Source: Bilabrum cf. latius (taxonomy: Eukaryota). Taken from it: a DNA stretch of 64,000 bases. Position 1 is the stretch's first letter; each line of letters starts with the position of its first letter. Made by a program: the position numbers and the translations under genes. The DNA is taken from contig OZ237736.1 of NCBI GenBank assembly GCA_965178125.1, positions 248,001-312,000 of the forward strand, given 5' to 3'. The notes below the pieces were generated by a model. The model was given only the letters and a program-made list of their open reading frames with translations, was not told where the DNA came from and made no database searches. Positions 1 through 64,000 of the stretch are shown here, piece after piece.

Positions 1-1989
1 CTCGAGGCCATTGCGAGAGAGCGCTCAGATTTGGGACACTCTCATGTACTGCAACCGTCACCAGGATCTAGAGGTACTCCTTGGGGACAGTGTGGCTATG
101 CAGATGACTATGTAGCGGCAGCAACGACATGGACGGAGGCCTGTCAGGTGGTCGCGGTCGTCACTGAGCTGTTCGAACTGGCCGGACTTGAGCTTGGGTT
201 TCGACCAGTGAGTCAATCAGGGCTCGCGAAGAAGGCTGCCATGATGCCGTTTGGACTTGCAGCCGACTCCTTTCCCCGTGGGTGGGACGACGATATCGCG
301 TGTACAGCCACGGAAGTGAACCCATCATGGGTAGAACAGACATGGACCGTTCCCCGCGCGAAGTCGTATGTGTATCTAGGGTTGCTGATATCGACGACTA
401 GAATCCATGCCACAGCAGCAGAGCTTGGCCCCGGCTACGAAGAGAGGGACGTGATAGCCATTGACATGGTCCCCCACGTTCGGCGGAGGGTGGCAATGGT
501 GATGCAACAAGCATCCATCATAACCCGCGCTGCAGTTGACTGTGATTGGTCGGTTAGTCTATACTCCCAGATTCTCTATTCTGGAGCGCTCACAAGCGCG
601 CTCTAAGGCATTGGTGTTGCTGGATGCGCCACTGGCTGGGAACACTTCCGAGGTCTGGAACAGCGGATCTCTGTGAACTACGGCGTGATCATGAATGCAG
701 CTGTGATGAGTGTAGTGGACCGTTTCCTGGCACGCATGAGGTGGATGCTGGCCACTGGAATGGCTGACCGTATGCCATTTGCCGTCGAAGGACGTCGCTT
801 GCCGAAAGTGGCGTTGGATTCTGAGGTATGGCTTGCGAGTGCTGCTGAAAGGACCGCACGGGACCTCTTTGAGCTCATGCGAGCCCCAGATAGGAGGGGT
901 CTACCAGTGGTATCTCACTACATCCGGACTGCATACATGTGCCAGTAGATGTCGCAGCAGGGACCTCTTAGTGCTGCGGCGTCTCTCAGGCTTCACCTTC
1001 ATGGCAATGGAGTATCTGTTGACAACGGAGTGACTTGGCTGGGGGAGAAGGAGCTGAATCGGGCGGTGCGCCGTTGGCACTCGTCGAAGTCTGCTTCTAG
1101 CATCAGGTCTTTCAGGAACTTGAGCCCTGGATGCCACTCCGGTTAAGTCCTGGCGAGCGCAATCAGGCAGCAGAATGCAGAACAGACAGTATCACTGGAC
1201 CAGTACCATGGTCAGGTTGACGGGGTGTTCGGCCCTGGTTCACTGCCTACCACTGCAGCACTGCAACCGCGTGGCTCCGACGGGTGATTGATCCTTCGTG
1301 TCCGTGCAGGTATTTACCCTCGTTCCTGTTCCCCTACTCCAGAACTGACTGACAAGGTGGCTGTGGAGATGACTCGCCGAGAGTCATCGCTGCAGTCACG
1401 TGGTCTTCAGGCAGAGTGGGTCTCCGGTGACTGGACCAGTCGAACTTCAGAGGAGAAGGGCAAGATAAGGAAGGCATGGGCGGACCATGGCCTACGTCTT
1501 GAACCTCACCCACAACCTCTGGAGCAGGACAGGCGTGGAGTCGCCGCTGCTGAGCGAACCATTCCCACGATGCGCCGAGCAATTGCCCGCTCTAGCGCCT
1601 CTGTTGGATCGGTACGGCTTGCGACACGGGTGGTTGATGAGCTGAGTGTAAAGATCAGAACGTTTCCGTCCTGGACTGCCTGCAGGTGGTGGACTGGGGC
1701 CTCGGTGCGAGGCTGGACTGCGAGCTCATCGGATGATCTGTATGCTGCAATGCGAGCTTAGGATCGAAGGGGACATCGGGTGGCTCGCCCTTGAGGGCTC
1801 ATGCACACTCTTGAGAGGATCTGGGCGCGTGAGATGGCGACTTCGCTTCGTTGTGTCTTGCGTGAAAGGGAGTACCTGCGTCGCACATGGACGTCCCGCT
1901 GGTGGCGGATGGCATGTGTTGACGGTCCGGCTGTCCTTACGAGGATGGCTCGGGCTCACTCTCCTTCCCTCTGGTCCTTTGGTGGATGA
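1..1989 (+). pseudogene. Decayed non-LTR retrotransposon (LINE) ORF2 fragment: C-terminal RT and thumb region, 5' part outside the window
   Basis: RT motif CGYADDYV and a downstream YVYLGLLI motif. One frame runs 31-1989 but is interrupted by TAA (604, 1144) and TGA (1285, 1792) as well as TAG. A T-rich tract follows at ~2070-2105. Confidence 0.65.
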
Positions 1990-2315
1990 GTGGCTGAGTC
2001 TCAGGGTGATCGTCTCGGTATGTGTAGCACCATGATGTTTCGGAAATCCTCTTCGGGACGAGGGGTGCTTCTTTCTTTCTTTCTTTATTTCTGTTTCTTT
2101 CTCTTGAGGCTTTGGCCTTTGCTTTAGGGGGGGGCTGCGGGTCTTTTGATCGCGTTGTTCTCTGAGGTCATCTTTGATGGCCCCACCTTGGGGGTGTGAC
2201 AGCCATTCGTGAAAAGTCGTATCGTTACATTCAATCATCATCGTCACCTTCGAGATCTCGCATCGGACCCTCGCCCAACACTTAATCTCTGTGGCACTCA
2301 TCGAGACTCCCGAGT

Positions 2316-2590
2316 TCACTCAGGATGATCCAGAAGCACCTATACCCCGCCGTGGTGGGGTTGTGCTGCAGCTGGAGCTCCTGGATCCTCGGGCTCGATC
2401 TCTTGAGGAGGTGCTTCGCCAGGGTCAGCAGCTGCGACTGCTCCTCCCCGGATTCCGCCCTGCAGGTTGAGTGCGACCGGCAATTCTTCCTGCTGCTGGT
2501 CGGCTTCAGCTTCGGTCTGTTCAACGACTGCTGCGAGTGCTGCGGCCTCTGCCGCCTCACCTGCCGCTGCCACTGCTGCTGCTTCCTGTT
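2316..2590 (-). mobile_element. 3'-terminal fragment of an REL-type LINE ORF (Ala/Glu/Gln-rich C-tail)
   Basis: Translation ...PGAPAAAQPHHGGV*VLLDHPE(TGA) resembles the C-tail of the element at 22696 (...GPQAAQLPHGGAAQLAEPMA). Neighbouring 2208-2285 is similar to 3388-3403 and 3572-3628. Confidence 0.4.
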
Positions 2591-3569
2591 TTGTGTGGTT
2601 TCTTTACCCTACAAATCATTCTGGTATTCTGGTCACACGTACAGTTGCCAGCTAAGCCCAGCTTGCATGTTCCCCAACACTGGCGGAATGACAGCCCCAT
2701 GAGCTCAGTTGGTAAAAGGTATCAGTTTAGCCGAGTCATGGGCACCATCTGCCGTGCAGGTGTCGCGATGACCATTGAGTGCCAGACTCCACCAGCCCAC
2801 TGCACCCATATCCCCATCTGCGTCTCTATCGGGCCATGAAGATGGAGGGCGTCCCGAGCTTACAGCCCCTTCCCGGTTCTGCTGGTCTGGTCCGCCTCCT
2901 AGAGGCCTGCCCCAGGCAGCGGCCTCCCTCCCTTCCTCTCCTGAAGGCCTGCCCCAGGCAGTGCCCTCCGTACTATATGTTTGAGAGAGAGAAAATAGAC
3001 ATTTCGCACGCAATTCAATACCAGAGACAATCCGAGGACTGCCACTGTAGTAACGCGCACCTTAACAGGGGACCCCACTGTACCCGCGTTGGCGCAGCCA
3101 GTCAGGACCTGATAAGGCTTCTAAAGAAGTAGTTGGTCTGTTTCAGACCGATACATGCCTAGGACCCGTGTCCCAAGCGCATCGCGTTACGATCTGCTGG
3201 GGGTCAGATCCAGTCGAACGTACGCAACGAAGGACCATGCGCAAGGAAGGCCTGGCGAGGCGTGAGGCATCCAGCCTCTCGCCACCAGACCGCCACGTGA
3301 TGGGTCACTGATGGCTCGACCTCCACCGCACCGGAGGCCTCACATGTTCTCCAACACTGGCTGAACGAAAATTCCATCTCTGATTTATGAAAAGTCGTAT
3401 CGCAAATCAACGGCACGAGCCGAAACGGCCTTTGCCTCGCTGCCCCGCCTCCCTCCCGAAGGAAGGGACTTCGGAATGTCTCGGTTGCAACCTCGTCGGT
3501 TGCCCGGAGGCTGCCAGTGTGTTCGAGTCTCGTCGCAACATCAACAACGAACCCCATCTGGCGTTAACA

Positions 3570-4033
3570 ATAATTCAATCATCATCATCACCTTCGACAC
3601 CTTGCACCGGACCCTCGTCCAACGCTTCATTCCCGTTCCACCAACTACCGTGCGCGGATAGCACTGGGGAGCTCCTCGAGTGGCAGGGTATGGAGGCCCA
3701 GGATGGGGTACTGCAGGTCCCAAAGATAGAGTGCGACACGTGTAGGGTTATTCCTTGCCTGCGCGGATTCGCGGGCAACCTCGCCAACGCCATCTTCGAC
3801 CCATTCTCCCCCGGTGTGTGCCAGCGTTCACGTTCCCTCCGGCGCCCGCTGCCGCCAGCCCGTCCTGCTGCCCGTTCTAGACCAACCCTGCTTTGACGTG
3901 TGTGACCGCCATGACGAGGTTGTTGCTTTCGGCTGCCCCTACAGCCAGGCTGGCAAAGTCATCCCGAACCGCCCTTGCGAGCGCCCGTTTGGCCTTCGCT
4001 GCAGCCCTCCTCGATCCCTTCGAGACAAATCAT
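3570..4033 (-). mobile_element. LINE 3'-end fragment, copy A
   Basis: 3822-4030 is a diverged direct duplicate of 4209-4418. It encodes FVSKGSRRAAAKAKRALARAVRDDFASLAVGAAE..., similar in character to the post-endonuclease tail of REL LINEs. Confidence 0.5.
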
Positions 4034-4067
4034 GTAGATCTAGGTCTGGGGGGGATCTGATATTTTG

Positions 4068-4440
4068 TGGACTCAACTCAAAAGCGCACGCTATCACGAA
4101 GAAACATCTGGAACGAGGGCCCGGGACCTACCAGACTTCACGCTTCAGCTGCAATGGCCTAAACCACCTAAGCTCCACCCTGGGGACCCATTTCCCCCTG
4201 GGGAGCGTCAGCGTTCACGTTCCCTCCGGCGCCCGCTGCCGGCACCCCGTCCTGCTGCCCGTTCTGAGCCAACCCTGCCTTGACGTTGGCGATCGCCACG
4301 GCGAGGTTGTTGTTTTCGGCTGCCCCTACAGCCAGGCTGGCGAAGTCCTCCCGGACCGCCCTTGCGAGCGCCCGTTTGGCCTTCGCTGCAGCCCTCCTCG
4401 ATCCCTTCGAGACAAAATCGAGGATCCTTGAGTCTAGGTC
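4068..4440 (-). mobile_element. LINE 3'-end fragment, copy B (ORF tail ending at TGA 4138, plus 3' UTR)
   Basis: Duplicate of 3822-4030. Its 4070-4212 part recurs at 57219-57361. Confidence 0.55.
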
Positions 4441-4534
4441 TGCAGACGGGACGGTTGCGTGCTGATACAACAAACAAATACGATATTCGAGGATAGCGCG
4501 CCATCCAGCGTACCGAACAGAGCGAGTCGTCGAA

Positions 4535-6994
4535 ATGCTACTTTTATCGATTATTACTGCTTTTGGAGTCGCAACGGCTGCTGCTCCCCCGCGGTCAATG
4601 GACCCACTGGTTTCCGACATCTCCACGCCAGCTACAGCATCAAGGCAGCCAGCATCGTCGCGATTCCCTGAAGCTTCCAACATAACTGGAGATGTTATCG
4701 TACTATCAAATGGTTTGGTAGAGCGCGTCTTTTCGATGCAGCCGGCATTCACGACTGTCGGACTGGACACGGGACCCAATCAGGATTGTTTTTGGGGAGA
4801 GAAGGTCTTGCGTGCTGTTGGCGCAGAATCCGTCGTTTCGCTCGATGGCCACGAGTACGCAGTCGGGGGGATGTAGTAGCAAAGCAGGGGCGTGCACAGC
4901 ATGGCTTGGATCAACCACAGTGAGCCGTACTCGGCGATCGAAGGCGCTTTCTCGCTCGTTTCCAGCAAAGTCGGCACTCCAGTGGCCCCGTTCCCTTGGC
5001 AGCCGGGCAGCCGCCACGCCCCCACGAACGTTTCATGGCCACCAAAGGGAGTTCGCCTTGTTCTGACGTTCGAGGCCCCGGGCTAGGTGGCGCTGCCCGC
5101 CCACGCTCACCTCCTGATCGATCTGGTTTTCGAGCTCTACCAGGGCTTCCCCGCCATGACCAAGCAGCTGCTTGCTCGCTTCGACCCGGGCAACCCGCCC
5201 CCCGCGGGGGCCTCCGTGGAGGTGTCCGCGGTATCGGTTGAGCTGCTGAATACACGGGTGGATTGGTCCCCCATGGACTTCAACCCCCAGGCGGGGGCAT
5301 CCTGGCAGGCCTCCGGGCTTTGGTCCCCCCCTGGGCTGTGGCCCGAGGGCAGGCCCATGGTGGGCGACTACTGGAACTCCAAGCTGCTGGTGCAGGCAGA
5401 CATCCCCCACAGCTCCTTGATTTAGTGGCAGTACGGCCCACAGACCACTGACAGCATCAACACTGGGACTCCGGGCATCCAGCAGCCGGTGCTGAACGCC
5501 ACCTACCTGCTGGGCCCGGGCGTGTCTGTGACGAAGACTGCGCCCCCCCCACCCGTCTCTCAGGAAGAAGCAGAGTCCAGGGAACAAACTGATCGGTACG
5601 GAGCGTCGCCGAACGTTCCCCGAGGAACCTTCGCGTCGTACCGCCCCCAGCTGCTGTTCGTCGGTCCGGCTGACCGGGAGCGCTTCGGCCTGCTGCGGCG
5701 GAAGCTGACGAGGCTGCTGGCCCCCGCAGCCATGGAGAATCCGCTGTATTTGAGCGTGACTGACACCTCACAGGCGGGGATTGCGCTGGCGGCGCAGCAG
5801 GCCGCCGACATTGGTTTCGACATGCTGGTATACTCGTTCGGGTCGGGCTTTAACATGGAGGACACGAGCCCCAGCTACATGGCGGAGATCGCCAACGCCA
5901 CCAAGTACGCCAGGTCACTTGGTCTGGAGGTGGGCGGGTACGACCTCATCGTGGAGGACAGAGGGCACGGGGGATACGGTGGGAACGTGGGCGACCAGTG
6001 GGATGTCGTGGATGCGGGCACGGGGGCGCTGGGCGCGGATGCGTGCTTCGCCAGCGGCTGGTACGACAAACTGGTGGGCATTTTCGACACGTTTTTGAAC
6101 GCCACGGGGATCACCAGCGTCATCACCGACGGGCCGTACGGCGGCTCCCACATGTCTTGTTCCTCGACCAACCACAGCCACCACAACGGGCTCGCCGACA
6201 GCGTGTACATGCAGACCCAGCACCAGGTGCAGTTCTTCAAGTGGCTGCTCTCCAAGGGCGTGTACATCCTGCAGCCGGACTACTACTTCTTCAGCGGGGC
6301 GCAGAAATCCGCCGTGGGATACAACGAGCAGCAGTACTCGCTGGGCCGCTGGATGGACCTTCACACCACGCGACTCGGCCTCTACTGGGACCTCGAGCAT
6401 TTCATCCCCTCCCAGGGCTGGGCCTTTGTGCCCTTGGTGCAGTACCACGCGGGAGGTGCCGCGGCTGCGTTCGAGCCACTTTCGGAGCATCTTCCCGAGT
6501 ACAGCTTTGCTCTGGGGCAGTACCTCTCCCTGGGCATAGGAGGGAACTGGAGAGGTGCGCGGCTGTACGACACTCCAGAGGTGCGGGAGGTGGCGAGAAA
6601 CTGGGTGCAGACGTACCGCAACTACAGCGACATTTTGCAGGCTGACGTGGTGCGCGTGCAGTACCCCACATTTGAGGGACTCGACTGCCAGATGCACGTG
6701 GACCCGTTCTTGCGGAACGGGCGCCGCGCTATCGCGGCTGTGTTCAACCCCACCGCTGCGGAACTCACCGAGACGATCAAGCTCCCCACCTACTACACCG
6801 GGCTGCAGTCCAGCGCGGTAGTCGCCGTGGGCGTGGGCGAGCGCCACGGCAAGCCCCAAGAGATGAGCATCCTCGATGGGGAGCTCAGCGTGCCCGTGAC
6901 CGTCGGCGGGCAGAACCTCACGTGGATCCAGCTGGCAGAGCCTGGGTCAGAGGAGGCCCGGGCCATGTTCTTGCGGTGGAGCCAGGGCGTTTGA
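4535..6994 (+). CDS. Secreted glycoside hydrolase, alpha-galactosidase-like (clan GH-D-like), 819 aa with TAG read as sense
   Basis: Signal peptide MLLLSIITAFGVATAAA. ORFs 4535-4876, 4892-5086, 5087-5425 and 5489-6994 share one frame and are separated only by TAG (4874, 4877, 5084, 5423). Motifs LSNGLVER, YSFGSGFNME, EVGGYDLI, TDGPYGG. Ends at TGA. Confidence 0.8.
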
Positions 6995-7433
6995 ACTTGT
7001 TCTGTGTGGTGAGTACGATCGAAGAAGAGTGGTGGCGGCGCTCTTTGCTTGTTTACGTTATGTGTGGTGGTGGCGCAGTGGATCCGCACCGCTGGCTGAT
7101 TCCGGCTTTTTGCTTGTTTGCGTGCGCCTGCATTTGGCGATGCTTGAGAACGAAAGATATTGCATTATTTGTACCGGAGGGTGTATTGATAACCACCACC
7201 CCTCATAGTATCCCGTTCATGCTCGTCCTGCTGATTTCGCTCCAAGCGATGGCAATGACAGACTGCACGATGGCCATGTGAGCCACCTGCATGCTTCGAG
7301 CAGGTGCCTTGCTCGCTCGCTCGAACAGGCCCAATGACCCGCACATCACGTATGAAGCTAGCATGGACACCATTCCAACGAGTGCGCTTCTCAGGTGAAC
7401 CTGCTACCATTCTTCCGTGTCGTGTTTGACGGC

Positions 7434-9150
7434 CTAGCTGTTTGCTCTGGCGTGGGCTTCGTGCAGCCGCTGCCTCTCGCCCAGGTCCGCTAACATCGAT
7501 CTGCGGACCAGATTCGCGTGGGCCCGCGAGCGAATCCAGGCTAGATGGACGCTTTTAGCCTTATACATTGTCCACATGAAGACCCAGTTTACGAGCACTG
7601 GAGCTGTCGCGTACAGGAATCCATCTCCGGCTCTTGACAACCCGTCAGCACCGATTTGACCTACCGGAAGCAAAACTTGCATTATTTGTCGTAGCAGAGA
7701 GTTATCAGGCTACCACTTTAGTTTAGATTCGAGTTTCCCCACCGCCATCGTTTCCTTAAAGTTCGGGTACAGTCTCCCGCCCGCTTCCAGGATCGCGAAG
7801 GCACTCGCCGTTCTTGCAACTGCCCACGCCGATGAATTCAGCGTAGAGGTGGCAAATGCTAGCGCTGAGTATGAGGATGATCGTCTTTGGTGCACTCTTT
7901 GGAATTCAATGCTTCCACGCGTGACACCCGAGCCAAGTAACTGAGATAGGACCTAGTAGCCCCCTGCAGCACCAAGGGCAAGGACCAGCTCCATTTTTAA
8001 GCCTGGCGTTAGAAATCGTTTGATGTATGTCGGAAATGTCGATGAATCGAGCGACATTCTCGCGCTGTTAGGAATTTGCAACCGTTCTCAATCATAGTTT
8101 TTCGAAACCGGAAGCCGACTCGGAGCTGCCGAGGTCCCCCCGAAAAATTGCCCACACGGTCGCATCAGGCAAGCAGGGCGCTTCCTATGAGGCCCATCAA
8201 CGTCTCGGCATGGGTCGCCCACACCTGCGTTCCGAACAGGATGGAGGAGGCCCACGTGCTCACTCCCTGCGACAGCTGGTACTTGGCTGACCGGAGCACG
8301 ACGCGGCCCGCCCACAGCAAGTGCTCCGTTCGGAGCTCTCCGACCCGCCGTTCCATGTCGCTCTCCTTCTTGGCCTTGCGCACGGGGTCTCGCTCTGCGT
8401 CTAGGATGTGCTTCTTCTGCTTGTTGATCCTCGCAGACTCCGTCAAGTACTCGGCCGCGATCTCTACCCAGTCGATCCCGATTCCAACCACGGACGGAAC
8501 CGCTCCGAGGTACAGGGCTCGGACAGCGTCCTGGTTGGCGGCGACGACCCTACCCGTCACCTGCCCGCGCCTCTTGATCATGTCGGACCTCTATCTTGGC
8601 AGCAGCACGGTGGCTGCGATCGTCAAACACGGTCTCAATAGAGCAAGCAAACAGTGGCCGTGGCTCACGCGGTACTATCAAACAGGAAAATGCGTCAGAC
8701 TCACGATTGAATAGACGCTTGGATAACGGCTTGTTGTAGTCGTGCAATCCTACCCAAATGGCATTGCAGAGTCCCGCGTGCATTGCGGACCTAAACAGAG
8801 GGTATGCAAGCCTGTGACCAAGCTTCTTTACAACATCAGAGCCGTCTTGCGCCCGTAAGGACTCGGGGTTCTAGAGAGCGTCCGTGTAGAACAATGCAGC
8901 CTCTTGAATCAGCGTCAACGCCAGCGATGTTCCTACGTACGACGCCACCTGAATAGCATCTCCGGGGTGCGTTTCACCTCCAGCAGGAACAAATTGCGAT
9001 TTAGACATTATTTTCCTGCTTTCGGTCGCAATTTGACCGGGAAGCAAACGAAGCGAATAGGCGGTTGCAACCATAGTTTGAAGATGATTGCAAAACAGTA
9101 CAGGTAGCGTGGAGACTTCGCGACATCAATGGAGCCAAAGTATTGAATTT
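7434..9150 (-). pseudogene. Degenerate LINE-like reverse transcriptase remnant
   Basis: Fragments in several frames with RT-like motifs: GHRLAYPLFRSAM (QG..LSP.LF-like), RALYLG, SILFGTQVW (thumb LYG..VW-like). Frameshifts and TGA stops present; boundaries approximate. Confidence 0.4.
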
Positions 9151-9354
9151 ACAAGCAAAGTGTGAGCCAGGCTCAATCCACGCAATCGCTAAGCCGGCAC
9201 AGGCCCAAGGCAGCAGAGACCACCGGCAGTCCGTAGGCAATCAAACCAACGGACACGCGCGGCGATCTCTCCTAAGCGATGATTCATATCACGCCCCTCG
9301 GAAACCACCTTCAGCTGAGCACGCGCGCGGAACCCAAAAGGAAGGTTCGCTCTC

Positions 9355-11239
9355 TCACGCGCTGGCCAGGGCCTTCACCATCTTGGGGAAGTCGGGGACG
9401 CCCCACCCAGTCACGGGGTCCCATCCCTTGGCGGCGGTGAAGCCCTGCGTGTTGCAGCCGGGGTTGTTCCCCGCAGTGATGTCCGTCAGGAAGTCGCCCT
9501 TGGCGCTGTACAGGGTGGGGTTGAGCCAGCCGAGGGAGCCCTTGCCGGCCTGGAAGCGGAGATCGTTGATCAGCGCGATCACTCCAGTGGCGATGGGGGA
9601 TGCACATGAGGTGCCTGACACGGGGAACTGGTTCCCATCGGCCACGATGATAACGTCCTCGGCGTACGCGGCGATGTCGGGGAACCCCGCGCCCGTGGCG
9701 TTGTAGTGTGACGAGTCCGGGATCGGCACCCCGCTGGCGAGGTACGCCTTGACCGCGTCGTCCTGGTACGAGGGCCTGGGCCAGTAGTCCGAGAACCCGC
9801 CGCTGCTCAGCCCGGCAGCCCGCACGTTGGAGGGATCCGTGCCGCCCACGGCGGTGACGTACGGCAGAGCGGCAGGGAACGTGGGGATGAACTTTCCCCC
9901 AGGGCACTGGGAGGGCTGGCCCCCCGCCACTCCGCCATCACCGGAGGAGAACATGATGGAGATGCCCCTGGCGCCCTGCTTCATGAACTCGTCCGAGACC
10001 CGCTTGCCGTAGCCGTAGTCCACCCCGGGCTCGTTGTCTCCGTAGCTGACGGAGATCGCCTTGGCCACGCGCTCGTCGGACTGACCCGCGACGTTGGTGA
10101 GCCACACGAGGAATGGCTCGTTCTCGGGGTTGTGCGGCTGCTGGCCAGCAGTAGACCAGGCGTCCGTGGGGACCTGGCTGCCGATGCCGGTGACGTACTG
10201 GATGTCCAAAGAGGCCTCGATGCCGGTCTGGGATGGTGGGGTAAATGGGCGTGTGACGAGTGGAGCGGGGTAGACTAGCAATCGAGGCGGCATGGAATTG
10301 GGTACACCAGTGCACCAATCTATGCACCGACCGCGCTGCAATACAATGCAATGTATCTATGCCAACGCAGCCACTCGACGGGCGCTCGAATTCACGCAGA
10401 ACGCGACAAGCCAATCGGATCGCTCGATCAAGCAGGCACCAATCGTCGAAACACAACGACACTCTCACCTGTCCGTCGTTGGGACCGAGCACGGTCGGGT
10501 TGTTCCCTGCGCTGTCGGGGGACAGCTCCTTCCAGAACGTCTCCAGGTCCTGCTGCTTCCAGAACTGGCCCAGGAAGGAGGCGATGGCCACGCGGTTCTT
10601 GGAGCTCTTGCCCTTGGCTCCCGGGCCGCTGATCCCGTAGGCGGAGCGGACCTCCGACGGGGTAATGCCTCCGTTGATGGGAGTAGAGCGGAGGAGGGGG
10701 CCCCTGTGAGTTGCGGGGAAGCGAGAGGTGGGCTCGATTACGGGCACGTGCTCGGCCACCGCGTCTGGGATGCTGAAGCCAGACGAGCCCACTCGAAGGA
10801 TCTCGTGGCCGTGCTCATCCGCGTACTTCTCGTACTTGCAGCCCAGCAGCTGCTCCGCTTGGTCTACCGTTAGGCTCATACGGATGAACCCTTCCCGGAG
10901 AAGCTCTGCATCAGAGGTGACGGCGTGCGTTAGGTTCGCCGATTGAATCCAGGAATCAACCGCAACGACAGCTTCAGCCGAGGGAGCCGTGAGCTCGCGG
11001 ATCTCCTGCTGCGTCATGTGCTGCAGGTAGCGAGGGCTTCCAGGCGTTGATACCGCGTACAAGTTCTCCTCGAGCTTGTCGGTGTTCTGGAGGGCCAGGC
11101 CTAAAACCATGTCGATTTTCCTGTCGCCCTCGGCACGTCCCGTGGCGAGCCATCCACGCTGGGCCTCGGAGCTGGGGCCCTGCCTAAAGGTGGCAGCCAT
11201 AGCTGATGTAGCAGCAAGCATTGCCATGAGTCCCAACAT
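9355..11239 (-). CDS. TPP1: Sedolisin / tripeptidyl-peptidase I-like serine protease (S53), 547 aa; exons 11239-10469 and 10227-9355
   Basis: Signal peptide and pro-kumamolisin-type prodomain (VSTPGSPRYLQHMT). Catalytic motifs GIEASLDIQY, SSGDGG, GTSCASP and C-terminal GWDPVTGWG. A phase-0 intron joins the two ORFs. No TAG codons; ends at TGA. Confidence 0.92.
10228..10468 (-). other. Spliceosomal intron (241 bp) in the S53 gene
   Basis: Donor CAG|GTGAGA and acceptor TCCCAG|ACC. Removal fuses GPNDGQ to TGIEASLD in frame. Confidence 0.85.
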
Positions 11240-11678
11240 CTTGTGCTGGACTGATATAGAATGATTTTGCAGGGCCGAAGGATCGCCGCGTAAAATAGCG
11301 GAACATCATCGAGTCGCCGCGCAAAATTGGTAGGTTACAACCGGCAACAACTAGATCTAGCTAGAGATCCGCCTTGGCTCCGTCACGCCTCCGTGCTTCT
11401 TGCCGCGAGGGAAAACGCTATTATTTCTTCCTTGGAACGGTAGTCATGCTGGAGAGCGCTGCAAGAGATGGGGATCTGGACAAAACTCCGGAGCGAGGTG
11501 GTGGACGGGGACGGCGAGACAGAGTGGTGGGTGCGCTGGTGGGTCCGCTGGAGGCAGCCAGGCTGGGCGATGATGAGGACTGCATAGAGCTGCTGTTTAA
11601 AATGGCTTCGAGGCAATGCATGTGAGCAGCACAGTCTTGTATGTATGACAGATTCTGTTCCGAACCATTCGCCGTGAA

Positions 11679-14033
11679 TCAGCCGCACCTGCCAGCCATC
11701 CAGGACAAGGCCGCGGCTTGCGCCTGCAGCGCCCTGACTTCGCTCTCTAGCAGTGCCCAGCCCTCTCGCACCCTCGAGTCTGTCTCTTTCTCCACCCCTA
11801 TCTTAAGTAACGACGCGTCAGAGCCTGCCGCAGCAGAGATGCCTGCCGACTCGCCGACACTTGTGGGCGAGCAGCGCCCGGTCGCTTCCAGAGCAAGTGC
11901 TCGAAGCACGCTGCCGTGCGGAGGAGGCAAATCCGCGGGCACTCGAAGCGAGAATGCATCAGTGGTGTCCTTGTGGGCACCGTCGTTGCCTGCTTTCGCG
12001 CCGCCGCAGGAAGGACCATCTGGCTTGCTCGAGCAGCAGCTCCTCGCTGCAACCAATGGTGACCCGCTGACGCCATCGCCATGCTCGGTCTTGCCACTTT
12101 CACCACCGTCGCGCGCGCCCCCATGCTCAGCAACCACTGGGGACATGCTGCGCCGGGGCTTGCCTTTAGCGCTCTCATCCAATGCACCGCTCGGTGACTT
12201 TGGTGTGCTGGCACTTCCCCTGGGCAGAGAGAGCACGAGGCAGACGAGAGTGGCGGCATGGGCTCTCTCTAGCTGCACCGCGGTATCACTCGTCACATGC
12301 CCGCCTTCCGGTTCGCCCGGTGAATCTGCGATTTCGACTCCGTTGTGACCCACTGCCCCCAGCACCTTCAGCGCGGGGGCTGCGGCCGCTGTGCCAGCTA
12401 AAGCCGCCGGCAAAGACAGGTGGTCCATGCTGCAAGCGCTCGTCACACGCCCACCATCGTCACCAGTGCTCTAGTTATTGCCCACATCCGGCACGGAAGG
12501 TCCGCAATCTGGCGTGCCGGCCAGCGCGCTTCGGACCAGCCGGAACAGAACCGATGCCTCGAGCGCCTGAAGAAGTTTCCGGGAATCGTCCGCGTGCCTA
12601 GCGCCCAGCAGCATCACCTCTGCCTTGTTGGAGTTGAACGAAGGGTCGCACCCCTACCTGGCTCCGTCTCTCCCCTTCTATGCGGCTGGAGAGGGTCCGT
12701 CCGTTGGTTCACTGACATTCGATGGTGGTTCTGCTGACCCAATGGAACGCCCTGAGAATCGGACGAGTTCGGGAACTCGCTCCACAGAGGAAGCAAGGCT
12801 AGCACCGCAGCACGATGACGAACCAGATGTGACTAGTGCGCCCGGCACACCGTCGCAAGCAGCACTTGGGAGCGGCGATGGCTGCTCGTGCGGGTCCCTC
12901 CTCCGCTGTGCTGCTGCCCCGCCAGCTTCCTCGGCGGCTGCGGCTGCTGCTGCTGCTGCTGCATCTAGATTCAGTTTGGCCACCCAGCAGCACCGTAATG
13001 CAGCGATGTACGCCCGGACGAACTGCCACACAGCGGCGTGGTAACGAGAGCACGGCTTGCTGGGGGCGACAGCTGCCACCTCGGTTGCTGGCAATCTAGC
13101 GGCTGTGGGCCCGCTGCCAGCCGCAACGGGCCCGCCATTCATGATCTGAATAATCTTCCGGAGCGCCTTGCGCAGCGCAGTTGCCTGGCAGCGGTCTTTC
13201 TTGACGTGCAGCTGAAGCGCACCACCGTGCGATGCACCCGGGGCAGGGGCGCTGCTTCCAAGAAGACTGGAGGCCTCGGGCTGGGGCTGGGGCGGCGAGG
13301 CAGAGGCGAATGAAGCTAGTTCTAAAAGCAAAAGGGGGGCCGCGGCCTGCCTTTGCAGATCCACCCAGCCTCGCGGAAGACCCGTGGATGGGTCGGGGAG
13401 TTGCATGGCGCGATGCAGGTCTACTACTGGCGCCCAGTGCGGGGGGAGCTTGAAGCGAGCAGAGTCCATGATCAGGACCGAGTCCGTCTCTGCATCGTAC
13501 GCTCCGATGGGACTAAAGTGTCCGTCGCCTGTCTGGTTAAGGATCTTCCTGGAATACGAGACGGCGAGCACCCTTCCCTCCGAGGTGGTGCAGGTGCTCA
13601 CGCAAGCATCTCGGAACGCTTTCAAGGACGGTGCCACGCCGCCTGTGGCTGCCTCTGGAGGAGGTCTGTTCACATTAGCTTTGGCTCCATTGCACGCGGC
13701 CAGGCATGCAAACTCGTCAAGTGTGATGCCATCCTTCTTGATTTCTTCCACGTCTTTGCAGCACGACAGCTGGTCTTCAGAAAACCACCTCCACACGCTC
13801 TCTCTCCATCGCTACCTGGGATCAACGCCCAAAGTATTTAATGCCATCACCAGCGTGGCCAGTCCACAGAATGCGGGGTCGTCCTGTGTCCGAAACTATG
13901 CAGCCAGTGGAAGGAAGCACTCTGCCGTGCCGTTCATCATTGCTCGCTTGAACCGTTCTCTACCTTCCCCAGATGATAGGTCTACACATGGTTCTTTCAA
14001 CTTTCGGCGGTAAAACCACGGTTTAGCTGCCAT
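11679..14033 (-). CDS. PCS: Phytochelatin synthase (gamma-glutamylcysteinyltransferase), 784 aa with 5 in-frame TAG
   Basis: FYRRKL...FLPLAA*FRTQDDPAFCGLATLVMALNTLGVDPR*RWRESVWRWFSEDQLSCC. Catalytic Cys, His (GDGHFSPIGAYD) and Asp (IMDSARFK) are present. The catalytic Cys lies between TAGs at 13896 and 13812. Ends at TGA. Confidence 0.93.
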
Positions 14034-14168
14034 GGCTTCGTGAATTTTAGATGTGAAGCAGTTGCCGTCGGTCGAGCTTGGTGGGGGTTCCTTCCGGTTC
14101 AATGGAGGTTCGTTCGGAAACTTGAAAAAGGCTCTATCCAAGACCAAAAAGTTCATCACAACAGCCCC

Positions 14169-17100
14169 TTAAACGTCACAGTCCTCTGCAGCTGGCGGCA
14201 GCGCAGCAGCCAGCCCGTCCCTCGCCGCCCCCGAGCTGGGAGCCAGAGCAGCGCCCCCCTCAGAGGAGTCCTTCACGCATGCATCGGCCCAGATCGCGGC
14301 AGCAACCGCGGGAGCCTGCTCGCAATACAGGTGATGCCCAGAATCGCGGATCCGAAACACGCGTGGAAGGCCATCCCTGGCCTACTTTTGCATCGCCGCG
14401 CCGCCCATGCGCCCGTGGAAGGCGTCGAGCGCATGACTGATGCCCCGCTGCACGGCCCTTCCGCCCTGGGGCGACATCCAGTCGTGGGAACCGCCGTACA
14501 TGAAGCTGAGCCCGGGCAACCCGAGCACGCCCCGGGTCAGTCCGCTGGTCCTGACGCCAGCCGCGACTTCCAGCGATGTGACGAGTGCGACGGCGTGCAG
14601 CAGGTCCCGGGCCGCTCCGGACATCCTCCACTGCAGCGGGGCCCGAGCCCACGCTCCCGGCAGCAAAACCGCAGCGATTGCCCTCTCGCCCAGCGGCGGC
14701 ATCGCCGACAGGGAATAAAGATATTCCGCGAACACGCCCCCGGGGATGTAGGGTGCCACGTGCACGGGGTCGAGCGCGAGGCTCTGCAGCCTTCGCGCCA
14801 GGAGAGCGGCGGTGCACCTGCGACCGAAGGGTCCTGCCAACCTGAGCGCCACCTGAGGGGTGGTGCCGGCCGACCACAGAGGGGCCAGGATCCGCAGCAC
14901 GAGCGGCGGCGGCTTGGACTTCATGACCTGCTCCTTGGCCTGTTCCTTGGATGGCTTTCCATCCGCAGACTCGGCTTCAGATTCATGCGCACCTGCTGGC
15001 CCGTCGTTGGTGCCCGCAGCTGGCCTCGATAGGCCGGCTGAGGATGCCGTGGCTCGACGGCGGGTCACCTGATCCGATCCTGACGCCATTCGATGGTTAA
15101 CGTCCCGAGACACGGCAGGAACGGGCGGGCTGGGGGGCGGCGAGTCGCCGTGCTTGGGCGCGATGTCGATGGGGTCAGCACTGGACCAGTAGCGGCTCGT
15201 GGGGGGCACAACGCCCACCACGCCCGCCTGCCGCGTGGCGGTCTCGAGCGCGGCAAGGGAGGCACACGGCCGAATATGTCCGTTCAGATCGCTACCGAAG
15301 GCCTCCGCGGCACCCTGTTCCGCAGGAGGCACGCCGACCGGCGACAGCAGCGAGAACCTCACGATGTCCCTCGTGGGGTCAAACAGACCCGCCACGGGCC
15401 TCGCAGCGGCATCGCGCGCCTCCTGCGCAGCCACTGCAGCAAACTTCCCGTCCCCGCGGGCGATGTCAGCCAGCAGCGCACGCGCACGATCCACCGCCAC
15501 GCGCTGCCTGTGCCTCACCACGCGCGTGTACAGTGACCCAGCGAGGTATCCTCCCAGGCTGTGCGCCGCGATGATGATCTTGCCCAGACCCCCCGACTAT
15601 GACGGGCTTTCGCCTCTTGTTCGAACTGATGGTGTCTCACCACGAGCCTTTCGGGACTTGGACCTGCTGCGCGGCTTTCTGCCCCCTCGTACAGCGCCCT
15701 CCCTTGTGCTTCCATTCTCTTGGCCATCGACGCCCATTTTCTGACGCGAACCTCCTTCGAGTCCCTGCCGCGGGTCACCTGCATTACCACGCTCCATCGG
15801 CTTGCTCTGCTTGGCTCTGAGGTACAGGTCGAGGTCCTTGAGTGCCTCCACCAGCCCGCACACGAGCCACTCCTCCGCGGCAGCCCGACGCTTGTCCGCC
15901 GAAGTCCTCTCGATCACCGGAAGTGACTTCAAAGGGACCGACCCGGAGGTTGGGCCGCCGCTCTTAGCATTAGAAACTGCACCGATGTTCCCTTGGTACC
16001 TATGCACAGACCCCACGTCGTCCAGCCACCAGGGCGGTCGCACCGGAGCTGCCGACACCGCAGGCGCCTGCATGGCGGGAGTGCCCCCATTTCCTGCGCC
16101 AGCAGATTCGCTGCCAACTCCCAGCCCAGGCTCGCCCAGTGGTCCGTTTCCGGCTACGGCCTCTCGACCCTCAAGCAGCGGCTGCTGCTGCTCAGACTCC
16201 TGGCCCTATGCCGGTGGCCCCTGAAGGCTGCCTTGCGAGGCCACATCGGGAGCGGAAGAGGCCAGCCAGCGCTTGTACATCGAAGCGGCGCGGTCCTCTG
16301 GCGGGCTGCCGATCCTGCACGCGCGCTGGCAGCCCTCCAGCAGCCCGCAACAGGCAGGCACCGCGAACGCGTCGTCGGCAGTGGCTGCGTCCGCAGCGGT
16401 GACCGGCGCAGGCACGCCTTTCGGGCCCGATGGGGGCTGCACCACCCGCGGTCCTGATCCACCGGTGGATTTCGTGTCCCCTGTGAAGCTGCGGCTGGAC
16501 CCGCCCATGCCTCCCCAATCCATGCACACCACACGGGTGCACAGAGGAGCCAAAAACCTGCAAGTCCACGGGTAGAACCCCGCACCCTGGCCAAACCCGT
16601 GGCACAGCACGACGGTCTTGCCCTGGATCGACTCAACCGCACCAGACTCTCCGCGGGAGGCCCGTGCTGCTCCCCTGGCCGCCCATCGACCCGCGTCATC
16701 CTCCGCGCTGTTCTTCGTCATCCTCCTCCACCGGAAGCTGCCCTTGGCCGACCCCTGCAGGCCGGATGGCTCTGCCTCTAGCTGCACGACCGAAGCCCGC
16801 AGGGATTGAGAGGCCCATGCAGCAACATTCCGCCGGCTGAATCGCTTGGGCTGCGCTACCACCCCAGGCACGCCGCTCGCATCCTCCACGCCCAGCCCGT
16901 TGCCGGATCCGTCCCCGTCAGCCCGCCCGGAATTCCCGTCGACCGGTCCGTTTTGAATCAGCAGCGGATCGCGAGCAGTCACTACCACAACGTGAAGGCC
17001 ACCCAGCTCCAGCTGGAGCACCTCGAAGCGCCAGTCCCGGCGAAGGAAGTCCCAGCCCCTGCGCCCGCGCTCCCGCAGGTCGAACAGGCCGTCTTCATCA

Positions 17101-18725
17101 CCCCCCTCGGCAGTGCGGTGGTTGGGTCGCGCCCCCGCCGCAACTCGCATGTCCGCCGCGTCGTGCTGCTGCAAAACAGCGGGCGTGAGCTGATTCCGCC
17201 TCTTGCTTCGAATGGCCCGCGGCACCGTTGAGCCTCTCGGCAGCTCTGCATAGCCAGCAGCAGCAGCTGCAGCGGTCCTCTTTGACGCAGTGGCAGTCGC
17301 CGCGCCACCCGCGCCCGTGACCGGACGATAGCCGTGCTGGATCGAGTTGGCCTTCCTGGCCACCTGCTCAACGGACACATCGCAGTCCCGCACCCACGAC
17401 CCGACAGACGCGATCATTTCGCGGGCGATGAGACGCCTCCCCTCCTCCCCTTGTTCCCTGGACGCGGCCTCCTCCAGCCTGTGCCTCGCCGCTCGCACCG
17501 CCAGCGCGAACCCCCCCGTGCCGCTGCCCATGACCGCCAGGTCGAGTCGCTCGCCGCGGGCACCATACCCCCCGGCGCCCGGCACGATAATCCTCTTCCG
17601 GCTCGTGTCGTTGGGACCGTCCGCGTCCTCGTCCGCACCGCTATATTTCTGATCCACCGGTGGAACAGCAACGATGGCCTCCACGTCGTTCCTGCCCTTG
17701 GCCCACAAGCCCGCGCGGAAGAGCTCTCTTTCCGATCGCACCACGGTCGCGCGCTCTGCACCTCCCCATAGGCGCATAGCAGCCGCAGCTGCCACGGCAG
17801 AGATGGCTGGGATCCCGATGCAGGCGAAGGCTATGACCAGACGCTGCGTGCTGAACAGCCCGTCATTGGTGTCACCCGAACCACCGTCCCCCCCTCTCGC
17901 TGCCCGCTTCTCTCTGCCCACCTCGATCATGCCCAGCTTGAACACGCCCAGCAGGACCAGCAATAGAGCCGACAGAGCAGCCGCCCATGCGGCCCAGGTG
18001 CTCTCTCTCGCCTGCATCGCGTCGCCCCTGTCGAACACATCCATGGCGATGCGCTGCCGGCGGCGGGAGGCGGCGGCATCTAGGGCACTTGCATCGCGGC
18101 TGGCGCCGCGCGAAAACTTGCCATCTACATTGTCTGGATCGGATCGGAAGCAGCTGCAGCAGACCCACGTCTTGGACAGGCCGCGGCAAAGCCAGCGGCA
18201 GTCGCACTGCCAGCAGCACTTCGAGCCGCGCATGCACGTGCCGCAGATCCAGCACTGCGCAATGCACAGCAGCACTGCAAAGAACATACTAGATACGTAC
18301 GCTATGTCAAGCAAGGAGGTCCTCACACCGACGTCAGATATCGACCAGAGCACCATTTCCAGGCCGACGTCCATGGTGTTTCCAACAACATTTCCGAGCC
18401 ACGACCGCTCCCCATTCCCGATGCCGTTGAATGCAAGCATATCCGTAAAGTACGTGACTGTTGGAGAATCACCATCCGCAGCCGAAGAATCTGTCAGGGA
18501 CGCAGCCTCGTACATGAACAGGGCCACGCTGCACACGAGCCCAACTATTGCAACCAGCTGCAGAGGTGTTTGCGCCGCCCAGGCGAAAAGTAGCCAGAGA
18601 ACAACGAAAAAGCTGCCGAATACCAGCATTAGCCCCGCCAGCGGTCCAAGCACAGCCATGATCACGAGGCGCTACAGCGAGGATGGGCTGCTTTTTGTCC
18701 CTTGCTTAGGATAATTCTGTGCCAT
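14169..18725 (-). CDS. ABHD4/ABHD5(CGI-58)-like alpha/beta hydrolase with an N-terminal multi-pass membrane region and long insertions, ~1518 aa
   Basis: One frame through TAG at 18672, 16206, 15597 and 14382. Motifs VVLCHGFGQGAG, DWGGMGGSSR, IAAHSLGGYLA, FMYGGSHDWM and SGHHLYCEQ; the last lies beyond a TAG. Ends at TAA. Confidence 0.85.
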
Positions 18726-18910
18726 AGTCAGTCCGATCGCCTGATATTATTACAAACTACAAATTTGAAGTGGAAAGCAGATCGAAGCTAGTAAAATGGT
18801 GGTGCCACGGTCCTGAATCTGCCAAAAGCCAGTTTCTCCAACTTTGTTTTCATCTTCATAATTATCAGAAGACAAAAGGAAGGCTGTTTCCGCTGTGTAC
18901 ACCTACAAGT

Positions 18911-20125
18911 ATGTCTGGATTCGATTTTCATGAGTGGCAACTGCATGGCGACCATCTATAGCGAGCAACAGTTGGAATGCAACTGTCCTCAGTGATTATC
19001 CCGGGCCTCGTCATAGGCGGTATCATGGTTGGGGCATTGTCAAAAAGCTCAGCGCAGAAGTTCCGAGAAGGAGGAGGCTAGAGAATGGTGCGATATGCTT
19101 TACGAATAGGGGTCCCAGTCTCGCTGGGCTCTGTTGGATATTATACACTAGAGGGGGCACTGCGCGAATCGGTAGCAAGGTACCTCGCCGGCGGTGCAAC
19201 TTTGCCGACGGTTGAGGGAGATGCCAAAGCTACAAAGACTACAGACACGGTATTTCCGTCGTTTCTAGTAGTCAGGCCGAGCACATAGTATGCTGCCACG
19301 TTGTAGTGGCTCGATAGGCGGGGCGTTCGGTGGGCGTCCGGGGAGCTCCGTGCAAGCTAGAAGCAGCCAGATGCCGAAGAACTCGAAAACTCTCACTCGC
19401 AAGCTCGCTCGGGAGATTTTTTGGCTGACGCATCGGCTGATTTTGGCCGGGAACCGCTGGACGATCCGTATCAGCGACGTCCACAGACGCAGGAACCTGC
19501 TCCAGCGCAAGCCGGCCCACTGGCATCCGAACCATCTCGAGCGTCCACCGGCATCGCCAGCAGCAGAAAAGCAGAGGACGAAGAGCTTGAATTCGCGCTT
19601 GCGATCCGTCGCGGTCGCGGGCACCACAGCATCCGAGAGGCCAGGGAGGTCCCGAACGCCTCGGAGCTGCCTGCCACACCGCCCGGCGGCCGACTTGACG
19701 ACTCGGAGCCGCCCGTGCAAGGGCTGGAAGGCTCGGCGCAGCCTACTGGGGCGGTAGAGGGGAAGGATCCCAGGGAGCGCACGGCCCTGGAATCGGTCGC
19801 GTCCTCCATCGGCGGGATGGAGCAGATGCGCCAGCGAGCGAACGAGTACTTCGAGTCTTTGATGCAGCCAAGGGGGCCCCAGGACGGGATCAGCCCTGCC
19901 TGGCTGCCCCCGACGATCGCGAGCAGGGGACTGGCGGGTGGAATCACCGCGGTGTTCGCGAACGCAATGATGGATTCGGGCCTCAAGGGCGGGATGCGGG
20001 GGCTGGGCCTCACCGTGCTCGTCGGCGTGTTCCTGGCGCTCACAGTTCCAACTTTCGAGGATATCATGTGCACGCGAGACGAAGCCAAGCGAAAGGAAGA
20101 GGCGAATTCGGTGCAGAAGTACTGA
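18911..20125 (+). CDS. Membrane protein, 404 aa with 5 in-frame TAG; possibly Tim17/Tim22-like with a central insertion
   Basis: Continuous frame from ATG 18911 to TGA 20123 when TAG is sense. Hydrophobic Gly-rich helices at both ends (IIPGLVIGGIMVGAL; RGLAGGITAV...GLGLTVLVGVFLAL). Family assignment is tentative. Confidence 0.6.
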
Positions 20126-20191
20126 GCGTGGCTAGCCGGTGGAGGTAGATTTACTCGGCGGAATCCAAGAGAGCAGGCGCGATGATATTTG

Positions 20192-20436
20192 TGACGCCGT
20201 CCACTTGTGCAAATGTACTTTAGTATACTTAAGTACACTTGCACAAGTGGACGGCGTCAGTGGTGGTGGATTTTGCTCTTAATGGGTCAAATCGTGCGTG
20301 GAATGGTTGATTGCTGAGAGGATCTGTGTGGGGATGGGGTGTGTGGAGGGGGGGTAAAGTGAGGGTGTGGGGTGGAGGTAGGAGTGGGTGTGTGGGGATG
20401 GATGTGGGAGTTTTCGTGTTAATTTCTCGTATTGGT
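20192..20436 (+). repeat. Left terminal inverted repeat, including a 68-bp palindrome at 20192-20259
   Basis: Matches the reverse complement of 26371-26560 with few mismatches. Palindrome arms are 34 bp with 2 mismatches. Confidence 0.9.
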
Positions 20437-20438
20437 AG

Positions 20439-20789
20439 AAGGAGTGGTGTACCAAAAACCTCGGAGCGAAGTGGATTTTTGATGCGGAGGATCACGAGCT
20501 GGTCTTGGGAACCGAGGTGCACGTCAACTTCGCGACCGCGTGGACGTATCCCGAAAAGTTCTACGAATCCATTGTAGAAGGAGAATGGGGGGTGAAAGCA
20601 GCGTTCGAGGAGTCTGCCAGTGACTTATTTGGCGTGTGGACCCTCGGCGATGTCCCGTACAAAACCGCGGAGGACCGTGCAGCCGTCACGAAGCTGGAAG
20701 CTCCCAAGGCCATTGTGGCGTGGCTGGAGGGCGTGGCAGAGGAGTATGCCGAGATAATGGCCAACGAGGGAGAAGGAGATGATGAATGA
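20439..20789 (+). CDS. 5'-truncated YubB/Api92-like (DUF1281 C-terminal, ferredoxin-like fold) phage-type protein
   Basis: EWCTKNLGAKWIFD...VNFATAWTYPEKFYESI...VKAAFEESASDLFGVW follows the family pattern W..NWGTKW...F.TAWSPP...E.G..F.G as I recall it. No start codon; abuts the TIR; ends at TGA. Confidence 0.6.
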   Translation, partial: KEWCTKNLGAKWIFDAEDHELVLGTEVHVNFATAWTYPEKFYESIVEGEWGVKAAFEESASDLFGVWTLGDVPYKTAEDRAAVTKLEAPKAIVAWLEGVAEEYAEIMANEGEGDDE

Positions 20790-20828
20790 ATTCTGATGGT
20801 TGAATGTCAGCTCGAGCAGGGCTGTGAA

Positions 20829-21421
20829 AGGGAGGAGGTGGTCTGCTTGCCGTCGGAGGGGTGCAGGAACAGAGACACGTTGTGGCCAAGATTTGGCTTT
20901 ACTGGGGCGAACGAGCGATTGTCTGAATTTTTCCAACAAGGAAAACGGTTTTAGAATCAAGTTGCGTCATTGAAATCGTGTCCTAGTACTCCCAAACGGC
21001 TTATAAGCATCGATTTTTGGATCACTAGCAAACCCAATCGCCTCTCCCCCGATGCGGTCGCTCCCACCTACTAGCACAAGCCGCTTTGGTGGCTCAAGGG
21101 CGGTGCAGAGCGATACACAGACGAAATTGAGGCAGACGAGGAACGTGATGAGTGGATTGGTGTACCAGAGCGATAGGTGTGCTAGGGAGGAGGTGGTTTG
21201 CCGTCGGAGAGGGGCAGGGACAGCGACACGTTGTGGCCAAGAGAAGGCAATGCTGAGGCGAACGAGCCATTGTCTGAATTTGTCCCACAAGGAAAACGGT
21301 TTTAGGATCAAGTTAAGTCATTGACACCGTGTCGTACTACTCTCAAACGGCATGAAAGCCTTGATTTTCGGATCACTAGCAAACCCATTCGGCGATCGCC
21401 TCTCCCTCGATGCGGTCGCTC
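20829..21421 (+). repeat. Two diverged ~235-bp direct repeats (20829-21063 and 21184-21421)
   Basis: Shared blocks include GACACGTTGTGGCCAAGA, ACAAGGAAAACGGTTTTAG, GGATCACTAGCAAACCCA and CGATGCGGTCGCTC. Confidence 0.85.
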
Positions 21422-21782
21422 ACGTGCCCCCTGCTTTGCCCCCCTCTTCGCCGTAGGGTTCGCCCCCCTCTTTGTGGTGGGTTTCAATACAGAACTTCAC
21501 ATACTCCAACTTTTCGACCAGAGCTGCTTTTTTTCCTAGTGCGGCTTGCCATTTCGTCTTGGCGCAGTCAGCTTCGATCTGGGCGCGGCCAGCAGCCTGC
21601 GACGCGGCATTAAACTCCCGTCGTGCTGCACGCCACTCCTCTATAGCTTCTTCTGCAGCGGTACGTAGAAGCACTTCCGCTCTCTCAAGTCCTTTCCCGA
21701 ACCCCGCTTTATAATCCTTATCCATTTCTTCGGTAAAATTAATATGATACCAGTCGCTAGATCTACCTTTGGCGTAAATCAC
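21420..21782 (-). CDS. Hypothetical coiled-coil ORF fragment inside the TIR element
   Basis: Open for about 120-150 codons with protein-like composition. No clear ATG; ends at TGA adjoining the direct repeat. Confidence 0.3.
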   Translation of the reverse strand: MIYAKGRSSDWYHINFTEEMDKDYKAGFGKGLERAEVLLRTAAEEAIEEWRAARREFNAASQAAGRAQIEADCAKTKWQAALGKKAALVEKLEYVKFCIETHHKEGGEPYGEEGGKAGGT

Positions 21783-21917
21783 ATTTGGTTGCGTGTTGAA
21801 TGGACTTCCCTTTGTGGCGGGCTGGTTGAGGAGTGGCTTGCCCCGTGACCGTAACTCTTGTTCTGGCCAGTACCAACTTTAGTGACAAGTATTCACAGCA
21901 TCCGACCGCTCAACCCA

Positions 21918-22385
21918 TCACTCCGCATTCACGCGGTAGATTTGCACCTCCTGCCCCTCCAGGGCTAAATCGTGGCCATCGCACGATCCGAACAGCTCGG
22001 GGACGGCTCGCCGAGCAACCACGGCTCGGCAAATCTCGGCGAACTTCTCCTGCCCCTTAATTATGTCGGCTAGAGCATGAGAGAAGGCGGTCTTGTCGCG
22101 ACAGGCGGCGAACACGATCTCGATCACGTCCTTGGGTAGCCCCGACCATTCCGACAGGAACGCGGTGGGTAGCTCGTCCAGTGTCGCCTCAATGATCTCC
22201 TGCTGGTACTTGACGAAGCAGTTGTCCTTAACGGTGAGGAACTTGGCGGTTGGCTCACCCACTGCCATGCAGACGACCTCGTACCAGCCGTGCTTCACGC
22301 GGTTGACGGTCTCGGTCTCGTATTTCTCCAGCTTGGGGTACTCCTTCAGAATGTTTGCCCAAGCATCGGTGAACACCTTCCGCAT
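21918..22385 (-). CDS. Hypothetical protein resembling an uncharacterised bacteriophage family; start may lie further upstream
   Basis: FLTVKD...EIIEATLDELPTAFLSEWSGLPKDVIEIV...ELFGSCDGHDLALEGQEVQIYRVN parallels, from memory, phage proteins with YLVLTD...FL....LP...F...FL.SYDG.E...YIYR.N. Ends at TGA. Confidence 0.5.
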   Translation of the reverse strand: MRKVFTDAWANILKEYPKLEKYETETVNRVKHGWYEVVCMAVGEPTAKFLTVKDNCFVKYQQEIIEATLDELPTAFLSEWSGLPKDVIEIVFAACRDKTAFSHALADIIKGQEKFAEICRAVVARRAVPELFGSCDGHDLALEGQEVQIYRVNAE

Positions 22386-22602
22386 TTCATCCTCCTTGGG
22401 CTTATCTCCGAATGTAAAGCCTCCAAGACTCGCTATTGCTCCAGATTTGGGGTCCTCGGGGCGATCCGCTGCGTCGCCAGCTGGTAGAATCAGTTGGTGA
22501 GGCCAGCAAGGTCTCTGAGATTGAGGTCGCGCGGTGGGCGCAGGACCCGCTCGAGGTGCAGGAGCAGATGCGACGTAGCGATGCGGAGGAGTGAGAGAGA
22601 GA

Positions 22603-25216
22603 ATATAATATGTCTGAGTCAAAGCACACACTACCCAACTACAACGACCACCCCAAGAGGCAATCGCACTGGGCAGGTCGAACGGATCAGCAAGCTCACG
22701 CCATGGGCTCCGCAAGCTGGGCCGCTCCTCCGTGGGGGAGTTGCGCTGCTTGCGGTCCATCTGCGTTCGCGATGCCTTCGTGTTCGATTGCGTTCGGATC
22801 AGCCGCCTCGTCCGGTGCTGCACCCTCAGCTCCTACTGCAGCTGCAGCAGGTACTGCGGGCACAGCTGGCGCTCCAGCTGCATCCAAACCCTACGCACCA
22901 CCAGCTCCACCAGCCTGCTGTAGTGCCACTCCTAGCTGCGCAACTCCCGCTGCCAGCTCTCCCACCTGACCACCAGCTCCTGCTGCGGCCGCTCCCTGTG
23001 CGCCGGTTGCCTCCCTCTGCTTCAGCAGCTCACAAGCGTTAAGGTTAAATTTGCTCGTGAAAGCTGCGTTCCGCATGGCGACCAACCTGGCGATATCCCG
23101 AGCCCAGAACCTGACCTGGGCATCCACTGACTTGCTCCCATTCTTCCCGAGCCGCTTACGCCTGATGCGTGCTAGCAGCTTGAGGACCCCTCTGGCTCCA
23201 TCTCCGATCCTGCCTGAAGGCTGGATCACAAAATCCCGAAAGATCACCGTTTTGGGATTTTTCAGCGTCTTCACTGGGTTCCCCGTCGCCCCCGTGGGGA
23301 TACGACCAGCCATCCTCCGGTGCGGAGGCACCTCCAGATGAACCTCCCTGTGCTTCCTGAATGCTCCCCTGACCCAGGCAGTCTCATCCTGGTAGTCCGA
23401 GCCCACGGGTTTCGCAGGTCCGGTGCGTTCCCCCTCGCGTGCTCCCTTCTTGAACCTCTAGTTGATCGGTGCGAGTGCGGCTTGGGCAAGCGGGTCCACG
23501 CAAGTCACATCGACTAGGATCTCCTTCTCCCCTGGTCCTCTGTGGATCACCAAATCCATCCTGTAATCCTTTCCCTCCAAGTACTGTCCCGTGTCTTCGG
23601 ATGACGCTTTATATCCTGTCGCGTGCTGGCCGATCCTGCACAACTCCCTCTTCACAGTCTCGTGGATGCCCGTGAGCCGCCCCTTGTCGGTGGCTCGCTT
23701 CAGCCTGTTCCCACAGCAGCTCATGTGTCTTACCTGGTGTATGTACCCGGTGCCGCATCGGCACTCGGGGTCCGGGCATACCAGGTTCATCTCAGCTTCC
23801 AGGTCGTGTGTCCCGTCTTGGTGCCGCATCCGCTTGAGCACCTCCTGCGCCTGCCTTGCCGATGGTGACGGTCCCATCAGACGCCTGCAAAATTCCTCTT
23901 GGTACCCCTTGTTGGCAGGAATGGTCACGCCATAACCAAACTGCTCCTTCACGTAGCAGGCGCGTAGCAACGCCCCTGCGTCGGCTGACCTGCAGCTCCT
24001 GATCAGCGCCCTTGCTCTCTGCATCTCCACTCGGGCCCTGTCTGCCCACTGTTGGTCTTCTCCTAGGAGGCGTTGTTGGAACCCTGGGATGTTCTGGAAG
24101 GGCTTCACCAGAAACATCTCCGTGCAGGCACGATCTGCAGCCTTCTTCATCAAACTTTCGTGGTGGCCACCAAACTTCATCGGATCGTCCCCAGCGAGCC
24201 GTTGCATATGCCTCAGGTGACTCTTCAACCCTTTTGCCTCCAACATGAACCTCTCCGGGTTCGCGGCGGTCCGCTTCGCCCTTGACACGTTGTCCATCGG
24301 GTCCACCTCGATGAACACTTTCTTGGCAATTTCCACCTTGACCTTCTCAATCGGGTCCGGTGTGATGAGATTGTGCTCCGCACACTTCACCTACTTCTCG
24401 AGTGCTGCCTTCGTCTCTGGGTCGCTCAGCATCTCTTCGAGTCTCGTCGGGTCCCACACCGACTTGAGACATCCTGGCATGTCCTCGTGGGGCACCGGTT
24501 GGTGCCACAGCTGGTACTTGAGGCGTTGGTTGGGGTCCTCTTTGGCCGATCGGACCAGTCCCTTCATCTTGTACAGTACCCAGCGCACAGCCCAGTCTGC
24601 CACCTAGAGCACGGGCGCACTGTGAAGTCCGTACGTGTCGTGTTGGTTGTTGACTGGGCCTGCGGTTGCCTCCTCGAGCTGGCTAAGCCCGCTCATGAAA
24701 TCCAGGTTGTACTTCATCGCCAGGCCAGTTAGTCCTGGTACCACATCGAGGACCATGCCTGCGAACCGTGCTACCAGGGCAAGACGTTCTGGGATCAGTG
24801 CAAGCCCGACTCCTCCCTGAGCTAGAGGAGCTTTCCTCTGGTGGCGGACGCACTCAGCTCGTAGGAGCTGGTCGTTCGCCCTATAGAGGCCTGTGTCGAA
24901 ACTGGCTATCAGGTCCGTGAACGCCTCCTCGAGGCGTTCAACTCTCTGCAGCGTCCCCCCTTTCTCCAGGCCAATGAGAATACCGCTCCTGCAGAAGTGC
25001 TGCCACTTGGGCTGGATGCACGTCCTGAACACGTACACCGCTAGTGATGGCTTCAGAAGGCCGCATAGAACGACCCCATTTGCAACATCCACCAGCCGCT
25101 CTCCCAGGTGCTTCTCCACAAACTCCCTGGTACGTGACACCGGGATGCCAGCCACGACGATCCCCGCTGCGTTCAGCGTGCCCTGGAGTCTCCCTGCATC
25201 AATATCCTCGCGGATC
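22603..25216 (-). mobile_element. 5'-truncated non-LTR retrotransposon with restriction-like endonuclease (CRE/SLACS-like), inserted in a (GA)n tract
   Basis: Flanked by the 13-bp duplication AGTGAGAGAGAGA (22590-22602 and 25217-25229). The uninterrupted flanking sequence exists at 55922-56427. Confidence 0.85.
22696..25215 (-). CDS. Retrotransposon ORF C-terminal part (end of RT, thumb, Cys/His knuckle, REL endonuclease) with 4 in-frame TAG
   Basis: Motifs VAGIPV, APLAQGGVGL, CPDPECRC...HMSCC, IHETVK, RMDLVI...ILVDVTCVDP and FVIQPSGRIG. Single frame through TAG at 24604, 24391, 23458 and 22891 to TGA 22696. Confidence 0.85.
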
Positions 25217-25799
25217 AGTGAGAGAGAGAGAGAGAAAGCGGCTAGGGATGCAGACTAGGAGCGGCGGCGACGCGGGGTGGGCGACGGATGGAGAGGGGAG
25301 TGGTGTGGGTGGAGCAGAAGGAGAGGGCGAGGGATGGGGGAGGGGGGGGGGTAGAGAGAGAAGGCGATAGATGGGCGGGGGGGGCAAAGCAGGGAGGAGG
25401 GGGGGGGGCGGCGGTTCACCAAGTGGGGAGGAAGAAGTGGAGGAGAAGATGAGTGGTGGGGTCATCGGGTTGATACGGCGGATAGGAAGGGGGGAGGCAC
25501 AGGCCGGGTAGGTGGGGGTTTGGGCATGTGGGGGACGAGTGACTCGGATCAGGGGGGATCGGATCACCCGACCACGTGCGGATGTGGAAGTTGAGAGGTC
25601 ACAATTAGACTCGAGCGGCAATCAAGCCGCGTGCTATTCGGGCGCTGAGGGGCAGCGCTCGCCAGTTTTCTTTTTGGTAACTTTGAGGATGGGCTCTCGG
25701 AGGAAACCAACTACAACCATGTGTGACTGTCTGCGAGATTAGGGTGCTGTGTACAACGTGTGATCTCATCAGAATTATGCTCCGCTCCTTAGAAGGTGA

Positions 25800-26370
25800 C
25801 AACTGATAGAAGCCAAAATTTATGTACTACTTTTGCATAAGAATATAAAATATAATTAAGTGCAAAAGTGGTACCGATTTTCGCACTAAAAAGCGATACT
25901 ACTAAGCAACTCGAGCCGACAAATTCTTTCTTTGGAACAACTTCTAGAATTGACCTTTGGAATCCACCACAAATTCTTGTACCAGTTTTGTATCAGCCAA
26001 AAAATATGTACCAGTTTTGTATTAAAATATATTATTGTAGTTAGTGCAAAAGTGGTACGCCCCAATTTTAAGAATTAAAGACAGAAAGCCAACATCCCTC
26101 GCCCCGCACCCACAGTATCACCCAGTTTTTAAGTGTCTTGTATACAGACAGATACCTGAAGATTCTTATATTGATTTTGTAGCGACTGACACCCAAAATT
26201 AACTCATTCTATCACAACATCATCCCAAATCATCAACCCCACCACACCCCATCCAAACCACAGCACACCCCCCCAGCATCTGCCCACACCAACACAAATT
26301 AACACGAAAACCCAAATCTAGATTCATACCACAGTATTTATAGCATAGATTATGAAATGTGTAGCAAGCG
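25800..26370. repeat. AT-rich subterminal region of the TIR element with short internal repeats
   Basis: Markedly AT-rich against the GC-rich host. An imperfect ~65-bp duplication (agccaaaa..tatgtac...gtgcaaaagtggtac) occurs near 25812 and 25996, and gtaccagttttgtat is repeated. Confidence 0.6.
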
Positions 26371-26560
26371 ACCAATTCGAGAAATTAACACGAAAACTCC
26401 CACATCCATCCCCACACACTCACCCCTACCTCCACCCCACACCCTCGCTTTACCCCCTCCACACACCCCATCCCCACACAGATCCTCTCAGTAATCAACC
26501 ATTCCACGCACGATTTGACCCATTAAGAGCAAAATCCACTTGCACAAGTGGACGGCGTCA
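26371..26560 (-). repeat. Right terminal inverted repeat
   Basis: Reverse complement of the left TIR; ends ...GGACGGCGTCA followed by ATTTG. Confidence 0.9.
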
Positions 26561-26699
26561 ATTTGGACGTTGCGAGTCTAAAATGGACAGGAATGCACAG
26601 CAAATCGTGCGTGGAATGGTAGAATGGAAGAGACAGTAATACCGCTCAGAAACACGACTTGTCCTTAATATTTTGCATAGAACAGTGTACCTGCTTCAA

Positions 26700-29001
26700 T
26701 CACGGCTTGTCCTGCAATGACCTCTGCCTCACCGAGTGACCGACCGACGCACCCCCCGACGCCTCGACGGGCGAGCTGGGCAGCTCCATCTGATCCATGC
26801 CTCCTGCGCGCTGCTGGTGCTCGGGCATCTGATCCAAGGGAAGCACGCGGCCGTTGCCCCAAGAAGCAGACGACTACGGTGGCGAGGAAATCGGCATGCG
26901 GGTGGGCGTTGCGTCTGGCGGGTTCCATCGTCTCCTGGATCGAGAGGCGCTTCGCGACTGACCTCCCGCACGGTCCGCCGGCCCGTACTGCAACCGCTCG
27001 TCCGGAGGCGAAAACCCTCCCTCCTCTTCATCTCCCCCATAAACTCCCACATAGGATTCTCCTCCCAGCTCGCGGGCGCACGCCCCACTGGTTCGCCTCG
27101 CCAGCGGCAGCCTCCCTGAAATCTTTAGTTTCGGCAAGCCCGCCCCCCTCTCCACCACGCCGTTTGCAGCACCCTTGCTGTAACCTTTTCCGTTCGCGTT
27201 CGGCTTTGCCATCCTTGATGCCCTCTCCTAAGCCACTGATAGGATGGCAGTCAGCACGAACCATAGAACCATCCCGCACACGAATGTCATCCACACCGTC
27301 TTGCCCCAGTCCACAACGCTCATGCTTTTCGCGTACATCCAGTAATGATGCACCGTGCCCACGAATCCGTCGTCGTCCAATCCAACCAGAGCCTTGCTGA
27401 CCTCCAGCCTGACAGCCGCAGCGTCCTCCAGATCGAGGCAGCTCGCGGCACACGCGCCCTCGCCCCTGGCGGCGAAATGGTCGTGGCAGCACGCCTGGCA
27501 CTTGGACAGGACTGTCTCTGGCACTGCCACGGGCAGCGATGGCAGTGCCCAGGAGGTCCTAGCTGTAGGCTGTCCCCCCGTTGTTCCCTGGGGAACACCG
27601 ATGGCTGCCTCAATGCCGAGGGCCTCCTCGGGAAGCTGCTGCCGCTGCGAGTCGAGGGCATACTCAGCGATCAGGCGCGCTTCACCATCCACTAGTGCCT
27701 ACCTTGCCCTCTCCCCCACCAGCACCGCATCCACCGCCGGGTTGGTGCAGACCTGCACCTGCTTCTTCATGAGCTGTGCCTCGACGAACTCGATGCCGTG
27801 GGAGACTCCGGGCACGAAGGGCTGCAGCCAGGCACGGATCGCCTCTAGTGCCGCTGGGGAGAAGATAACCGCGTATGCTGCCGCCTGCATGGACACTTTG
27901 ACGCACGCTTTCCCAACGACTGTCGCCGCAAAGAAGGTAAGCAGCGGTACGCCGCAGTGCCCGCAGGTAAGTCCGGCGAGGTCGAAGAAAGGGTTAGGGA
28001 CCGAGGCCGCGAGCAAGACCGCCCAGAAGCCGTATTTCTCCACACCGTTCTTTACAAACTTTTTCATCCACGTTGCTCCGCTGTGGAACATGCCGACGAG
28101 CGGTCCGCATAATGGCCCGCAAAAGCTGGTAGTATCCGCGTCGCCCCGTTTGCTGGGGTTCGCCCTACTAGCACCATTCCTTGCGCCTGTGCTATGTGAA
28201 ACCTCGATGCTGTTCTCTTCCACCTCCCTAATTTCGCTTACCCTCCTTCCAGCCTCTGCTGCCGCTTTCGCCACGAAGTACGGAGGCAGCTCGCCGACGG
28301 CAGTGCCAAAGCCCCACAGAAAACAAACTAGCCAGACCTTGCTGACGATTCCTAGCAGTGAAACAGGGGGTCTCCTTTCACTGCGGGTACAATTCGGCGC
28401 AAGCAGATACTCCGCGGCAGTGGTGAGAGCCTGGCGGGGTGGTGGTGTGGGGCGAAGGTGCAGTCGGCGTCGTCTGACTCACGGGTCTCCGGGAGGGCAA
28501 TCGAATGCATCCTCGTCGTACTACAGTTCGATACCATACGAATTTATTCTGGCCGAGAAATCGAGGGAATTGCACGCCACCGCCGCAGTTGCTACCCGAA
28601 TAATGTGTGGGCCTGTATACAGGAGAAACGTGTGTAGGCCAGAGCCCAGCCCTACCGATGATAGCACCCCCATCAAAATCCAAAAGACTATGGATTCAAT
28701 AGACTCAATGCTCTGGGTCTGGTATGCCTCAGCCCCCGGAATAGGGGCAACCAATGAGATGACTGCAGCGCCAATAAGAAGTATCGCACCCATGACTGTT
28801 ACCGGGTTGCTTCGGATCCATCGTTGAAGCCTGCGCAAATAGATAGAAAGTAAAATCGATACACCAGTCGTTACCCAAGCTTGGTCAAGTGCGCATGAGA
28901 AAGGGGTGGTGGGCTTACGATTGAAACAAGTCAAGTATACTTCCGTAGAAATGCACGGCAACTCGAGTTGGTCGTGTCCACGACAACTCTGCAGTTTTCA
29001 T
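26700..29001 (-). CDS. VMP1: Vacuole membrane protein 1 (VMP1/TMEM49); exons 29001-28919, 28830-28483 and 28380-26700; 4 in-frame TAG
   Basis: Motifs [42 protein letters not shown] and [21 protein letters not shown]. Introns GTAAGC..GCAG (28918-28831) and GTGAGT..GCAG (28482-28381) restore the frame. TAG at 28521, 27699, 27228 and 26874; ends at TGA. Confidence 0.92.
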
Positions 29002-29381
29002 ACAGCCAACCCTGCACTTGATACTACCTAAGTGCGTGGAGGGCGACAAAAGTAGAATCGTTTTTGATTGGCCTCAAAGTATCAGCGAACGTTCCCCGTC
29101 ATTTTACGCTTCGTCCGGCGTTTGGTGCTATTGTGGCCGCAGATATGTAGGAAATCACTTACTAAAGTACAGAACGATTCATATTGTGTAGACATTTGTC
29201 GTACTATGCACTGATATCTTGGGACTGGTGCCCAAAAGAGGGATACTTGTTCCAACAACAGCTGCTCAGTCCTGTAGCCCACAGTGCTGCCATCGCTGGA
29301 CCAGCAGCGTGTGTCACTTTATGTTCTGGCTGTACAGGCAGTGAGAATTGAGCTGCGAGCGCCTCTTCTTAAACGCCGGGT

Positions 29382-29912
29382 ATGGCAGCCTCTGCAACCG
29401 TGGCTGTGATGACTGGCGAGACCGCATGTGGCGGTGAGGCTCATGACCGATCACACAAGTAGGGTGCCCGGGTTGATAGATCATCAAGTAGTTGTACTCA
29501 TGTTACAGCAAATGTAGTGGACGATCCGCTCGCTTTCCTCGATACAAAGGAACCAGAGCGACGCGTAGTCTTGTACGCGTCATCAGAGCGCAGGACCGTG
29601 GTGAAGTACGAAATCGTTGGGGGTGCATTGCAGTATTCTCTAGAACAGCTGGCAGGCGACAAGAGCCTTGTTCGCCCGACACATGTGACAACGTTCCAGG
29701 ACTTCAAGGAGAAGCGGTTGGAGGAATGCCGTCGGACCGGCCAGGGGACCGTCGTGCAGTTCTTCCTGGTAGATGATTGGTGCGAACAAATGACGGAAAT
29801 TCCTAGAAGTGTAGATGTCTCGTTTAGGGTCAAAACGAAGCTCCCTGAGCCGCGTTTCGCCGTGCAATTCCCGCCGAGAGTGATGTCCGGGGACAGTATC
29901 CGGCTGGGCTGA
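29382..29912 (+). CDS. Hypothetical protein, 176 aa (1 in-frame TAG)
   Basis: ATG 29382 runs in frame through TAG 29460 into ORF 29517-29912, ending at TGA. Globular-looking composition. Confidence 0.5.
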
Positions 29913-30032
29913 GCCGCGTGTTGATGTGCAATAATTCAAATGATGTTATGTGCCGCCTGCCGCTCACTGTCAAAAGCATGGCGCTCTCAACGACGACGAG
30001 CAGCCGTTCATTGTTAAATACAGCGGCGCCCC

Positions 30033-30096
30033 CAGCCTGAGGCATGGCCATGGGGCCACTGGCAGCCTGAGGCATGGCCATGGGGCCACTGGCAGC
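30033..30096 (+). repeat. 30-bp tandem duplication
   Basis: cagcctgaggcatggccatggggccactgg occurs twice, plus a partial third copy. Confidence 0.8.
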
Positions 30097-30508
30097 TGGG
30101 GTCCACGGCCGTGGATGTTCATGTTACTCGAGTGCTCATCGCCCACCGCACCTTGTCATTTCCCTCTACCTCCCCCCGCTTGCCTTCAATTTCCTGGGTA
30201 GACCCCCATTCCCCTGTTTTCTAGTCAGCACGCTACATTGGGCTTCCGGGACACTGCTCCGATGCCGACCCCATGCATGCCCCGGCGCCCGACTGGTTTC
30301 ACCTTGCTGCGACTGCTGCTCCCGCACGGTCCACCCCTGCCAGTGGTTCGGGTCGCCCCCCCGGACTAAACTACGCGGGTTCAGACGCGACACTCCCGTT
30401 GTCCGACATGGCCCAAGAGATTCCCTGAGACAGCGAACGTTCATAATCCTGTCGCGGGGTTCGCTAGCAAATGGGTGAGCCACTCGTCCAGTTCAACCAA
30501 GGCGCGCC

Positions 30509-33500
30509 ATGCTGCCTTTCGAGCATGTGGGCCCTGAATATAATCGGCTATTGGAGTAGATTCATGCACGAATCAACGACGATCCGGGCTTTGGGAGCCT
30601 GTCGTCCGACGAGCTGAGCCGCCTGGTTGGATTGCAACCGCTGAGCAAGAGCATATCTTTCGAGGAGAAGGCTCCTTCTTGGACAGACAAGTGCCTGCGC
30701 AATACTATACTCATTTTGATGCTGCGAAATGGGAGCTTGAGACGTAGAGTGGGCAGCTAGGCGACGTCGAGGAGTGATGTTGCTTCTCTTACGGGGTGGG
30801 CTGGGCACAAGCTTGTTCGAGCAGATGATGTTGCAGAGTACATTGGTACTGTATATGCTAGAAATCAAGAGAGTATTGCGCTGATCCCAGCGGAGGAAGA
30901 GTTTAGCGCTTGGCGCGATCCCCGACCTCGGCTATCGCACGGACTTCACGATTCCTACGAGACCACGTTTAAGTATCGTAATGATGCTGCCCCGCAGACG
31001 TCCTCACATGTAGCAGATTCCGAGGCTAGTAGCCCGGAGGCTACGGCTCTCAGCGCGATTCGAAAATCGCTCGAGGCTCTGGAGGCGGCTGCCCTCGAGA
31101 TTGGCGGCATTGACCTCAAGCAGCTGCAAGTGCCAGGCACATCCGATGACGAAGTAATGAAGCAAGTGATCTCAAAGGCCGTCACATCAGTTCAATCAGT
31201 GCAGGACACGATCGCGCCAGTCATTGACCTGGTCGCATCTCCAGCAGCAGGCGATGGCACCATCCCAGCCGCGCTGCAGATGGCCTGCTTGTTGACTGGA
31301 CAGAAGATGCCAGCGAGACACGCGGACCCATCGTATCATAACAGTAGAAAAGGCTCTGTCCCTGGAGATGACGACGCACCTACTAGCGGCTCTGGCTCCG
31401 ACATGTCCTCTTCCTCGAGTGCAGCAGACGTAGCTGCGGCCCGCGAGAGGCTCGATGAGATGAGGCTGGTCCTGCTCCACGCAGCACTTTTGACAGGCGT
31501 GCTGAAGCATAGCAACGTCCATTTCTCTTCAGGTTAGAAAGTGCCACCAGCTGCGCCCTCTGCCGACGCTGCCGCGACGCAGAGTCCCAGCAAAGCCACT
31601 TGGGACCGCGCGACGACCGCCATGCAGAGGATTCACGCGATCTTCCTCCTCATCAACTTGGGAAGGCACATGCCGTTGGAGGAGCTGGGCATCCATGGAG
31701 GTGATTCGCAGCCCAAGCGTGACGCTCGAAGCGATGAACATGAATCCAAGGCAATGAGTGGGAGGCATCGCTGGCTAGATGTTGCTCGCCTGGGAGTGGT
31801 CGATGCTGGTGGTGGTGGTGGTGGTGGTGGTGATGGCTACAGTGATGACGATGAATAGCTAGAGGAAGATAGCCGCCGCGATCGAATGATGATCTTGCGG
31901 GTGGAATGCATGGCGCGATCCGTGGCCGCCCTGCAGTCCGCGTCACAGACCTGCGTGCCTCTTGCAGAGGTCGCACCGCCCGACCTAGCAGCGGCAGGCA
32001 AACGTTGCCTAGATGCGTTTCAGCACAGGAGCCAACTGATGGACAAGACCCTGGGTCAATCGGAGGGCATGGACACCGATTGGGCCATCGAGCAGATTCT
32101 CAACAGGGGGCAGCGGCAGATACAGGCAGAGAGCACGATGAAGGAAGGCCGCAGCATCATGAAGAGCCTTGACCAGCACAAGCTCTCGCAGCGGATGGGT
32201 TGGATTGCGTCCATGCGCACCGGTATGTTTGGTACAAGGCTAGAAGGCACCGATGCTACAGTCACTAGCTGTACCAGCTCATCTGCGACTGGTGGTTTAG
32301 CTGGTGCAGCCACTGGAAGCGGGGCTGCGACACCTGAGTCAACTGGTGCAGACCAGCTGGAGGTTCCCATGTTTCGGGGCTTTGGTGTTCAAAACCGCAT
32401 GGAACTTTCAGTGCTAAGCGCTCTGCTCGGGCGATCGAGACAGAGGCATGACCCAAGCTACATTGGCGTGGTCTTTGCGCGGTGCATGTCCACCATGAGG
32501 CCCTTGATCTGCAGGGTCAAGGCAGAGCTCGAGACCCTTCCGCTATCAGTCAAAATTCAAGCAGCCCAAGCGAGTCGGCAGAAGCATGTCGATCGGGATG
32601 AAAAGTTTAGATTTCGTTCAGCGGCCTCTGACGTGGCAGCCTCCAAGGAGTGCCGCGATTTCCTGCCTCTCGCTTCGCGAGCAGCGCTCATGAGAGTAAT
32701 CTGTGAGCTGCTGCAGCTGTGGAGTCCGTCGCAGGTTCACGCTGCCGCGCACTCGATCGTGGCCTTGCTGCCCATGCTCGACGCCAGCCTGTCAAGCGTC
32801 AGGCTGTCCAGAGATGGGCAACTGCTCGCTGACTTGAAGCCGGTTCGTAAGGACGGGTGCTTTGGCCTGGTACCGCACGGTGACCCCGCGACGAGCCTGC
32901 TTGTTGCGATTGACGCGTGGTACGAGGCAGCGCAAGCACTCTCTGCCTTCCTTCCGAGCGGCGCGTCCAGTGTGGAGGCCGACTCTTTGGCCACTTCTTC
33001 TTCTTCAATAGACGAGGTCGTCAGCATGAGAATTGGCTCGTCGCCTGCCTACCTCGGATCCACGTGGCTGGCGGGGCTTCTGACTGTTTGTCTGACGGGC
33101 AGGATCGTGCGGTCCTCGCTATCGATAGGGGGTGAATGTGTGGACGCATAGCCGGGTGAGTCGGCTGGTTCTGCCAGGGCTTTTCATCGATTGTCTGGAA
33201 GCAGTGACGAGGTACAAACGATCCACAGCCTCCTGGACCCCATGAAGGGTGTAGAGTCGCTGGGCAAGGAGCTCGAGCAGATGCATGCGGGCCAAGCCAT
33301 TGCAGCCACGGGCGGCTCGCGCCACAACGGCCTGGCATGGTCGCAGCTGATGGCCCTATTCGTGGCGAGCTACTCTATATTCAATCCGTTTCCTCGTGAC
33401 AATGATCGCGATGAAACCATGATGCGAGACTTGGCCATGAGGGCCTTCGTGCCTGCCGCTGTGCGTGCGTCCAGGACGTTGCTCGGCGTTCACCACGGTG

Positions 33501-36500
33501 ACTTGCAGGGAGACCGGCTGTCAGCTGCGCCTCAGGTGGCTGCTCTGATGATGGAAGCGGCCGCCTGCCGGCTCCGCGCATTGCGCGCCTCGACGGCTCA
33601 CCAGCTTGCGTTTTCGGACCCGCTGCCACCAGAGACCACAGGGGATGGCTTGGACCTCGCACAGTCTGCAGCGTTCTTCGGCAACGTCATGCTTCGTTTG
33701 CGGAATGACGCTGAGAGGAGCGCCTCCTTCCAGGTGTACACCGATCGAGATGCGATCGGGGTGACCACGAAGATCTCCGGTGCCAGCGTCGCGAAGTAGC
33801 TTCGGGGACAGGTGGTAGCTCAGTTGGAGCCGCTGGGAGCCAACGCGTGGCTGAACCCGAGGGACCATATACATCCATTGGCTGGGATAAGGCGGTTCGT
33901 GCAAGGACCAGACGCAAGCGGCACTGGCAGCGATGGCACCACCGCCGCCGCATCATCAGCCGAGACCAAGCGAGCATCGCTCGAGGACGGCGAGGACGGC
34001 GGGAACGCAAAATGCAAAGGAGGCGACATCGTTGCCTAGCTGGGGACCCCAGGCAGCTGGCTTGTGATCACGTAGACAGACGCGGACGAGCTGGTCGCTT
34101 CCGCAGGCGAAGATCTCATGTCAAGGCTGCCACCGCGGGACCGCTGGCTCGTTGTTGAGCTGCCAACCAATGATTTGTTTGGCGTTGGTCCTTTCATGCA
34201 CGAGCTGTGCGGTCATTTTCGGGACGCGTGCGCCTCGCTCCCTTGGTCCCTGCATCACAGCACGACTGGCAGGGTCATTGAGGGCTTTCTGCGGGGCGTA
34301 ACCCCAGGTCCACCCGCCAAAATGCCCGTGCGCACTGGGCTGGAGCAATTCAGGACCAGTGTCCAGGTGAGGGACTGGCCCCGGGCCCGCTACGCGCTCA
34401 AGCAGCTAGCGGGCCGCGTGCCCAGGCAGAGGCTGTGGCTGGAGATGACGAGGGCTTCAGAGGACCCTGTTCTGGCCGTTGAGATGCTTGCCACGGAGCC
34501 CGAGGCCTTTGTCCTTGATTTTTATCCCAGGGCGTTGGATTGTCTGGGCAAAGAGCTGCAGGTAGAGCTGGTCGCAGCTCTGAACAAGGCCATAGCGAGG
34601 TGCAGCAAGGCCAAGTACGACGGCGTGGTTGTTCGCCAGGCGACCATCTCTGGGGTGTCATCCTTCGCGGGTATCGGAGACGCGCCAGAAGTCCGGGCGT
34701 CTTTCTTGGCTGCTTGTCAGACTGGGGTGACCGACACGGCTGCTCACCTCTCTCTCCTTGGAGCCTTCGCGATGTGGAAGGACTGCCTCCTCGAGGACAG
34801 CATCATCCGGTCCATGCAGCCGACTAGACCGAAGGACCTGCTCGGGGGCATCCTGGGTAGCGTCCGGATCGATCCGGCGGAGGGTGCCGGCTCTCACGAT
34901 GTGCTGCCCCTGATGCAGAAAGTGCCGGCCCCGTGTCCGCAGCTGCGCTCGCCCGAGGCACCGTGCAGGGCTGCCGCGCCCCCAATGCTGATGCTGGGCG
35001 ATCGGAGCGCGTCGATCAAGGTGGGCGCGGCGTGGAATGTCTTTGATGGGGAGGAGCTGCTCGAGGCCTCGATCCGGTCTGTGATGGAAGTGACCCACTA
35101 CCGAGTTGCAGTGTACCAGCGGGTGTCCCATTTCGGCAGGAAATGCTCAGCAACTCTCCTGAAGACGCTCAAGAGCCTGGTAGACAGGGGTTTCCTGCAT
35201 GAGATCGTTGAGTACGACTAGAAGAAGGAACCGATGACGAAAGAGAGGAAGAAGTCGATGACGAGCCGCAAGGCGACCGGGATGGACTTGGGTGGGGCGA
35301 GACCGGAGGAGATCGGTGACCAGTTCATCCACGAGGTGTCCAAGCGGGAGCAGGGGCGACAGCTGTGCCTCAAGGCAGGCTGCGACCTGTTCATGTCAAT
35401 GGACTGTGATGAGTGCTACGAGGCCCAGGCTCTGCGATCCGTGTGCGAGACCATTGTGCGTCTGCAGTACGACGGTGCGGTTTGCCTGATGCGGCATTAC
35501 ATCCGGCACCCCTGCTGGGAAATGACACCGATGGATCGTTAGAACTACGTTTCTGTTGTCTGGAGGCTGTCGGAGCACCTGCCGTGCCGGCTGGGATGCC
35601 CCACGGGATTTCTACTGGACCCGACCAGACGAGTGGAGCACGCAACCAAGATCCTAGAGCTTAGGCCTGATCAGATGGTTATGCACCACTTCACGCTCGT
35701 CCGCAACAACATCGATTCGAAGCTGGGCAACGTGTCTAACCGGAACAACTACTTGGGCCACCGGGTGGGAAGGAACGGCAGGAAGCTGGATGGTGCCCTC
35801 ATCCTGAGGAACTTCGTGAAGTCTTTCAAGGACTGGAACCCGCGCGACCACCCGCTTGTGCACCCCCATCCCAGCGCCAATGATCGATTCTTTGGGGTCG
35901 TTGTAACCCCTAATCTGTTTAATATTGAGATCAAGTCGATGAAGACGTGCCCGGATCTCGAGCCTGGCAGTGTCTACCTCACCATACCAGATGCTGGGTA
36001 CGGCGAACCGTTTCTAGGCTGCGACGGACAGCGCTATGTGATACTCTGCGAGATGGCAGGCATGATGGGCCCGATGGGGGGACCACACGATCCGATGGAT
36101 CCGGGACAGGCTGATTTAGCTAGGATCGAGAGCCTAGAAAGCAGGCTAGAAAGACCCCACTAGGCGAGTGGCCATGACAGTGGAGGTGGTAAGTTCTTGG
36201 GAGACCCAGCGAGGGCCCATTTCTCATCACTTGACGACAAGTCGAACGGCAAAGCGGTTGGCGGGGGCACAACCGCTGCAGCAGCAGCCGGCGAGCCATC
36301 GCTCGCAGCACATGCTGGTCCCAGCGGGGCTGGGACACGCTCACATACCAGAAGAGACGGCGCATCAGCAATGCAGAGCAAGGGAGCGGGAAAGTATTCG
36401 GGAACTTGTGGTCATCATTCAACCGGAACTCTAATGGTGGGCACCGACGGATTTCCTGCGGATAGGGATCGGGACGGCTCGGGACGTGCAGGGCACGATG

Positions 36501-37297
36501 ACGGGCAACAGCAGTCTGCGCCGGACTCTGGCTCGGCCACCCGCAGCCACGCCCAGAGCCAGGGTCGCACTCCTGACACTTCAAAAGCATCCATCTCATC
36601 CAGCACCACCTCCGGCAGCGGCAGCGGCAGCGGTGCCACGGGGGCATCCGACGGGAAAGTCTTGGCAGATGCAATCCAGAGGACAGAGCACCTCCTTAAC
36701 CAATTTGCGAGCCAGATTGCCACCGCCACAGGCACCACGCACACCGCATCCGTGGGTCTGATCGGGGGGCACTCGGCCTCGCCCGACGTCGGCAGCCAGG
36801 CGTCTGCCAGGCACCTGTCAGCAGCTGAGCAGCTCGCGCACGACGACCAAGGGGCCTCTGGGCCCGTGGACGAGGCAGAGGCGAAGGCGGCGCTGAGCAG
36901 GCTGGCCTCAATCGGGATCCAGTCGCCCGCTGGCAGTCCGGGGCGGAAGGATGCATCGCACGGTGGTGCGGGCGGGACAGCGGCCGACACGTAGTGGGCT
37001 GGTGGGACGCGAGGAGGTGCCTTGGCTGTCGGGGGGAGAAGGTCAGGGAGCGGTGGGGGCGGCGCGGGCAGGAAGGGAGCTGCGAGCGGTGCTGGCTCTA
37101 GCGGCCTCGATGGCATTGATTCTGACGGGCTGGACCACGTGCTTGGCCACCGCGTCGCGGGGCAGGGCGTGGTGGACGGAGGTGGGGCTAGCTCCGGCGC
37201 GCACCAGCAGCTCTCTGGAAAAGACGGGGATGAGGCCAGGAGGTTGATTCAAGAAGGTCTTGCTGGCATGGATGACGATGGCCTCGGACTGGATTGA
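30509..37297 (+). CDS. Large protein (~2262 aa, 12 in-frame TAG) with a C-terminal GT-A-fold glycosyltransferase domain (~35015-35940)
   Basis: Ten listed ORFs from 31130 to 37297 share one frame and are separated only by TAG. The domain reads KVGAAWNVFDGEELLEASIRSV...YQRVSHFG...HEVSKREQG...MSMDCDECY...LDPTRRV...MHHFTLVR with a DxD motif. Start uncertain; ends at TGA. Confidence 0.75.
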
Positions 37298-37643
37298 CCT
37301 TCGATGAATCCTGTATTGCCCTTCCGACATCCATAGACTAATTCATTTCTTAAAAGATGAAGACAATAAATGTGATGATTGCAATCCAACAAAATCTGTT
37401 CTGGCCCAGTGTGTGCGATCATTCCAACTTTCTCTATTCGTTAATAGTGGATCTCTTAATTTATAATACCGTGTAGCGTAGCTGCGGAGTATAGTTACAA
37501 TTAGTCTCCCCTGATCGGCGCAATTTATCTGTCGAACTCTGACGCGTTTCTGATCTTGCACGTCGTCGCCCTGCCAGGGCGACTGTGCGCCAGATCCAGA
37601 TCTAATTGACCTGTAATTTATCGATACACTATCTAGGGGTTAT

Positions 37644-40600
37644 ATGCAGGGCTAGACAAAACACCCTGATATGCTAGTGTCCAATCCATCGGAGCAGACG
37701 GTGCTCAAACTTTGCCACGCAGCTGGGCTTCGTCATGTGATATCTCCGGTAGCAATCGGCTCCGTACTTTCTGCCGAGTGCAGAGGTTTGGTAGAAAGAT
37801 TGCTGGCGCAGTCTACCTCAATGGCGGTATGCAGGTCTTCTGGTGCTTCAGTGGCGTTCGGCGCCGACCACGAGGAAAGTCAGTAGACTTTCGATGAAAT
37901 TGCTGGAACCAATCCACACAGTCCTGGTGGAAAAGATACTGGTGGCATATTTGGTCCTGTTCTACGGTTAAAGGTATGCGCAAGAGACGTTGCATTGGCA
38001 CTAGCAGGCCCAGGCTCGACCCGAGAACTGCTGGACGCTCGCGCTGCTTCCGCAGTGCAGCCAAAAGAGTCTGCCATGGATGCCGAGTCGCTGAATGCAG
38101 GTGCTAGTCCGCCGCAGCGGGGTGCATTTAACACGAGCAGTGCCCCCGCAACGACTTCCGAGAGCATTGCCGCGCTGTGTCCGAGCAGCAGCTGGCAGCT
38201 GCCGAGCCGGCGGGCCCCTCTGTTGCTACTGCCGTACCTCTGGAGGAAAGGATCCATTGCTCCTGCCATTGCGTGCGTGAGAAGGGCACGACGCGCAGCC
38301 CTGCAGCGGTACAGAATATCCACGTGCGGCCTGCAGGCCCTGCTGTCCCTGTCTGCGGATGGAAGCGGCCGCCTTATCACGGTTTGGTCGGGCCTTGCTG
38401 CGTCATCCATGGCCGGGCTGGCCGATGTCGGGGTCAACCGTTTAGGTAAAGCAGCTCTGCTGCTAAACAGAGCCGTGGACAGTCTCTAGAAACTAGAATC
38501 TCTCGCGAGGACATGCGGTGGCGACATCGTGGCCTCGTCGTCCAAACGAGATGGAACGATGGACACGGCGAGCACACGAGCGGCCGGCGACAGCAGCGAT
38601 AGCGACAGCGACTCCCTAAATGATAACGATGAGCGCATGCAAGCAGTGGATGACTGGCACAGGCAGCTCAGAAACACACTCGAGACGCTCCAGGCATCCC
38701 TGGAAGAGGCCGGCGAGCTGGCAGCTGCACCCGAGCAAGGAATCCTTGACGAAGGTCGCGGTGTTCGGGTGGCCCGGCTTGTCAGCAACTAGGCCGTGGC
38801 ACGAACTTTCAGCACGGAACTAGCCGCCACAGTACTACATCGCACGTACAGGCGCCGCAAGATTCTAGCTCGGAAGGCCAAGGCAGGTGGTTGGACTGCT
38901 GCAGGCCCGCACACGACAGGGCCTAGGCGAAGGACAGCGGCGGGGAGCCGGGGCTCGAAGCGAGGCACTAAAGGAGGAATCGCAATGCGAGGCATCTTAC
39001 GGAGGCCGCATGTTGCGAACAGTCTGGGCGGCTCGGTGACGAGTGGTGCGACAGGTGCTGCGTCATCGACCGCAGACGGCAGTAGCGCCAGCGGTATCAC
39101 CGGCACTGCCGCAGGTCAGGGCCATTTGGATGCGCCCCCCAAGCTGCGGAAAGAGGGATCAGATTCAGGTGCGTCCATCTCGTCGGCTGCAGGGAACTCC
39201 AGTGCTGCTGCGGAGCAGCGCGAGACTGGCTTGCACCCACTGCTTCACCCCACAGGGTCAGACGGCGCCAGTGGAATCGGTCACTCGTCACACGCGGGCT
39301 CCGCCTCAAGTGCGCAGCCCCGGGTCACACTCGGTGTGAAGGAGGATAACGAGTCGCTGGTGGTTGCGTGTGAAGCGGCAGCAACGAGCATGCTGAGAAG
39401 GCACGAGCGGGCTGCGTACAGCCGCGTGGCAGACATGCTGGAGGTGTTTCAAGATCTTCTGGCAAAGATAGTACGTCACTTGGAGGGCCTCAGATCTAGC
39501 ACTCGCAACCGAACTAGCTCCATGTCGGACAACTGGGACATGCAGAGAGAGGGTTCAGATAGCAAAACTAGCGACGGGGCTGGACACGTGGACTGCGTGC
39601 TGAATGCAGAGGAGCTGACACGTGTCTCACAGTGCCTCTACTCTGTGAGTTTGTGGAATTACACAGAGGTGCACGTGGGTTATGCTCAGCAGAATCGGGA
39701 GTTTGCCCGCGCGCTTGCTAGGGAGGTCGCGATCGACGCAACGGGTGCGATGGAGGTCTGCGCCCTGGAGCTCTGCGAAGCGGCTGCTGGCAGGGCGCAG
39801 CACAGGAAGGACGGTATCGTGCGTGCGGTACACGTTGGAGAAGCCGCTGAATACAGCAGAGTGATGGTGAGGGATTCAAGTTGATACGGTTGTTTGATTA
39901 TTTCGGCTCCGTTTGTGTAGTGTTGTGCTGTGGTTGTTGATTGGTTACTGCCCGACCGTTACCATGACCGGTAAATGTTTCCCAAACCAGCCCGAGCATT
40001 TTCCGAGTTGATTTGTCGCTTCTCGCAGCAAAAGGATCTTTCTTGTGGCAGCTCCTTGCGGTTTCCCGGGGCTATGCAAAGCGGCGAATCCATGCAGCAA
40101 ATGGACTTGTTGCCTTCCCTTGGCGAGGTATGGACTCGAGCCGAGATGGACGGCAGGCCAATGTGGGCGCAAGTCCCTGGCTCCGTGTGGACCATGCCTG
40201 AGGCCATGGGCGGGCATAGAGTCAACGCGACTGCTGCATCGCTCAAGTGCGTGCGATAGTCGGTAGGACGGGGAATGCTGATTGCATTGTACTCTGACAT
40301 TCGCGCCGTGCTGGAGCTGATCAAGGAGCACAAAGCAGCCGCTGCCAAGCGGAGGTAGCAGCGAAGGGGCAGCGGCCGCGTGGCGGCGGGACTTCTGGCG
40401 ACTACCTCCGGGGCGCCTGGACGGCGATCCACGTCACCGCATTCATAGTCCAGTCCCACAGGCTCGCAAGAGAGCGGGACGGATGTATCAACCGACGAGT
40501 TTGACGAAGATGAAATGCTTACAAGGCGTCGGTCATCGGCCGCGAAGGGGTTCGCTGCGTTGCTCTCACCCCGATCCGTACGGAGCTACTCAAATTCATC

Positions 40601-43600
40601 GCAGCCCCCTAACCTCTCTTTCATGACTCCGAGCATATCGAGGATGCATTCAGGGGGTGGCCCTGGTACTGGGCATAGCAGGCGTGGGTCACGGGGTACT
40701 CGGAGGAGCAGCCAGCAATCAATGCAGGAAGCCGCACCAGAGGACGACCCTGAGAATCCAGTCAAGCCGATTGTCGGTAGGCGCAGGCTAGAGCGGCACC
40801 TGCTAGCACTCTGCGCAGCGGCACGTGCCCTTGAGTAGCGTGCACTATTGGATACTGGCGAAGAATATGGTGTGGGGTGGGGCGCCTGGGTGGGGCAGCC
40901 GCCTGGCAGGCGAGCATTGAAGGCAGCAATGACTGCGGCAGCAGCACACAGAGAACGAGTGCACAAAGAGATTTTGCATGCCAAGGCATCAGAGGCGCGC
41001 GCAACAGCCGCTGCTGCAACGGCTGGCCAGCCGGCCTTTGGAGGCGGTTTCGGAGCCAGCGCAACTCGTTCCCAAGCGTTCGCACAGAGCGAGTGGGGGG
41101 CAGCAGGGATGCGCACCTAGCTAGATGAACCTCCAATGAACATTCGATCGACCTCGTTTGGTCATGGCGGCATTGCAGTCAAGGCTCACGTGCCTTTCTT
41201 TGGGTCTCCGGTGAAGGAGTCAAACGCTGAGACGCCGACCCCGGTAAGCTCAGGTGCGGTCACCAGACCCAACTCTTTCGAAGCTCCTGCTGCCAATACA
41301 CCGGCCAACAGCGAGCCAGGGTTACCGGCAGCTTTTGAGGTGGATACACCGTCTGCTGCGGTTGGGATAGAATCAAATTCTGTGCCAGCATCGGCCGAGA
41401 TTGGCTGGGGTCCCATCCCTGAGACAGCCAGTTCCGTCGCGGCGGAGGGCAGTGGGGACGAAGGGAACCGGGATTCTGACAGCAGTGACGACATTGAGGG
41501 CCTCATGCAGGCTAGCAAACCAGTCGACACCCGAGCGGAAGACATGCGACAGATATCTGCGCAGCAAGACAGGTCGTGGGACGGGAATGCAGCAGCGGCG
41601 CCGTGGATGTGGGGCGATGGTGTGGGAGTCTCGTGGGTTGGGCACGGGTCTTCCTCCAGCAGCTCTCAGTACACCAAGTACACGCCAGAGGAGCTGCTCA
41701 AGCGGTCTCCTCGCGTCTGGGTGTATGCCGTGTGGAGGATCTTGCGTGCTGCTGGTGTGACGAGGGCGTCGGTCCTGCCTCCAGCCCCAGTGGCTGGCCT
41801 AGACAGCGGTATGACCCCCTCCAATCGGGCCGGTGGGATCTCCAGCGGGTTTGGAGAGCAGTCTTCGCAGATGCCAACGGAGTATATGGCTCAGAGCGGT
41901 GCGCCTGGGGAGCTGGCTGAGACCGACGGGGTGGCGCTGGTGATGCTCGAGGCACTCCACCGGTGGAGTGCCGAGGTATCCGAGGCACTCAGCCGGTCAG
42001 GTTGCACCCGTGCCGGCCCAGCCCAGGCGCTAGAGGCCGCTGCGACGGTAGAGCCCGCAGCACCCCTACGCGGTGCGCCTGGCAGCGCTGTTCCCTACTT
42101 TGGCGAGGAGGGCTGGTGGCACAAGCACATTGAGCCCAAAGCGTCCAGCAGCGCAGGCATGCTGTCGAGTCCGGCAGGTACACACGAATGGCTGCAGAGG
42201 CCAAAGTTCATGTCTACAGCATCGCTTGACACGTCGAACGATTTCGGTGACAGCCACCCGCAGAGCACTAGCAATCTTTTCGGTGCCGCGCCAATGTCGC
42301 GCAGGATGGGCCGGGCATCTTCCATGCGTTCGGTAGGGTCGGATATATCTGCGCTGGGCGGGAGCGCACTTGTTGCCGAAGCACCAGACCAAGACAGGCA
42401 GAGCAGGAGGATGTTCCGTCGCTTCCTTCGTGTAGCGCCCGATTTGATGCTGTCAGACCAACCTCTCCCGTGGTGGACGAGCGATATTTCTGGCGCGCAT
42501 TCGATCGGCGTGTTTGGGCAGCTCCCACGCGACTTCGTGCGCAGTCGTATTTTCGGGTCATAGCTTGATTCATCCACGGCAGGCTTGTCAAGCATGCCAA
42601 GCATGACTGGAATGTCGCTTTCCCTGGCAATGTCTCGCAGCCAGCACGCCGCAAGCATGGTCGCATACCAGTCGACGACGGTGTCAACAATTAGTCCGTT
42701 CAGTGCCGTGGGTATCCAAGCCGGCACAGAGGCTCCCGATCTCTTCGTGTGGCAGTATTCGGACCCCCACGCCTCTGAGTGGTCGGGCGGCTCAGACCGG
42801 CGCAAGCTGCATAGGATCGGCAGCGAGATGCGCAACCAGTAGCCGTCCAGACTGTCCACCATTCACTCGAATGGCTCCACGGCCTCAAGGAGTAGGCAAG
42901 TCTCAGACGAATTTCATGGGTATGAACCTGGATCGTCGGTTCGATTTGATGTTGCGGGCAGCTCACGCGTGGGTTCGCCAGAGTTCAGGCGACAAAAATC
43001 CAGGGAGAGCGATTAGAGCCGACCACACGCCAACGACAGTCAGGAGCTTCCTGACCTGACCCAAGGCAGGTAGCACTCCATTCCGAGCCCTTCGAATTCC
43101 GGCTCGTCTGGCGGCCGATCACTCTCATCGGAAGCTCACAGCCTCGCACCAAACCCTGTGGTAGGGCTGTACGTCCCCCTGTCTAGCTGCGCCAGAGGGT
43201 CTGCACCGGATCTCATGGCAGTCGAAGCTCAGGCCAAAGCAGAGGCGGCGAAGCGTGCACATGCGAATCGTTAGGCTGATCAACAGCCCACGGAAGGCAG
43301 CTTGCTGCCCCTGCCAAGCCAGCAAGTCAAGCAAAGGCTCGTGCATGAGCACCAGGAGGGTACATCAAATGGTAGACCTATAATAGACAGTATCACGAAC
43401 ACAGGTATGGCACCAGGTACAGGTGCAGGGACAAAGGCAGGTGCAGGGGCTGGGGCTGGCGGTGGTCTAGGTCTGTCGATCCGCGCTCCCGGCCGGGATG
43501 CGGGCCCGGCGCCGTCTGCAAGCACAGGTGCAAGTGAAGGAGCTGGCGGTGGTCTAGGTCTGTCGATCCGCGCTCCCGGCCGGGATGCGGGCCCGGCGCC

Positions 43601-46600
43601 GTCTGCAAGCACAGATGCAGGTGCAGGTGCAGGAGCTGGTGGTGGTCTAGGTCTGTAGATCCGCGCTCCCGGCCGCGATGCGGGCCCGGCGCCGTCTGCA
43701 AGCACAGGTGCAGGGGCAGGAGCTGGCGGTGGTCTAGGTCTGTCGATCCGCGCTCCCGGCCGGGATGCGGGCCCGGCGCCGTCTACAAGCACAGGTGCAG
43801 GTGCAGGGGCAGGAACTGGCGGTGGTGTAGGTCTGTCGATCCGCGCTCCCGGCCGGGATGCGGGCCCGGCGCCGTCTGCAAGCACAGGTGCAAGTGAAGG
43901 AGCTGGCGGTGGTGTAGGTCTGTCGATCCGCGCTCCCGGCCGGGATGCGGGCCCGGCGCCGTCTACAAGCACAGATGCAAGGGCAGGGGCAGGAGCTGGC
44001 GGTGGTTTAGGTCTGTCGATCCGCGCTCCCGGCCGGGATGCGGGCCCGGCGCCGTCTGCAAGCACAGATGCAGGCGCAGAGGCAGGAGCTGGCGGTGGTC
44101 TAGGTCTGTCGATCCGCGCTCCCGGCCGGGATGCGGGCCCGGCGCCGTCTGGAAGTACAGATGCAGGCGCAGGGGCAGGAGCTGGCGGTGGTCTAGGTCT
44201 GTCGATCCGCGCTCCCGGCCGGGATGCGGGCCCGGCGCCGTCTGCAAGTACAGGTGCAGGCGCAGAGGCAGGAGCTGGCGGTGGTCTAGGTCTGTCGATC
44301 CGCGCTCCCGGCCGCGATGCGGGCCCGGCGCCGTCTGCAAGCACAGGTGCAAGTGAAGGAGCTGGCGGTGGTCTAGGTCTGTCGATCCGCGCTCCCGGCC
44401 GCGATGCGGGCCCGGCGCCGTCTGCAAGCACAGGTGCAAGTGAAGGAGCTGGCGGTGGTCTAGGTCTGTCGATCCGCGCTCCCGGCCGGGATGCGGGCCC
44501 GGCGTCGTCTACAAGCACAGGTGCAGGTGCAGGTGCAGGAGCTGGCGGTGGTCTAGGTCTGTCGATCCGCGCTCCCGGCCGCGATGCGGGCCCGGCGCCG
44601 TCTGCAAGCACAGGGGCAGGTGCAGGTGCAGGGGCTGGCGGTGGTCTAGGTCTGTCGATCCGCGCTCCCGGCCGGGATGCGGGCCCGGCGCCGTCTGCAA
44701 GCACAGATGCAGGTGCAGGTGCAGGAGCTGGTGGCGGTCTAGGTCTGTCGATCCGTGCTCCCGGCCGGGGTGCGGGCCCGGCGCCGTCTGCAAGCACAGA
44801 TGCAGGTGCAGGTGCAGGGGCTGGCGGTGGTCTAGGTCTGTCGATCCGCGCTCCCGGCCGCGATGCGGGCCCGGCGCCGTCTGCAAGCACAGATGCAGGT
44901 GCAGGTGCAGGAGCTGGCGGTGGTCTAGGTCTGTCGATCCGCGCTCCCGGCCGGGATGCGGGCCCGGCGCCGTCTGCAAGCACAGATGCAGGTGCAGGTG
45001 CAGGAGCTGGCGGTGGTCTAGGTCTGTCGATCCGCGCTCCCGGCCGCGATGGTGCTGGACATGGCGTTGCAAGCACAAACCAGCAGAGTAATGTGGTTGT
45101 TGATGGGGCGGGAGATTCCATACAGAAGTCTACCAGTGGGCTTTAGGATCAGTCCGCAGTGAATATCAGCTCGCCAAAGGCCTACCTAGTGGACGTGTAG
45201 CCGGCATCGGCGTCTCAAGACGAAGGCTCGCATAGATCACCTGCCGCCACCCTGACTGAATTCGTTCAGTAGGATGCCAAGGATGCTGCGAGTTAGGTTC
45301 GAAGGTCGGACAGCTGGAGCAGCGAGATGTTCGATTCGATTGCAGGCGTGGCGCACCGCGGGTCAAACAAACGCCTTGGCGGCTACCGGCGTGTTTTACC
45401 GAACCAGGACATTGGAAAATCGCTTGGCCTCTACGCGAGGCACAAAGCGGGATCTCCTTCCGATTGGTCATCAGTATCTGGCTCCAGCCTCGGGACGAGG
45501 GAGGAAGAGGACGGGGGCCGGCCAGCTGCTCTTTGGCTATCGATCCCGCAGAATGGCCCTGACTCCTGGTCCCGATCGCTGAACCCAGTGGCTGATTCGC
45601 ACAAGAAGCTTGAGAGACTTTCTCGGGTGTAGTCGGAGATGTCGGGCTCGCTCCATCGGTAGTCGATGCATGGTGGAGTCAGCAGTAGAGTCGGGAAGGT
45701 GGCAGCCGGCATTCAAACCGGTGGTTTCCTGACCGCCTCAACGAGCAACTTGGACACGCGGTAGAGCCGCGAACAACACGCTGCAGCGAGGTTAGGACAA
45801 CGTACAGCTGGCGGTAGCCCAGCCGACATGGACGCTCACGGCACTTTGCTCGAGGCCCTGCAGACACATGTCAGCGATTCCTCGCCTGTTCCTTCTGGGC
45901 CCTCCGGTGCCGTTCGGCGATTGGGCTCCGACTCATCCACGGGGACCCCAGCGCAGGATCAGGAGGACCCAGTGGCCCCTTCGACCACTAAGGGTGCTGC
46001 TGAGGGCATGTGGGGCGCGTCTGTGGTGGTCTCATAGCTTACCGAGCAGACCAGAACCCCGGATATTTCGGGCCCAGCGGGGACAGCGGCCAAGGATCTC
46101 GAACGTATGCTGGAATGGATGCGGCCGCACGCAGAAGACCTGCAGCTGCCTCCAAATTTCGGGGGACGGGAGGGGCCCGGGGGGCTGCTCCTTCGCTGGA
46201 GCTCCGTGATCCGAGCCGGTCTCGTGTCCGGCAGTGGTGCTCTGTATCGGTCTGGCGGGTGGTCTGGAGCTGGCGCCCTTCCGTTCTGGGCTCGTACTCT
46301 GAGCGTGCTGGCACCTGCTCAGCCCTCACACGCTGTACCGCACGGTTTCCCAAGGAACCGAATCGTCACGCTGGGGCGGAGCTCTTTGCTGATGAGCGAG
46401 CGAGAGGACAAGATTGCTGCGGCGGAAGCGATGGTCCTCTCCGCGGGACGGGCCGCAATGACGTCAGCGGGTCATGCTGCAGTCCTATTGAGCCGAGAAG
46501 CGAAGCATCTGCAGGAGGAGTTTCTCAAGAAGCTGAGCCAACACCAGGATGCCACTGAGGGGGCTGCCCAGAACGAGTAGAGTGACGACGCTGACGGCAA

Positions 46601-49600
46601 CAGTGACGCTATCTGGCAGACAGATGAAAACGCTCCAACTTTCAAGACGAGGCGTTAGCGCAGCAAAGAAGACTCCGGTGGCACTTGGACTGACACTGCA
46701 GGTGCGTTCAGCGCGCAAGGTCAGGATAGCGCACCGAATTCCGCAACTCTGCAGCCAGCCCCAATGCACCGCCGCCGAAGCGAAGGCATGCAGTTGTCTG
46801 GTGAGAGCTCACCCACACTGGACGTGCCAGTGGGAGCAGAACCAGCCACCACTGAGGATGCAGGCTCGGCCCGAAGCTCATCGATGTAGCTTCGGCGTCC
46901 CCTACCAGCACCCCCTGTAGCGGCCAAGAATGACTGGTCGTCTTCAAGCACGAGCTGGCAGACAAAATCGGATCATCGGAGAACATTCAACGTGTTTGTG
47001 GGTGCATATCGGGCAGCAAAGTCGTGCCTAAAGCTGCTAAGCACGATGCCGATCGACGTCACTCCGCCCATTCTGGCTCACCTCGGCCCTACGGGGATGC
47101 ATCGCCTTAGTTTGCAGCTACGTCGCATTCGTGCGGGTGCTCGAGTGGCTGCGCGACAGCTTCCCGAGTCCCAGCCAACGGAAGGCACGGCCGATTTGCT
47201 TCCATGGCCTACTTGCAGACAAGGCATCCTTCATGCCAGTGGGATCGTTCGGACACTAATTGCCACCATCTCTAGCGTTGATGCTGAAAAGGCGCGGGCG
47301 ATCGTGTCTCGCGCTACCAGTGTCGCTAACCGCACGTAGGCCCGTTCAAACGATGCACTGAAGCAGCTGGAAGCCAGAACCAGACGCCAGGAGCACGCGA
47401 GGCAGTACGTCCGCCCGCAGACCACGCTGAGAAGGAAGCGCGGATACACGCACTCGGACGCGATGGGTGGTCTCCAGCTATCGCCAACCGGTGGCAGTTC
47501 CGTAGGAAGCGGGAAAGCAGGCCGGCGCCCCGCCTTTGCCTCTGTTGGGTCCGTCGGTGACGAAGTACCTGAGGGCGTGGCAACCCGCACGGCGCCGTTC
47601 TCCTCGCTGCAGGCCGGGCTTCTGTCTACGCAGAGAGATGAATCAGACCGCAGTATGCCTACTTCTCCGGGCGGTAGCCCACACAAAGCCGATGGCCATG
47701 GGCCAGATTTCCGCGGCTTACCTGCTGTGAATGAGGACGATGACGATAGGCTACTCGATGCGGTAGCAGCAGAGGGGGGCACTGTCAATCGCGACAACTC
47801 TCACGCAAGCAGTGCTACCGTGTCAGCGGAATCATCGGACGCGACTGATCGATCACAGGATGCGCGTGTCGGAAGCAAGAAGATCGGCTCTCCGCGCCTT
47901 GCCTTTCTTGGGGTCAGCGAATTCGACAGGATGCTGGCAAGCAGCGATATAGCGACAGCGGACCCTCGTCGAGACGAGGACCCGTTAGCAGACAATGTCA
48001 ACGATGGCGATGAAAACGATCTTCAGCTGCCTGAGTCGACACGAGGAAGGGAAATACCTACGGACGCAAACGGGAATGTATCGCACGCAGATTCGATGCC
48101 CTTTGACGCAGTTGCGCCGCTCGGTAGGGAAGCGGCCCAGCTGTTCCCATTCAGGCAGCGGAAGCGTGGCAAGGGGACTTTGCTGTTCACGCTGCGTGAA
48201 GGCCACTTGCAGGAAGAGCAGGGCATAGCGAAGAGGTCGGGAAGACGGACGCGCAAGCTGAAATCAGGGCGGCCGTCTACCCCAGGGGGTGCCCTGGCAA
48301 AGAAAAGGAGAGCAATGGCCGCGTCATATGCATGGGACGAAGCAGAGGCTGGCGACGCTGCCGATCCTGGCGACCCCGGTGACCCACAGGATGCGACACC
48401 GAGCCCTGGCTCCGGCTCAACCGACTCTGGTGCTGGCGACCGGAGCAGTCCGCGGAAGCGGGGGAGGCGGAATAGGAGCGGCAAGGAGGGCGCGATTACA
48501 GAGTCAGAGTACGAGTCGGCGGACAGCGGCGGTGCGACCACGCCCGGCGGTGGTGACTCTGCAGGAGACGATGAAGGCGACGATGACACTGACAGCACGG
48601 CTGCCTCCATCACTCGCATGCACGGGGACGGTCCCAATGGGCTGGGTTCTGACCACGACTCGCTCGGGGGTGATGACGACGGCGACGACGGCGATGACGC
48701 GATCAACCGACGTGACTCGCTCAAGGTCATGACTCCACCCATCGATCGCACTGGAGATGCAGGGTCGTTCGAACCTCGTGGTTCAGAGCCATTGCCAGTG
48801 ATGCAATCCTTTGACAGGTCGAGGCAGCCATCACGGAGGGCAGTGGAGGAAGAGCTCAATGTCGCTAGCTCAGATTCGGACTCTGGGCCTGACGTGTCGG
48901 GGGGACGTGGCAGTTCTCTTGGTATCGCAATGCCGCGCAGTGGATCAGCTAACCTGCAGCGCATCCGCCTGGCGTCAGCCTCATCGGTGTCAACGCAGCA
49001 CAAGGTGGAGAAGTGGAGCAAGTACAAAGGGGCTCTCCGCAAGGCCTTGGCGATTGGGAGGTTTAGAGCCGGAGGGAAGAAACGGCGAGCAGTGTCGACG
49101 ATCGAAGGCGCGTCGGGCAGCGGTACAGACCAGTCATTGCACGGCAGCGTTGGCGCGGGCGGCCCTGCAGTATCGCTAAGACTGTAGGAGATCGCGTATC
49201 GCGGTCGTGCTGACAGCACTGACAGCTTTGGGTCGTTTGCTGATTTAGAGAGCCACGGGGACGCGAATCAGTTCGGCTCTGTTTCTTCCATGCACCGCGG
49301 CGGCAGTGCAGGTGCGGAAAATGCCCGGGGTCCGTTTATGTCGCACCCGTCCCGAACCCACTCATTGGGCCGAATCAAAGAGACGCTGCTGCTCGGAGGG
49401 TCTAACGCGCAACCAGCAGCGCCCGTAGAAACAACGGGAGCTGGTGTCGACGCAGCCACCAACGGACCAGCGCTGATGCGTAACGGCAGCTTCTCCTCCC
49501 GCGCAATGAACAGGGAGCGGCGTGGCTCCAGGCTGAAAAATCTGGCCGCCACAGCCAATGAGATCGCGAGGCCGCCTAGTGCAGCACGGCTGAGCTCTCT

Positions 49601-52600
49601 CGAGAGTTTCGGTGATGCTAGCAGTATTGCTAGCTCGGCCTCCTCCTCGGCATCCATCGGGCGCTTGCCGAGACGGGTCAGCGAGATGCCAGGTAGCGAT
49701 GACAGGGATGCGGCCGTGACGATTGCGCAGCTGCAGATGAACTAGCCTGATCCCTCACGGGGTGAACCTGCTTCGGGATAGGCTGCCGGAGACCCCGGTA
49801 GTGCTCCGCCCCAAGGAAGCATGGAGCTTCCCCAATTCGAAGACGGCAGGCACAGGCAATCGTTCCAGAGCGCGGCCTCCGATGCTTGGGAGCAGGTCAG
49901 CAGACACGCTCCGACCACAACGCGGCTATCGGATCAGGCTGTGATCTCAATCTGGGTGGCTTCGGGCACGGTCGCCGCCCTGTGCGCGGCCACGTACGAT
50001 GCAGCCACTTTCATCTCGAAGGAGGTGGCGGCTGCGATGGATCCAGACGCCTGGTCGGATGCGGTGGAGAGGGCAGAGAAACAGCACATGTCTGGGGCGC
50101 TCGTGCGTGGAGTGCAGTACGATGACCTGCGCTGGGCCCACGAGGAGCAAGAGCTTTCGCAGATCGTGGCGCGGGCAGAGCTGGGCCGCATGCGCAGAGA
50201 TCGCAACAGGGCGGCAGTGGCGAATTCTGGTGCTGCCAACATCCCGCCAGCGGGGTCGATTCTTGGTGTTGGTCCCAGCCTTGACCGCGTCGGTGGCGGC
50301 ATGGCGCACGACTCGGAAGTTGTGGAAGTGTCCGGGGCCCGGAGTGGCAGCGACGGCTTGCAGATCTAGTCCAGGTCGCGACTGACTTCTGACCTGGGGC
50401 CCAGCACACCCCAAGCAGGCGAGCTGACCGGGGGATCCAGCGCGCCAAAACTGACGAGAGCGCGATCCATTTCGGACCATACGTCGTCGGCTGATACGGA
50501 CAAGCTGCGCCGAGAGGTGCAGGAGAGGGCGGCAGCACGTGGTCCGCTGCGCCCGGCACCTCGGATGCTTGCTAGAGCTGACGCTGCCAACCTCATGGAT
50601 GCTCCGGGCAAGTTCAGGCTCCTTCGGTCCGTCCGGGTTGCTGAGAGGTGCGCGGTGCATAGGACGCGCGCCACCACTCAGCACGAGCTCGCGCTGTTCA
50701 TGCCTCGTCGGTGGTTCAGCAGGGCCATACTGGGTCCTGCTCTCGACTTGCAGCGAGTATCTGTGTCTGACAAGGCTGCGGTTCTGCTGCAGGGAGTTGC
50801 CGAGAACCTGCTGATCCGACTAGTTCGACTGGCGCGGCGGCTCAGCGAGCATCACTCAGTCCATCCAGCCACGGAGCGACGGCTGGAGCCGGGGGACCTT
50901 AGGCTGGTATGTGCCATGAGGCTGGGGTGGCACCACGGAGATGCGACGGTGGACACGGGTCTGGCTGGCGGTGCTGGCGGGGGCGTCGCGCGGTCGTAGC
51001 AGGTTTGGTCCGCGCAGGGCAAGCAGAGGCAGGCCGTGTCCCGGGACAGCTCGTACACCACGAGAGGAGGCCTCAATGCCCGAGGTGGCTTCCCTAGGTC
51101 TCGAGGAGACGAGTCCAACTTCGAGGAGATGCAGAACGTGATCCCCAGGGCCCTTCCTGTGGTTCCGTACCTGCCGACCAATAACGCCCCCTTGCGAGCG
51201 AATGGGCATAGGCTCTTGGTGGCAGCGCACACGGCACTGCTGCAAGGGCGACAGAAGGTCCGAGATCTCAACGGATAGCCCAAAGACCCGGAGCAGGTCA
51301 TGCTAGAGGAGGCAGCGGTGTCTAGACTAGAGCGATTGCACGTTTCGCTCAGGTCTGCTTCTCTCGTGAAAGGCGTCGGCCGTGGCAGCATCAAGCAAAG
51401 CGACTCTACCGACGTCCGGGCCGCGTTAGGGCTCAAGGACTACAGGTCTTCGCCAAGCCAGCCAGCGAATTCGAATCCGTGTCCCGCAGCAGAGATTGGG
51501 GGTCTAATCATCGTGTCGGCGCTGCCCGTGGCGGTCTTGCAGCTCCCCGGCTTCCGCGGAGGCCCCCCTCCTCCACCCAAGCTGTACTCTAAATCGGGCC
51601 TTGCTGATGCCGAGAGCGTGCTTCACGTCAGTCGCGCACTTACTGCTTTCAATAGGCCCCCGATGGGATCGCCTGCCCGTTCGGAGGGTCAGTACGACAG
51701 CGACGGGGGCGCCCCCGTCACGCGGGACGAGAACATGGCCTCTGCGCTGCAAGGCATTGCGCTTGCCAGCTGGCTGAGGCGGGGCAGTACAGGGGTCGAC
51801 TCAGTGCACGGGGGCAGCGGATTTTCCACAGGGTCGTCGTGCGGTGCACTGTTGAACGCGTGCGTGAGGACGAGGAGCGAGCCAGGAGACGCGTAGTACA
51901 ACGACGTCCGGAAAGCGCTCTCTGTGATCCAGCTGTAGCAGAGCGATGGGTCGCCAACGGCGATAAGAAGCGGTCCGGAAGGCCAGGTGGAAGTGGACAG
52001 TTTCACCGACAGCGAATCTGACGACTCGCGAGGACAGGATGGAGACAACTTAGTCTAGTCGGTCAGCCCCGACGGTAGGGCGCCAGCAGACACCGCACAT
52101 AGCACGCCTGCTGATTCCGCAGCCCAAACGCTCACAACAGTTCGCAGCGCCAGAGAGGAAGCATCCCTTGCAGGTGCATCAGGTGATGCGAGGGATGGCA
52201 AGCACGGGCAGGAGCTGGTCAGAGCTGTGCTCCCAGCGACCTCGCTTGGGTGTCAGGCCAGTGAAGAGGCGGCAGAGACCCACGACGTGATGCTGCTTTG
52301 TGAGGCGCTGCACCTAGGAGGCGTCGGTGGTCACACAATGCACTGCCGAGGACTGCTCCGCAGCCATAGCGGCGGTCAATGGCAGCAGCAGACCCCGCAG
52401 AATGGCGGGGGCGAGACTGCAAGTGCCGCGCAGTGGACCGAGGCATCGTGGAACGACGATGCAGGCGAGGCTGCGTTCGGCACAAGGTCCACGGCGGGCA
52501 CTCTGCACGAAGACGACGCGGAGGAAGAGGAGGAGAGGCAATCAAGGAACAGGAGGGGGCGGCTGTCCTCCAGCGCGGTGGACCACGAGCAGAGCGGGGT

Positions 52601-53663
52601 GCCTCCCAGCCTTGACATCGACACGGACGTCGCTGACTTTGACGAGGGAATTCGGGGAGGCCCGAGCCAGGGCAAGGTCAGGATCTCCTCGGACGTCGTG
52701 TACCGGGATATCTCTCCTCGCAGGGAACAAGAGGACGTGGATCACGAGCCGCTCGCTGTGCTGCTGCGACCAATAGTGATGCAGGCCGCTCTGACATCAG
52801 CTGCCGTCAGGCTGACGCCAAGGGGGTGCGTGGAAGCGGCGCAGGACGGTCGCAAGGGGTTCTCACCCACGGAGCAGGTCTGCAGCAGCCCGATGCTGGT
52901 GATGTACCACTGGGCCTGCGGATGGCACGGTGACCACGCGTCGCGATGGTGGCAATCGTCACACCCCTGTCTGCCGTCTGTTGTTCCCCGACCCCTCGCA
53001 AGCCCGAGGCTCTCTCCCGAGGTGTCCTCTTTGCACGCGAGCCACGCCGGCATGGTGACTCTGGGCGCGGCGCCGGTTCCGCAAGGGATGGCTCCACCCG
53101 CAGTGCCCAGCAGGACGCGACTGGGAAGCGTTGAATCCGCGGAGGGCGCGGAGGAGGAGGAGGAAGGGGGGCCGGAGGTGGACGACAGAGCGCCACCTGG
53201 CAGCGGCGCGGCGGGCCGGCGCGCGGGGCTCGGGGTGGGATTCGTGGCACCACCACGCCCTGCCCGGGGCGATGGCGGTGCAGGAGCAGGTGCTGGAGGT
53301 GCTCTGGAGTCGCCTGCGTCGTCTGGCTCCGGATCCTCCGCGTCGCCGTCCAGTGCCGTGGGGCAATCTGTTGCCCAGGCGAGCCTGAGCCCAGGGGCTG
53401 TGTCTCTGCTGTGCGAGGCTGCGAGCGCGCGCGCTTTTCGGCTGTTGCGGGCCGCGCGGATTGTGGCGCGGCATCAGGCGGGCAGGGTGCAACCGAGTGG
53501 GGAAGGTTCGCCGGGTTCGTCGGCGTCGCAGGGGGACAGGATCGAGCAGTGGTGCGTAAGCGCCGCGTCTGTTGACCTGGCTGCAGTAATTTCGCTGTAG
53601 CCGACGTGGGATGCGGAGGGTGAAGAGGTCTGGAAAGAGGGCAGGGGAACAAGAGCCTGGTGA
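37644..53663 (+). CDS. Giant (~5280 aa) largely disordered protein with several histone-fold-like segments and an internal tandem repeat; one intron at 39867-40028; ~37 in-frame TAG
   Basis: All ORF pieces from 37671 to 53600 are in one frame, linked through TAG only. The single TGA (39882) lies in a predicted phase-0 intron ATG|GTGAGG...TCGCAG|CAA. Terminal TGA at 53661. Start is 37644 or 37671. Confidence 0.8.
39867..40028 (+). other. Predicted spliceosomal intron (162 bp)
   Basis: GTGAGG donor, T-rich body and ttctcgcag acceptor. Removal eliminates the only TGA and keeps the frame. Confidence 0.65.
43420..45050 (+). repeat. Coding minisatellite, ~18 units of 87 or 93 bp encoding (GAGAGAGGGLGLSIRAPGRDAGPAPSAST)n
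   Basis: The core ggtctgtcgatccgcgctcccggccgggatgcgggcccggcgccgtctgcaagcacag recurs, and unit lengths are multiples of 3. Confidence 0.95.
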
Positions 53664-53773
53664 ACGCAACAGGCGCCATTTGTAGCACGGAGAGATCCAT
53701 GGATCGGATCAAATCCTTTTTAAAGTTCCGGGTTGCTTCCGTCAGTCGCCAGACAACGCACTCTTATTCAAAT

Positions 53774-55696
53774 ATGACTAACGTTGGAGAGTATGCAGCA
53801 TCTGCTGCAGTTGCTGTATTTCAATTCGGGCTGTTCGGCCTAGTTGGAGCCGTTTTCGGCGTGTTTCCGCGCCCGGAGGGCCTACTAACGTAGGCTCGGC
53901 TCAAGGCATTGTCGAATCTCACATTGTATTTGTTCTTTCCGTCCTTTTTACTGGCAACGCTGGGATCCACGGTCACAACGGAGATTCTACTTAGCTCTGT
54001 AGCTATGATTATTTGGGCGATAGTCCACCTAATCCTCGGATTAGGTCTCGCCTACTGCATATCGTCGCTAATTGCGGTTCCAGAACACTTGAGGGCAGCA
54101 TGGATGCTAGCTGCAACATTCCAAAATGCTGGGAGCATGCCTCTGCTCCTGTTGCTGCCTCTCACTGCTTCGCCCGAGTTTGCTCGATACGCGCAGCAGC
54201 AGGCGGATGAAGCCAATGCGCGGCGAGCGGATGGTGAAGCCATGCAAGAGCCGGACTCTGCGGAAGATATGTATGCTAGAGCAACCACATATATTTTCCT
54301 GTATACAATCATATGGCAGAGCGTGTTTTGGGGCATCGGTTACAGATTTGCGGAGCATGATGCGATACTCCAGCAAGCCAACATTGCACAGCAACAAGCC
54401 CTGACCGATGGACATGGCCGAGACATGCATAACGAGGTAGCCACAGGGGCTAGATCTGCGAATGACGTAGCTGTTGTGGAGCTATCGAGCCGCTCAGATG
54501 GTGCTGGGCATCACGCGCCAGGGGAGATGAGAGAGCGCTAGCTGGGAGGACGCGGAGGCCCAGGCTCGTCTGATCAAAATGCAACTGCCAGCAGTAGTGG
54601 CGGTGTTCTGAATGACAATACACTACCAAATAGTGGCATCGCGCATGAAATCACTCGGTCTGAGTCCAGGGTGCCCCTTCGAGAATCGAACTCCGGGACC
54701 CACCTGGCGTCCTCGGGGCGAGCAGCAAACGTTGCCAGTGGGTTGGAGATAGGGACCCCCACCGAATCAGCTAGACTCAGGGGCGAAGCTCCGACTCAAG
54801 TCGAAGTTGATGGCGCCGAGCAACAGCAGGGAGGTAGCCGCCAGGACCATCCCGGTGACCCCACAGGTGGGGCTGGTGGGGCTGCAGCAAGAGGAGGATT
54901 CTCTTCACATACGTAGGCATCGGCCGGGCCAGTGCCAACTCAGGAACAAGGGAAGTCGGGCGGAGCCAGGCAAAACGCATAGCAAGTCGCAGGTGATGCC
55001 TAGAGCGGGCTCTGTGGCTCGTGTCTGTCCACCATGCAGAAAGCGCTCCTCACGCCGCCAGTGGTAGCAGTGGCCGGAGGCATCACGATAGGATTGATCA
55101 CGCCCCTAAGCTCGGCTCTTTTCGAGGACGGCGGGTCGCTGAAGATTTTCGGCGACGTGATGATTATTGTGGGTCAGCCCGCCATCCCTGCTTCCAACGT
55201 GGTTCTTGCAGGAAGCGTGTACCACGGGATTGTGGCAGCCTCGAATGCCCTTGGCTGCGGGCCGTGGGTGCGCAAAGCGTGGCAATCATGCTGCTTCACG
55301 CGAGAATTGGCACGCACATCAAGTGAAAGTGATACAGATAGTAATGAGAAGGAAAAGGAGAAGATCCACCCGCAGCTGTTCTTGGCGGGCAGCGTGCTGT
55401 GCGCGTGGAGGCTGCTCGGGTTCCCGGCGATCGCACTGGGGCTGTACTACCTAGCTAGCTTAGCAAATTCTGGTCTGCTAGGGGCCTCCAATGACACGGA
55501 TCCTGTGCTCCGCATGGTGATCGTTACACTTGGGTCTGTGCCCAGCGCTTAGTTCTGCCTGATGGCTTGCTCGCAGCTAGGTCTCGCAAGGGCATCGGCA
55601 GAGCTGGCGCTGGTGTACGCCGCGATGTATCCGATGAGCCTTCTGACGCTCATGCTGTTTCTCACGCTTGGGATGCTGCTAGTGTTCGGGTCGTGA
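53774..55696 (+). CDS. Auxin-efflux-carrier / PILS-like membrane transporter, 640 aa with 6 in-frame TAG
   Basis: Motifs LSNLTLYLFFPSFLLATLG, ATFQNAGSMPLLLL, LLTPPVVAVAGGITIGLITPL, GQPAIPASNVVLAGS and VPSA*FCLMACSQLG. Two transmembrane bundles separated by a long loop; ends at TGA. Confidence 0.88.
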
Positions 55697-55921
55697 TTGT
55701 CTGTATCCCCATGATGCGGGAAGGGGGGAGCTGGACCCTCCTACGTCCGAAAGCAACTTAGTGTCTGGCACTTCGCTGTATCCTGTCTCAATCGTATCGG
55801 TAGCTGGCCCAGCCATGTCGCCATTGACCCAATCTCTGCCCTTAAATATGGCTAAATCGAATCCGTCGGGTGGCTGACGCTAGTTTGGGTTTGAACCGCA
55901 TTGGATAGGCTTGGCTTGCTA

Positions 55922-56427
55922 TAGTTGGTGAGGCCAGCAAGGTCTCTGAGATTGAGGCCGCGCGGTGGGCGCAGGACCCGCTCGAGGTGCAAGATCAGAT
56001 GCGATGTAGCGACGCGGACGAGAGAGAGCGCGGTTAATGAGACAAGGTAAGTGATGAAGAACAGGAGCGGCGGCGGCTAGGGGTGGGCGAGAGGGGGGTT
56101 GAGAGCGGAGTAGAGAGGGTGGTGATGGTTCACCAAGCGGGTAAAGGAGCAGTGGAAGAGAGGATGACTGCTGGGGTCTTCGAGTTGATACGGCGGATTG
56201 GAGGGGGGGGGCACAGGCCGGGCAGGTAGAGGTACGGGCGTGTGGATGACGAGTGACTCGGATCAGGGGATCGGATCACCCGACCACATGCGAATGAGGA
56301 AGTTGGGAGGTCTCAATTAGACTTGAGCGGCAATCAAGACGCATGCTATTCGGGCGCTGAGGGGCAGCGCTCGCCAGTTTCTGCGTGACTGTCTACGAGA
56401 TTAGGGTGCTGTACAACGTGTGATCTC
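55922..56427 (+). repeat. Second copy of the TIR element's internal sequence, without the retrotransposon insertion
   Basis: Similar to 22492-22602 joined directly to ~25221-25767 across a GAGAGAG tract. Confidence 0.85.
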
Positions 56428-56547
56428 AGATGGTGAGGAGGTGGAACCTCTTCAGGAACAAAGCTGGCCGTCGGTGACCTTGGGCATGCAGTGTTCCAGA
56501 GGATCCCTGTTCAGCTGATTGACCCCGGGCATGAAAACCCCGAACTC

Positions 56548-56967
56548 TCACTTGTACTCCCAGTCGCCCCAAGTGTCCTTGAGCGGATCAGCCCTCTCGT
56601 GCTGCGCGATCACTGTCGCCTAGTTCGAGTGCGCGCGGATCGCGTGCCCCTCGGAACAGTGCTCCTCCTATGCCTGGGGGCCCTTGAACTTCAGCTTTCT
56701 CTCATCGGACAGGTCCTTGTTCTGCGGCTTGATCTGCTGCTAGAGCTTGACGATGTCGCGGAAGTCGTTCATACGATTATGCAGAAGCGGGGATTTTCGT
56801 TCGATGAACGACTTCATCAAGTGCTGGGATGCACTCGAAGCATGCGGTTCATGCCTGGGCACGCGTTTGATGGAACCGTGTGCGTTGCTCCCTGCATCGC
56901 CGCCTTGGCCCTATCCTCTCAGCTTGCACGTGCAGGTCCTGGCCGACCTTCCGTGCGCCCCGTCCAT
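56548..56967 (-). CDS. Hypothetical ORF visible only with TAG as sense (4 TAG)
   Basis: ...MKSFIERKSPLLHNRMNDFRDIVKL*QQIKPQNKDLSDERKLKF...DTWGDWEYK(TGA). No recognisable family. Confidence 0.3.
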
Positions 56968-57218
56968 CCACCCGCCTGTTGGCCCTCTGCGCGCTGCTGG
57001 CCATGCAGCCCGCTGCACTCGCGTCTCCCATGTGCATGGCACCTAGAGTCCCCATTCCTCCCGTTGTGTTCTCCCTGTTGACACCGCACTGTCGTCGCCT
57101 GTGCCGGTGTCCCCCTCTTCTTCTCCACCTCCTGTCCTCCTGCACCCACCTCGTCTTCCATCTCACCTCTGCTCCCCGTTGTTTCAATCCTGATGTCCGA
57201 GTACATATTCGTATAACA

Positions 57219-57361
57219 GAGTCAACTCAAAGCGAACGCTATCAATAAGAAACATCTGGAACAAGGGCCCGGGACCTACCAGACTTCACGCTTCAGTTGC
57301 AATGGCCTAAATCACCTAAGCTCCACCCTGAGGACCCATTTCCCCCTGGGGAGCGTCAGCG
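57219..57361 (-). repeat. LINE 3'-end fragment, same family as 4070-4212
   Basis: Near-identical ~140-bp block aagaaacatctggaac...ggggagcgtcagcg. Confidence 0.85.
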
Positions 57362-57497
57362 AAGCGGGGGCTGACCGCTAGTCTGCAACCGCCGGCGAGC
57401 CAGGTAGATCAATACAGATCTGCCACGCGATCAAACAATGATACGCTGCAGTTATTTGAAGCTAAAGCGGCGTATTGACATATATCTTGGGTAATAA

Positions 57498-60400
57498 ATG
57501 GCAGAATTGCGAACGTGGCTCTACTCTAGCTCGCGGCTCGTAGCTCAGCTCAGACCCCGCCAAGGGGTTGCACACAGGTTTTGGCCGGGGGGGGGGGGTT
57601 GGTGATTGTGAAAACGCACACAGGGACGGATCCTGTCGAACAGCACTTTCGAGGACTGCTCGTGCGCCACGTTCCGTTTGTCGACGAGCACTCGCTTCTG
57701 AGTCCAGAAGCGATGACATCGAAGACTCCGTGGCATGCCGAATGCATGCATAGAGGCATCGCCGACGCGGCCGGGTTGGTGCTCTTCTCCGAGGCAGCGG
57801 CTGGCCAAAAGTCCTAGAAGCAGCTCGGTGCCCTGGTGACTGTGCTCAAGCATGTCCTCGTGTCCTTGGACAGGACCAGGGGCTGTGAGGACGCATCGTT
57901 TGAGCAAAAGTTCGCCGTGCTTCGCGCTGTGGTCCAGCACATGCAGTACATCAGCGATTGCACCGCAGACTCAGCAGGCACTAAGCCCGCGGAAGGAATC
58001 GCCTCTGCCATTCTTGCCACCAATCTGTCCGGTGCCAGACGGTATACTCTGTACGGATTTACCGGTCCAGTCCACCCTTACGTTTGGTGTGGCTGAGGCG
58101 TTGCGGCGAGCTACGTAGCCGGCGGTGTTGGCTACCTGCTGCAGATCGCTTGACGCCCCGCGTCACTGCAGCCTGTCAGCGGCACTTGCCGTTCAGATGC
58201 ACCGACCTCAGGATGCTGCGCTTGCTTTGACGTAGGGTGTGGCTCCCGCTAGACTCACGCGTAGCTCATTCCCTGGGGCCGGTGCACCTCGAGCGAGCCC
58301 AGCCCAGGTCATTCTCATGGATGACGACCTGGATGAGATCGATGAACGTGTCGAGGATAGTCTGGGCCAAGCTGCTAGCAACATGCCAGGCTTGGCTGCT
58401 GCCCGAGCTTTCTCTGCCAGTGCCACGCCCGTAGGTAGCCCGAATCCACAAGCGAAGCATGATCTTGCTTTGAGGATACCGCATGCTCTGAGCGGAGGCG
58501 TAGACGCAATGACCGTGAAATCGCACCTCTACGCGTATTGGAGCGAACGCATCGCCAATGGGTAGATTCCGCACGAGCTACTTCCGCCAGCTCGGTCTGT
58601 TGATGTCGATGAAGGGATTCAGCAGCTGCATCTTGCAGGTGCTTTGCTCTCCTTCTTGCGCAAGCACAGCGGCTATGAAGGCTTCCCGCACATCGTTGGC
58701 CACGCAAGGGCACTTGGTGCCGCCATTGCGGTGTACATCCCAAGTGGGGAGGCCAAGCAAGCCGATCCTAGGCAGGACTTCGATCAGACTGAGAACGCAG
58801 CGGATGTCGTGGCTGCCGAGACAATCGAAGGCACGGACGACTCCCCACGACTGTGCACGATAGAGTTCTCTGTGGGTGTGGTGCCGGACACGGGCACAGG
58901 CAACGTAGCAACGGTGCGCACTGATCGGATGCTCAAGGTTGGTCAAGCGTGGCCGAATCGCGTCAACTGCCCCTGCTCTCCGTGTTGTATCTCGGACACG
59001 GCCAGTGTGCTGGATTGCTACAGGACCCCATGCACCGGCAAGTGCTCCTGCCTCCTAGGCCCGGATCCCTACCGTTCCCGCACCTCACTGTGCCCTTGAG
59101 CGGACCGGGCAAAGATATGCACCAGCTTCGTGATTTCAAGCACGGGGTGGCTGACATGATCTACGTGTACAACGGAGCTCTAGCCGCCGCATCATCTCGC
59201 GGTGTCCCGACGGCTATACTCCATCAGAACCCAGCGACGGAGCGCTTCTTGCAGCTGGCCGCATCGATGCGCGAAGGCATGAAGATTTGCAATGACCATG
59301 CTGATGTCCTGCTGGCCGCCCAGGTTGATGTGAGCCAGCTCCAGCATATGCATGCTGCCGCCATCGAAAACATGCATCTTGGCGCCACGCCACTTCCGCT
59401 GGCAGTGGATGACCGCTAGCCGCAGCTTATCAGGTGTCGTTGCTCTGCTGACCGGTCCGGCTGGGTCAGGCAAAAGCTTCACGACGTCTATCATCCAGGG
59501 AATTGCCACAGCATCTGGGTTAGCGACGCAACTTCTTGGCACTACAGCCTAGGCAGCCGTCCAGCTGGGCCCAGGCGGAGTCACCATTCATCGTTGCTTC
59601 TCGCTGCAGATCCCAGCTTCGCTCGACCCAAAGAAAGATCGAGCGCGAAGACGGACGCTATCCGCCATTGACTTGCTCATCATTGACGAGAGCCTGTTCA
59701 TGAACAAGCACCTTCTTAATCTGGTGGACCGTGCACTGCGTCAGGCAACAGACACCTACGAGTTTCTCACCGTGCAAGAGGGCAGATCGCAAGAGGAGGC
59801 GCTGGCTTCGATCGAACCGTTCGGGTACAGGTCCTGTCTGTTCATCGGAGTGATATCGTGACTTCCATGAAAGCGGGACAAGGTGTTGCCGCGTTCTCCT
59901 TCTTCGCAGAGCCATTCTCATCGCACAGCCGCTTATCATCTCATTTGACGTCAACAACGAATCAGACTCTGTCTCCTTAATACCAATAGCCCGCAGCTGC
60001 CAGGGATTACCAAGCGCGGATTTGCGGCTCGCGCCGATCCAATCGTGGACGCTGCTGCCATGCGCTTCGAGCTCAACACACTTCCCGAGGCCCGATTCGA
60101 AGCCTTGGATGCCGAGTTCAACTTCACACCTGACCAGGTCCAGGCTGACAAAGAGGCTCGGGAATCATTTGTGGCTAGGCTGTCCCCCACAGTGGACCAG
60201 TTCTACGATGGTCCCCACTGGAGGTCCATGACGTAGCTCCCGCTGCACCGGAACATGAGTGCGAGAGAAGATCCCGATTTTGCTTCGCTGCTGAACTCCG
60301 TCCGGCAAGGCTCATGCACTGCGGCACAGGTAGGGCAAGTACTGCAGCGCTGCTGCAGGTTTCATCAATGCTGTCGATTGACGCCTGAGGCCATGGCCGG

Positions 60401-61862
60401 CGTTGGAAACAGCCTCTCGCTCGTGTCTTCGAATGCGCAACTGCGGGAGATCAACAAACGGTGCATGCAGCACGCAAAGGATGGCCTCAATCCTACCGTC
60501 TTGGCATCAGGCTACCGAGAGCACCGTGCCGTGTGCTCACTGGTCTCAGGAGCCGGCGACTTGATACGGGCCTTGGACATGAACACGGCTAAGGACTCTC
60601 AAATGCTCAACGGAATCCTAGCCATGCATCGGAAGCGCGGCCACGGTGTGAGACCGCGACCCCTCTCCCTTGGACTGGCTCCGGGGTGCCCCGTGGTGAT
60701 AATTGCAAACGACTATCCAGAGATCGGCCTCGCTACCGGTATGGCAGCACGTCTTATAGGTTCAGTATGCACCAAGGAAGGGCACAAGGGCTACGCGACC
60801 CTAGAGATGGACAACCCCGCACCGTCTCAACCGAAGCACGTTTTCTGCCGACCCAGCACGCAGCTCGTGCCCTCAGACAGCAAGCTCACGACCACGGGCA
60901 AGCGTATTGGCCGTTAGTTTAAGATTTTGCAGCTTCCATGCCGGCTAGCCTTTGCAAGTACCGTTCACTCGGCCCAAGGGCGTACCCCCAGCGAGCTCTG
61001 GTACTCCACCAAGGAAAACAGCTGGTCAAGTGCGAGCTATGTTGCCTTATCAAGAACCAGGAGGTCGAGGAACGTACACATCTCATTAGATGACTCTTAT
61101 GGTCCACGCTCTCTCCAGGCTATGCTGCAACCTGATCGCAGAGCTGCGGCCTTCTCCTTTATCGTGGCAAGGCTAGGAGCGAGCCAGACCCTCGAGTTCC
61201 TCGCTGAGGAAGCACAAAGCATCGCCTCAAGCTTTGCCGAGCAGTTGCCGTGGGCTCGAGCGCAGCCTTCAAGCATTGCAACGCCCGAACGGCTCATTCG
61301 ATGCAGCGCTAGAAGGTACGACCCAGCGCAGGGCGTCGCTCCCCCGCTGCAGCAGCTGGCACACGGCTTCCGAGATGCATCTCACTCCCGAACTCTGCGC
61401 CCGAGCGCGATTCAGGCCATGACGCATAGCCTACGCTCCTGGCTAAGAGATGCTTACAGCGCAGTGCAGTTGTGCCACCCAACACGGTGCACCATAGCCA
61501 ACTATCCGCTGGTGCAGCAGGCCATACCCCTTGCGACTCGGATGTTGGAACCGTTGCTGGCCACGGGCAAGGGAGAGTTAGGCATCTAGGATGCCCAATC
61601 GATCGTGAAGCTTGCCTACCGATCCAAGCCAGAGCTGGACTGGATAAGATCGGTGCTGCGTACGACTGGGTTGCTACATATAGAGGCATTGGCTGACCGT
61701 GTCGAACAGAGCTCCGCTGGAGGGCAGTCGTTCAAGGCCACGCCAGGCTGGGCTCTACTCAAGGTCGCGGCGGAAGCATTTCGTCCAAGACGCGAGGACT
61801 TTCTTCCAGAGAAAGCTGCGGAACGTCTTCCTGATACGGACGGACCCGCCTCATGCAACTAA
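57498..61862 (+). pseudogene. PIF1: Frameshifted PIF1-family SF1B helicase, probably a Helitron-like RepHel remnant
   Basis: Walker A LTGPAGSGKS, GVTIHRCF, Walker B LLIIDES, QLP, QLPCRLAFASTVHSAQGRT and YVALSRTR. Several in-frame TAG. Frameshifts near 57590, 58050, 59060 and 59400, and a disrupted motif III at 59850-59990. Confidence 0.75.
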
Positions 61863-62299
61863 GGCACCTCGATCCCATCTCTACGCAGCAAGCAATAGGC
61901 ATGTTCCGCTCCACTGCTTGGCAGGCTCAACTCGGCGAGTCATGCTGGCCACGTTCGGTCACCTGATTGAAAATGAAACACAAGCACAACAGGACGGATA
62001 TACCACAGGTCTGCTCCATGCTCAAGCCACACTACCAACCCACACCCCCAATCCAAGATTCTCAACCGCGACCAGTTGCGTCTGCGCGACCTCGCCCTAC
62101 TCCGCACCACCACCCGGCGCCATCCGCAACCCTACCCTTCCCTCGCTTCGGGACGGGGTGCGCCCTGCTCCCGGCCCCTTCCCCCCAATTTTGCAGACGG
62201 GGGAAGGGGCCTAAGGCCATGCTGCGTGTATCCGATCCTTGTGTATCACACTGTATTGAGCGGGGTTTTTGAATCAACGAATAAGTAAGAACGTACTGG

Positions 62300-62323
62300 T
62301 GCGATACATTGCAATGTATCGCA
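62300..62323. other. Perfect 24-bp palindrome, candidate Helitron-type terminal hairpin
   Basis: TGCGATACATTG|CAATGTATCGCA, about 440 bp after the helicase and followed by ctatag at 62332. Confidence 0.45.
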
Positions 62324-62451
62324 TGAATTTGCTATAGACATTGCCCTTTTCTGCACGGATGGAATTGTGGTAAATCGTGTGCACTTTTGTAATCATATTC
62401 CATTCCCTCTGCCCCCAGCCCAGCTAAGGGAGAGCCGCAGGCCCCAGCGCC

Positions 62452-63318
62452 ATGCAACAGTTGGATCTTGTTTCGATAGTCACAATCATTATATTGCAAA
62501 TTTGGGCCGGTTAGGGTTACCTCATTCCGTGTGTTCCCGAGGTGAATCTTTCGAGCCTGGTCACGTCTACTGCAACGAATTGCAGCGTCTAGGCGGACGA
62601 AGGTTAGTACTCCGATGCAAGCGAGGGCTTTAGCGTCCCAGCGTTACCCAGTACGTTGGACTGGGGCAATCTTTGGGAAGCGTCGGGGCAGCAGCCATTG
62701 CTTCGGGTTCGTTTGCGCCACCCCAACAGCGGTCCAAGCTCCGATACTTAGTACAAATTCAAAGACCTGGAGGTGACAGCCGGCGGAGATGGTTTGGTCG
62801 TGTACGCCTGTCCCTTTGGTGTCCTGGATCCAGACTCTTGCGATGTGAACCACATCCCCGAGGTTAGAGTTGCTACTTGCCCACTCTGCTTGCTGGACAG
62901 GACGAATCTCGGCGCCGTATCCGGTCGCATCACTGCTAGTGCAGGGGACCCCGGTGCAATATACAACTTTAGTACGTCGCTGTTCTGCGCCGATGCTACC
63001 GCGAAGGTGCCGCGAGGCGAGATACCTGCGATCTTGTCTCCGGCTGGACCAGACCTGTGCACCGGCGGAAAAGTGTGGTTCTCGCAGTTCGAAGGCAAGG
63101 CGCCAACATTCACCACAGGAGGGTGCGCCAAGGCCCCTCAGGACTGCTCGCCTTTCACTGCGTGGCCCCCTGCGGTGGACGGGTGCTGCGGGGCCAAGGG
63201 CGAGCGGCCAGGGAGCCTCACGTCCTGCATGCCGTGGGACGACCCGACAGCGGTGGGCAGGTGCTTCGACTGCCACGAGAGTTGCAAGCCTGCGTCGAGC
63301 CCGGCCCCAGGTGTCTAA
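62452..63318 (+). CDS. Secreted Cys-rich protein (4 in-frame TAG), probably frameshifted at a furin-like Cys motif
   Basis: Hydrophobic N-terminus MQQLDLVSIVTIIILQIWAG. The frame continues through TAGs into 62773-63318. CFDCHESC continues best as ACVEPGPRCLSDEC in another frame. Confidence 0.5.
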
Positions 63319-64000
63319 GTGACGAGTGCTCCTCGGCCCCGCAGCCTAGCCCTGGCCGCCACCTTCGGGGCAGTGGTGTCCTTGTCCATGGGCACCCCCC
63401 GTGGAGGGCGTGACGATCAAGGTGAGGAGGGGAGGGTCGCACGGGAAGGAGGCGAGGCCGAGGAAGAGGAAGAGGGTTCAGAGGAGGAGAGCCAGGGGGT
63501 ACCACTGGAGGGTTTGCGTGCAATTTGGCGGTCAACTGGGGAAGACACCCGAGGCACTATTTCGGGCCTTTGAGGCCACTGGGCAGCGTCTGGCGCGAGG
63601 CGCAGTTATCTGCTTGTAGAGTTTGTTCAGCTATCTGGCTGCCATAGTTCCTATGCAGCATCACGAGCACGAAGAAGTCCGATCATCAGAGGCGGCTATT
63701 AACGGCGCTGCGTCCGCATTCGTCGGGAAGAAATAAATCACCTCCCGCCGCTAACCGCGCCTCGCGGCGGCCAACGGCACTCGCCACAGTGGCCCAAAAC
63801 CATGCCCTCGTGGTTCCTTCAGCTGCCTGCCAAACCGCACGCAACCCCATCGGCTCCGTGCAGCTCCACATGCAAGCACAACCCCACCAGTGACGCCCCC
63901 AAACGCCGCCCCACCCGATCCCGGCGCCATTGTCTCCATGTCCAGTGTGACGCGTCCATGACGCGCCGCTGCCGGTCCCCGGGATGCGCGCCCTCGCCGA

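Follow-up and report, generated by a model that had tools for sequence, protein, structure and literature searches.

Genes and features of the locus

Nine genes that carry in-frame TAG codons lie between positions 4535 and 55696 of the window, the whole 64-kb stretch of DNA analyzed here. They are given below with the other features of the locus, each by position and strand.

4535..6994, plus strand: GH-like secreted protein gene, 4 in-frame TAGs (two of them adjacent, at residues 114-115), TGA stop
7203..9125, minus strand: unnamed gene, interrupted at 8614-8704 by a GT..AG intron of 91 nt (reads GTGAG..GCAG)
9355..11305, minus strand: sedolisin (S53 peptidase) gene in two exons, 241-nt intron at 10228-10468, no TAG, TGA stop
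11679..14033, minus strand: phytochelatin synthase (PCS) gene, 5 in-frame TAGs, 2 of them within the catalytic domain, TGA stop
14169..18746, minus strand: ABHD-like hydrolase gene of 1525 codons, 4 in-frame TAGs, TAA stop
22696..25461, minus strand: multi-copy repeat-family gene of 921 codons, 5 in-frame TAGs, TGA stop
26700..28478, minus strand: VTT-domain membrane protein gene (Pfam VTT_dom, 1.7e-08), 3 in-frame TAGs, TGA stop
30479..37297, plus strand: 2272-codon open frame with a conserved non-Pfam domain at 34979-36100, 12 in-frame TAGs, TGA stop
37617..39884, plus strand: 755-codon open frame, in the same frame as the 4562-codon gene, 4 in-frame TAGs, TGA end
39867-40007, plus strand: candidate 141-nt GT..AG intron (GTGAGG..CCGAG), its length a multiple of three, whose removal would fuse the 755-codon frame to the 4562-codon one
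39975..53663, plus strand: 4562-codon open frame, 33 in-frame TAGs, TGA stop
43437..45051, plus strand: 93-bp tandem repeat of 17.7 copies inside the 4562-codon gene
53624..55696, plus strand: Mem_trans (auxin-efflux-carrier type) membrane protein gene (Pfam PF03547, 3.8e-21, residues 83-668), 6 in-frame TAGs, TGA stop
59949..61862, plus strand: 637-codon open frame beyond the range of the first-pass annotation, 3 in-frame TAGs, TAA stop

The window DNA is 56-64% GC, and RNA contigs confirm two introns in 20 kb, in keeping with the GC-rich, intron-poor character noted in the first-pass annotation. The sedolisin gene, with a GC3 of 0.75-0.90, matches the Pfam families Pro-kuma_activ (6.7e-31) and Peptidase_S8 (2e-07), and an Atlas search with it leads to S53 peptidase clusters that are uninformative on taxonomy. 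The Mem_trans protein returned no homologue among 8000 candidates at E<=1e-8, a search that was probably swamped by low-complexity words, and a PDB sequence search gave 0 matches. Copies of the repeat-family gene reach contig depths of 56-1110, compared to ~13 in the flanks (run X1), and differ at 13 letters, 8 of which are synonymous in the 921-codon frame and none of which falls on a TAG.

A single frame of ~16 kb running through ~37 TAGs (37617-53663) had been described in the first-pass annotation. The stretch does keep one reading frame, but this is interrupted twice, by TGA at 39882 and by TAA at 39972. Both terminators fall within the candidate intron at 39867-40007, the removal of which would leave the frame whole; alternatively, the 755- and 4562-codon frames are two genes separated by 90 nt.

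The conserved domain at 34979-36100 has 805 relatives at E<=0.001. A PDB sequence search with 34979-36478 gave 0 matches, and four of the domain relatives match 0 Pfam families. An IMG/VR scan with P0224, a protein fragment from an uncultured relative, gave one locus, which was rejected (AT-rich, standard code, unrelated). The 637-codon frame at 59949..61862, which may be helicase-like judging by its motifs, matches no Pfam family, and neither do ten further frames in the flanks. The translated frame at 21270-22000, searched for a housekeeping gene, holds nothing recognisable; neither an rRNA nor a housekeeping gene was found within the window. ARAGORN likewise finds no tRNA gene in the 64 kb, there are no Rfam matches, and the gene for eRF1 lies elsewhere in the genome.

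Reading frames and stop codons

The nine genes contain 76 in-frame TAGs in 12,997 codons, close to the ~78 counted by hand in the first-pass annotation, and no internal TAA, internal TGA or frameshift, as had also been claimed there. Read in their two remaining frames, these genes hold 222 TAG, 78 TAA and 456 TGA codons per 25,994 codons. Under the standard code, the longest stop-to-stop frame of the window is 821 codons; if TAG is taken as sense, the longest become 4562, 2272 and 1525 codons, while reading TAA as sense leaves the longest at 821 and reading TGA as sense gives 1028.

Conserved protein features lie between these TAGs or beyond them, as the first-pass annotation had observed. The Pfam match of the PCS protein (PF05023, E 9.7e-74) spans two TAGs, and its catalytic Cys sits 10 codons after one of them. 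In the ABHD-like hydrolase, the “HSLGG” motif follows 3 TAGs and “GHH” follows all 4; in the GH-like protein, the region aligned with homologues extends 520 codons beyond the last TAG. Within the Mem_trans gene, TAGs also stand upstream of most of the Pfam match.

The remaining stop codons are used unequally. Of the nine genes in the window, the ABHD-like one ends in TAA and the other eight in TGA; with the 637-codon frame, TAA terminates two frames in all. The ratio of CAA to CAG in the nine genes is 107:358, and if TAA also encoded Gln, this ratio would predict ~23 in-frame TAAs, compared to the 0 observed (Poisson P ~1e-10). If TAG encodes Gln, it makes up 14% of Gln codons (76/541).

Stop codons of context-dependent meaning occur in Condylostoma, the karyorelicts and Blastocrithidia, and the window could follow a similarly ambiguous code, with UAG as sense within genes and, depending on context, as the terminator of some genes. 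The frames used here are bounded by TAA and TGA, so that a gene-terminal TAG would escape notice, and in the 4562-codon frame just 21 codons separate the final TAG from the TGA. In the other eight genes, however, the last TAG lies 48 to 523 codons short of the stop, and the homologue-rich GH-like and sedolisin genes both end in TGA. Nor is the base 3′ of the TAG markedly biased (C 24, G 21, A 16 and T 15; n=76). A dual role for UAG appears quite unlikely.

TAG codons in RNA contigs

The two GT..AG introns at 8614-8704 and 10228-10468 are skipped by contigs of runs X5 and X7, from two studies, and both are spanned by the X1 DNA contig; the second, in the sedolisin gene, was predicted from the sequence before it was seen skipped. 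X5 and X7 carry the guess “RNA?”, X5 is automatically rated “probably DNA”, and no run holding the locus is recorded as RNA; we take both as RNA because of their intron-skipping joints. One X5 contig bears a poly-T loose end.

The X5 contigs listed cover at least 11 TAGs (4 in the GH-like gene, 3 in the PCS gene and 4 in the ABHD-like gene) and those of X7 span 4; every one of these contigs follows the DNA colinearly, with 0 other letters. This holds for the X5 contig at 4514-7171, over the GH-like gene, and for the ABHD-like contigs, at 14116-18806 in X5 and at 14168-16407 and 16392-18801 in X7. Since spliced contigs keep the TAGs unchanged, these codons are present in mature mRNA, unedited and non-intronic, and the presence in transcripts that the first-pass annotation proposed to confirm is found in both studies. 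The RNA contigs of the TAA-ended ABHD-like gene stop 1 and 53 nt beyond the TAA, a weak hint of termination.

These observations bear on whether the code is changed at all. Assembly or sequencing error, pseudogene decay, RNA editing or isolated programmed readthrough could in principle place TAGs in genes read by the standard code, and the RNA evidence consists of contigs rather than raw reads, over the range 4466-24465. Nothing in favor of these explanations was found. Runs from four studies agree, with no differing letter listed in any of the four across 4466-21344, and the TAGs are retained after splicing. Decay would bring TAA, TGA and frameshifts along with TAG, contrary to the intact frames of all nine genes, and 33 readthrough events within one gene are implausible. 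An unchanged code is thus very improbable.

The amino acid encoded by UAG

We aligned the TAG sites with residue columns of homologues where this was feasible, at 8 of the 76 sites. The clearest column is PCS residue 46, where 113 of 120 homologues have Gln and 1 has Ser. At PCS residue 74, the homologues have mostly Arg (R 95, Q 8, K 6, V 6), and the three C-terminal TAG sites of this protein fall in low-complexity sequence that is unalignable. Homologues of the GH-like protein number 90, the top one 50% identical, and were aligned with MAFFT; this protein's named matches are from sponges and a choanoflagellate, and one bacterial homologue is named alpha-galactosidase. At GH-like residue 115, Gln occupies 40 of 64 ungapped rows, followed by Ser in 8, and residue 184 is mostly Ser (27/62). 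The two TAG sites in the 34979-36100 domain align with variable or Pro-rich columns. At one of these, residue 81, Pro fills 27 of the 37 close rows that are ungapped, and the three nearest relatives have Asn, Thr and Ala.

Summed over the eight sites, Gln is the sole residue with positive log-odds (+2.15 bits), followed by Ser (-6.9), Asn (-8.1), Ala (-9.1), Arg (-11.2) and Pro (-13.8). The preference for Gln comes mainly from the two conserved Gln columns, PCS 46 and GH-like 115; one other site favors Pro and one favors Ser.

The domain at 34979-36100 provides a further comparison, from outside the window. In uncultured relatives of 67-71% identity, single contigs each yield the orthologue of this domain as several database entries (P0224, P0244 and P0248 from a contig of 9744 nt, P0278 and P0226 from one of 6746 nt), which implies that in-frame stops of the standard code split it. 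The breaks align with Gln, Gln and Lys of the window protein.

If UAG encodes an amino acid other than Gln, Ser is the best alternative, as in Scotinosphaera, with Leu, the meaning of UAG in the rhizarian exLh, as another; both codes exist in other organisms (PMC11687900). Ser ranks second in the summed log-odds, it dominates GH-like residue 184 and is the second residue at 115, and the 93-bp repeat has TAG in one copy (at 43656) where 17 copies have the Ser codon TCG. The repeat carries little information on meaning, since one substitution turns TCG into TAG. Against Ser stand the nearly invariant Gln at PCS 46 and a summed score 9 bits behind that of Gln, and Leu is outside the eight best-scoring residues, the eighth of which is at -13.8 bits. 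The PCS tree described below also places the window with Cafeteria, apart from the green algae in the set. We therefore regard another amino acid as unlikely and Gln as the best-supported meaning.

Together, the frame statistics, the homologue alignments, the spliced RNA contigs that keep their TAGs and the stop codons in use lead us to a nuclear code in which UAG very probably encodes an amino acid, most likely Gln, and UGA, as the main stop, and UAA are terminators. This assignment is of the type of NCBI table 15 (UAG=Gln, UAA/UGA=stop), which the first-pass annotation had proposed and which is supported here. By analogy with other reassignments, UAG would be decoded by a tRNA-Gln with anticodon CUA or by an altered near-cognate tRNA-Gln, and recognition of UAG by eRF1 may be lost or weakened.

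Placement and significance

In a FastTree phylogeny of the PCS domain, the window clusters with Cafeteria roenbergensis plus two unnamed proteins (support 0.989), a placement given by one gene. In a metagenome scan for PCS relatives, only loci of 44% and 30% identity were found. In the literature searched, no stramenopile or bicosoecid is described with such a code. It is conceivable, with a chance somewhat below even, that the window represents an independent and undescribed reassignment of UAG to Gln in a lineage of heterotrophic stramenopiles close to Cafeteria, shared with uncultured relatives.

If so, this would be the first nuclear code change in stramenopiles, and a rare case of a GC-rich genome, with public DNA and RNA data, in which UGA rather than UAA is the chief terminator left. 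Nuclear codes that separate the meaning of UAG from that of UAA are few, and a further lineage outside the ciliates would provide an independent data point on how UAG is uncoupled from UAA and on the accompanying changes in eRF1 and tRNA-Gln. There is also a practical consequence, as annotation with the standard code would fragment the genes of this locus, and proteins of its relatives are already stored in pieces in public databases. Re-annotation of the genome with TAG=Gln is called for.

Comparison with known codes

Phages recoded at TAG (“code 15”) carry suppressor tRNAs and infect bacteria whose own code is the standard one. They share TAG=Gln with TAA and TGA as stops, but the window is eukaryotic nuclear DNA, which carries GT..AG introns of spliceosomal type and a trace of poly-A. 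Codes with UAR=Gln (NCBI table 6 type) are used by hexamitin diplomonads, Streblomastix, Amoeboaphelidium, ulvophytes and many ciliates, and in these UAA is reassigned too. Gln is likewise gained from a stop codon in the window, which differs in its lack of in-frame TAA where ~23 would be expected and in the two frames that TAA ends.

The macronuclear DNA of ciliates is AT-rich and its introns are very short, unlike the window, which is GC-rich over 64 kb, encodes very long low-complexity proteins and has introns of 91 and 241 nt. The codon table itself is identical to that of some ciliates: of the stop codons, UAG alone encodes Gln in Protocruzia tuzeti and two phyllopharyngean lineages (PMC11687900). 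The same source names Iotanema, a rhizarian, Scotinosphaera, Protocruzia, an uncultured ciliate and some phyllopharyngean ciliates as cases in which UAG and UAA differ in meaning (PMC11687900). In the rhizarian exLh, where UAG=Leu, and the green alga Scotinosphaera, where UAG=Ser, a nuclear genome outside the ciliates gives UAG a meaning apart from UAA (PMC11687900), as in the window, although the amino acids differ from the Gln favored here.

A code with UAG=Gln and UAA and UGA as stops thus has precedents in Iotanema, Protocruzia and some phyllopharyngean ciliates. Among these, Iotanema spirale (Fornicata) is described as using UAA and UGA as stops and UAG apparently for Gln, with UAA ending 104 of 119 genes (PMC5304391). 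A T32G change is reported in its eRF1, in which the N-domain motifs of interest are GTS, NIKS and YxCxxxF (PMC5304391). As in the window, UAG alone is reassigned, UAA is kept and UAG is a minority Gln codon, at ~8% of Gln codons in Iotanema (PMC5304391) and 14% here. The two differ in the main stop, which is UAA in Iotanema but TGA in the GC-rich window, and in ancestry, where the PCS tree places the window with Cafeteria and not with a fornicate.

Reading frames and in-frame stop codons

With standard decoding, no stop-to-stop frame in the window exceeds 821 codons, a maximum unchanged when TAA is read as sense and raised to 1028 codons when TGA is, while reading TAG as sense gives longest frames of 4562, 2272, 1525, 921, 842, 829, 755, and 690 codons. 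Nine genes hold 76 in-frame TAGs and no internal TAA or TGA in 12,997 codons, bearing out the first-pass annotation's claim that UAG is a sense codon in them. Their two other frames contain 222 TAG, 78 TAA, and 456 TGA, so the in-frame density of TAG, 5.8 per 1000 codons, comes close to the 8.5 per 1000 of the other frames, whereas TAA and TGA are wholly absent in frame. Five genes, one of them a neighbouring sedolisin, have Pfam matches. The loci are as follows:

4535-6994 (+), GH-like gene; 90 homologues at E ≤ 1e-10, though without a Pfam family
9355-11305, sedolisin gene adjoining the nine; Pfam 6.7e-31 and 2e-07
11679-14033 (-), phytochelatin synthase (PCS) gene; Pfam 9.7e-74
14169-18746 (-), ABHD-like gene; weak Pfam match, under Pfam's own cut-off
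22696-25461, 921-codon gene of a repeat family
34979-36100, conserved domain, without a Pfam family, of the 2272-codon gene
39975-53663 (+), 4562-codon gene
VTT-domain gene; Pfam 1.7e-08
Mem_trans gene; Pfam 3.8e-21
755-codon gene

The annotation had also described one frame of ∼16 kb, which corresponds to 37617-53663. Its 37 TAGs stand, but TGA (39882) and TAA (39972) codons interrupt it. Both may lie inside a candidate 141-nt GT..AG intron (39867-40007); alternatively, they mark the boundary of two genes 90 nt apart. Within the 4562-codon gene, a tandem repeat (43437-45051; 93 bp, 17.7 copies, 92% matches) encodes a Gly- and Ala-rich unit of 31 residues, and one copy has TAG (43656) where 17 have TCG.

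Other features of the window were recorded. The repeat at 22475-23141 and the gene at 22696-25461 are high copy (summed contig depth in the DNA run ∼1110, against ∼13 for flanking sequence) and coincide with numerous contig breaks. Most of the letters that vary between copies of the 921-codon gene, 8 of 13, are synonymous, and the family thus seems to be under purifying selection; it contains in-frame TAGs, as do the single-copy genes. Across its ∼570 codons the sedolisin gene lacks TAG, and its third-position GC (0.75 and 0.90) exceeds that of every other window gene; strongly codon-biased genes may therefore avoid TAG. Spacing is very tight between the ABHD TAA and the PCS ATG, which are 135 nt apart in the same frame (14033-14171). 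Two further + strand frames gave no Pfam family at E ≤ 0.01: frame 1-603, open at the left window end, has a “YADD” motif, as is typical for reverse transcriptases, and 59949-61862 (637 codons, three in-frame TAGs, TAA stop) has motifs resembling those of PIF1 or Helitron-type helicases.

Transcripts across the UAG codons

The window has a GC content of 56-64%, contains zero N, and behaves as eukaryotic nuclear DNA. It is present in sequencing runs of four studies, and four runs were compared with its positions 4466-24465: X1 (DNA), X5, X7, and X8. Every one of the 30 bins has depth in X1, X5, and X7, as do 23 in X8, and no differing letter is listed across 4466-21344 in any of the four. Contigs of X5 and X7, two runs from two different studies, skip a 241-nt stretch (10228-10468) and a 91-nt stretch (8614-8704), both unspliced in an X1 DNA contig. 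The skips read CT..AC on the + strand, equivalent to GT..AG in genes of the - strand, and both introns start with GTGAG and end with CAG; the longer had been foreseen from the sedolisin reading frames before the comparison. The automatic type guess for X5 was “probably DNA”; we take X5 and X7 as RNA because of the intron-skipping joints and gene-sized contigs. One X5 contig has a poly-T loose end at 21279.

Among the X5 contigs listed, 4514-7171, 11760-12925, and 14116-18806 contain 4, 3, and 4 TAGs, respectively, and are colinear with the window with zero other letters; the four in ABHD are also spanned by X7 contigs. At the covered TAGs this excludes editing, introns, and assembly error, within a comparison of contigs, which may lose rare variants. 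That UAG is a sense codon is virtually certain, and a code with UAG as sense and only UAA and UGA as stops is well supported.

Termination codons

TGA closes eight of the nine genes as well as the sedolisin gene; the remaining one, ABHD, has TAA. Were TAA read in the same way as TAG, ∼23 in-frame TAAs would be expected from the CAA:CAG ratio of 107:358, and none was observed. ABHD RNA contigs reach 53 nt (X5) and 1 nt (X7) beyond the TAA, a weak hint that it terminates there; the X5 contig stops 83 nt short of the PCS start codon. The last TAG lies 21-523 codons upstream of the stop in frames bounded by TAA or TGA, so a terminal TAG would not show. The base following the 76 TAGs has no marked context.

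Amino acid read from UAG

Eight TAG sites were alignable; three in the PCS C-terminus were not, and lie outside the scoring.

Homologue residues at alignable TAG sites
PCS 46: Q in 113 of 120
PCS 74: R 95, Q 8, K 6, V 6 of 120
GH-like 114: I 20, R 11 of 63
GH-like 115: Q 40 of 64
GH-like 184: S 27 of 62
GH-like 297: R 14, Q 10, S 9 of 90
Domain 81: P 27 of 37 among the 47 best matches; N, T, A in the nearest relatives
Domain 188: variable (L 9, T 4, V 4, Q 2)

PCS residue 46 lies ten residues N-terminal of the Cys that we take to be catalytic Cys56. Log-odds against background, summed over the eight sites, are +2.15 bits for Q and negative for every other residue (S -6.9, N -8.1, A -9.1, T -9.8, R -11.2, V -13.4, P -13.8); over the six PCS and GH-like sites, Q has +6.7 and S -4.0. 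Given a sense codon, UAG would very probably be glutamine, stated no more firmly because the margin owes mostly to two conserved Q columns. The full statement, UAG = Gln, is likely.

Relatives and placement

The domain has 805 relatives at E ≤ 0.001, the closest being short fragments; those from uncultured relatives are 48-71% identical to it. Proteins P0224 (141 aa, 71% identity), P0244 (91 aa, 67%), and P0248 (155 aa) are encoded on one 9744-nt contig, P0278 and P0226 on one of 6746 nt, and three variants of P0224, from other contigs, have an identical end residue. Separate fragments from single contigs indicate that, with standard decoding, in-frame stops interrupt the relatives' orthologue, and this in several independent metagenome assemblies. 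If there is no indel, the interruptions correspond to K132, Q163, and Q232 of the window protein, which at the protein level would fit a shared UAG = Gln code.

Neither an rRNA gene nor a housekeeping gene lies in the 64-kb window. A FastTree of the PCS domain, built after removal of rows with <150 aligned residues, puts the window in a group with Cafeteria roenbergensis plus two unnamed proteins (support 0.989), a possible affinity that, from one gene, is only a lead. Sponges and a choanoflagellate account for the named matches of the GH-like protein.

Comparison with known codes

Nuclear codes in which UAG differs from UAA are described for the rhizarian exLh (Leu), Iotanema (Gln), and Scotinosphaera (Ser), along with Protocruzia (UAG = Gln, differing from UAA), phyllopharyngeans (UAG = Gln twice, and Leu), and an uncultured ciliate with UAA = Lys and UAG = Glu (PMC11687900). 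In the literature searched, which does not include every paper, we found no report of UAG being reassigned in the nuclear code of a stramenopile or bicosoecid, and a published description is possible; the novelty of a UAG = Gln code here hinges on the identity of the organism and on any earlier report by its sequencers. For Iotanema, published figures are 204 in-frame UAGs in 126 genes, ∼8% of Gln codons as UAG, 104 UAA and 15 UGA stops, and a T32G change in eRF1 (PMC5304391). Iotanema has the same codon table as the window, whereas the window differs in its main stop, TGA, in the 14% of its Gln codons that are UAG, and in its GC-rich DNA.

Follow-up and report, generated by a model that had tools for sequence, protein, structure and literature searches.

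An insertion with inverted-repeat ends and a terminal palindrome in Bilabrum cf. latius, probably the remnant of a PLV or virophage

The window, that is, the whole stretch of 64,000 nucleotides analysed here, contains a segment with long inverted repeats (TIRs) at its ends and a short duplication (TSD) on its flanks, which raises the question of what kind of element it is or once was. An earlier note on this DNA had proposed a deletion derivative or satellite of an endogenous virus-like element, or a new cargo-carrying transposon.

Structure and ends of the element

The segment 20187..26565 is a real, discrete insertion located between two convergent host frames. Its ends include the following features:

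20187..20191, plus strand: left TSD copy, ATTTG, 5 bp
20192..20436, plus strand: left TIR, exceeding the right TIR by 53 nt
20192..20259, no strand: terminal palindrome of 68 nt (34 + 34 nt, two mismatches)
25769..26370, no strand: AT-rich subterminal block with a 15-bp motif present five times, some copies as inverted pairs
26371..26560, minus strand: right TIR, ending in CA
26561..26565, plus strand: right TSD copy, ATTTG, 5 bp
26601..26626, plus strand: isolated 23–26-bp copy of a TIR-internal stretch beyond the right end, of unexplained origin

The TIRs lie where the earlier note had placed them, and their alignment included 185 identical bases out of 190 in addition to one 53-nt and one 2-nt indel. 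The TG..CA termini, with the terminal motif TGACG, and the TSD were likewise confirmed: ATTTG is exact on both flanks, and a duplication of 5–10 bp arose by chance in 0.2% of 200,000 random junction pairs. Both junctions of the element were spanned by short-read contigs. The AT-rich block (GC 0.38) and the TIR motif lying beyond the right end had also been recognized correctly, while the length of the element without the nested LINE, previously given as about 3.7 kb, was revised: the LINE sits in a separate repeat (22493–25768), and when both the LINE and this Ngaro-type repeat are subtracted, 3,093 bp remain. The GC content of the cargo was host-like (0.55–0.59).

The left TIR is longer by 53 nt because the palindrome is present there, and the palindrome was found at the left end only. 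Its fold z-score was −11.75, the best of two such hairpins in the 533 kb scanned, and it was traversed by contigs of both X1 and X5 with 0 differences. The motif GTGCAA..GTAC is present in each palindrome arm and also in the AT-rich block; all four matches of this pattern, which was picked post hoc, fell within the hairpin or the AT-rich block in the window, against 0.25 expected. On the hairpin, the Rfam search produced sub-threshold miRNA models only. The right flank was also considered as an older, diverged TIR, and this was rejected as approximately 45% of shuffles were equally good.

Cargo of the element

No frame matching a capsid, packaging ATPase, polymerase or integrase was found in the element. 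The cargo consists of three short ORFs, seen as open frames, and an internal repeat, all of which had been pointed out before:

20445..20789, plus strand: ORF1, DUF1281_C/YubB-like gene reduced to its 3' part, without start codon
20790..21423, no strand: two tandem units of ~350 bp each, formed by the ORF1 end and ~280 nt of non-coding sequence
21420..21731, minus strand: ORF2, 103 aa, Ala-rich
21918..22385, minus strand: ORF3, 155 aa from the first ATG

The gene of ORF1 is truncated at the inner edge of the TIR, its 5' part being missing. The Atlas lead for ORF1 was DUF1281_C (0.88), a domain mainly of bacteria and phages. A blind tblastn search of plasmids gave a best match of E 0.04, and this match was a PF18406 protein (E 2.8e-17) sharing 29% identity with ORF1 over 105 aa. 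Their alignment scored 101, the maximum in 3000 shuffles being 63, and a protein of a contig which we read as myophage-like scored 97 against 63 for shuffles. ORF1 itself did not score over the Pfam cut-off for PF18406, and the search of the genome with the PF18406 profile gave no match anywhere, controls included. The family of ORF1 is reported in Polinton-like viruses (PLVs), yet the closest sequences found were plasmid and phage-like.

A decayed relative of ORF1 with 74–76% DNA identity was detected on contig C40, where the copy spans about 500 bp and retains the N-terminal/5' part of the gene. The differences between the two were even over the codon positions (26/92, 23/93 and 28/94). The cargo layout at C40 is the same as in the element, with three units related to the tandem units, and no TIR was found at this relic. 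A 265-bp repeat adjoining it was unrelated to the element in the window. In the element, the tandem units separate the convergent ORF1 and ORF2 and are 84% identical over 203 nt; no RNA structure was found in them. A 15-mer of the repeat had 59 viral matches, none extending over more than 20 bp, and was rejected.

The phage-like character attributed to the whole cargo was retained for ORF1 but not for ORF2 and ORF3. The homologue search with ORF2 gave no match, and its similarity to the syntenic C40 frame was not significant (94 of 2000 shuffles equally good). Sequence searches with ORF3 returned ORF3 itself, a match of E 5 or nothing, with no credible homologue among them; its single-sequence structure models were of low quality (pLDDT 45), and one fold search gave no match. 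None of the searches bore out a possible resemblance of ORF3 to a small phage protein family. The one match of ORF3 among 1.84 billion representatives was rejected, as it consisted of weak matches summed over a repeated chalcone synthase.

Transcription of ORF2 and ORF3 may persist. Runs X5–X7 are RNA by our guess; no run is recorded as RNA, X5 is flagged as probably DNA, and contig depth cannot rank genes. The RNA-like contigs over ORF2 end near 21290–21310. The X5 contig (21506–22520) had a depth of 204, the X7 contig (21291–21731) a depth of 77 and X6 a depth of 9, compared to 1–38 in the host flanks, and the C40-type unit had contig depths of 3978 in X5 and 467 in X7. The AT-rich block and the right TIR were nearly without coverage in X5–X7, which is uninformative alone.

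Nested retroelements

Two retroelements are nested in the element:

22493..25768, no strand: Ngaro-type solo A-B repeat, ~660 bp without the LINE; B at 25674–25768
22603..25216, minus strand: 5'-truncated LINE within the A repeat, with a 13-bp duplication in a GA run

With an RT-bearing ORF on C12, the LINE shares 48% identity. The A-B repeat is high-copy in the genome, and the 27 repeat loci included six B-A-B, eight A-B and 13 A only or cut. The layout matches the Ngaro split direct repeats described in PMC8547959, and the copy on C28 has the full order A1..B1A2B2. Ngaro elements carry RT, RNase H and tyrosine recombinase ORFs; the C28 copy looks decayed, and its one scanned frame was without a Pfam match. 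The A-B repeat was a later insertion into the element, and the LINE one into that repeat.

Copy number and the virophages of the host

The earlier note had suggested searching for other copies of the TIR, the absence of which was to count against a family of such elements, as well as for empty-site alleles and extrachromosomal forms. No other copies were found in the 48.6-Mb assembly; the TIR sequence is present only locally, in three copies including the one outside the element. In contigs of a DNA-like run the TIR depth was that of a single copy, and in X1 the depth of the element equalled that of the flanks. The TIR pattern had 0 matches in viral and metagenome contigs, and neither an empty site nor a circle joint was present among the 15 of 38 contig joints listed. 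Of 157 candidates in one genome comparison and 132 in another, only 40 each were scored, and a relative of the AT-rich block may have escaped. The element probably no longer moves, because no partner sharing these ends was found by the TIR search of the assembly or at 13 of the 28 pPolB matches.

In the host, a protist, TAG is read as sense. The genome includes 28 pPolB matches, and its capsid, penton and rve genes of virophages were confirmed with Pfam. At eleven regions, in which 13 of the 28 pPolB matches lie, neither DNA similarity to the element nor a protein match better than E 0.17 was seen. Seven long inverted-repeat pairs were read at these regions; six have G- or C-runs at their start and the remaining one was unrelated, and the resident Mavirus-like virophages at these 13 of 28 loci had neither termini nor DNA similarity in common with the element. 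The Pox_A32 search of the genome, which is insensitive, gave no match despite virophage ATPase-like frames. The literature, as far as accessible, contained nothing on the element or on virophages with reassigned TAG.

Origin of the element

The best explanation of the element is a hairpin-ended, linear dsDNA PLV or virophage, using a retroviral-type integrase, that internal deletion has reduced to an immobile remnant. We give this reading a probability of about 60%; the parent of the element was not found. The element has a TIR of hundreds of bp and a TSD within the 4–6 bp of the rve-using PLV and virophage groups. Filing it as a member of these groups is blocked because the capsid and ATPase genes are absent, an absence to be expected of a remnant. 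The parent's rve/DDE integrase would have inserted the element, and a large internal deletion would then have spared the two ends and some accessory genes but not the genes for replication, capsid and integrase. Signals of replication or end processing may once have been provided by the palindrome and the AT-block motif, possibly with hairpin priming by analogy to that proposed for Halocafeteria elements, and the right end could have shed its palindrome through slippage involving short direct repeats of the hairpin. The virus-like deletion derivative of the earlier note is upheld by the cutting of ORF1 at the TIR edge, the occurrence of its family in PLVs, the published parallel to the palindrome and the richness of the genome in endogenous virophages. 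Against a viral origin stand the lack of any defining viral gene, an ORF1 that does not itself reach the PF18406 cut-off and whose family is mainly bacterial and phage, the tyrosine recombinase used by most of the PLV cluster with this family, the cargo GC, which is unlike that of virophages (29–46%), the one-ended palindrome, the lack of homologues for ORF2 and ORF3, the missing parent and a C40 relic without TIR.

A non-autonomous cut-and-paste DNA transposon, mobilized by a DDE transposase of the integrase type (TDD/Ginger2-like or other) and carrying foreign DNA captured Pack-style, is unlikely. The 190-bp TIRs, TG..CA and the 5-bp duplication fit it, as does the gene fragment severed at the TIR edge, which is also typical of captured DNA; however, the element is a single copy, its terminus is TGACG and not TGTNR, the cargo is not host-like, and the same layout recurs at C40. 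It is improbable that no integration took place and that a local inverted duplication or fold-back formed around an old foreign-gene fragment. The strictly local TIR sequence, with one of its three copies outside the element, and the lack of any observed empty allele agree with this, whereas the 5-bp match would then be due to chance although it is exact at both TIR ends (0.2%) and joined to TG..CA, and the whole is flanked on either side by one of two host frames that converge on it.

With low probability, the element still works as a mini-satellite that a PLV, virophage or giant virus excises, replicates via the hairpin and inserts anew in trans, its cargo being expressed. The TIRs are 97% identical, the hairpin is near-perfect, ORF2 and ORF3 are open, and contigs of the putative RNA runs lie over them and the C40-type unit; on the other hand, there is one copy, the listed joints showed neither an empty site nor a circle, the X1 depth of the element was that of its flanks, the depths come from contigs that cannot rank genes and in X5 probably from DNA, and the ORF1–C40 differences are even over the codon positions. 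We also doubt strongly that the element is a 3-kb hairpin-ended satellite mobilized by a virus of these kinds absent from the assembly, with both orphan genes expressed and C40 as an older member, in a transpoviron-like class integrating via an rve integrase. With a single-copy TIR, no partner found at the loci examined and ends other than TGTNR, the satellite and the new transposon family of the earlier note were not borne out.

As a remnant, the element would belong to the ordinary turnover of endogenous viruses, of which such remnants are a known by-product, and it would preserve a virus-like lineage distinct from those virophages of the host genome that were examined. If mobile in trans, it would define minimal ends for the replication and integration of such elements.

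Comparison with known systems

TDD-4/5 make 5-bp TSDs and Ginger2 has TIRs of 50–180 bp (PMC2836005). The element resembles these transposons in TIR length, TG..CA and the 5-bp TSD of TDD-4/5, and differs in its TGACG end instead of TGTNR, single copy and lack of a transposase. PF18406 proteins of 168–188 aa are present as an accessory gene in 21 endogenous Rhodomonas PLVs (PMC12220804), and Rhodomonas PLV cluster C1, compared by description only, carries DUF1281_C genes of this length; the C40 copy covers about 500 bp. In C1, a tyrosine recombinase prevails and TSDs are rare (PMC12220804), whereas the element has a TSD.

In Cafeteria burkhardae, solo Ngaro AB repeats are found inside virophages (PMC8547959). 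The element resembles these EMALEs in its internal solo Ngaro AB repeat and in its 0.2-kb TIR and 5-bp TSD, which are within the reported ranges, while complete EMALEs are 5.5–21.5 kb and have virophage genes (PMC8547959). In Halocafeteria seosinensis, some subtypes of virophages and PLVs have TSD-adjacent palindromes, and fragments retain TIR and TSD (bioRxiv 10.64898/2026.07.28.741278). Unlike those fragments, the element has zero core genes, a one-ended palindrome, no parent subtype found and a Ngaro repeat. As in them, the TIR and TSD have survived the loss of core genes and LINEs are nested within, and the TSD-adjacent palindrome, 52 nt in Halocafeteria and 68 nt here, adds a further case from another host of this proposed hairpin-priming signal.

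Structure of the element

The terminal inverted repeats (TIRs) and flanking ATTTG claimed in the earlier note are both present, and the two TIRs are identical at 185 of 190 aligned bases. An exact ATTTG directly abuts the element at either end; among random junction pairs, 0.2% show a duplication of 5–10 bp. Contigs of the DNA-like sequencing run X1 span the left junction with its hairpin (18700–20295) and the right junction (26510–28300) with zero differences, and thus the ends are not assembly errors. The features are:

20187–26565, whole element including the 5-bp duplications
20192–20436, left TIR, TG..CA ends
20445–20789 (+), ORF1, no start codon
21420–21731 (−), ORF2
21918–22385 (−), ORF3
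22493–25768, outer nested repeat, dozens of genomic copies
22603–25216, 5'-truncated LINE inside the outer repeat, 13-bp duplication
25769–26370, AT-rich block
26371–26560, right TIR, TG..CA ends

The 53 additional bases of the left TIR create a 68-nt palindrome at 20192–20259 (z −11.75), the stronger of two hairpins found in 533 kb scanned. A deletion between short direct repeats of the hairpin would turn the left end into the right one with no new bases needed, and the right end may have arisen by such a loss, a direction that we infer. Each arm of the hairpin has the motif GTGCAA..GTAC, as does the AT-rich block; together they account for all four window matches (0.25 expected, for a pattern picked post hoc). 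A 15-bp version has five copies in the block, some as inverted pairs. Beyond the right end lies a 26-bp TIR piece in surroundings that are not TIR-like, at a guess a templated repair insertion.

The earlier note had a single nested LINE, which is indeed there, but as the inner of two layers; with both removed the element measures 3,093 bp instead of the proposed ~3.7 kb. The LINE is 48% identical to a reverse transcriptase-bearing frame on contig C12. The outer repeat family, at 27 loci, is arranged as B-A-B (6), A-B (8) or A only or cut (13), and one copy on contig C28 has the A1..B1A2B2 layout described for Ngaro elements, whose solo AB repeats are also reported within virophages (PMC8547959); the likeness is one of layout, and the one frame scanned had no Pfam match. 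A second solo A-B repeat of this family lies at about 55923–56438.

Genome setting and copy number

The window (contig C2, 248001–312000) belongs to a eukaryotic assembly (48.6 Mb, 111 contigs). Two convergent host frames flank the element, one with its end at 20125 and the other at 26700; the right-hand frame (26700–28478, −) encodes a VTT domain (E 1.9e-8 in Pfam). Judged from its reading frames, the host uses TAG as a sense codon: one open frame of 4,562 codons includes 33. Sense TAG probably encodes Gln, and in an SNF2-type helicase motif on contig C40 it stands at a position which we take to be Gln. TAG is read as sense at 39975–53663, 30479–37297 and L044:4203–9026 (L-numbers are further stretches of this genome), where frames stop at TGA or TAA.

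Other TIR copies, a check named in the earlier note, were absent outside the window in both DNA and pattern searches of the genome (three matches each, all in the window). The unique cargo has its sole match at C40:74407–75731 (74–76%). X1 depth is equal in element and flanks, about 9–18 outside repeats, and neither an empty-site joint nor a circle joint, a check that the note also named, appeared among the 15 of 38 joints listed. Cargo pieces in two other studies show zero differences; they are probably from the same lineage and therefore not independent alleles.

Cargo genes

ORF1 had no scoring match in Pfam. The Atlas lead was DUF1281_C/YubB at 0.88 (a lead only). A blind tblastn against plasmids had as its best match (E 0.04) what turned out to be a PF18406 (DUF1281_C) protein, which ORF1 aligns with at a score of 101 (maximum 63 in 3000 shuffles). 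These two routes point to DUF1281_C/YubB. A viral-contig protein with myophage-like neighbours aligns equally well. The copy on C40 is frameshifted and keeps an N-terminal part that is DUF1281_C-like (E 3.4, weak alone), so the window gene is cut at the inner edge of the TIR. Differences between the copies are evenly spread over codon positions, giving no sign of selection since their split. Window units of ~350 bp consist of the ORF1 end together with non-coding sequence that lies between convergent genes. On C40 there are three units of this kind (375–381 bp), after which comes a minus-strand frame with no significant likeness to ORF2. This decayed relic (L043:4190–6065; C40:74190–76065), made up of a DUF1281-like pseudogene, the units and the frame, has no TIR and lies within an ankyrin-like gene array. 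Next to it, L043:6066–6330 is a separate dispersed repeat (~265 bp) with at least 15 other genomic matches.

ORF2 and ORF3 had no credible homologue across all searches run. Contigs of runs guessed to be RNA cover both, and their ends near 21290–21310 in two studies hint weakly at a minus-strand transcript end. Study P2 gave high depths for these contigs (204 and 77) and for the C40-type unit (3978 in run X5, 467 in X7), although contig depth is unable to rank genes and X5 is flagged as probably DNA.

Resident virophages

The genome has 28 pPolB matches, 13 of them in 11 regions that contain elements of 17–18 kb with long TIRs. Among the frames scanned there are virophage genes for capsid, penton and rve, with TAG read through. 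No DNA or protein likeness to the window element was found in these 11 regions, which also lack the AT-block motif, and six of seven inverted-repeat pairs read there start with G- or C-runs.

Endogenous virophages are many, with GC of about 29, 37 and 45% (L115:5504–7273, L115:7392–8501, L116:8348–9427 and the L085 region; contigs C9, C12, C4, C22, C27, C6 and C15). In-frame TAG in their genes (26 in 1,255 codons in one frame) means that they use the host's reassigned code, of which our literature search listed no case in virophages. At C6:341546–387085 one virophage lies within another, with two TIR pairs. A GC-rich element at C27:610604–628630, with inverted ends starting TG and a 1,979-aa frame, is split into several pieces within a low-GC virophage. 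A mid-GC element (about 50%; L100, C27:152700–158900) has a small pPolB-like frame, frames resembling a primase and few TAG codons, ends in a 149-bp direct repeat, and adjoins a Ngaro repeat and a 995-aa frame resembling a DNA transposase.

Origin of the element

The simplest account, to which we give a probability of about 0.6, is an internally deleted genome of Polinton-like virus (PLV) or virophage type, which would have integrated once and later received the Ngaro and LINE insertions. The TG..CA ends and 5-bp duplication suggest a retroviral-type integrase. A Pack-type DDE transposon is an unlikely source. An active satellite is more doubtful still, and a local rearrangement equally so. 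In the way it works the element resembles a remnant of a PLV or virophage; with no defining gene left, it cannot be assigned as a member of either. The relic is genuine, cleanly nested and present once, and its kind is already known.

In Halocafeteria, palindromes adjacent to the duplication are described in several virophage and PLV subtypes, with hairpin priming or accidental annealing proposed, as are fragments retaining TIR and duplication (bioRxiv 10.64898/2026.07.28.741278). In Rhodomonas, 21 endogenous PLVs are reported with DUF1281_C genes of 168–188 aa (PMC12220804), the family to which ORF1 points here; however, the cluster that carries these genes mostly uses a tyrosine recombinase.
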